This document shows, in pieces, positions 1 to 64,000 of a DNA stretch of 64,000 nucleotides. The position numbers and the translations under genes were made by a program. Within the stretch, counting starts at the first letter, position 1. Every line of letters starts with the position of its first letter. The notes beneath the pieces were generated by a model. It saw nothing but the letters and a program-made list of their open reading frames with translations, was not told the origin of the DNA and searched no databases. This DNA is from Amoebidium appalachense (Eukaryota; Protista; Ichthyosporea), in NCBI GenBank assembly GCA_963693365.1, contig CAVNZM010000011.1, positions 1,532,489 to 1,596,488 of the forward strand, read 5' to 3'.

Positions 1-113
1 TTCCCGCATACCCATCTGTGAGCCTCCGAAGCCCATGGGGCCCAGATTTGATGGCAGATTGCCGCCAAACGAGGTCTGGCCGCAGCCTTTAGCACCCTGG
101 GGAAGGTTCTGGC

Positions 114-167
<54 letters not shown>

Positions 168-544
168 GCATGCATGTGTGTGCGCGCGTGTCTGTGTGTG
201 CCTGTGCGCATGCATGTGTGCGCTTGTGTGTACGTGCGTGGTGTACGTTATGTTGCTTAAAAAGAGGATGACGCCGGGTTGGGGGGGGGGGGGGGGGGGC
301 GGGGGGAGGCCGAAACACGGTTTAAATACTTCTGGCCCTAATAACCCACAATCTTAGCAAGCGTACATGTATACTAAACCAGAGTGGGTCCGAGGACATA
401 AGGCTTGCAGCAACGAGTGCATTTTCCTCCGGCCCTGCCTAAGGTACTGCTTATTAGCTGTGGCCGTGCGTTTGCAATTGTGCAGCCTGCCTGTGTGTGT
501 CTGTGTGTGGCTATGGATGGGAAGGTGGAGATGGGGAGTGAGGG

Positions 545-575
<31 letters not shown>

Positions 576-1066
576 GCTGGGCACCGTGCACGTGTGTAGT
601 TTCCACGGCTGAAGGACCCCTGTCAACCGATGCCGAAGGGCACATTCGGCTGCCCACCCATACCCGGACTCTGACCGCCCATGGGGAAACTCTGCCCGCC
701 TGGAGGGACATTCTGGAGTTATCGACCCCTCTCAGGGAAATTCTTGCGGTATTGACCCCCATGAATGAAATTCTGGATGTATTGACCCCCCCTGAGAGAA
801 ATTCTGGCCACCGTAATTCTTGCTGCCGGCCCCTTGAGGGTAATTCAGACCGCCCAGAGGGAGATTTTGGCCGCTCGAGAAGATGTTGGGGTTGTTTGAG
901 GTAGGGTCCCCCCTGGATGACGGACGGGCCACGAGAGATGCTGTATGTGCCGCTGATGGTGGCGGTAATTGTGTGTGTGGAGGGTGGGGCGGGAGGGGAG
1001 GGCGGGGGGTGGGGGGCCGGCGAGGCCGCGAGGGGAGGGAACGGGGGAAGGGGAGGGAGACGGGGG

Positions 1067-1102
<36 letters not shown>

Positions 1103-1393
1103 GGGAGAGGGGGGGGAGGGGGGATTTTGGGTGTACGGAGTTTCAGAAACGAATGAAAAGCACGGATGTGGGAGCCAGATGGGTGTGTTACAAGTAGGAT
1201 CATGTGGTGGAAATGGTGGGTGTTGGTAACGGGCCGTTGTCTTTCAGAGTTGTATATTAAATTTAATCCCACTGTCTTGTTGAGTCTTGTTGCTTTTGGG
1301 GAGAGAGTATGGTTGCTTTTGGGGAGAGAGTATGGTGTGTGTGTATGTGTGTGCGTGTGTGTGTGTGTATGCGTGCGTGCGTGCGTGCGTACG

Positions 1394-1433
<40 letters not shown>

Positions 1434-1672
1434 TGTGTGCAGGGGGGGGGGGGGGGGGTTTAGGCAGGGCTAGTACTGCTGCTTGACTCTTCTATATAAA
1501 AAAGGATTCGATTATAACCAAAATCAATGTTGTGAAATCAATACACCGGTACCTCACCTAGGCCCATGGACACACCGGTCACCTGCCCCACATTCTTGCT
1601 GTTAACTGCAGCCAGGCCGGCACAGAGCAAAAGCACCGCGACCAAAACCCTCAGAGGGCTGTGACGAGCCAT
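1..1672 (-). CDS. 5' part of a spliced gene for a putative secreted Gly/Asn/Gln-rich protein (continues off the left edge)
   Basis: Exon 1 (1672-1558) reads [38 protein letters not shown], signal-peptide-like, and ends at a GTGAG donor. A candidate exon starting at 940 reads [30 protein letters not shown]; its 3' end is unresolved. An exon at 114-1 follows a (CA)n-CAG acceptor and reads [21 protein letters not shown]. Confidence 0.5.
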
Positions 1673-3102
1673 GGTGGTGGGTGGACTCAGTTTCGGAAAA
1701 CGGGAAGAGGAAACGGTACAGGAACTAAGGGGTGAACCGGAGCCTCAAGAAAAGGAAGAAGTGGAGATGGGTTGTTTATGAAGATGGCACGGAGGGGTGG
1801 TCTTTATAGCTGCCCACACTATAGCGGGGGTTGTGCGCACGCGGAAATTTACGTGTGGTACATACCCCAAACGCGTTGACCGGTCACCATGACAGGAAAT
1901 ACCCATCGGCTGGCCATATATATGCAATGCTATTAATTCAAACGGGGGTTTCTTTTCGATTCCATTGCATAAGAACTCGAGCCGCGATCGCGAGAAGCCC
2001 AAATCTAGCCAAAAAATTCAACAGAGGCAACTAGCAGCCGGCTTTCCCACGGTGAGTTTTGTTGTCGCGTTCTACCTCCGTCTGCCCGCCCAATAGACGT
2101 GTACCGTGACACGTAAGCCCTCGCGCACATGCACCTACAAGAACGCAACCCGGCATCATATCGTGCACTTCGGCACATGTACAATATGTATGAACGCGTG
2201 CTTTTTACGATGAATGAAACGTGTATACAGAACCTGCTGTCATCTAAGAGGCCATTGTTTTTATGACAGCTGGGCATGGCGCCCGTGAGAAATCTTAGTC
2301 TTGTGTTTTCACGGGAACGCCACATGATCAACACGAGCTTGCTCGAGTGACCGCCGGGCGTATGCTGGGCCGCCGGCCTGCCCGGGTCCGTTTGTTTACA
2401 TTCCAAACATAAGTTTAGTTATTTTAGCGCTGTTCCTATTCGTTCCGGGTTCCCAATAAGTTCTCCCATTACAAATTTAGTTATCAAAATACTGCCCCTA
2501 TTGGCCGTTTAGGTCCTCGCAGCCTAGTCGCAGCGTCTGTGTGCCAGAACTTCAAGAAATCCAATTGTATTCCATACTTGACCTAGGTATAAAAAAACAA
2601 TAACACAAACAGTACTTGTTTTTAGCTTTATCACTCGCACTTCTTCCCTCTTTGAGCCTCACTGACAGCCGAGATTCTTGAGACTGAAGTCGAGTGAATT
2701 CGCTGACAGGTTTGTGGAATGAGGCAGATACCCTTGGCCAATAGAAATGCACATGTGTAATGAAATGGAATGCATTGCATTTTTCAGCTAAAAATGGCGG
2801 GAATCAAGAGTGCCACTGTGCAGAGTGTGGAGTACAGAAGACAAGAGAAAAGAGTATCATACACAGACCACTTATTCGTTGTGGTGGATGGACACTGAGG
2901 GCGATTTGCTGTTTGGAGCCTGATATGCTTCATTAATTTTTGAACTACACTGTATCCCACTGTAGCTTTTGTAATTCCACCAGGAACTCCAACGGGAAAT
3001 CGCTAGATCAAAACTACTAAAACTCGCCTTAAGACGCCAGACATTTTTCGTACTCCCACCCATTCTTCACCACACCCTTTGAATCTTCCATCACACGTCA
3101 TC

Positions 3103-3286
3103 ATGGTGAAAGCGGACCTGACAGAAACAAGGGGAGTGTGTCTCGAATATGAAACCTTTGGTAACCCCAAGGACCCTGCCTGCCTCCTTATAATGGGCCT
3201 TGGTGCCTCGCTAGTGTACTGGCGGGTTGAGCTTTGCCAGAAACTGGTCGAGAAAGGCTTCTACGTTATTCGCTTTGACAAGTGAG

Positions 3287-3320
<34 letters not shown>

Positions 3321-5809
3321 TTTTCACACACACGCACACACACACAGACACGCTCTTCCATAATTCTCCCCCCCCCCCCCCCCCCCCCCCCCCTCCCCTT
3401 TCACACACACGCACACGCACACAGACACGCTCTTCCTTAATTCTCCTTTACTGTTGGCCCTTCCCCACTGCATGCCACTCCTTCACTACGCAGTAGATCT
3501 ATCTCTGTATTTCCCCTTTCTTCCCCTCCCCTTCCTTCCCTCCCTTTCCCCCTCTCTTGCCCCCTCTCCCTCCTCTCTCCCGTGCTCACTGACCCCCCCC
3601 CCGCCCCCTCTCACAGCCCCATCACTCTCCCTTTCGTTCTCCCTCCACCCCCTGATGCTCTCTCTCCCCCTTTTCCTCTCCCTCTCCCGCTCCCGCACCC
3701 GCTCCCTCTCCCTCTCCCTCTCTCTTTTCCTCTGCCCCTCCTGTTGCTGGGCTCATGTTCGTATCAACTTCCTTGTGTGTTCTTGTATAGCAAAGATGTT
3801 TTCCTCGGCGTCAGCCACCAAAACCCTTACAACAACCCTCCCCCCTCCCCCCTCCCCCCCCCCCCCCCCCCCCCATCTTTTTCCCCTCCCTATCAGACAC
3901 GAGGGTTTGCAGCCTTGGTACGCCCTAGGCATAAAGGGGGGGAAAAGGGGGCGTTTTGGGGGAGGGGGGAGAGGGAGTGGAGAAGGGATGTGGATTGGAC
4001 TGGGGGGGGGGGGGGGGGGGGGGGGAGACAGCGACTAGGTCACATGGGTGGCGAAAGACTGGAGAAGGGTCATGTTTTCTACATGCAAATGGGGGCTGTT
4101 TTCTGGTTTTCAAATAGAAGGAAACGGGCCTCTATATCCCCCCCCCCTTTCTCCCCCTCCCCCCCCCTTCCCCCCCCCCCCCTCCCCCCCCCCCCCCCAA
4201 AAAAAAAAGCCTTCCCGGCCCTTTGAGTGCATATCTGCCCTTCCCTCCGTGCCCTCCTTTCCTATCTTCCAATGTATAGGATACTTCCATTTCTCACTCG
4301 CTTCCACCTCCCCTCCATTCTTATCTGAGGTTTTTAGGCCCCCTTTTTTCTTTTGCCCCACATGCCTTCCTTTGCGCTTCTCTTCTACCCCGTCCCTCGA
4401 CAAATCCTTTCACCACGTCCTCCCCTCTCTTCAGCTCACACACCCACATTGTGGCACACACACTTAAACTTTATGCTCTTTGCATCCTCCCCCTTCCCCC
4501 CTCCCCCCCTCCCCCCCCCCCCCCCTCCCCTCCCCCTCCACAGTCGGGACGCCGGCCTTTCTACGTTTATGGATCACCTTGGGCCCGCCCCAGTCCTCTG
4601 GAATGGATTCCTGAGCCTGTTTGGTCAGACGGGTACATCACCCTACACACTCGAGGACATGGCTGCTGGTGAATTTTCCTTTGGACCCCCCCCCCCCACA
4701 CACACAGACACAGAGAGAGTGATACACACAACACAAATTGAAAATATTGATTTTTCTGCAGGGTGAGTGCGTGGGTGTGGAGGGGCGGGGGGGAGGGGGG
4801 GTGGGGGGTGGGGGGAGGAGGCAAAAGGCTTGCCTAAGGATATGGCAAAACGGATGTATCTTATGTGGCATTGGATTTTGGTGACACATGAACCACTGCA
4901 TTATGAGCCTATTTGCGTACAGTGGTCGGTAGGCTGACTTCCATATATGGCAACCACTAACGCTGCGATGCACTTGTTTCTAGCCCTGTCTGCACATCCA
5001 TGCATACACGTGCTAGTTTCTGATTGCTGATTGGATAAGTCGGCCCACAGAGAGGCAAAGCACCAATAGGGACCAAGTTGAACAAGAAACCAAGTCTTTC
5101 ACACTGCCAAACCACCCAATCAATACTGATAACTCCACCCACCAGTGAATTATAGTCTGGTATTAATCCCGGATATGTGCAGATTCGATGGCACTGCTAG
5201 ACCGGCTATACATAGGACAAGCACATGTAGTGGGTGCCAGCATGGGGGGCATGATAGCCCAGCTGTGTGCCATCCACTATCCAGATAGGGTCCTCTCCAT
5301 CACATCAATCATGTCAACTACCGTACGTGCATCCCCCCCCCCCCCCCCCCCCCCCCCTCCCCCCCCTTCGCCCTGCCCCCCCCGGGGGTGCCATACAAGC
5401 ACAGACACAGGTACACATAACCACTCACACTGCTGGATTGCACCCTTGGGCCCGAAGGGTTGTACGACAGCGTATCTTTTCATGGTTTAAATGTGTCTTC
5501 TTTCTTCTGTTCGTGTATTTTTTCTTCTTTGGGGGGGGGGGGGGGGGGGGAGGGGGGGGAGGGGGGGAAGGAGCATGGAAGAGCTGGGGGGGGGGGGTGG
5601 GGGGGGTGATTTGTGTGTGTGTACGGAGCCCGCAGGGACGTGCCTGTGTGCGTGGCTGTGTGTGTGTGGGGGGTTTGCCTTGCCCTTACAGGTACGTGTT
5701 TCTGTGTAAGGTATGGGTGAGTGCATGTTTGTGTGTTCGGGGTGGTTGGGTGGATGTATGTTGGGATGAAGTATAGAGTGGGAGGAGGGGGGGAGCGGGG
5801 GGAGGGTGT

Positions 5810-5840
<31 letters not shown>

Positions 5841-6074
5841 GGAGGGGGGGGGGGGAGAGGGAAGGAACTTGTCAAGCATGCCTATTCCGGCTTTGCACTC
5901 AGTCCAAATACCTGAGGTCACACCCGCTATTGATCGCACAAACCCCCTTTGCCAACATCACAGAATCTCTGGTGTGGCATTAGGTTCTGGCGCAGAGGCC
6001 CCTTTGAAAGACGTATCCATTACGTCGGTTTTTGTTTCTCTTTGTTTCTCTTTATTGTGGTGGTGGTGGTGATG

Positions 6075-6126
<52 letters not shown>

Positions 6127-8222
6127 ATGTTGTTGTTGCGCGAAGGGGAGGGGGAGGGGGAGGGGGGGAAGAGGCGGGGAGGGGGGAGGGGGGGGCAAAG
6201 CACGAATGCCTGCAGCTCAATAGTGCTGAATCTCAGATCAATCTATTGCAAACCCCCAAACGAGAGGGGGAGGGGACTGGACATCATGGGGCGCTAGTAT
6301 AGATGCATAATTCAAACGAGAAGGGCTGTTTTTTTGTGTGGGGGGGAGGAGAGGGGCGGGGGGTGGGGGGGGTTGGATGCCACATTTTCCTGACCAGCAA
6401 TTTCTTTCCAGGGTGATCCGTGGCTGCCAGGTCCCAGCCTTGGTGTCAAGCTGAAGGTGATCTCTGCCCGGCCAGACGACTATGAGGGGTTGGTGCAGGG
6501 CATGCTCGACAGATATAGAGTCATGTGCGTCAACACCCATCCCCCCTCCTCCCCCCCTAAATACACACACACACACACGACGGACAGTCTGTCACACGTG
6601 CACGCACACACACGCCCGCTTACATGTCAGTACCTAGACATACATACACACAAACGCACACAGACTTAGCATATATGCATGCATGTTTATGTTAGTGCAC
6701 CCTCAATCACACACACACAAGCACATGCACTGAAATGCGCACATGAACACAGACCCTCAACCCCTGTTCCCCTGAAAATCCCTTCTCCCCGCCCTCAGCA
6801 CCCGCTCCTCCCCTCGTCCCTCCCTCCCTCTGACCCTCGCCCTCGGTGAATAGGAACACAAACAAGAAAAATCGACCACACGAAGAAAGAAAAATGCAAA
6901 ACATCATAAATCTTGTCCAGCGTTATTTGTCATTAGGTGGACACACAGTCACGGCAAGTTTTATGTTGGCTGGAAGTGTGTGGTGTTCTATTGCCCCTTT
7001 GATGGTGTGCATGCGTTGTTAGACAAGCCCACTACACTCTGGGAGAATGATAAGGTTTCTGTGTGTGCAACATCCTATGACCGAGGCTACGCTCAAAAGA
7101 GAAAACGAGCAAACAATTAGAACGAGTGGAGGAAACCAAGAATGTGGTGTGGGTGTGTCCATGTGATCGTGTGATGAGGGCAGAAAGCCCCCCCCCCCCC
7201 CCCCCCCCCCCCCTCCCCTCCCTTCCTTTTTTGTTCCACACACGAATGGTGGCGAGTTGCCCCAAATGGGTGGGCGAGTAGCTCTGAGTGGGTGTGAGTG
7301 TGTGTGTGTGTAGGAGATTAGGGGGGGGGGGGGGGGGAGAGACCAATAAAATAGGACACTGTCATAACACACACATGCCGGACCCCCGGAGTCAATATTT
7401 ATTGGCAGAGAGAGAGCCATTAATCGACCAGGAAACTACTCCGCACCTTACAGCAGTACCCAATAGGAAGACTAATCTCATTGGCTCCATATCAGGCATA
7501 CCCCCGAGATCTTCGACCAATACAAAGACGTGACTGAAAGGATCGTACGTGAGCACTTCAAACGGTCCATCAAGAGTGACCAGGGGAGACAGTTGGGTGC
7601 AATCTTGGCCGCAAAAGATAGGACCCCCCAGCTGCAAAAAGCGAAGGTACGTTGGGTAGAATAGTGGATGCACCCATGCATGTTTCCTTGCATGCATATG
7701 TTGGGTAGAATAGTGGATGCACCCATGCATGTCTCCTTGCATGCATATGTTGGGTAGAATAGTGGATGCACCCATGCATGTTTCCTTGCATGCATATGTT
7801 GGGTAGAATAGTGGATGCACCCATGCATGTTTCCTTGCATGCATGTGTGTTGGGTCGCAGTTGCAACAGTCCCCGCCCCCCTCGCTTCCTAGAAGCCCCG
7901 TCTCCTGAGTTCCCATCTATATTTTTCTTGCTTCTGCTTACTGCTGCAACTTTAACCCCCGGCCTTTCCCACTGCCCTTGCCTGCATAAGCAACCCTGCT
8001 CGTCTCTGATCAAGACGGGTGACCTACCCATGTTCAAGTGAAACAGTATCTGAGTTGGGTTTCGTTAACGAGGGGAATAGGTCGAAACTCGGGTACTGTG
8101 GATGACGTGGGCCCCCCCTGAGGATGGGCTCTGCTTATTATGCATACTCTTTATGTATGGCTTGCATTCTGCATCGTGTTATCCGTTTGTTCTTGTGTAC
8201 TTCGTACTTTTTGACGCATTCA

Positions 8223-8269
<47 letters not shown>

Positions 8270-8562
8270 TCCCCCCCCCCCCCTGCTCCCCCCTCTCTCC
8301 TCCCCCTTTCTCCCCGGATACCTGGTGGCTACGTCCCCATGCTTCTTGGGTGACAATGCTTTGAGTAATGCTGCTTGGTATCATGTGCGTCTGCATCTCG
8401 TTTTCTGTGCATCATCGTGCTCCGAATGTGCCGCCTCTTCTCAACCTTGGCCCCGTAATGGGTATTGTTTCTGCCATAATCCAAACTCTCTCTTTGAGCT
8501 ACACAACTTCATCATGTTGTCCTTCGTGAATGTGTCCTTCGTTCTGTGTGTAAACACTCTAC

Positions 8563-8613
<51 letters not shown>

Positions 8614-8719
8614 ACACAACTTTCCCCTATCCTTGCTGCACGGCCCCCTTTCCTCCTTGGGTTCATGTGGTTGTTTAGGTTCACACACTTTTAGTCCTCC
8701 TCCTTGGCTCCACATTCAA

Positions 8720-8755
<36 letters not shown>

Positions 8756-9003
8756 CCCACCCGCCCGCCCGCCCTTGGCTCCGCATTCAATCCTGTCCAC
8801 CCAGCCAACCCCCTTTCTCCCCCCCCCCCCCCCCCCCCCCCCTTCCCCTCCCCCCAACACACACACACATATACACACCCTTCTCCACTTTGAAAAGCAT
8901 TCATGGGATATTTATGTGCGTACATTCGCTCGCAGGCATAGACAGACACACACACACACAAGCATACTCGCACACACACGCGCGCGCACACGCGGGCACA
9001 CAC

Positions 9004-9080
<77 letters not shown>

Positions 9081-9521
9081 GCAAGGCTCTGGTCATCCAC
9101 GGGAGCTTGGATCCTCTAGTCCTACCCGCATGCGGCATTGCCACCCACAAAGCCATCCCTGGGTCCGAATTGCTCTTGGTGAGTGTGTCTGCCTGTGTGT
9201 AGGCCTGTGTGCGTGCATGCATGCGTGAGCGCGCGCTTATGCGCTTGCGCCTGCCGTCAGGTTGCCTGTATTGCGCCAGTGTGTGTGTGTGTTGTGCGCA
9301 CGTGTGCCTGTGTCTGTTTGAAAGGGTCGGATCATGTGCGTGACTGTGTCACTGTGCCTATTTGTGCCGTGCATTCATTGGAGCATATGTGCCGGACAAA
9401 TGTGTATCCTTCACATGCGCTTATATCCATTTTTGGCATTTGGCTGCTACAGGGTGTAGCATATACATACACTTGAAGGAGGTACGGGCAGGTACCTGTG
9501 AATCACTCTCACACCTTCAAT

Positions 9522-9559
<38 letters not shown>

Positions 9560-10079
9560 GATCTTCTGCTTACTGCTGCAACTTTAACCCCCGGCCTTTC
9601 CCACTGCCCTTGCCTGCATAAGCAACCCTGCTCGTCTCTGATCAAGACGGGTGACCTACTCATGTTCAAGTGAAACAGTATCTGAGTTGGGTTTCGTTAA
9701 CGAGGGGAATAGGTCGAAACTCGGGTACTGTGGATGACGTGGGCCCCCCCTGAGGATGGGCTCTGCTTATTATGCATACTCTTTATGTATGGCTTGCATT
9801 CTGCATCGTGTTATCCGTTTGTTCTTGTGTACTTCGTACTTTTTGACGCATTCAAAACCCCCCTCGATCTTCTCTCCCTCCTCTCACCTCCTCCTGCCCC
9901 CGGATCCAGTTGTATAACTTGTGTAGGGGTTTGGGGGTCACATATACATGACTGGGTTATTTTTCAACCACCCTGTTTTACTGACCCTTCTGACCAATCA
10001 GATTGAGCGCATGGGCCATGGGCTGCCCGAGCATGCCTGGCCCGAGATGGTGGATGCCATAGCCGCCATGAAGGACTAG
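3103..10079 (+). CDS. Alpha/beta-fold hydrolase (esterase/lipase of bacterial type), 7 exons, 294 aa
   Basis: Exons 3103-3281, 4544-4668, 5183-5322, 6412-6524, 7496-7646, 9080-9178 and 10002-10079 are all GT-AG and in phase (885 nt). Motifs: LLIMGLG, RFDNRDAGLS, YTLEDMA, nucleophile [19 protein letters not shown] (Asp), MGHGLP (His). Confidence 0.92.
7651..7846. repeat. 49-bp minisatellite, 4 copies, directly after the exon 5 donor
   Basis: Unit GTTGGGTAGAATAGTGGATGCACCCATGCATGTTTCCTTGCATGCATAT starts at 7651, 7700, 7749 and 7798. Confidence 0.95.
7931..8224 (+). mobile_element. Retroposon-like interspersed repeat, copy 1 (ends CATTCAAA, followed by poly-C)
   Basis: About 290 bp nearly identical to 9568-9857. 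Confidence 0.75.
9568..9857 (+). mobile_element. Retroposon-like interspersed repeat, copy 2, with a 16-nt target-site duplication
   Basis: Flanked by CCCCCCTCGATCTTCT at 9552-9567 and 9858-9873, with a short A tail (CATTCAAAA). Diverged fragments lie at ~18552-18640, 21445-21594, 22094-22222, 24830-24935 and 26500-26575. Confidence 0.8.
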
Positions 10080-11843
10080 CCAATCAGATGGGGCCATTGT
10101 GGTCCATGTGCATACCTGAAGAGTAGTTTGACAATCAAGTGCCACCACTGAGGATACCAGTTAACAAGTGCAAAGTGTAGCATGTTGCAAGCTTTTACAC
10201 CACTAGAATGTAAGCTGTAAGGCACATGACGTGCAGTTAGAAAGAGAACTATCCTTTTTTTGTAAGCAGACGGAATTAAGGTGGCCCAAAATTTCAGAGA
10301 AGAGGACAATGTAGTGATACTGTTAGTTTGCCGATGTATATATTTGTTAAAAGTTGATATATATTAGGTCTGAACTAGAGGTCATGATAGAAAGTAGAAT
10401 TCATGCAAGCCTGGTGGCACGGTCACAGGCCATAGTTTAAAATGGCTTGTTGAGGCAGGCAAAATCTGTTATATTGAAGTATCATTTGAATGTAACTAGA
10501 GGAAACGATGAGCAAGTACATATGATTTATACGTATGTACTTGGGATCACTGGGGTTTGGGTCGGGGAAGAATACATCCAAGCTATATCGGTGAAGCAGC
10601 CATGGGTATGCTAGCACTCATGTTCGTGTACGGTTGTACGTGATTGTATTGGACACACAGATGCATTCAAATTTGTATGCCTTGCAGCATCAACGGCCGG
10701 CCCGTGTCAAGTTAATTACGAAGCACTTTTGTTCCCTGAAAGCTCTCTCCGCTCCCTAGAGGTCATTTTTTTACCCCCTCTGCAGAGTGTTTTTGTGCGT
10801 GCCCCCCCCACACCACCAATACAAGTCAACCCAGCACCTTTTTTGTACACATGCACACATTTGGAAGTGGCCCGTCACTGGTGGTGGTGGTGGTGTGTGT
10901 GTGTGTGTGTGTGGGTGGGTGGGTGGGGGGAGGGGGGGGGGGGGGGGGGGGGGGGGGAATACAACAATACAACATGGCACGGTAGTTAATGTGTTTGCAT
11001 TATCATTTTTCAAGTTCACGGCACGGCCGGTAAACAGTGTCAACGGGTCATGCAAACCAACGGAGTTGAAACAGGCATGTCCAATAGAAAAAGCTGATAC
11101 ATCCTGAAAGTACTCTGATACATCCCCATGTGTGCGTGTGTGTGTGTGTGGTGTGGGTATCCTTGGGTGTAAAACTATATAGGGTGCTAGAAAGGAGGAA
11201 GCTGGCCAGACATTTAACTACCATAATCGCCTAGCTTTCAGTATGTATTCACACCACAATCCTTCACTTCAATCATGTACAGTCGATACTACCACCACAA
11301 TATTCTAAAAAAAGGCAAGTGTCCATACATATATGGCAGTTGCTTGTGCCCAGGTCACGGGTCACATGGAGCAAGCAACCCCACTGGCTTCAGTCATTCT
11401 AGCACTTGGGAGGTCCACATCTGAACAAAACGAACCCGGTTATTTACTTGCCCAGGCCCCTTGGTTTTAACAGCTTTTCCAGGGGAGGAGGGTGGGGTGG
11501 GGGGGTTCAGGTAAATCAGAGGACAACAAACCACAAGAGCTGCTCGGAGCATGGGGGTGCAACCAACCACACCAGCAACCAGTGAAGGGCAGATCACATA
11601 GTCAACTCACAAGACGCAAAAAAAATGAAAAGTAGCCCACCAGTGCTGTACGAAGATAATTCATCTCAAAAAAAAAGAACATAGACATAGACATGGACAC
11701 ACACACACACACACACACACAACAACAACAAAAAAAACAACCTAGAAGACGTAAATAACATGCAACATCCGGTACACACGCACATTCCAAAGACAAAAAC
11801 ACAAAAACGCAAGTTCGGAGGCTTTTTACGTGTGAACGAGAAT

Positions 11844-11877
<34 letters not shown>

Positions 11878-11909
11878 ACGCGCGCATGTCTAATGTGTTT
11901 TATAAGTCC

Positions 11910-11944
<35 letters not shown>

Positions 11945-12366
11945 TGCATAGACGTATGTACGGTATAGACAAGTAAGAAGGCGTGCACACTTCATGTGGG
12001 TAGCAGGGGCCCCAGACCCAAACACACACACATGCTAAAAGGCACGCACCCACCTGCACACACGTGTTCCTGACCGGTATGTGGTATGCATGACTGCAGG
12101 CCAATAAGAAAGAACCTGAACCAAAGGCACACACAACCACACGTATCCGTGAATGCACACGCGCAAGAAATTTGCTAGAGTGTGGAAAATCGGATGTAGA
12201 AATAGTTGGGGAAAGACCAGGACAACAGTAAAAAAACGGGGATATACACACATAGTCAACTGCCGTGTGTCTACTAACACAGACTTGAAGCCAAAAAACC
12301 ACTCTAAAAAAAAAAGAAATCGATTAAAGACAACAAAATGAACACCCACCGATGCTCTGGTGACAT

Positions 12367-12633
12367 CTACCACGTGAAGAGAACCTCGCCCCATTGCCTG
12401 AAAACGAAGATGCTGCCAAGGAAGATTGCAGTGTTGCGCAGCAGCTCCCTGTTCGTGTGTGTGTGTGTGTGTGTGGGTGGGTGCGTGCGCGCGCGCACGT
12501 GTGTGTGTGTGTATGGTTGCGTGCGTGATTGCATGTGTGTGGGTGCGTGATTGTGTGTACGTGCATGCGTCTGTATGTACTGACGTTTCAGTGTTACCGT
12601 TGGTGTGTTCTTATGCGCAATCACGTGTCCGTG

Positions 12634-12691
<58 letters not shown>

Positions 12692-13648
12692 GGGTTAGCA
12701 GGCACATCACTGCTGGACACTATTGTGAAACACGTGCTTAGAACCACTTAGTTCTCCGCTCACGCCGTGCTGCAACTGTGCCTACGTGTTCAAATGTGCC
12801 AAGTGATGCACGAGTGGCAGGACCATGCTACGTGGGTGTGTGCAACTCTGCGTACATTTTGCAAGTGGTGTCTCTAGTGGATAAAAAAAAAAAAGGGGGG
12901 GGTATTCGGGCAGGATTGAAAGGGGAAGGAGCCAAAAAAAAAAAAGGGGGGGGGGGGGGGGACACAAAGTTTGCCGCCAGCGGTTGTCAGGTTTGTGTAC
13001 TTACTTACTTATGGTTGTGGCTGTGCTAGTGTGTAATACAGGTGTTTGTGTGTATGTGTGTGAATGTGTGTGTGTGGGGGTTGTTGGTGGCAAACTGTCG
13101 CTGTGCGAGGAAAATGGGAAACGAAAAGAACGAAAATGTATTAATAACAAGACTGAAGACTCTTTGCCTAAAAACAAACACGAGACAAGCGTCAACACAA
13201 GACAGTGTGTCCCGGAAGAGGGTGTAGAGGGGTGGGGGTTGGGGGGAGGGGGAGAGGATGGTGGCAGACAAGAGATAGAATATAACGTAAGAAGTAAGAA
13301 AAAAACGGACCCCTCATGAAACAGGTAAAGCCGGGTGACGAACTATGTGCGAGCACAAAACACAGAAAGAAACAGCAACCCGACAGAAAGCAAAGGGACA
13401 CACAGAGTGAAAAACGCCAACAGGCAATATGTGCTACACGCCCTTCCTGTTGCAAACCCTAAACCTTAAACCACTACGCCGGGGCGAGCCTTAACCTCAG
13501 TCAAAATGACAACCACAGCACACAGTCATACAAACACACACACGCGCGCGCACACTACACACGGACACCAGCAGGCATACACGTACATTGACTTATCCTT
13601 GGGTGCCTCCTGCTGGCCACCGAGCGCCTGGAAGGGAATCTGATCCAT
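12367..13648 (-). CDS. Two-exon 47-aa single-pass microprotein, resembling the small TOM-complex subunit Tom6
   Basis: Exon 13648-13587 (GTACGT donor) plus exon 12448-12367 (CAG acceptor just after a (CA)n tract) give MDQIPFQALGGQQEAPKDKSMELLRNTAIFLGSIFVFRQWGEVLFTW*. The C-terminal F-x3-hydrophobic...WGE pattern recalls fungal Tom6 (from memory). Confidence 0.6.
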
Positions 13649-14424
13649 GTTTGCTTGTAAGTTGAAAAATCAACCGACACTTTGTACTTTCTTTGCCTTT
13701 GCTGGAGGTGTGTCCTGCGGAACATGTGACAGCAGATTCGCATGAGCCAGGCGTGCGCGTGGCCGCGGTTGACTTAAAAGCTGGTACGATTTATAGAAAG
13801 TTATTATAGCTTGTCCGGGGGATTTAGATTGTTTAAATGGTATAGATTTTTAAGAGGCCTTGAAGTACGCAATATCCGATAGTGCGTCTTGTGCCACATC
13901 ACAGCTCCTACTCCAAGGCGCGCAAGGAAATCAACATGAAATACAACTCGGAGCACGGCGCGAAAACTTAACACGGCACCGTCAAATGGCCGATGCATGC
14001 ACCAACAGACAACAGATGCACCAACCCTAAGGCTTCTAATTTCTTCCTATCAGCTACACATTATGCAGTACAAAACACAACCCGCCTCTGCACGCAACAC
14101 GCAGCTTATGCACACACATGCACATAACGCATCACTGCACAGACGTTAGAACATTCACCTCAGCTCCCAAGTGAAACTGCACACATGTGGCAGTGCGTAG
14201 ACACCAAGGGCTTCAGAGTAAACTTGAAGGACCAAATGCGTAAGCCGCCACTGGCATGGCAGACATCAAGGACACTTACAAATCTAAGCATCTGGCGTGA
14301 CACATGGCACACAGAACAAATCAGTAGACTCAGAGTCACAGTGCCATACTTGTCATAGTAGCTATCACGTTACGCGTACGTTGGTGCATGCCCGTATGCA
14401 CATACACTCAATGCCAACCCCCCC

Positions 14425-14476
<52 letters not shown>

Positions 14477-16036
14477 ACACACACACCCCTCCTTTTTCAG
14501 TGTTTTGAAAGCTTCTTCGTTCTCCACTGATGCAACTCTTCTTTTACCTTCATCCCCACAAGGATGCTGCAACACATTAAATCTTAGGGGCTCACAATTC
14601 TATAAATGGTTATTGCGAACTACCCACATTTCAACCAACTGCAGAGACATAACATTCCAAACCACCAACACAAACACCCCCATCACTGTCAAAACACTAT
14701 GAACCATATACACACCAACATGTGTGAACAGAGTTTTAGAAAACATATTCTAACCGTTGTCCCCCCCCATATAGCTACGTCCTATAAATGTTGTTGGTAT
14801 AATGTATTGTAGTTAACATACTGCACTGCATCTAGACACAACATGGAATGGATGTGTCTTGACTTCCGAAAGTTCGAAACACAAACCTTCACCATTTCAG
14901 CGGCTTTCCTGATGGAATTTCCGCGGTGCAGAATACACCAATCACAGGACAACAAGGTTAAACCTACGGCTTTTATGATTGGTTTAAACGGTACCACCAA
15001 GCCATTCTACCTACACCAAACATTTCAGAGTCCCCCTATATATTCGAAAACAGAACTTCTCAGAAACTTGAAAAGTGCATACGTTTGTGGTATCTGTGCA
15101 TATCTCCTAAAGCTCATTTTTTACTGCTATATTATATGCGTTGCTAGTTAGATATATACAACTATCAATATACCTAATTAATGGTCTGTGGACACTGGAC
15201 AGTGGACTTCTTGTTTTGTTTTTTTGCGATATGACCACCCCCTAGCAGTGGAGGGAGACACGTCGGACAGCCACAGCTGACCAAGCTTGCAAACTTCACA
15301 GAGTGGTCACACAGTACGTTATCGGTTGTATGCAGAAGCACAGATGTGCACAGGCACACAGGCACATGCACACTAGCACATACACGCACCCACACCAACA
15401 CGTCCATACGTAAGCACACAAGCCCGCACACAATAACACACGCACTATGCTCAGATCGTCTGGGATACTGGCAAGCTAGCCTCGAGCTGGAACATCCGCA
15501 CCAGCGTGGAACCGTGGTGCAAGGCTCGGCTGCGCTGCTCTCAGGCTCCAGAAACGGCCACGTTTGTAAACATGGGTACTGTTATCACCTTTTTGCCCTT
15601 TACTTTCTCGCTCTTCATCCCTTACTGTACTTGCTGCTAAAGAACCGTCTTTGCCACTCCCCGTTAGTGTAACCTGTTTGGAAAACGGCTGTAGGGAACA
15701 GATGAGCACGTAAAGGCCTGGGGGGCATTGTGGTATGAACAAGGTTCTGTGTGACAAGCTGACAGAAAGGAGAGAGGGAAGGGCAGAGTGGGAGGTGGGG
15801 GAGGGGTAGGGGGAGGGAGTTTAAGGGAAATGCTAAGAGGGCATTAGGAAATGTTAGCAGAATCAGCTAGGCAACGCTTAATTCTTACACTGCCTTGCAA
15901 CTGTCTGTCGTTCAGGTGGAGAAAGGGCTACACAATAAAATGCACTATAGGATTCGCGAACACACATAAAGCCCATGGGCAACTACATGCAAGCACGCGC
16001 CCGCGCCCGCGTGCGCACACACACATACACACACGT

Positions 16037-16114
<78 letters not shown>

Positions 16115-16671
16115 GCACACGCGCACGGGTGCCCACGCTCGGACATGCACACATACACGCACATGCACACGCAAATACACACACACACACACCGTGACAC
16201 ACACACTCGGATGCCCAGGCACAACCACACACACACGAACCCACACACACACACATGAACACAGACAGATGCCTGAAAAAGATTCCACCAGCACATATGA
16301 AAGCAAGCATACCCACACAGAGGCACGCCCACGTAGTGTAAGGTGGAATTCGTGCATATTCCACGGATCCAAATTGGATAAAGATTGCTCCCTCAGGCAA
16401 CTCCACCTAGCACACCATCAAGGCAACTCCAACTAGCACACCATCTGGACACTACGTAGCCTATACATCTGTTTGTATTTGTGCACATACGTGCTTGGTA
16501 TGACCCTTCTTTTTCTGAATACCCCCCCCCCCCCCCCCCCCCCCCCCACCACCACCACCACCACCACACACACACACACACACACATACACACACACTCA
16601 CCCACAAAACATGCACACACGCAACACCCCCACCCCCACTCTCCCCCCCCTGCTTGCCTGGTGCTGAAAAC

Positions 16672-38726
<22,055 letters not shown>

Positions 38727-39149
38727 GACCCCCCTTCCCTCCCCTTCCCCGTCTCAAAAAAGAAAGTAGTCGAATTTGAAAGAATGACATGATGAATGTA
38801 GATGGCGCGAATGTATTAACAGGTATGAATGATGTGTAAGGACGCAATGGGAGTGCTGGGTGAATGTAGTGTATTTCAACCTCAAGCCCACCAGGCTTTC
38901 TAATAATGCTGGTGCTTTTAAAAATGTGTTCGAAACGGCAAAAGAAGCTATGTAGTTAATAAGTGGAAATGGCCCACGGATTGTATGTACGCAGTATATC
39001 TATAAGAATATAATGAAAGGTAGCAATGTAAATAAGAATTTTTCCCATTGCAAGTTTTTGCCCCATGATTGCACAGGCGCGCTGTAGATACCACATAGAT
39101 TGTGGCCAGATTCCGGCTGGTATAGAAATGATGCAAGTATGAAAATATA

Positions 39150-39425
39150 CTTTGCTAAAGTTGAGGCTGTGCTTTGGTAAAGTTGAATATATATATGGTG
39201 GAGTGGAAGCTACACTCTTTGTAAAGTTGAAGATATATATTTTAGTGTATTTTGGTGAAGCGGAAATATCCTGGTAAAGTTGAATATAAATTTTGGTGAA
39301 GTGGAAGCTATACTCTTGGTAAAGTTGACGACATATTCTGGTGAAGTGGAAGCTGTACTCTTGGTAACGTTGAAGATAAGTTTTGGTGAAGTTGAACAAA
39401 GTTTTGAGATAGTTTGCATTTTGGT
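39150..39425. repeat. Degenerate ~39-bp tandem repeat downstream of the lipase gene
   Basis: Recurrent TGGTGAAGTGGAAGCT-ACTCTTGGTAAAGTTGA units. Confidence 0.75.
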
Positions 39426-39572
39426 AAGTAATATAAGCCAAGGGGGCACATAAAACTGGCACTGCTGGCATTGTGTATATACATATATATAGACGCACGG
39501 CAGGGTCCCATGGCCGATAGGGGAGAACGTTAAATTTTGCCTAGCCATTAGCACTGCTTTGTGAATCCAGAT

Positions 39573-39612
<40 letters not shown>

Positions 39613-41329
39613 TATCCCAGCGCAAACACAAACACACGCACACACGCACACGCACACACACATGCACACACACACACACACACACACATTCAGCTTGTGC
39701 ACACACAAGCATTACACACACACATGCATGAGACTCGAGCTCAACGCCTCCTATATACCAACTAGCCAATTCTTGGTTCTGCGTGCCCCCTGGCGGGGGC
39801 ACGCCTTACGGGTCTGAAGCCTTTGGCACGCACACACACACACGCACAAACACCTGTAAACAGTCACACAGTGACAGTGGCATAACGCATGAACGTTCAA
39901 ATACACATCACAAGCACGCGCACGTCATGTACACTTGCACGCACCACGCATACATGTGCACAAACACACACACACAAACAGGTTAGTCTTCATGCAACTC
40001 AGTGACACTGCAGCTGATTGTGCCCAAGCGGTCACCCAAGCATGCATACCCGCCAAACGGCACAGGCCTAAAATTTTACAAATAGGCCTAGGCCTGAGTC
40101 AGCCTGAGTCGCCACGTACATGTATACATCCACACGCGTAGGCTACTCAGTGTAGTACTCCGTGACGGTCCCACGTGCACGGACGCGCTGGGAGCTCCGC
40201 CGCTCAGGCACGGACAGGCAGGCGCTGATCATGAGTCTGAAGCCAGCAGCAGAGGATCTAGATCTAGATCTCCTGGGCCAATCATTAAGAGATTTGCCAG
40301 ACAAGAATCTTCAAAACTTTGATCTTGTAGATCCTGTATACAGCTGCACCACACACCGGGCCGCTGACGCGTGCAGCGCGCGCAACACGTACAGTCTCGA
40401 AGAAGTGTGTCACTTACAGGTTTTGATAGGCACTTACCTTTGCGCATGCCATGTTTCCGTGCCGTACATATATGAAGTGTTTGCTTACCTGATATTCATG
40501 TTAACACAAGGATGAAATCACAAAATAGAAAGTACGTTTACATGTACACATGTGCATCATGTGCATGCCTGACTGATCATGCATGTGCCATGATCGATGT
40601 AATAGACTCTACGCACATCATGTGCGCCGTGCGGGGTAGGGGCACGCACATCATGTGGGCCGTGGACGTCATGTCCCGTGTACTTATGACACATATACAC
40701 ATACGTGTTGTGCCCACGCACGTAAGGTGCCCATTATGTACGTGAGTACATGTACGTGAAACTGGCCCATTTTCTCATTTAAGAGGCTGTGGAGCTCGTC
40801 TCCTGAACACTCATGACAAAAGCCTCACGTTCGTTAGGTCTTACGTGAATTCGAACCTGACAGTGATATTCAAGAAAATAGGGGAGCCGTGTGTTCCGTT
40901 TTACACGATTCGGAACCTGAAAAAGCTTTGGGATACAGAAACGATAGACATGCCTTGAAATTATTGTGAGAGTTTCGGAGGTTTCCCACGTGCTGCTCAG
41001 GATCTGACTGGTGCCGCTGCTTGGCGTATGCTGTCAATATAGAATCTGTACTGATATAGGAGGCCGTGATGAGACCACACACATCCGCACCCACCTGTGC
41101 GGGCACGGCTATGGAGACCAGTTAATTATCTGGCATAATGGTGACGAGAAGACAAACTTTGAATCTCGACTTTGACCAAAGCTTTTGCCCGCATGTGTGC
41201 GCACTTTCACCAGCCGCACACATGTACACCCCTCGTTTAATGTAGTCATTGCCCACGTGCAACACAGGAAGGATGTTATGTCAACATGTGACCCTCCCCC
41301 CCCCCCCCCCCCCCCCCCCCCGCCCCCCC

Positions 41330-41375
<46 letters not shown>

Positions 41376-41533
41376 ACAAACATACACACTGGCCACCACC
41401 ACCACCACCACACCAGCACACCACCACACACACAAACCTGCTACAATCCCAGGGACGGTAATGTAACTCTGCCATCCTATATGACCCCTCCCCTCCCATT
41501 TCCCCCTCCCCACCCACCCACCCACCACCACCA

Positions 41534-41566
<33 letters not shown>

Positions 41567-42719
41567 TACAGACAGAAGTGCGCACCACCACCACTTTGCT
41601 TGTCGTCACCCGCACCGGTTTAGACCGAGTTTACAGCCTCTACCTGTATTTTCACCAACCACACGTACCTCGGGCATGTATATGCCGCCTACGTGGAATA
41701 CAATACATAAGAGTGTACACTTGAGAGGGAAGGGAGGGGGGGGGGGGGGGGGGGGGGGGGGGAGGGGGTTCTTAGGCTCTGCAGTAGTAGATGGCCATGG
41801 CAAACATGGAAGCACAGACATACTAATACAGCTGGAACAGATCTAGCACAACTGAAAACCACCAGAAAAGTTCACTGGCCAAGGACACTAAACATGCACA
41901 GCTTGGCCTCGGAAGGGCTCCAAAGCCTTCACAAGGCGTATTTTTGGGGATCTCGATTGATTCTAGAGCTGTGGTGCTCACTCTGAACCTCAAGATCGGG
42001 AGCAGTTGGATCTTTGCCTCGAGTAAACAGCGTAAACCCCAGTTGGATATAACACCAAATCATGATCATAGTAAACAACCCTTGCTCCCCCATTCGCAGA
42101 AAAACACAGAAGAACACTAAAGCACGCTCTGGCTGTGGATACCACACATGCAATATTCTGTGACGGTCCAGCTACTAGGCATGTATTTGCGGCAATGTAA
42201 GGGTGGTGTGCATGTGTGTGTATGTTTTGTGTGTGTGTTTCCATGTATCATGGGTGTTTGCATATTCGTGGCCGCATGTGTGTGCATATGCCTGTGTTTA
42301 TACACACGTCGACGTCCGCCGATCCAGTCGCGAAAAAGACAGTGAAACAGCGGAGTGCTTAACACACGTGCACCCGTCACGAGTTGAAGCAACCACAGGC
42401 CCCGTCCGGGCTCAAGGCCGCGTCACTTGCGGAATTGGCCAGATATTTATGTTTCTTCGAACTGCACGCCGCAACATCTATTCTTTATTTCAAAAACCTT
42501 TTTGCTCTTAAAAATAAATCACAGGGCATTGAGAACAGGAACCGTTTTCGGACTGCATATGTTTACCTGCTAATGCCACGGTTACACGATTTGCATGGCC
42601 ACTTACACTAAGAAATAAAAAGGGGGGGGTGTCCTTCGAGTTAGTTTAACAGACGAGGTTGTAATCAAATCATCGAAGACAAATGAAACCTATCACGAAG
42701 TCAAACGAAACCTATCATT

Positions 42720-43345
<626 letters not shown>

Positions 43346-43999
43346 GTGAAACTGCGCCACCAGGTGGTTTACACTGACCGTCTCAGTCTGTCAGCCATCA
43401 GTCAGGCGTTTTTCCCATGACGTGAGCCAAAATAGTGAACCAATCAAACGCCGAAGACTAAATCTATAATTGGATAAGTGGGAACCAATAGAAAAATATG
43501 GGAACGGATTTTGGAATTGATTGGTTACGCATTTGGTGCTCACACATCCAAATTTGAAAGAAAGAACCATCTGGAAGCGAATTCATTATCTGCGTGTGCA
43601 ACCACCGTGTCGATTGCATACGGCAAAAAATACAATATAAACATATTACTTCATATTGTAATAAACAGTAGCTCTTTTATATTCAAAATCCTATACATCT
43701 ACCTGTTTTTGGGCAGTGCTGAATGTCTCAGCCACGTTGCATTCCTGAATTCGCCAAATCTCCGAGAACGACACTGGATTGGCCGTTGGGCCAGCTAATA
43801 GATTTAGTTGAGCTTCATTGTTGGACTAGTCACGTGGCCTGGTAACTTTGAGATCACACCACACCAAACCATCTCCGATCCGATCGCGATCAATCTATTT
43901 CCCACTTCCCACTTTTCCCACTTAAAAATTGAAAAAGAGAAAAAAAAGAGACAAAACAAACGATACAGCATTACCCACTTCTAAGTGGGAAAGTGGCCA

Positions 44000-44024
<25 letters not shown>

Positions 44025-44030
<6 letters not shown>

Positions 44031-44310
44031 AAAGCTAAGTCTACACGAGAGAGAGAGAGAAAAGAGAGAGAGAAAAAAGCTAAGTCTACACGAGAGAGGA
44101 GAGAGAGAAAAAAGCTAAGTCTACACGAGAGAGAGAGAGAAAAGAGAGAGAGAAAAAAGCTAAGTCTACACGAGAGAGAGAGAGAGAGAAAAAAGCTAAG
44201 TCTACACGAGAGAGAGAGAGAGAGAAAAAAGCTAAGTCGGGAGAGAAAAAAGCTAAGTCTACACGAGAGAGAGAGAGAGAAAAAAGCTAAGTCTACACGA
44301 GCTAAGTCTT
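44025..44310. repeat. Subterminal array of AAAAAAGCTAAGTCTACACG units separated by variable (GA)n
   Basis: About 8 copies plus a partial copy. Confidence 0.92.
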
Positions 44311-44317
44311 GACCCGG

Positions 44318-44555
44318 GCAGGGGGGGGGCAGGGGGGGGGCACGTGAGGCAGGGGGGGCACGTGAGGCAGGAGGGGCAGGTGAGGCAGGGGGGGCACGTG
44401 AGGCAGGAGGGGCAGGGGGGCAGGGGGGGCAGGGGGGGCAGGTGAGGCAGGGGGGGCACGTGAGGCAGGGGGGGCACGTGAGGCAGGGGGGGGCACGCGA
44501 GGCACGTGAGGCACGCGAGGCAGGGGGGCACGTGAGGCACGTGAGGCAGGGGGGC
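44318..44555. repeat. G-rich array of GCACGTGAGGCAGGGGGG units (E-box CACGTG core)
   Basis: More than 10 imperfect copies, followed by a G-run and (TA)n at 44638-44672. Confidence 0.9.
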
Positions 44556-44634
44556 CGGGGGCCGGGGGGGGGGGGGGGGGGTTTATTTGGAAAATATTCA
44601 CCAAACATATCGAGTAACAACACAATGAAACTTT

Positions 44635-44675
<41 letters not shown>

Positions 44676-44823
44676 ACAAGCCAAGTCGATATAAGAAACA
44701 AGCACAGAAACACATATGCATACTAATAGAAGCCGAATCTACTGTTAAGACTAAGAACACGCATACATCGACACTAATGACATGATTTACATCCGTGTAA
44801 CACATCGTAAAGCAACACAAAAC

Positions 44824-46007
44824 CTATTCATCAGGCTTTGACTCGTCTTCGATTCTCTTCTGCCAGGCCGCAATTTTAGCCTGTTTAGCCTGCTCCTGTG
44901 TCAATATATTCTTCCTTTCCAGTTTACAAATATTCTTGCAAGTATCCATATATTCAGAAAATGCACGTTTTCTACTCTCTGGGTTATTACAGTCGGCAAT
45001 GTTGTTGGGTGCGGGCGATTGGGGCGAGGGAGCCGACTTAGACTTCTCAGACTTCTTGGGCTTAGACTTCTTGGGCTTGGAGTGCTTTTGAACACCGGCA
45101 TTCGCGATCTTCCGAAGTGCCTCGGCAGGCCCGGGGGGGTCTTGCCCACCGATGGAATCGCCAACTTGCGGCCAGTGGTCTTACTGATCCCATTAGAGAC
45201 GACGGGCTGAGCGACAGGCGGACGATCTTGAGTGGTGTCATCGTCAGAGGAAACATCGATCGGAGCGGTTTGGGGGGCGGCGATTGGATGGCGTGACTCG
45301 ACAAAGATCGGATTGCCCAGTTCATCGAACCGCGAGGCTGGCACATCGATAACCACGTTGTCCTGGCTCTCACGATTCTTCTGCATAAGACTGTTGAACT
45401 CTTTGAGACAGATAGCCCCCTTGTTGTCATCGTTGTCATCGTTGTCATCGTTGTCATCGTTGTCATCGTTGTCATCGTCATCAGATGAAGACGAAGACGA
45501 TTCGGTATCAGACTTACTACTGGAGCTCCTTGCCGAATTGTGATCACCCGCCTTAGTATCATCTGGGTCTTGCTCGGCCATCTCGGTGTCGACATCTTGA
45601 GGCGGAACCATGGGGGCGACATCTTAAGGCGGGGCGATGGGGGCGGCACCCATAGACTGGTCGAGATCACCGGCACGTGATTCGACATTCCGAGCAATCT
45701 TGGCGTTGCGGTTGCTACTCTTGCAGTAAGAAACGATGGCGGTCCTCAGACTCTCTTCGTCTTCTGAAGTGAAACCCCTCGGGTATTGCGGTATCCCTTC
45801 AGGTAACATACACTTGATAGCAGAAAGGATTTCCTTGAGCCCCTCGTCGTGGGTATAGTCGGCAAAAGTAGCCATCAGATCACGGACAACACATCCGAAC
45901 CCAGCAACGCGCACAAGGTTTTTGACATTCCTAGGAATGGCAAGGGCCGCCTCGATTGCAGCACCATCAACCCCCAAGTCGTAGTCTCGAGAGCTAAGGT
46001 TAGACAT
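44824..46007 (-). pseudogene. ORFan (acidic DDN repeats, Ser/Pro/Arg-rich) interrupted by one in-frame TAA; probable 71-nt intron
   Basis: ATG at 46007 (MSNLSSRDYDLG). The TAA at 45626-45624 is in frame with the 45611 ORF. A GT..AG segment at 44966-44896 joins to the final exon EQAKQAKIAAWQKRIEDESKPDE*. Confidence 0.6.
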
Positions 46008-46244
46008 GTTGAAAACAGCCTCGTTGAGAGCTAGAGTAGATGTGAAGAGAAAGCTGCGACTGTAGGATGAGCATACTGACACACACGCAACACTTCTTAT
46101 AGCCAGGAGACACACAACGTAGCGACAAAAACAAAGTATCAAGAGACATCCATTAATTGGACCGCCCGGTTTAAGATTGTTGTACACCAATCACAGAAGG
46201 AGGATAAAATAACAAAAAAAAAAACAACAACAGAAATATCACAC

Positions 46245-48098
46245 ATCAGATTGCGCGTTCGACACGATAGGGTCTTCGAACTCTTGACCACACGACCACG
46301 CCCCAACCGCGCGTTCCGATTTGTCGCCACACAGAACCCGTGTTTCCGTCCCACCAATCAGATTGCGCGTCCGACACGACAGGGTCTTCGATGATGCTCC
46401 TACTCTTGACCGCAGTCCCGTCACCACGACCACGCCCCAACCGCGCGTTCCGATTTGTCGCCACACAGAACCCGTGTTTCCGTCCCACCAATCAGATTGC
46501 GCGTCCGACACGACAGGGTCTTCGATGATGCTCCTACTCTTGACCGCAGTCCCGTCACCACGACCACGCCCCAACCGCGCGTTCCGATTTGTCGCCACAC
46601 AGAACCCGCGTTTCCGTCCCACCAATCAGATTGCGCGTCCGACACGACAGGGTCTTCGATGATGCTCCTACTCTTGACCGCAGTCCCGTCACCACGACCA
46701 CGCCCCAACCGCGCGTTCCGATTTGTCGCCACACAGAACCCGTGTTTCCGTCCCACCAATCAGATTGCGCGTCCGACACGACAGGGTCTTCGATGATGCT
46801 CCTACTCTTGACCGCAGTCCCGTCACCACGACCACGCCCCAACCGCGCGTTCCGATTTGTCGCCACACAGAACCCGTGTTTCCGTCCCACCAATCAGATT
46901 GCGCGTCCGACACGACAGGGTCTTCGATGATGCTCCTACTCTTGACCGCAGTCCCGTCACCACGACCACGCCCCAACCGCGCGTTCCGATTTGTCGCCAC
47001 ACAGAACCCGTGTTTCCGTCCCACCAATCAGATTGCGCGTCCGACACGACAGGGTCTTCGATGATGCTCCTACTCTTGACCGCAGTCCCGTCACCACGAC
47101 CACGCCCCAACCGCGCGTTCCGATTTGTCGCCACACAGAACCCGCGTTTCCGTCCCACCAATCAGATTGCGCGTCCGACACGACAGGGTCTTCGATGATG
47201 CTCCTACTCTTGACCGCAGTCCCGTCACCACGACCACGCCCCAACCGCGCGTTCCGATTTGTCGCCACACAGAACCCGTGTTTCCGTCCCACCAATCAGA
47301 TTGCGCGTCCGACACGACAGGGTCTTCGATGATGCTCCTACTCTTGACCGCAGTCCCGTCACCACGACCACGCCCCAACCGCGCGTTCCGATTTGTCGCC
47401 ACACAGAACCCGTGTTTCCGTCCCACCAATCGGATTGCGCGTCCGACACGACAGGGTCTTCGATGATGCTCCTACTCTTGACCGCAGTCCCGTCACCACG
47501 ACCACGCCCCAACCGCGCGTTCCGATTTGTCGCCACACAGAACCCGCGTTTCCGTCCCACCAATCGGATTGCGCGTCCGACACGACAGGGTCTTCGATGA
47601 TGCTTCTACTCTTGACCGCAGCCCCGTCACCACGACCACGCCCCAACCGCGCGTTCCGATTGGTCGCCACACAGAACCCGTGTTTCCGTCCCACCAATCG
47701 GATTGCGCGTCCGACACGACAGGGTCTTCGATGATGCTTCTACTCTTGACCGCAGTCCCGTCACCACGACCACGCCCCAACCGCGCGTTCCGATTGGTCG
47801 CCACACAGAACCCGTGTTTCCGTCCCACCAATCGGATTGCGCGTCCGACACGACAGGGTCTTCGATGATGCTTCTACTCTTGACCGCAGCCCCGTCACCA
47901 CGACCACGCCCCAACCGCGCGTTCCGATTGGTCGCCACACAGAACCCGTGTTTCCGTCCCACCAATCAGATTGCGCGTCCGACACGACAGGGTCTTCGAT
48001 GATGCTTCTACTCTTGACCGCAGCCCCGTCACCACGACCACGCCCCAACCGCGCGTTCCGATTTGTCGCCACACAGAACCCGTGTTTCCGTCCCACCA
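46245..48098. repeat. 134-bp tandem array: 13 full copies plus one shortened first copy
   Basis: Units start at 46357, 46491, 46625 and so on every 134 bp. Copies are near-identical, each with CCAATCAGATTG and GCGCG motifs. Confidence 0.98.
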
Positions 48099-48183
48099 GA
48101 CTAGCCGATTGGCGTGTCTGTTACGAGACCAATAATTTGTCGCTCGGGCGGTGTCGATATTTTCACAGCAATGATAAGCAGAA

Positions 48184-49164
48184 ATGTCAACCGACAACGA
48201 AGAAATTCTAAGCGGAATTCGGAATTCACTGAGCGCCACACACGATGACATCGTCAGATTGTTATCGAAAATGCCAAAAGAAAGCGACACCGCTGGATCG
48301 GGAACAGTTGGGGGTGGCACTGATGTCGACGACCCAAACAAAATAGACGACATTAAAAATATAATAAACATGTTTAACAGAACCTCCACACAGACACTCA
48401 AAATTTTGAACCATTTCACGACGATGGCTGCTCATTTGCAACCAGGCACAACAGAAAAAACCAAAGACGATCCACTCGAGAAGGGATTGGAAAATATCAT
48501 GTCGCAAATAAGCAATGCGATCAAGCTCTTAAATAATCAGAACAGGCTTATAAATTCATTACAAGAGACGGAAAAGGATAACATTAGGCTTCACCACGAA
48601 CTCGCCAATTACAAAAGACTCTACCAGGAAAATAACGAACCCCAACAGAAAACGGCCACATCGAGGGACCCAAACATCCATAGAATTGCATTTCTGGATG
48701 TACACGGCGGCCGCGTATTCACACATGGATCGTCTCCGTGGATGATATACGACGGGACAGTTCACGGGGCAATATCTTCAGGACTGATCCACTTCTCTGG
48801 AGACAAACAGAGCCCCTGTTGGACCGTCAAGGGTGCTTTTGAAGGCACATATGTTGCGTTTCCACTGCACGACTGTGGAACGGTCACGGCCGTCAAATCC
48901 GGCTCGACAACAATCTCAAAAACACTGGCGAGATGCGAGTCTTTCTTCGACGACAAAGCATTTGCATGTGCATCCCTCAAGGCATACCAAGTGACACTCG
49001 CGTCAAGCCGAACAATCGCGACTCTCACGACAAATTTCTTTGTCGGCCACGAACGCAAGCTCGACCCGTACGCACAATCCACAACACAAACGCAACACAC
49101 ACATGGCTGCCCTGCAAGGGACGCCGCACCCACCCGAGGATACATCGAATCAGTGGTCATATGA
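48184..49164 (+). CDS. Hypothetical protein, 326 aa; N-terminal coiled coil and beta-rich C-terminal domain
   Basis: Long, non-repetitive, intronless ORF with heptad-like segment LENIMSQISNAIKLLNNQNRLINSLQ. Confidence 0.75.
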   Translation: MSTDNEEILSGIRNSLSATHDDIVRLLSKMPKESDTAGSGTVGGGTDVDDPNKIDDIKNIINMFNRTSTQTLKILNHFTTMAAHLQPGTTEKTKDDPLEKGLENIMSQISNAIKLLNNQNRLINSLQETEKDNIRLHHELANYKRLYQENNEPQQKTATSRDPNIHRIAFLDVHGGRVFTHGSSPWMIYDGTVHGAISSGLIHFSGDKQSPCWTVKGAFEGTYVAFPLHDCGTVTAVKSGSTTISKTLARCESFFDDKAFACASLKAYQVTLASSRTIATLTTNFFVGHERKLDPYAQSTTQTQHTHGCPARDAAPTRGYIESVVI

Positions 49165-49468
49165 GACTAACCCATTATTTTACTTGCTATTATCGAGCAT
49201 GCACGGAACGGGGAACAACACACAGATACAGATACAGTTTATATATAATGTTTGATGGATACAAACTTTGGCAGTGCTGGCAAACAGAAGCAAAGACTAT
49301 GAACCGTCGACACATGTCGGTGTGCAATTACATATCTTAGTGCCAACACCGAAACCAAATGACAGAACATGGTGTGTAAATTGAATACTAATAAGCGAGC
49401 ACGAAAGCAAAAATAGCCAGCTGTGTAGCTTCAAATCGTTAGTACACCGGGCAATAGTAGCCCACACA

Positions 49469-50779
49469 TCACTCGATCTTCCACCGAAAAACCTGAAAGA
49501 TACTCCCTCCATCGGCGGTCACGTGTGCCCCCAAAACAACGAATCGACTGGCGACACTCATGGTCAGCGCGTGCACGACACCATCCAGAAACACGCGATG
49601 CTGGCTGACAAGACGCACCACATCGTCAGCGCCGACTTCGTATATCAGCACATCGCTATCCCCTCTACTGAAACCCAGGCGACCAACATACAATCGGTCG
49701 CCCCCGCGGTACAACACCGTCCTCTCGTACATATCCACCCAACAAGTACATAACGCACGCTTGGCAAAGTATCGATGTGTGGGCTCGAGGGGTGCCTTTG
49801 AACAGAATGCACACCCGACTTCATCACCACACCAATGAGGTCTACAGGTCGTCAGCATATCCAATCTGCATTCCCCAAGAAGTCGGCCGTCCCGCAGACC
49901 GATCGCGTCCACCACCGCGAGCGTCCCGTCCTCACCTGGCGCATGATTGTGGTACAGAACACGGATATCGACACTCGACACCGACAACACCCCCATCGCG
50001 CCCATCCACCCACCTAGACAGACACTCCAGTTCCGCGCACCCGTGACCCAATCAACCGACACAACAAACGTCGATCCTCGCTCTCCCCGACACAACACAA
50101 CAAGCGAGTCGCCCACAGAACACGGATGCTCGGAGACCACATGTCGGTCCATCGACCAAAGCGGCAACCCGGGTCCTTTCCCAGCCCCGGCAGTACCGGT
50201 CCCATATCCCCGGAGCTGCGGACAGGCCCAGTCACCCAGATCTGGGCTGCTGTGGATCAAAAATACCACGACCCCGTGGCGACCGCTGTATCCAACGAGA
50301 CGCGCACCGGTTACATCGAACGGCAGCAAGACGTCCAGCGCGAGTATGTCACCCGACGCGGCCCCAACCCGCCTATCCGCGTTTGCACTGCCCGGTGACG
50401 CGCGCAGCAACGCTGATTGGCCAACGCCAGGTTCCGCGCGATGGCGATTAACCAACGAGATTGTACATTTGCCCCACACAACCAACGTCGGATAATCGAC
50501 TACCAGCACGACGTACGCTGTGGTCAACTCGCAAAACCGCGCCAGACCAGCGCTCGCGAAGCCAACGGGGCCCGTCTCAAGGCTCCACCTCTCGACACCC
50601 CCAAATGGATTGTAGGCACGGGGTCGGGCTAGGAACACGGAGGCTCCTTCGACAGGATGGTTGAAAAAGCACAGCGGCACACAACTCGGCCCGGTCGTCG
50701 CAAAACGCATCTTGGGGTTCACACGGACAAATCCAACCAATGATCGAAACGTCGGGCTCGCGGTCGATGACATCGTCAT
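49469..50779 (-). CDS. Hypothetical protein, 436 aa; possibly a beta-propeller
   Basis: Long ORF with PQQ-repeat-like segments VSVDWVTGARNW and AIGLRDGRLLG. The fold is inferred. Confidence 0.65.
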   Translation of the reverse strand: MTMSSTASPTFRSLVGFVRVNPKMRFATTGPSCVPLCFFNHPVEGASVFLARPRAYNPFGGVERWSLETGPVGFASAGLARFCELTTAYVVLVVDYPTLVVWGKCTISLVNRHRAEPGVGQSALLRASPGSANADRRVGAASGDILALDVLLPFDVTGARLVGYSGRHGVVVFLIHSSPDLGDWACPQLRGYGTGTAGAGKGPGLPLWSMDRHVVSEHPCSVGDSLVVLCRGERGSTFVVSVDWVTGARNWSVCLGGWMGAMGVLSVSSVDIRVLYHNHAPGEDGTLAVVDAIGLRDGRLLGECRLDMLTTCRPHWCGDEVGCAFCSKAPLEPTHRYFAKRALCTCWVDMYERTVLYRGGDRLYVGRLGFSRGDSDVLIYEVGADDVVRLVSQHRVFLDGVVHALTMSVASRFVVLGAHVTADGGSIFQVFRWKIE

Positions 50780-50902
50780 TTATAATCGTCGATGACGCAA
50801 GCAGAACAAGACTCGATGACGCAAGCAGAACCCAGACTCGATGACGTAGGCACCACGACATCGCCGAAAACACCACAAAATATTATGTGTGTGTAATAGC
50901 AA

Positions 50903-51328
50903 ATGGGAAAACCAAACACCGAGATCTCCAATGTAGAGAGCTTGAAGGGCGTTTTGCGTGACTATGCAACCCTCCACGCACAGATCAAGGAGCACGCGGC
51001 ACAGACAAAACCTGTTACCAAGAAAATGAATACTATAAAGAAGGCCATTCTGAAGTACATGTCATCTGGAAATGTCAGGTCACTCGAGCTTCCCACGAAA
51101 GACCTTCTGATTCTTCAAGAATCAATCAAAAAGCCACAACTAAGCGAACAGTATCTCCGCCGTCAGCTCGAAACGTACTTCAAGGACACGAAAAAGGCCA
51201 ACGACCTGGTATCCTTCCTGACTGCCATACCGGACAAAGACCTCGCCACAAAGCAATCACTCAAACACGTCGACAAGGACAACTATATAGAAACAGATTC
51301 CATCCTCGACGACGGCGACTCGGAGTAG
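50903..51328 (+). CDS. DUF5760-like small coiled-coil protein typical of giant viruses
   Basis: LKGVLRDYATLHAQIKE..KKMNTIKKAILKYM..VRSLEL..KKPQLSEQYL matches the family pattern as I recall it. Confidence 0.7.
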   Translation: MGKPNTEISNVESLKGVLRDYATLHAQIKEHAAQTKPVTKKMNTIKKAILKYMSSGNVRSLELPTKDLLILQESIKKPQLSEQYLRRQLETYFKDTKKANDLVSFLTAIPDKDLATKQSLKHVDKDNYIETDSILDDGDSE

Positions 51329-51780
51329 AACGTCCGACCCGAGAGACTCAATAAAGCAAAACAACATACCGATGCATCTTCCAACGTGATACGATTGAGC
51401 AACCAATTACAGCACGGGAATCTTTTAGCCCAAAACACTTGCATGACGTCTAGCCAATTAAAATAACAGAAAAGCAATTTGTAGATATATGACTGGTTGA
51501 AGATCAGCGATCCAACAAGTCAAGAAAAATGCGAGACATTTCGACAAACCAATCATTAATGACACATGGCAACAGCCCATTTGTTGACTGAATATCATCC
51601 AATCACCGATTTCCGATCGAAATAACGATTGGTTGTTGGTTCATCGGAAGTGAACGATTGGCTGCGCGACTCTTTGATAAAGAAAAAAACGTACAAAACC
51701 CAGCCCTGGCCAAATAAGCTGCCACAATGTACTAAATCGCTAGGCCGAAAATGCGTAAGAATTCGTAGATTCCGCGAGAT

Positions 51781-54237
51781 ATGGACCGAGCACAGTTTGC
51801 ATGCTTATTGCGCCTGTACGCCCCAGGCACTATTGGAGTCAGAGTTGGTGAAGATCGATATTTTGAGGCAGCGTTAGTGACGAGGGGAGATGATGTGTTT
51901 TTGGATGTGACTATAGATAAATCGTGCGCGTTGGGCGAGTGCACAGAAGACCACAACCACGTTTGTGTACCTTCTACAAAAACAGGACCAAATACGCCGT
52001 TCCACCATTTCATTCACGTTGCTTCACATTCTTCATCGCGCACACAGCCAGATGAACACATCACGACACCTTCGCTTTCTGATTTCCTCCGCCTGAGAAA
52101 AACAGCCGGGATACTAAGGCATGTAGCCGATGAGTTGAAAGTCCTCTATGTTGAACCTTTAACGGCTACACGTTTGACCGGTGTGAACACGTGGGTTTAT
52201 CCGTGTTCATTGGCAACATTTTTGCAACGTTTTACACCCGGAAAGACTTTCCGCCCTTCGATGACAATTCCGCCCCAGGACATAGATTGGTTGGCGATTG
52301 AAAGTTTCGAGTGGTTGCTCCCACAAGAGGAAGTGATTGATTTTCCTGTAGATTGGTTTCCCGATATCAATCTTCCACCCGCGACAGCACCGTCCTCTGC
52401 ATCCCCGTTCGATCTTCCACCCCTGACAGCACCGTCCTCTGCATCCCCGGCAGCTCCCACCACGGGACCCCAAACCACGACCGGCGGCACCAAAAACAGA
52501 CCAATTCTACCCAACACTCTCGACCCTCGGCAATTCGGGTTTCAGCCACAACCAATGACACGGCCTCTGCAGGCCTCTCCACAGCCTATACCATTTGCAC
52601 AGCCACGACTCTTCTCTCCTGGGGCACACACGGGGCAACACCAACCATTTTCCACGACCGGACTGTTCCATTCGCCTGCTGGGGCCCAGCAACAGAAACA
52701 GCTGCAGAGTCAGCGGCGAGGGGAGGCGCGAAATAACCGAGAGAGCGCAAGGTTGGATCGAGAAATGGAGCGAAAGAAGCGAAAGGATCGAGAGGACAAC
52801 AAGAGAGAGAAGGAGCGAGAGAAGGAGCGAGAGATGGAACGAGAGAAGGAGCGAGAGAAGGAGCGAGAGAGGAGGAGAGAAGGAGCGAGAGAAGGAGCGA
52901 GAGATGGAACGAGAGAAGGAGCGAGAGATGGAGCGAGAGAAGAAGGAGCGAGAGAAGGAGCGAGAGATTGAGCGAGAGAAGAAGGAGCGAGAGAAGGAGC
53001 GAGAGATTGAGCGAGAGAAGAAGGAGCGAGAGAAGAAGGAGCGAGAGAGGAGAAGGAGCGAGAGAAGGAGCAAGCGGAGGAGCGAGTGCGAGAGAAGGAG
53101 CGAGAGATGGAGCGAGAGAAGGAGCAAGCGGAGGAGCGAGAGAAGGAGCAAGCGGAGGAGCGAGTGCGAGAGAAGGAGCGAGAGAAGAAGGAGCGGGCGG
53201 AGGAGCGAGAGAAGGAGCAAGCGGAGGAGCGAGTGCGAGAGAAGGAACGAGAGATGGAGCGAGCGGAGGAGCGAGAGAAGGAGAGAGAGGAGCAAGTGCG
53301 AGAGGAGCGAGATTTGGAACGAGATCCACAGAACGAGGGAACGGAGCAAGATGAGCGCGAAGAGAACAAGGGAGCGGAGCGAGAGTTCGAACGAGAACGA
53401 GAGACTGAGAAGGAGCGAGCGGAGGAGCAGGAGCAAGACGTTAGACGGCCCGCGCGCCTCGCACTCCCACCCTCAGCCGACCCCTTGAGCGACCTATCCG
53501 GTCTACTCGGCGGCGACTCCGTGGCCACTATGGAGGTGGTTTCCACCGTCACGCGCCTCGTCGGCATGGTTTCGGAGCGGCACCGCGCGCAGATCGTTAA
53601 GCTCGAGCAGGAAAGCGCGACGCTGAAGCAAAATTTGAAGATCGCAGTCGTGGGAGGAAAAGAGACGAGGGAAAAATTAGACAAGCTTAGCGCGGAGAAG
53701 GACGCGAAGATCGAGGAGCTCACACGTCGTAACAACGCGGACTCGACAACGATCAACGGCCTCGAAGAGAAAGTTCGCAAACTCGAAGCCGAAAATACGA
53801 AATGGAAGGAGACCAAGGAAACGGAGCGAAAACGCCTCGAGCGGGAACTTAAAGAACTCGAGACGGAACTCGCTGGCGAGATAGGGAAGGTGGCCAAACT
53901 CACACGGGAGGTGTCAAAGCTCACACAGAACTATGAGACTGAACATAACAAGAACCAGAAATGGGAATCGAAATGGGAATCCTATTATTCGAGGATTGCC
54001 GAACTGGTCAAGGAAAAAGAAGACCTGGAAAAAGACATAGAATCTCGCGTCGAGGCCGGGGTCGGCGCCCGGTTGAAGGGTTTAATGGAAGTGTTCGAGT
54101 CGCAATCCGCCCAGAAAAGGCGGAGGTCGGAGGCGGATGATGGCGACGGGCGGGACGAAGAAACACCTCGCAGACGCCATCGCGCCGACGGCCCCGGCAA
54201 CGACGAGCCCCCCTCCAACGCGGCCGCGGCCTTGTAG
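51781..54237 (+). pseudogene. Large Glu/Arg/Lys-rich coiled-coil protein (~800 aa) split by two frameshifts in a GA-rich repeat
   Basis: The EREKE repeat reading moves from the 51781 frame to the 52595 frame (~52868) and then to the 53086 frame (~53045). The C-terminal coiled coil ends with an NLS-like KRRR. Confidence 0.65.
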
Positions 54238-54239
54238 AC

Positions 54240-54476
54240 TTACACACGGGAAATGTTGTAGTGTAGGGGGTACTCGTAGCTTGTGATGTCCCACCCGTTT
54301 TTGGTTGTCATGGTCGGTATGCCGGTCACATAGTCAAGTACACGATAGGATGGTTCCCATATGCGTTTTAGATGTTTCTTTTGGACTTTGTACTTTTTTC
54401 GTGCGTTTCGGAGCTTTCGGCGGTAGATCCGTTTGTCTCTTCTACAGTACCGTCCCTTGACATACTTGGGCTTCAT
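54240..54476 (-). CDS. Small highly basic protein, 78 aa
   Basis: MKPKYVKGRYCRRDKRIYRRKLRNARKKYKVQKKHLKR..., preceded by an AT-rich leader. Confidence 0.45.
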   Translation of the reverse strand: MKPKYVKGRYCRRDKRIYRRKLRNARKKYKVQKKHLKRIWEPSYRVLDYVTGIPTMTTKNGWDITSYEYPLHYNISRV

Positions 54477-54735
54477 TGTATAATATATTAACCATAAAGC
54501 AGTCATGGTGTCACTGGATCCGTTTTCACCCACCATACAGGCACCTGGCCACCCGGACCAGCACACTTGCACAAAAAAACAAAATTTCAAATTGATAAAG
54601 CGGTACCTGTTGATGCTCTATCTTACCGTACACCCCTTTGTCGTATATATACTGCCGATGCCGCTACTGCGACTGATGGCCGGGGCTGGGGTGTAGTCGG
54701 TGGACTGTGTCCATCTACACACATCGCCGTGCAAG

Positions 54736-55392
54736 TTATATAAAATCGGGAATGTGACAAATCGCTGTGTCTTGGTCCTCTGTCTCCCATCCCTGCAGCT
54801 CGTGATCTGCACGTATGTCTAACACTTTGGCCTGGAAACTCATTAATGTCTTGCCGTGCTTGGCCCACCACTCCTTGTCCCGCGGGATCTCGTCGATGCG
54901 CAGCGACCCGTCGCGCGGATCGAACTGCACAAAGTCCGCGACCTCCAGCCCCAGCACAAACAGCTGTGTCTGCACCTGCGCCACATAGTGCTCGGGGATC
55001 GGCTGTCCGTCCATGAACTTGCGCTTGTACGGCACCTTGATCTCCACCGCGCGCCCGCACAGCGTCACCCGGTCCGGGCTCGCCCCCAGCCACCGGTGCT
55101 CCGCGTGCCGGATCAGCCCCAGCTCGATGCACGAGTGCCCCGTCGCGCGCATGTACGCGTCCGCCGCGTTGGCCTCGTGCTTGTGTCCGAATGCCACGAA
55201 CACGGGGTCCACGACCCGCCGCTTCAGCCCGGACTTGTGCTCGATCAACTCGCGGCGGGACTCATAGGGATTCACACCCAGCGCGGCGCCCACGTCCGAG
55301 GCCGTGAGCATGCATGCGCGCGCGCGCAGCCACGCCGCGCTGCCCTGCGGGTACGGCACTTCGTGCTGTTGGATGCGAGTAATAAAGTCCAT
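54736..55392 (-). CDS. YqaJ-like viral recombinase / lambda-exonuclease family PD-(D/E)XK nuclease
   Basis: QGSAAWLRAR..LTASD, GHKHE, WLGASPD, VEIKVP, HYVAQVQTQL. Confidence 0.95.
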   Translation of the reverse strand: MDFITRIQQHEVPYPQGSAAWLRARACMLTASDVGAALGVNPYESRRELIEHKSGLKRRVVDPVFVAFGHKHEANAADAYMRATGHSCIELGLIRHAEHRWLGASPDRVTLCGRAVEIKVPYKRKFMDGQPIPEHYVAQVQTQLFVLGLEVADFVQFDPRDGSLRIDEIPRDKEWWAKHGKTLMSFQAKVLDIRADHELQGWETEDQDTAICHIPDFI

Positions 55393-55485
55393 TCTGCGGA
55401 CATTTCTCGTGCGAGTTGGGTTTTATAGGGGCGGGTTCGCCAACACCGCCCAAAATCTGTGTGTACCACCACATCGCGCAAATTA

Positions 55486-57302
55486 TCACTCAGACACATC
55501 TCCCTTTGCACTTTTGAATACACTCACAACCAGGTCTCTGATTAGGTCATCCTCCATGAACTCCCTAGCCATCTCGAGCATTGCACCGGCAAAAGACATG
55601 TAATCTACACGGAAGAGCTCGCGCTCCACGTTCTTGTGGGTGAGTGCAGTGTGTAGGTACTTCTCGGCAAGAGCCAGGTGCTCCGAGGGCACCGGGAGAG
55701 CAAACAACAACCGCTTGTTAGGGCCTACGTGCCATGTAGCTGCCTGTTTCATACGACCCTTCACGTCCTTCAAACTTTGTCCGATCTTCAAACATGGCGG
55801 GTCACCATATTCAGACACAAACACGTAGATACCAGACTGCTGTTTGGTGCACACACGGTTCGTAACCCTTCGTAGCTGCTCGCTTGCATCTTCGTACTCA
55901 GGTGGGACATGATCGGACTTGGGGGCATAGGGTTGAAGCTCCAGAAGACGACACTGTGCCTCGATCTTCAAACGCTCTTCTCGTAGAATCGCTGCCTTCT
56001 TGTCACACAAAACACCCTCCTCGCGCATCCTTGCGATCTCCGTGTACACAGGAGATTCGGCAATACGGGCCTCCTTGTACAGACTTAGGGCAGTTTCCAT
56101 CTCGGCCTGGTTAGTCATGAACTGGGTGATGTCCCCGAGCCTGGGTCTCTTGTGCTCCCTCTCTGGGGTGCCAGCTGCATCCATCTCCCCCCTCACGCTG
56201 TCGCGCATGAACGCATTGGGTCCTGAGGGGTTAGCCTCTGCCGTGGCCCGGTTGCGCTCAATGTCCTCCACCAGTGTTTCGTCCCCACCTTCCAGACGCG
56301 CTATATCTTTGGCCCACTTCTCAATGATCGCGGAACCGTAGCGCGCGTTGGACGCAATCTTGAAGGTCAGCTTGACCAGAGATGTCGCCGGAACAGCAGG
56401 TGACAACTTCCCTCCCTTACCAAACGAGCAATTGGTCACTTTGACCAATTGGTCCCCTGTCGTATCCAATAGATGCCGGCCTATGTATTTTGCTGCAGCA
56501 CATCTGTCCAAGCCACGCACCAGCATTGTGTAGTCCACGAGACTCGCCACTTCACACCATCGACCTCACACACTCGGATGGCGTGGTCACCTATGCAAAT
56601 TGTGTCGCCCTTTTTTGTAACAACCTCATCCGCCATCGACATGAAATCGGTCTGTTCTGTCGCCATTGATGGAGAGACTGACGTGCTTGGAAGCATGCAC
56701 GGTACCTTTGTACCCATCACCTCGCTGTCCCAAAGCTTGCAGAGGGCGGGAAAGCAGTAGCGCAGAAACGGCGCGGTCAGCTCGAACGCGAACCAGGTCC
56801 CGCGGTACATCTCGATGGCGGGTATCAGACCGTGCGTTGCGAAGGCGTAGGCGACGGAGCCATCGGCGTGAGATATTGCGGGTAGCTTCTTGATCCGCGA
56901 AAACGCCCTTTGAACAAGCACCCGGGACGAACTTGGAGCCACGTCCAACTTTCCACCTTCCAGATCCATCGTCTCCACATCCATCCGAGTCAACTCCAAC
57001 ACCCGATCAATCATGTCCTGATTGTGCCTAACCCAATTGACAGGATTTTTCCATGTTCCGCCCGCCTCCTTGCTCCCGAGCGACGCGGAGTACCCCGCGT
57101 TGAAGAACACGTGCCCGTCGAACTTCGTCAGGTACGTCAGCACCTTCTCCCCGTCCGGCGCAAAGAACGGGCGCACGCCGGGCCACGCGGGCACCGACGA
57201 CGTGTCCACGCGCGGCTCCGAGTCGTGGCCCGCGGGCGGGCGCCAGTCGGGGCCAAGAGGGGGGGGAGAGTAAGAGGGTGGGGGAGACATGTTTGAAGTC
57301 AT
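55486..57302 (-). pseudogene. KilA-N-like + Bro-N-like + T5orf172 (GIY-YIG-like) protein with a single frameshift near 56547
   Basis: KilA-N-like GHVFFNA..NWVRHN..RGTWF. Bro-N-like IRVCEVDGVKW/ASLVDY is split across frames. C-terminal GIYVF..LKIGQS..RMKQ..AEKYLH..RELF. Confidence 0.75.
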
Positions 57303-57589
57303 TTCAGAGTAAGACTGCGATTTTATTTTGCGCGCGGCGCCTTTTGTACCCGGCCAGCGGGAGGGTGCAACACATCCACTTCACTCGAACTGATGGTCTG
57401 GTTAACCATTTCAAAGGCCTCAATTTGAGGCATTTGGCTGCCAAGTTACCCAGTGCCTAGCAAAATCACAACCGGTCACATTGACCGATTGCAGGCTGCG
57501 GGTTACGGCACACACACACACAACCAAAATGGCTATCGATCGATCACATTGATCGATTGCCAATTGCTTACCAAAATACACACCCGGGT

Positions 57590-59065
57590 TCAAACGCCGT
57601 CGATGGGCACAAAATCCAATTCCGGCAGCACCTGCTCCTGGTAGTAACGACCAAGGGCGTAATCCTTGCCCTCGCGGGTGTCGTGGACGTACCATTGCGG
57701 AACCTCGGGTCCCCACAAGCTGGTTGGGTTCAGCTCCGCATCCCTGTGCTGTTGGAGTGCGTGTGCGAACCCGGGGGGCATCGCTTCGCCGCGCCGCCAT
57801 TCAATATTGATCTTGAATGCAAATAGCTCTATGTAGCCCGGGGTGTATTCCATGTCATCGTCAAACTTTGTAAACGCGGGGAGAACAGTATTTGCCGCCG
57901 ACAGGAAATCCCGCACTGCCAGTGGCTTGGGCTGTCTTTCGATCAGCCCTTTGAGCTCTCCGGCAAAGCTGTCTGTCCCCGAGGGTGACTGAAAAATCTC
58001 CCGAATGCGCCGAGACATTGGCGCCATCGCAGCCTGCTTGATTAGATTGAGGATGTCCGATGTGGAATACGACTTGAGAAACATCCAGTACGCCAACTTC
58101 TGCAGGGCCTCTCGCGGGGTGTGAACCCCGTCATTGACTACTAGCAGCGTTGGGTCGACGCTCAGGGGATACTCCGCTTGGAACTCTTCCAATTTTTCCA
58201 ATATCAGTTCGAGGATGTCGATCGGTAGCGGCAGGTCAACAAACACGCGAACGGGAAATCGCCTCAGAATCGCCCGGTCCAGGTCGAACGGCAGGTTTGT
58301 CGCGGCCACGTACAGCATATGGTCATTGTTCTTGCGCAGCCCGTCGTACTCCGAAAGAAACTGGTTTGTGATCTTGTACGAGTTGCCCGACCCGCTCGCA
58401 CTGTTGCGGTTTCGGGAGCCCAGTATCGACTCGGCCTCGTCCAGAAACATGACAGTGGGACGCAGGCACCTTGCGAGCGAAAACACCGCCTGCACCGCCT
58501 TCTCCGAGTTGCCCTCCCACTTTGAGTTGAGCACAGCGGACGACACGTTCATAAACGTCGACCTGCCCACCTGCGCCAACTTGCTGGCAATAAACGTCTT
58601 GCCGGTCCCGGGTGGACCAAACATCAGAATTCCCCGCCCAGGCGTTCGCAGGCTGCGGAACAGTTCGGGGACAAACCGTGGAACAATAACGGTTTCCAAA
58701 AGCTTCTGCTTCGCCTCCTTCAGCCCATTAATGTTCATAAACTCTGCCAGGTCCTCGTCGCGTGGCTCGAGGCCGTCACCGTCGGGCGGGAAGACGATCT
58801 GTCTGATTGGGGTCGTGATCTCGCGGTTTTCTACGTCGTTGTGGATACTGGCAAAGATATCGCAGTTGGTCATGTAGTCCTTGTACAGCGCGTCCCTTTG
58901 CTCCGGTGTCAACTTGCTTGAAGCCCCCACCGCGTCCGCACGGTCCCTTGCACGGTCGGCGGTCAGCTGCCAAATCCCGGAGAACCATGAGGTGAGCGGG
59001 TCATCGTCCTCCGGTTCCTCCGTTCTGGGGCGTTTCGGGGGTCTGCCGCGCGGGCGTGAACTCAT
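57590..59065 (-). CDS. Spastin/katanin/Vps4-clade AAA+ ATPase (491 aa) with an N-terminal AT-hook-like motif
   Basis: Probable start MSSRPRGRPPKRPR. Walker A GPPGTGKT, pore loop SKWEG, Walker B FLDEAE, second region of homology ATNLPFDLDRAILRRF. Confidence 0.93.
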   Translation of the reverse strand: MSSRPRGRPPKRPRTEEPEDDDPLTSWFSGIWQLTADRARDRADAVGASSKLTPEQRDALYKDYMTNCDIFASIHNDVENREITTPIRQIVFPPDGDGLEPRDEDLAEFMNINGLKEAKQKLLETVIVPRFVPELFRSLRTPGRGILMFGPPGTGKTFIASKLAQVGRSTFMNVSSAVLNSKWEGNSEKAVQAVFSLARCLRPTVMFLDEAESILGSRNRNSASGSGNSYKITNQFLSEYDGLRKNNDHMLYVAATNLPFDLDRAILRRFPVRVFVDLPLPIDILELILEKLEEFQAEYPLSVDPTLLVVNDGVHTPREALQKLAYWMFLKSYSTSDILNLIKQAAMAPMSRRIREIFQSPSGTDSFAGELKGLIERQPKPLAVRDFLSAANTVLPAFTKFDDDMEYTPGYIELFAFKINIEWRRGEAMPPGFAHALQQHRDAELNPTSLWGPEVPQWYVHDTREGKDYALGRYYQEQVLPELDFVPIDGV

Positions 59066-59186
59066 TGCTCCTCGACTACAAAATCGGAAGCGGCGGAGGC
59101 GCACACACAACCAAAATGGCCATCGGTCATATTGGTGGGTGGCTGCCCAAAACCCGGCGTGAAAATTCCCGCGCCGGGGCGGGGCA

Positions 59187-59256
59187 TGGGGGCATGCGAG
59201 GCACGCGTGGCACACGTGGCTCGCCGGGCGGGCGTGCCTCCCAGGCCTCGCGGGCC
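59187..59256. promoter_or_regulatory. ~70-bp GC-rich dispersed motif, copy 1 (between the divergent AAA and zinc-finger genes)
   Basis: Identical to 61775-61844 except for one base. Function is inferred. Confidence 0.55.
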
Positions 59257-59325
59257 TCTCGGGCCTCTCGGGGGTGGGCGGGGGCATTTGACACTTTTTT
59301 CGTGTCTATATACGAGTCAAGGACG

Positions 59326-59769
59326 ATGGATCCCGCCACGTATGTCCCAAACGAGCACCATGACACCAAACCGTCTCTCCAAAAGCGACGCCGCACACAG
59401 GAACGACGGTTTAAGTGTGAACACAATGGCTGCCCAGCCATATTCTCCCGGCGCGACACCTTGCGAGACCACCAAAACCTACACACTGGAGCACGGCCCT
59501 ACGTATGCAAACAGTGCACAGCAGCTTTTCAAAACCCAGGCAGTTTGTTTGCACACAAAAAGGCTTGGCACAGCGACGAGCGAAAGCCAAGGTGGACAAG
59601 GAAACGGCTGGCGTGCCCAGCGGGGTGTGGCATCGAATTTACCTCGTACCTGTCGATGAGTTCGCACATCGCAACGTCGCATCCCGAGCCGGAGCCCAAT
59701 GTCACGACCGTTGCAGAATCATGCGGCAACCCATCCGCGATGGACGAAATAATAAAATGTACACATTAA
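59326..59769 (+). CDS. C2H2 zinc-finger protein (3 fingers, 147 aa)
   Basis: FKCEHNGC..F..L..H..LH, Kruppel-like linker TGARPY, YVCKQC..HKKAWH, CPAGC..HIATSH. Confidence 0.9.
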   Translation: MDPATYVPNEHHDTKPSLQKRRRTQERRFKCEHNGCPAIFSRRDTLRDHQNLHTGARPYVCKQCTAAFQNPGSLFAHKKAWHSDERKPRWTRKRLACPAGCGIEFTSYLSMSSHIATSHPEPEPNVTTVAESCGNPSAMDEIIKCTH

Positions 59770-59772
59770 TTA

Positions 59773-61233
59773 ATGGTACAACAAACAATGTCAGAGGCAC
59801 CAGTATGGGAAAGATTTGAAGACCTCACTCCAGACCCAAGCCTTCCATGGCACCCGTCCACCACAATCAGAGATGACCCATGGACGATGGAGGAGGCTGT
59901 TTGGTTTGTTTCAGCAAACATAGCGGGAATCGCTGGGAAAAACCAGTACATCATGAAGAATTACAACAGAGAGGGTCACATGGTCCATCAGATCATTTCA
60001 TCGCAGGTGGCAAAGAATGAACTTGACAAATACAGCTTCAAGATGACAGAAAACGGCAAGACTGTTGTGGTCATGGGTTCGAGGATCCTTCTGGATCCAC
60101 GAGTATTCAACTACTGCGGGGTCATCAGCGACCCAATGGATCCTGATCCGGTCACAGGCAAGCGAAAGTACACAAACAAGTCCACCATCCACCGTTTCTT
60201 CAACATGTTCCAAGGCTTCACAATTCGACACAACCCGGCCAATCAAATCAAATACGACGCAGTCGAGCCGTTCCGAAAGCATGCATTTGAGGTTCTCTGT
60301 GGCGGCGAGGCCAAGGACATGGAGGTGCTAGAGACGTGGGTGGCGCACAGATTTCAGAAACCCGGCATGAAGCCGAACACAGCGCTCGTGTTTGTATCCC
60401 TGCCCGGATGTGGAAAATCACAATGGTGGAAGGCAATCCGTGACATAATGGGTCCCGTATGCTCAGACACCATATCGGAGAAGTGCAAGATTGCCGGCCG
60501 TTTCAACCATCACCTACTCAACAAAGTACTCATCGTGTGCGAAGAGGTCATGTGGGGAGGTTGCCATGAAATGCACAACATCATGAAAGACAGAATCACC
60601 GGGAACAAAATGCAGCTGGAACGCAAGGGAGTTGATGTCGAGACAGTGGACACCTTCGAGTCGTACGTCATTCTTTCAAATGACCCATATGCGGTTAAGA
60701 TTGAGCGCGGCTGCCGCCGTTACTCGTGTTTCACTGTCTCCCCCATCCGCCGCGGAGACCAGCGCTACTTCTCGTGGTTCGCAAGCTACATCAAGGATTC
60801 CAATGTCCTCCAGGCCATCTGCGACTACTACACCCGGCTTCCCAACGTACCCGACGTGATGCCCTTCCCACGCGACAATTCCGCACGCCGCGCGCTCATG
60901 GAACGAGCACGACCAGATGAGGCCCAGTTTCTGATGGATCTTGTCAATGGTGAACACGAGCCTCATCTGCCCCAGATCAAGGACGGGGACAAGATTCCGC
61001 GGAGCGACCTATTCCAATTTTATTTGCGGTGGTGTGAGATCAACAACACACCCAAGAACACGCAGCTCACTTCTCGGAAGTTCGGCGAGGCTGTTCATGG
61101 AATACTCGGAGACCCAATCAACGTCCGCATCATCACACCTGGAAAGAACGTCGTAACAGCCCAATGGACGACGACTAACACAGGCAAGGCTTGGTGCTAC
61201 GTCATGACAGTCCAGAAAATCCGAGACATTTGA
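59773..61233 (+). CDS. SF3 (D5/DUF5906-like) helicase-NTPase with a C-terminal winged-helix-like region; no primase domain seen
   Basis: Walker A PGCGKS, GRFN..LLNKVLIVCEE (Walker B), ITG..ERKG, SN..RRY. Confidence 0.9.
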   Translation: MVQQTMSEAPVWERFEDLTPDPSLPWHPSTTIRDDPWTMEEAVWFVSANIAGIAGKNQYIMKNYNREGHMVHQIISSQVAKNELDKYSFKMTENGKTVVVMGSRILLDPRVFNYCGVISDPMDPDPVTGKRKYTNKSTIHRFFNMFQGFTIRHNPANQIKYDAVEPFRKHAFEVLCGGEAKDMEVLETWVAHRFQKPGMKPNTALVFVSLPGCGKSQWWKAIRDIMGPVCSDTISEKCKIAGRFNHHLLNKVLIVCEEVMWGGCHEMHNIMKDRITGNKMQLERKGVDVETVDTFESYVILSNDPYAVKIERGCRRYSCFTVSPIRRGDQRYFSWFASYIKDSNVLQAICDYYTRLPNVPDVMPFPRDNSARRALMERARPDEAQFLMDLVNGEHEPHLPQIKDGDKIPRSDLFQFYLRWCEINNTPKNTQLTSRKFGEAVHGILGDPINVRIITPGKNVVTAQWTTTNTGKAWCYVMTVQKIRDI

Positions 61234-61774
61234 TTAGTGTGCCGTGTTTTTGTGTCGTCTCTGAGTTGTCTCTGCTTCGTCTCTTAGCCATAAAATGCCG
61301 CATTTTCATTGGTTCCCGTGTCTCTGAGTGTCTCTGAGTTGTCTCTGCTTTCCTAAAAAGGAAATAACGCACCTGATTGGCTGTTCTTGTGTAAAACTCT
61401 TATAATTTCGGAAAATACATAATAAGAATTCATAGATATTGTTTGTTTATTGTTTGTCTCTGTGTCTCTGGGTTAACAGCATTATTGGTAATCAGGCGTG
61501 GGTGTCTTTGTTTTTACATATAAAATCTCACTCCAAGCTGCTTGGGGTTGGAAGGGTTAGACCCAGAGACAGCAGAGACACAACTACCACTCTCAATATA
61601 TGCTTTCAGACATTGGTGCTTATGGTTCTGGGTCTAGAGCTATAGTTGGAAGGGGAAGGGGGGGGTTGTCGGGATTTGCTATCAGGCACGGACAAGATAC
61701 GTCCAAGACCCAGAACCACATTGAACCAATAAATGAAACACGACGCTTTGACAACAGCAACCCAACACCAAGCG

Positions 61775-61844
61775 TGGGGGCATGCGTGGCACGCGTGGCA
61801 CACGTGGCTCGCCGGGCGGGCGTGCCTCCCAGGCCTCGCGGGCC
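61775..61844. promoter_or_regulatory. ~70-bp GC-rich dispersed motif, copy 2
   Basis: Near-identical to 59187-59256. Confidence 0.55.
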
Positions 61845-62022
61845 ACACGGTGGGGCGCGCTCGTGTGTTTTTGTGGTTTATTTGCGCGCTGCGCGTTTTG
61901 ACCCATCCTGTGGGCAAATGACCAACGCAAATACACACCCACCCCCACCCCCCACACAACCCTTAGGGTTTAGGCTCACATATGCGCAACCAATCACCAA
62001 GTTCGCCAGGTTCACCCGTCTG

Positions 62023-63051
62023 TCACGAAAATGCATGCATAAACGCGTGGCCCTCGAACGGGACTTCGAAGGCCACGGTGTCCATGTCATAATCCAGCTC
62101 GTACACTCTGCGTGGTGCAATACGAAGCACCTCCGTCCTGGTAGCATCCATTCCCAGCATCTGCCGCGACAGCACCCCCAACCCGAAGTGCCGGCCGAGC
62201 GCAATGTAAATCTGGAGGTAGAACGCATCCTCGCTGCCCACCGCCCTTCGCCCAACCACCGCTCCGGCCCTCCACGTCCCGTGCTCGTCGATCTTGGCCT
62301 CGACCCAGTCGCCTTGGACGATGACGTCCAGGGGCACAAAGCGCTCGGCCAGCTTCAGCTCGGCCAGCAGGTAGTAGAGACCCAGGCGCAGCGCGGGCTG
62401 CCCACAATGAAGCACCGGCCAGACCTCAAACATTTCTACCGTGCTGGCCTCCTCGTCGCTGGCCAACGTGTTCAATGCGTACACGGAACACTGCTCGTCC
62501 GGCACCGGCGCCGCGCGGACCGTCGCGCTCTCGACGACCTGGTGGAGCGGCCGAACCACGGTCGGAGCCGCCATCGCCTGCCCAAGCCTCACACCCCAGA
62601 CGTGCTCCGTCTCCTCGACGGTGATCACCTCGTCGTTGTCGTTGTCCGCATCGTCGAAGTCGGGGTGGGGGCACTTGCGGAGGAGAAACCCGAGGCCCGT
62701 GTCGTCGGGGATGAGGCTGCGCAGCGCCGGCGCCTGGAGCTCGTCGTACAGTGCACGCCACACCGCGCTGCCACGCCCTTCGAAGCGGGGGTCGGGAGGT
62801 GTGTAACTGTCCCGCTGGGTCCACCGCCCCTCCTCGTCGACGAACTGCCGCGGTACCGGCCCGGAGAGGATGACGTCGACCGGCCACACCCTCTCCTCCC
62901 CTGTCTTCGTGCTGAAGATCGCGGCGGTGCCCATGCGGATCGAGCCAGGCGCCTCGGGGTGCAGGTGCAGCGTGTAGAACAGCTCCGGTTGGTAGGCGAA
63001 CCGGGGCTCGCGGTCCTTACCGAGAATGTGAATACGCTCAATGTGCGTCAT
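62023..63051 (-). CDS. Hypothetical protein, 342 aa
   Basis: Long ORF with GC3-rich codon usage and natural composition, with a CCAAT-rich divergent promoter upstream. Confidence 0.75.
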   Translation of the reverse strand: MTHIERIHILGKDREPRFAYQPELFYTLHLHPEAPGSIRMGTAAIFSTKTGEERVWPVDVILSGPVPRQFVDEEGRWTQRDSYTPPDPRFEGRGSAVWRALYDELQAPALRSLIPDDTGLGFLLRKCPHPDFDDADNDNDEVITVEETEHVWGVRLGQAMAAPTVVRPLHQVVESATVRAAPVPDEQCSVYALNTLASDEEASTVEMFEVWPVLHCGQPALRLGLYYLLAELKLAERFVPLDVIVQGDWVEAKIDEHGTWRAGAVVGRRAVGSEDAFYLQIYIALGRHFGLGVLSRQMLGMDATRTEVLRIAPRRVYELDYDMDTVAFEVPFEGHAFMHAFS

Positions 63052-63541
63052 GATGTTGGCAATTCCAAAAGCCCACTGTCACGCTGCAGCAAGAGTGTGC
63101 TTTTGACAACACCGTCTTTGCTTATGTACCCTTGTGCCGAGCCGTTGGGTGGTCCCGTCGTCTCCCATTGGCTGCGGCGGTCCCGGGCTCTCACCTGACG
63201 CCAATCAAAATCCCCTATTCGGCCCTACACCGCTGTACATGTTCTCCAATCGGACACAACTGATCTAAGGCACTCAACGCTCATTGGCTGTGGAGGGAGC
63301 AGGCGCCGCACTCACAATGGCCAATCAACACACCCCAAACCAACCCCGAGTTGACTGCTGGGTGGCTGGGGGTGCCCGCGTTTCTCCCCAGCGCACGCGC
63401 CACGCCTGCCTCCCGGGCCGGGCCTGTGTGCCCCGCCCCCCCCCCCCCCCCCCCCCCCCCCGGCGTGCCCGCGTCGTGGGGATTTCAAACATTGAAACAT
63501 GTTGCACATGTCTGTTTTTTCTCTCGGTGTAGAGACAAGTG

Positions 63542-64000
63542 ATGCCTGATCTCGGCGAAGGCGTGGTTGTGCGGTGCCTTGACCTGGTGCACACCTTTCT
63601 GGCCAACCACGAGGACAGCGAGTTGTTCATGCGCGGGTACACAGGCCACCACCTGGTGTTGTACGTCAAGCAGATTATGGAGCTGGAAACAAACGAAAAG
63701 GTGCCAGCCGAAGACATCGAGAGTATGCTCTCGCGCCCCAGTGAAGCTTCCGAACACACACGGTTCTCGAAGAAACTCGGAAACCTCGTCGTCGCAGTCC
63801 GGGAACTGTTTCCCACACCGTGGGTCTGGACGGGGGTCGATGCGCGCACGTTCACGGCAGCGCTGGCGAGGGAGGTCCATCGCAAGGTCATGGACGGGCT
63901 GCTCGACAACCCCGGCCAGTACCGGGTGCGCTTCGCGCTTCCCGCCGGCTGCAGCCATCAGTACCTCGCGCCGTTCAAGATCGAAGACGCGTTGGACCGC
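63542..64000 (+). CDS. Hypothetical protein, partial (runs off the window; missing from the ORF track)
   Basis: Open from ATG 63542 (MPDLGEGVVVRCLDLVHTFL...FKIEDALDR) with no stop codon. Confidence 0.7.
   Translation, partial: MPDLGEGVVVRCLDLVHTFLANHEDSELFMRGYTGHHLVLYVKQIMELETNEKVPAEDIESMLSRPSEASEHTRFSKKLGNLVVAVRELFPTPWVWTGVDARTFTAALAREVHRKVMDGLLDNPGQYRVRFALPAGCSHQYLAPFKIEDALDR

Follow-up and report, generated by a model that had tools for sequence, protein, structure and literature searches.

A block of giant-virus-type genes beside host genes is likely one end of a large, multi-copy virus-derived element

In the window analyzed here, a stretch of 64,000 nucleotides, intron-rich ordinary eukaryotic genes adjoin a block of about 20 kb with giant-virus-type genes. 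This raises the question of whether the block is the relic of a single viral insertion or belongs to an element that has integrated repeatedly. Our analysis points to the latter, with the block as the likely end of a large element of viral origin that has entered the host genome many times. The initial annotation had described a sharp switch from host DNA to compact genes, and this is borne out by the microsatellite fraction (0.138 in 1–43900 vs. 0.01 in 43901–64000) and by the observed/expected ratio of CpG (0.48 vs. 1.07 for the same intervals). The genes are indeed compact, with 81% of 48101–64000 being coding across 14 gene spans. Because its CpGs are undepleted in a CpG-poor host, the insertion would be recent. 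As the methylation pattern of Amoebidium might leave a CGC-specific CpG loss, the trinucleotide contexts of the host part were compared, and no such loss was seen (CGA 0.48, CGC 0.57, CGG 0.58, CGT 0.74). The element extends past 64000, and its right end lies outside the window.

The foreign composition and the virus-type genes support the presence of a foreign element beside host genes, and its genes are not host-clade orthologues: the AAA ATPase sits on a long branch with at most 41% identity to any sequence in the comparison, and no close relatives of the element genes were found in viral or metagenome contigs. While the switch itself stands, the start originally placed at 43900 does not, since the edge seen in other sequencing runs is at 43821. 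The junction in the assembly, which reads CATTG/TTGG, coincides with this edge, from which the sequence begins with TTGG. The host flank at 43320–43814 had no cover in 4/4 public runs, a gap that was counted neither for nor against the junction.

Comparison with public sequencing runs revealed that the block recurs at 98–100% identity and high depth in other runs. The interval 53330–64000 is covered in 30/30 bins in X1, X3 and X8, and in 10/30 bins, by short pieces, in X20. Contigs of 0.5–2 kb from X8 match at 98–99.5% with a depth of 330–398, compared to 12–25 for the lowest-depth contigs listed for this run; these depths are summed and give no copy number, and free DNA would raise them too. 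In X8, the left 2.5 kb are about 1.3–1.5 times as deep as the interior (462–509 vs. 330–370). The most telling property of the block, invisible from a single sequence, is that it forms a multi-copy family whose members share an edge and vary in their cassettes.

The likely left terminus (43821–43990) begins with TTGGACTAGTCACGTGG. Loose ends lie before 43821 in three contigs of X3 (agreement 0.63) and two of X8 (0.67); past this base, the five contigs from two runs continue into unlike flanks, with an agreement near that of unrelated sequences. The terminal segment matches once within the 64-kb window, and its summed depth is very high, several times that of the element body, suggesting that it is also present in the form of short or solo copies. 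Given this several-fold higher depth, the absence of a link to the element body among the contigs listed and one X3 contig that departs from the segment at 43916, it may also be a separate short host repeat. No match to the terminal 20-mer was found, folding of the terminal 180 nt did not exceed that of shuffled sequences (z −0.42), and 40000–64000 contains no Rfam match.

Inward of the terminus, the end proved as repeat-rich as first annotated. The subterminal region (44002–44673) consists of GA-rich units of 36–45 bp (44002–44301), a G-rich array with the motif GGCACGTG (44323–44580) and an (AT)18 tract. A tandem array of 13.5 × 134 bp (46291–48098; 99% matches) with one CCAAT box per unit lies further inward. 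The GGCACGTG motif recurs in the internal spacers at 59184 and 61772, and a CACGTG motif occurs in the terminus as well as in the subterminal array and in internal spacers.

Among 17 ORFs to which Pfam cut-offs were applied, five pass, and all five families had been named in the initial annotation. The YqaJ/lambda-exonuclease-family nuclease (54736–55392, minus strand, 218 aa, TATA-like box at −35; E 1e-22) groups with giant-virus-type contigs in the tree (support 99/96), where the window protein and eight Logan-only proteins form their own clade (100/99). The sampled neighbours are the giant-virus-type contigs L043 (VLTF3, PCNA, ribonucleotide reductase), L036 (DUF5767), L021 (DUF5901), L006 (topoisomerase II) and L022 (TBP), along with one eukaryote-like contig (L067). 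Several divergent YqaJ paralogues exist (52–73%), and no other genes are common to the element and 99 YqaJ loci. A T5orf172 domain (E 3e-4) lies at the C-terminus encoded by two overlapping minus-strand ORFs (55486–57302; 56481–57302 and 55486–56526). These are likely one gene broken near 56549, where other copies carry an indel. The KilA-N and Bro-N domains proposed for it by eye were not recovered in Pfam, PHROGs, NCBIfam, PDB or phage tblastn. For the 141-aa DUF5760-like protein (50903–51328, plus strand), the likeness is weak (22.2 bits, E 1.6e-4) and does not reach the Pfam cut-off of 27. Accessory genes of giant-virus type are present, as indicated by the YqaJ grouping, T5orf172 and Pox_D5 above and DUF5760 below the cut-off.

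The single-domain classic AAA+ ATPase (57590–59065, minus strand, 491 aa; E 3e-28) is eukaryote-derived and divergent. It is located between 27-nt direct repeats (57515–57541 and 59102–59128) and has an N-terminal RPRGRP motif, which we take to be an AT-hook. Peptide-pattern scans of viral contigs yielded no close relatives for the helicase, YqaJ alone, the AAA protein, the DUF5760-like protein, the ORF at 62023 or the helicase alignment, and exact-sequence matches in a collection of 15 billion were found for 0/10 element proteins. All 20 relatives that were looked up are without a name.

The remaining genes are mostly unrecognised. An acidic/basic low-complexity protein without family match (44824–46007, minus strand) is interrupted by an in-frame stop (45624–45626) and a frame break near 45132, where an indel is also seen in other copies. 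Upstream of it lies a 46-nt candidate 5′ intron (46031–46076, minus strand), the one plausible case among 26 candidates defined by motif only; the element ORFs are otherwise essentially intron-free. Further ORFs encode a 326-aa protein with an N-terminal coiled coil (48184–49164, plus strand; sub-threshold coiled-coil matches only), a 436-aa protein (49469–50779, minus strand) for which a beta-propeller is a lead only (Atlas feature score 0.85, under the lead limit of 0.9), a large protein with an Arg/Glu repeat tract and coiled coil (51781–54237, plus strand; frame breaks within the repeat) and a small basic protein of 98 aa with weak matches (54240–54536, minus strand). A GNAT acetyltransferase fold is likewise only a lead for the 342-aa protein at 62023–63051 (minus strand; Atlas 0.87–0.88, model pLDDT 33), and the last ORF (63542–64000, plus strand) is cut by the window end. 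Single-sequence structure models of two ORFs, with pLDDT 33 and 38, were too poor for a fold search. Neither capsid, PolB, A32 ATPase, VLTF3, RNA polymerase nor integrase was recognised in the 17 ORFs of the visible 20 kb, and the missing RNA polymerase is not a point on which a 20-kb fragment allows a judgement. A tyrosine recombinase or transposase at the visible end had no match in Pfam or PHROGs across these 20 kb.

Copies of the block differ in their cassettes. Between 79-nt direct repeats (59184–59262 and 61772–61850), a variable cassette on the plus strand (59184–61850) carries a C2H2 zinc-finger ORF (59326–59769; zf-C2H2, E 5e-11), presumably of Kruppel type given its HTGARPY linker, and a stand-alone SF3 helicase (59773–61233). 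A joint from 59238 to 61848 in X1 and X3 indicates copies without this cassette, whose depth in X8 is 99 vs. 336, while a joint from 57351 to 59163 in X8 bypasses the AAA gene. The assignment of the helicase to the D5 type was confirmed by DUF5906 (E 7e-15) and Pox_D5 (E 1e-4), both above cut-off. Nevertheless, it is not a core D5 gene, since a primase domain is lacking, its family is an unnamed one of stand-alone helicases (best identity 40%), it resembles phage NrS-1-type primase-helicases and some copies lack it. Truncation was ruled out, as 12 aligned relatives of 341–503 aa likewise lack the primase domain. Differences between the listed copies are synonymous in 16/24 cases in YqaJ, T5orf172 and AAA; in the other five ORFs, 7/34 are synonymous, without a synonymous excess.

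The promoters are CCAAT-rich, as had been proposed: spacers contain 21 boxes, compared to 8.8 ± 2.9 in shuffled sequences, of which 0/500 reached 21. These boxes have the same form as in host upstream regions. Five are found in the divergent spacer 63052–63541 and six in each of the similar spacers 51329–51780 and 61234–62022, while a TATAAA/TATATA-type box within 40 nt precedes only 2/13 starts.

Among known systems, the closest setting is offered by the GEVEs of Amoebidium appalachense, which are related to Mamonoviridae and comprise many insertions in several clades (PMC11244446). The available parts of that account describe the insertions as stochastic and divergent, with methylation blocks at their boundaries and an enrichment for transcription factors and for membrane-fission and tubulin-depolymerisation terms. 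The latter terms are what we would expect from a VPS4/spastin-type AAA. Like our block, these GEVEs form gene-dense stretches of virus type with few introns, set in a CpG-methylated host rich in introns; however, termini and cassette exchange are not reported, and YqaJ is not named, in these parts (PMC11244446). If the host is of that lineage, the element would probably be among the catalogued GEVEs. The same source describes a Plavaka-associated giant repeat with flanking Plavaka transposase and tyrosine recombinase genes (PMC11244446); at the visible end, neither had a Pfam match.

As far as the excerpted reports go, exact ends are also known from other integrated viruses. The punuivirus of Chlamydomonas reinhardtii occurs as a single 617-kb copy that carries hallmark genes, is bounded by ACC-GGT termini and a 6-bp target duplication, and has long terminal inverted repeats containing a satellite array; end relics are found elsewhere in the genome (10.1101/2024.09.03.611062). 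Our block resembles it in being integrated, in its apparently exact end with a nearby satellite array and possible end relics, and in that the integrase is not identified, but its edge is TTGG, its copy number appears high and no hallmark genes occur in the visible 20 kb. In phaeovirus EVEs of Ectocarpus, the termini are conserved across many insertion sites and integration belongs to the life cycle; the junctions are of CC-CC type, and a tyrosine recombinase is encoded close to one of the ends (PMC13236599); the shared edge is similar, whereas the CC junction and a recombinase match at the visible end are absent. Teratorn of medaka, a herpesvirus fused to piggyBac, has CCYT ends, TTAA targets and subtypes at 30–40 copies per genome (PMC10175614). 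It too is a giant virus-derived element with many copies and subtypes, but our block shows no piggyBac transposase, CCYT ends, TTAA target or herpesvirus core genes. Polintons, adintoviruses and Polinton-like viruses are, in the descriptions at hand, likewise multi-copy and endogenous, their ends are defined and their SF3 helicase modules can be swapped; in these, capsid, A32 ATPase, pPolB and integrase fill about 30 kb. Of the gene set that marks them, namely capsid, minor capsid, A32 ATPase, pPolB or primase-helicase, and RVE or tyrosine integrase, only the SF3 helicase was recognised in our 20 kb.

Taken together, we consider it somewhat probable that the block forms the left end of a large dsDNA element that is young, integrates repeatedly, is transcribed in the nucleus and is related in gene content to giant viruses (Nucleocytoviricota). 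Of the initial interpretation, the foreign virus-type element with host-type promoters stands, while "giant" and "nucleus-dependent" are still inferred, with no hallmark gene in 20 kb; the results for YqaJ and the helicase agree with the proposed undescribed lineage. In such a life cycle, a linear or circular genome would enter the nucleus, where an integrase, presumably encoded beyond the window, would join its end to host DNA. Transcription would rely on RNA polymerase II and the CCAAT factor of the host, as for the adjoining host genes. Protein-binding or recombination sites may be provided by the subterminal arrays and by the GGCACGTG spacer that recurs in the element, and the YqaJ exonuclease would promote annealing between repeats, so that cassettes are gained and lost. 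We predict that the element uses a defined end for integration and that the host lineage contains tens of near-identical copies of it. A bolder version is conceivable but doubtful: an undescribed lineage acting as a self-amplifying transposon, with an exact end, tens of sites in one genome, host CCAAT promoters and cassette swaps, including helicase and AAA ATPase, via the recurring spacer, which would make it the equivalent of Teratorn among Nucleocytoviricota.

Alternatively, a giant DNA transposon without a capsid, with captured giant-virus genes as cargo and with a transposase or tyrosine recombinase for its movement encoded at the far end, would account for high-depth near-identical copies, the shared edge, subterminal arrays, modular cargo and the absence of virion genes from 20 kb, and non-autonomous derivatives would give the extra depth at the extreme end. 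We regard it as unlikely, since neither enzyme lies beside the visible end, most recognisable genes are virus-type, three of them with a synonymous excess between copies, and the divergent YqaJ paralogues (52–73%) look like a radiation of related viruses. The YqaJ grouping with Nucleocytoviricota-type contigs and the essentially intron-free ORFs also make a DNA virus outside the classical giant viruses quite unlikely, whether a mirusvirus or a medium-sized virus akin to mriyaviruses or Polintons that uses the SF3 helicase as its replication gene. Mirusviruses (Mirusviricota) are characterized by HK97 capsid, terminase, portal and triplex proteins; none of these had a Pfam or PHROGs match in 16–17 ORFs, and no morphogenesis or integrase genes of such viruses were recognised in the first 20 kb, although divergent capsids can elude Pfam. 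Host-type promoters suit nuclear viruses, and according to the accessible text of two reports, nuclear reproduction and integration are predicted for mirusviruses (PMC12768974), and Polinton-like viruses often replace pPolB with SF3 helicases (10.64898/2026.06.19.733378).

The clean cassette loss at direct repeats, the mostly synonymous changes in three genes and the CACGTG motif common to terminus, subterminal array and spacers argue against a passive relic of failed infection, multiplied by segmental duplication or host transposons, with the 43821 edge as a short host repeat. This is very unlikely in our view, even though the terminal 170 bp are far deeper than the body and unbridged to it in the listed contigs, the window copy has frame breaks, and the published reading of 90 + 42 Amoebidium insertions, in the available text, is of this kind (PMC11244446). 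A chimeric assembly joining a free virus or contaminant to a host contig is highly improbable: no read or contig was seen spanning the window junction, and the high depth could reflect free viral DNA, but a random mis-join would miss the very base at which contigs of other runs switch to unlike flanks, and the block is present in runs dated between 2011 and 2024 that bear three different organism labels.

Insertions of giant viruses are mostly interpreted as accidental products of infections that failed, and exact enzyme-made ends are documented, in the portions available, for punuiviruses and phaeoviruses (10.1101/2024.09.03.611062; PMC13236599). Integrated giant viruses with defined ends are thus already known; what is unusual here is a high-copy, near-identical family with giant-virus-type genes, a description of which was not found in our literature search. 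In a survey of 7,103 assemblies, as far as its text was available, more than 30% near-identical viral regions occurred in only 10/435 virus-rich ones, mostly of Polinton type (10.1101/2025.04.19.649669). The element may already be catalogued if its host has a published survey, and the public runs already hold data able to test the reading as a giant-virus family. If this reading is true, the element would either have reached its sites by a third integration route or be a giant virus that has become a transposon.

The window falls into two parts, with a boundary at about 43.8 kb. To the left of it the microsatellite fraction is 0.138 and CpG observed/expected is 0.48 (0.59 with repeats masked), versus 0.01 and 1.07 to the right, which bears out the sharp switch from microsatellite-laden, intron-rich DNA to compact genes proposed in the initial annotation; 81% of 48101-64000 is coding. 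The left part carries multi-exon genes with GT-AG introns, including a forward-strand host gene of about seven exons (~3103-10078, exons read by eye) with five CCAAT boxes upstream. We presume its product to be alpha/beta-hydrolase-like; exon 1, taken alone, gave no Pfam match. A second long multi-exon host gene (~15000-38726, forward strand) has hydrophobic exons and probably encodes a membrane protein. Host repeats comprise a ~290-bp unit with two near-identical intronic copies (7954-8224 and 9562-9862) and related pieces near 18550, 21450 and 26510, and a ~250-bp unit in two to three copies at 42755-43340, immediately left of the junction.

Among 17 ORFs scanned in the element, i.e. the virus-type gene block running off the right end of the window, five passed Pfam cut-offs: YqaJ, T5orf172, AAA, zf-C2H2, and DUF5906 with Pox_D5. 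A sixth matched DUF5760 below threshold, and the other 11 gave weak or no Pfam matches. The domains first assigned by eye were recovered in part, DUF5760 only sub-threshold; KilA-N and Bro-N found no support across five libraries and searches. Of 26 candidates from an intron motif scan, one, a 46-nt GTATG...TAG stretch ahead of ORF 45624-46007, looks a plausible candidate intron. ORF breaks near 45132 and 56549 match indel positions in other copies; error or decay in the present copy is a better reading of them than introns. The zinc-finger and helicase ORFs share a frame, separated by one stop codon and one codon (59769-59773) without a promoter-sized gap, and read-through or re-initiation is possible.

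Nine cluster representatives, each an unnamed Logan protein from a short contig, stand closest to the YqaJ with 52-73% identity; beyond them identity drops to 36% or less. In a tree of 35 rows picked from a 95-row quick tree (omitting the long branches P0012, P0018, P0019, L013 and L019 and redundant rows), the window sequence and eight of the nine formed a 100/99 clade nested in a 99/96 group of 24 rows, whose internal branching order is not settled. Among the loci scanned from this group, L043 has VLTF3, PCNA and ribonucleotide reductase, L036 DUF5767, L021 DUF5901, L006 topoisomerase II, L022 TBP and L067 eukaryotic genes. The helicase retains SF3 motifs (best relative 40% over 430 aa) and by its sequence belongs to a stand-alone, primase-less family seen only on unnamed contigs; NrS-1-type phage primase-helicases are more distant relatives. 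Members of this family (P0094-P0109, ~460-500 aa) lie on short Logan and ENA contigs and may mark further such elements in other hosts. The AAA protein, classed by sequence as a classic eukaryotic AAA+, is long-branched and lies close to the VPS4, spastin/fidgetin and PEX6 rows; with at most 41% identity to any of 90 rows, it is not a host orthologue, the explanation that would have undercut a viral origin. No close relative was found on public viral or metagenome contigs.

The stretch 54300-61300 is present, whole or in part, in 20 of 24 listed runs (four named studies and eight rows without a study name, one run possibly being the source), at least half of its words occurring in 14. In each of the sequencing runs X1, X3 and X8, 30/30 bins of 53330-64000 were covered. 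X8 contigs of 0.5-2 kb on this stretch differ by 0.5-2% at depths of 330-398; the lowest-depth ones listed have 12-25, one being an 81% paralogue. Tens of copies are the simplest reading, although depth does not measure copy number and would also be increased by free DNA. The element represents a family rather than an isolated relic.

The copies also differ in structure. The zinc-finger and helicase genes lie between the two copies of a 79-nt direct repeat (59184-59262 and 61772-61850, 95% alike), and a GGCACG-type motif of this repeat recurs in the subterminal G-rich array. This cassette has a depth of 99 in X8 versus 336 alongside, and X1 and X3 contigs skip it through a joint 59238 -> 61848. 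The AAA gene is enclosed by a 27-nt repeat, and one X8 contig has a joint 57351 -> 59163. Among 58 coding differences between copies (best-supported 80 of 486 rows), the synonymous share was 16/24 in YqaJ, T5orf172 and AAA and only 7/34 in the other five ORFs.

On 43320-46280, at least three X3 and at least two X8 contigs match from 43821 (20 of 103 loose-end rows), and their leftward flanks agree mutually at only 0.63 (X3) and 0.67 (X8), near the level of unrelated flanks. Since the assembly's own switch coincides with this edge, a random mis-join is unlikely and a chimera highly improbable; the element is a real feature. In X3, however, the first 170 bp reach bin depths of 3,658-4,577 versus 490-665 for body pieces, one contig departs at 43916, and the repeats between this segment and the body are spanned by none of the contigs listed. 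These observations weaken 43821 as the element's end and favour a relic passively duplicated beside a short host repeat, which we nevertheless consider improbable. Neither integrase nor capsid was seen in the portion inside the window, the full size lying beyond it. A giant transposon without a capsid is unlikely, and a mirusvirus or mid-size Polinton/mriyavirus-like virus slightly more so; that the complete element will prove a self-amplifying transposon derived from a giant virus is a suggestion less likely than not. We lean, somewhat beyond even chances, towards a large Nucleocytoviricota-related element that would use a defined end for repeated, recent integration, rely on the host for its transcription in the nucleus, and exchange accessory cassettes through recombination between its spacers, possibly assisted by its own lambda-type exonuclease.

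The CCAAT richness noted at the outset held up: the 3,015 non-coding bases of 48101-64000 contain 21 CCAAT boxes, whereas 500 shuffles gave 8.8 +/- 2.9 (maximum 18). The boxes cluster in three spacers, 51329-51780, 61234-62022 and 63052-63541, and have the form found upstream of host genes. Such a box lies within 220 nt of the start in 9/13 cases, and a TATA-type box within 40 nt in only 2/13. CCAAT-box promoters are served by the CCAAT factor and polymerase II in eukaryotes, and by this biology the element's promoters would be read by the host's. The adjoining host stretch (43400-43820) is promoter-like, with five CCAAT boxes, and X3 loose-end flanks likewise finish on a CCAAT-like word; a preference for promoters as insertion sites is therefore possible.

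In the portions of the literature available to us, exact ends, a satellite near the end and end relics are features of punuivirus that the element resembles, and it is like Teratorn in apparent copy number; unlike punuivirus, Teratorn and phaeoviruses, it lacks, at the end inside the window, the terminal signatures described there. Its setting resembles that of Amoebidium's giant endogenous viral elements (GEVEs), which their authors, in the sections seen, regard as stochastic insertions (PMC11244446); one sequence test of the Amoebidium methylation context on the window was negative. Euglena GEVEs are described in the accessible text as few and eroded (PMC12455990), and we found no literature account of a high-copy family of such a giant-virus-type element. 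Nuclear dependence is already known among giant viruses, the excerpt consulted naming medusaviruses, clandestinovirus, pandoraviruses and mollivirus (PMC11814242). The C-terminal half (62023-62500) of the reverse-strand ORF 62023-63051 shows a GNAT acetyltransferase likeness in Atlas (0.87-0.88), as a lead only; a chromatin-modifying role would fit a nuclear element.
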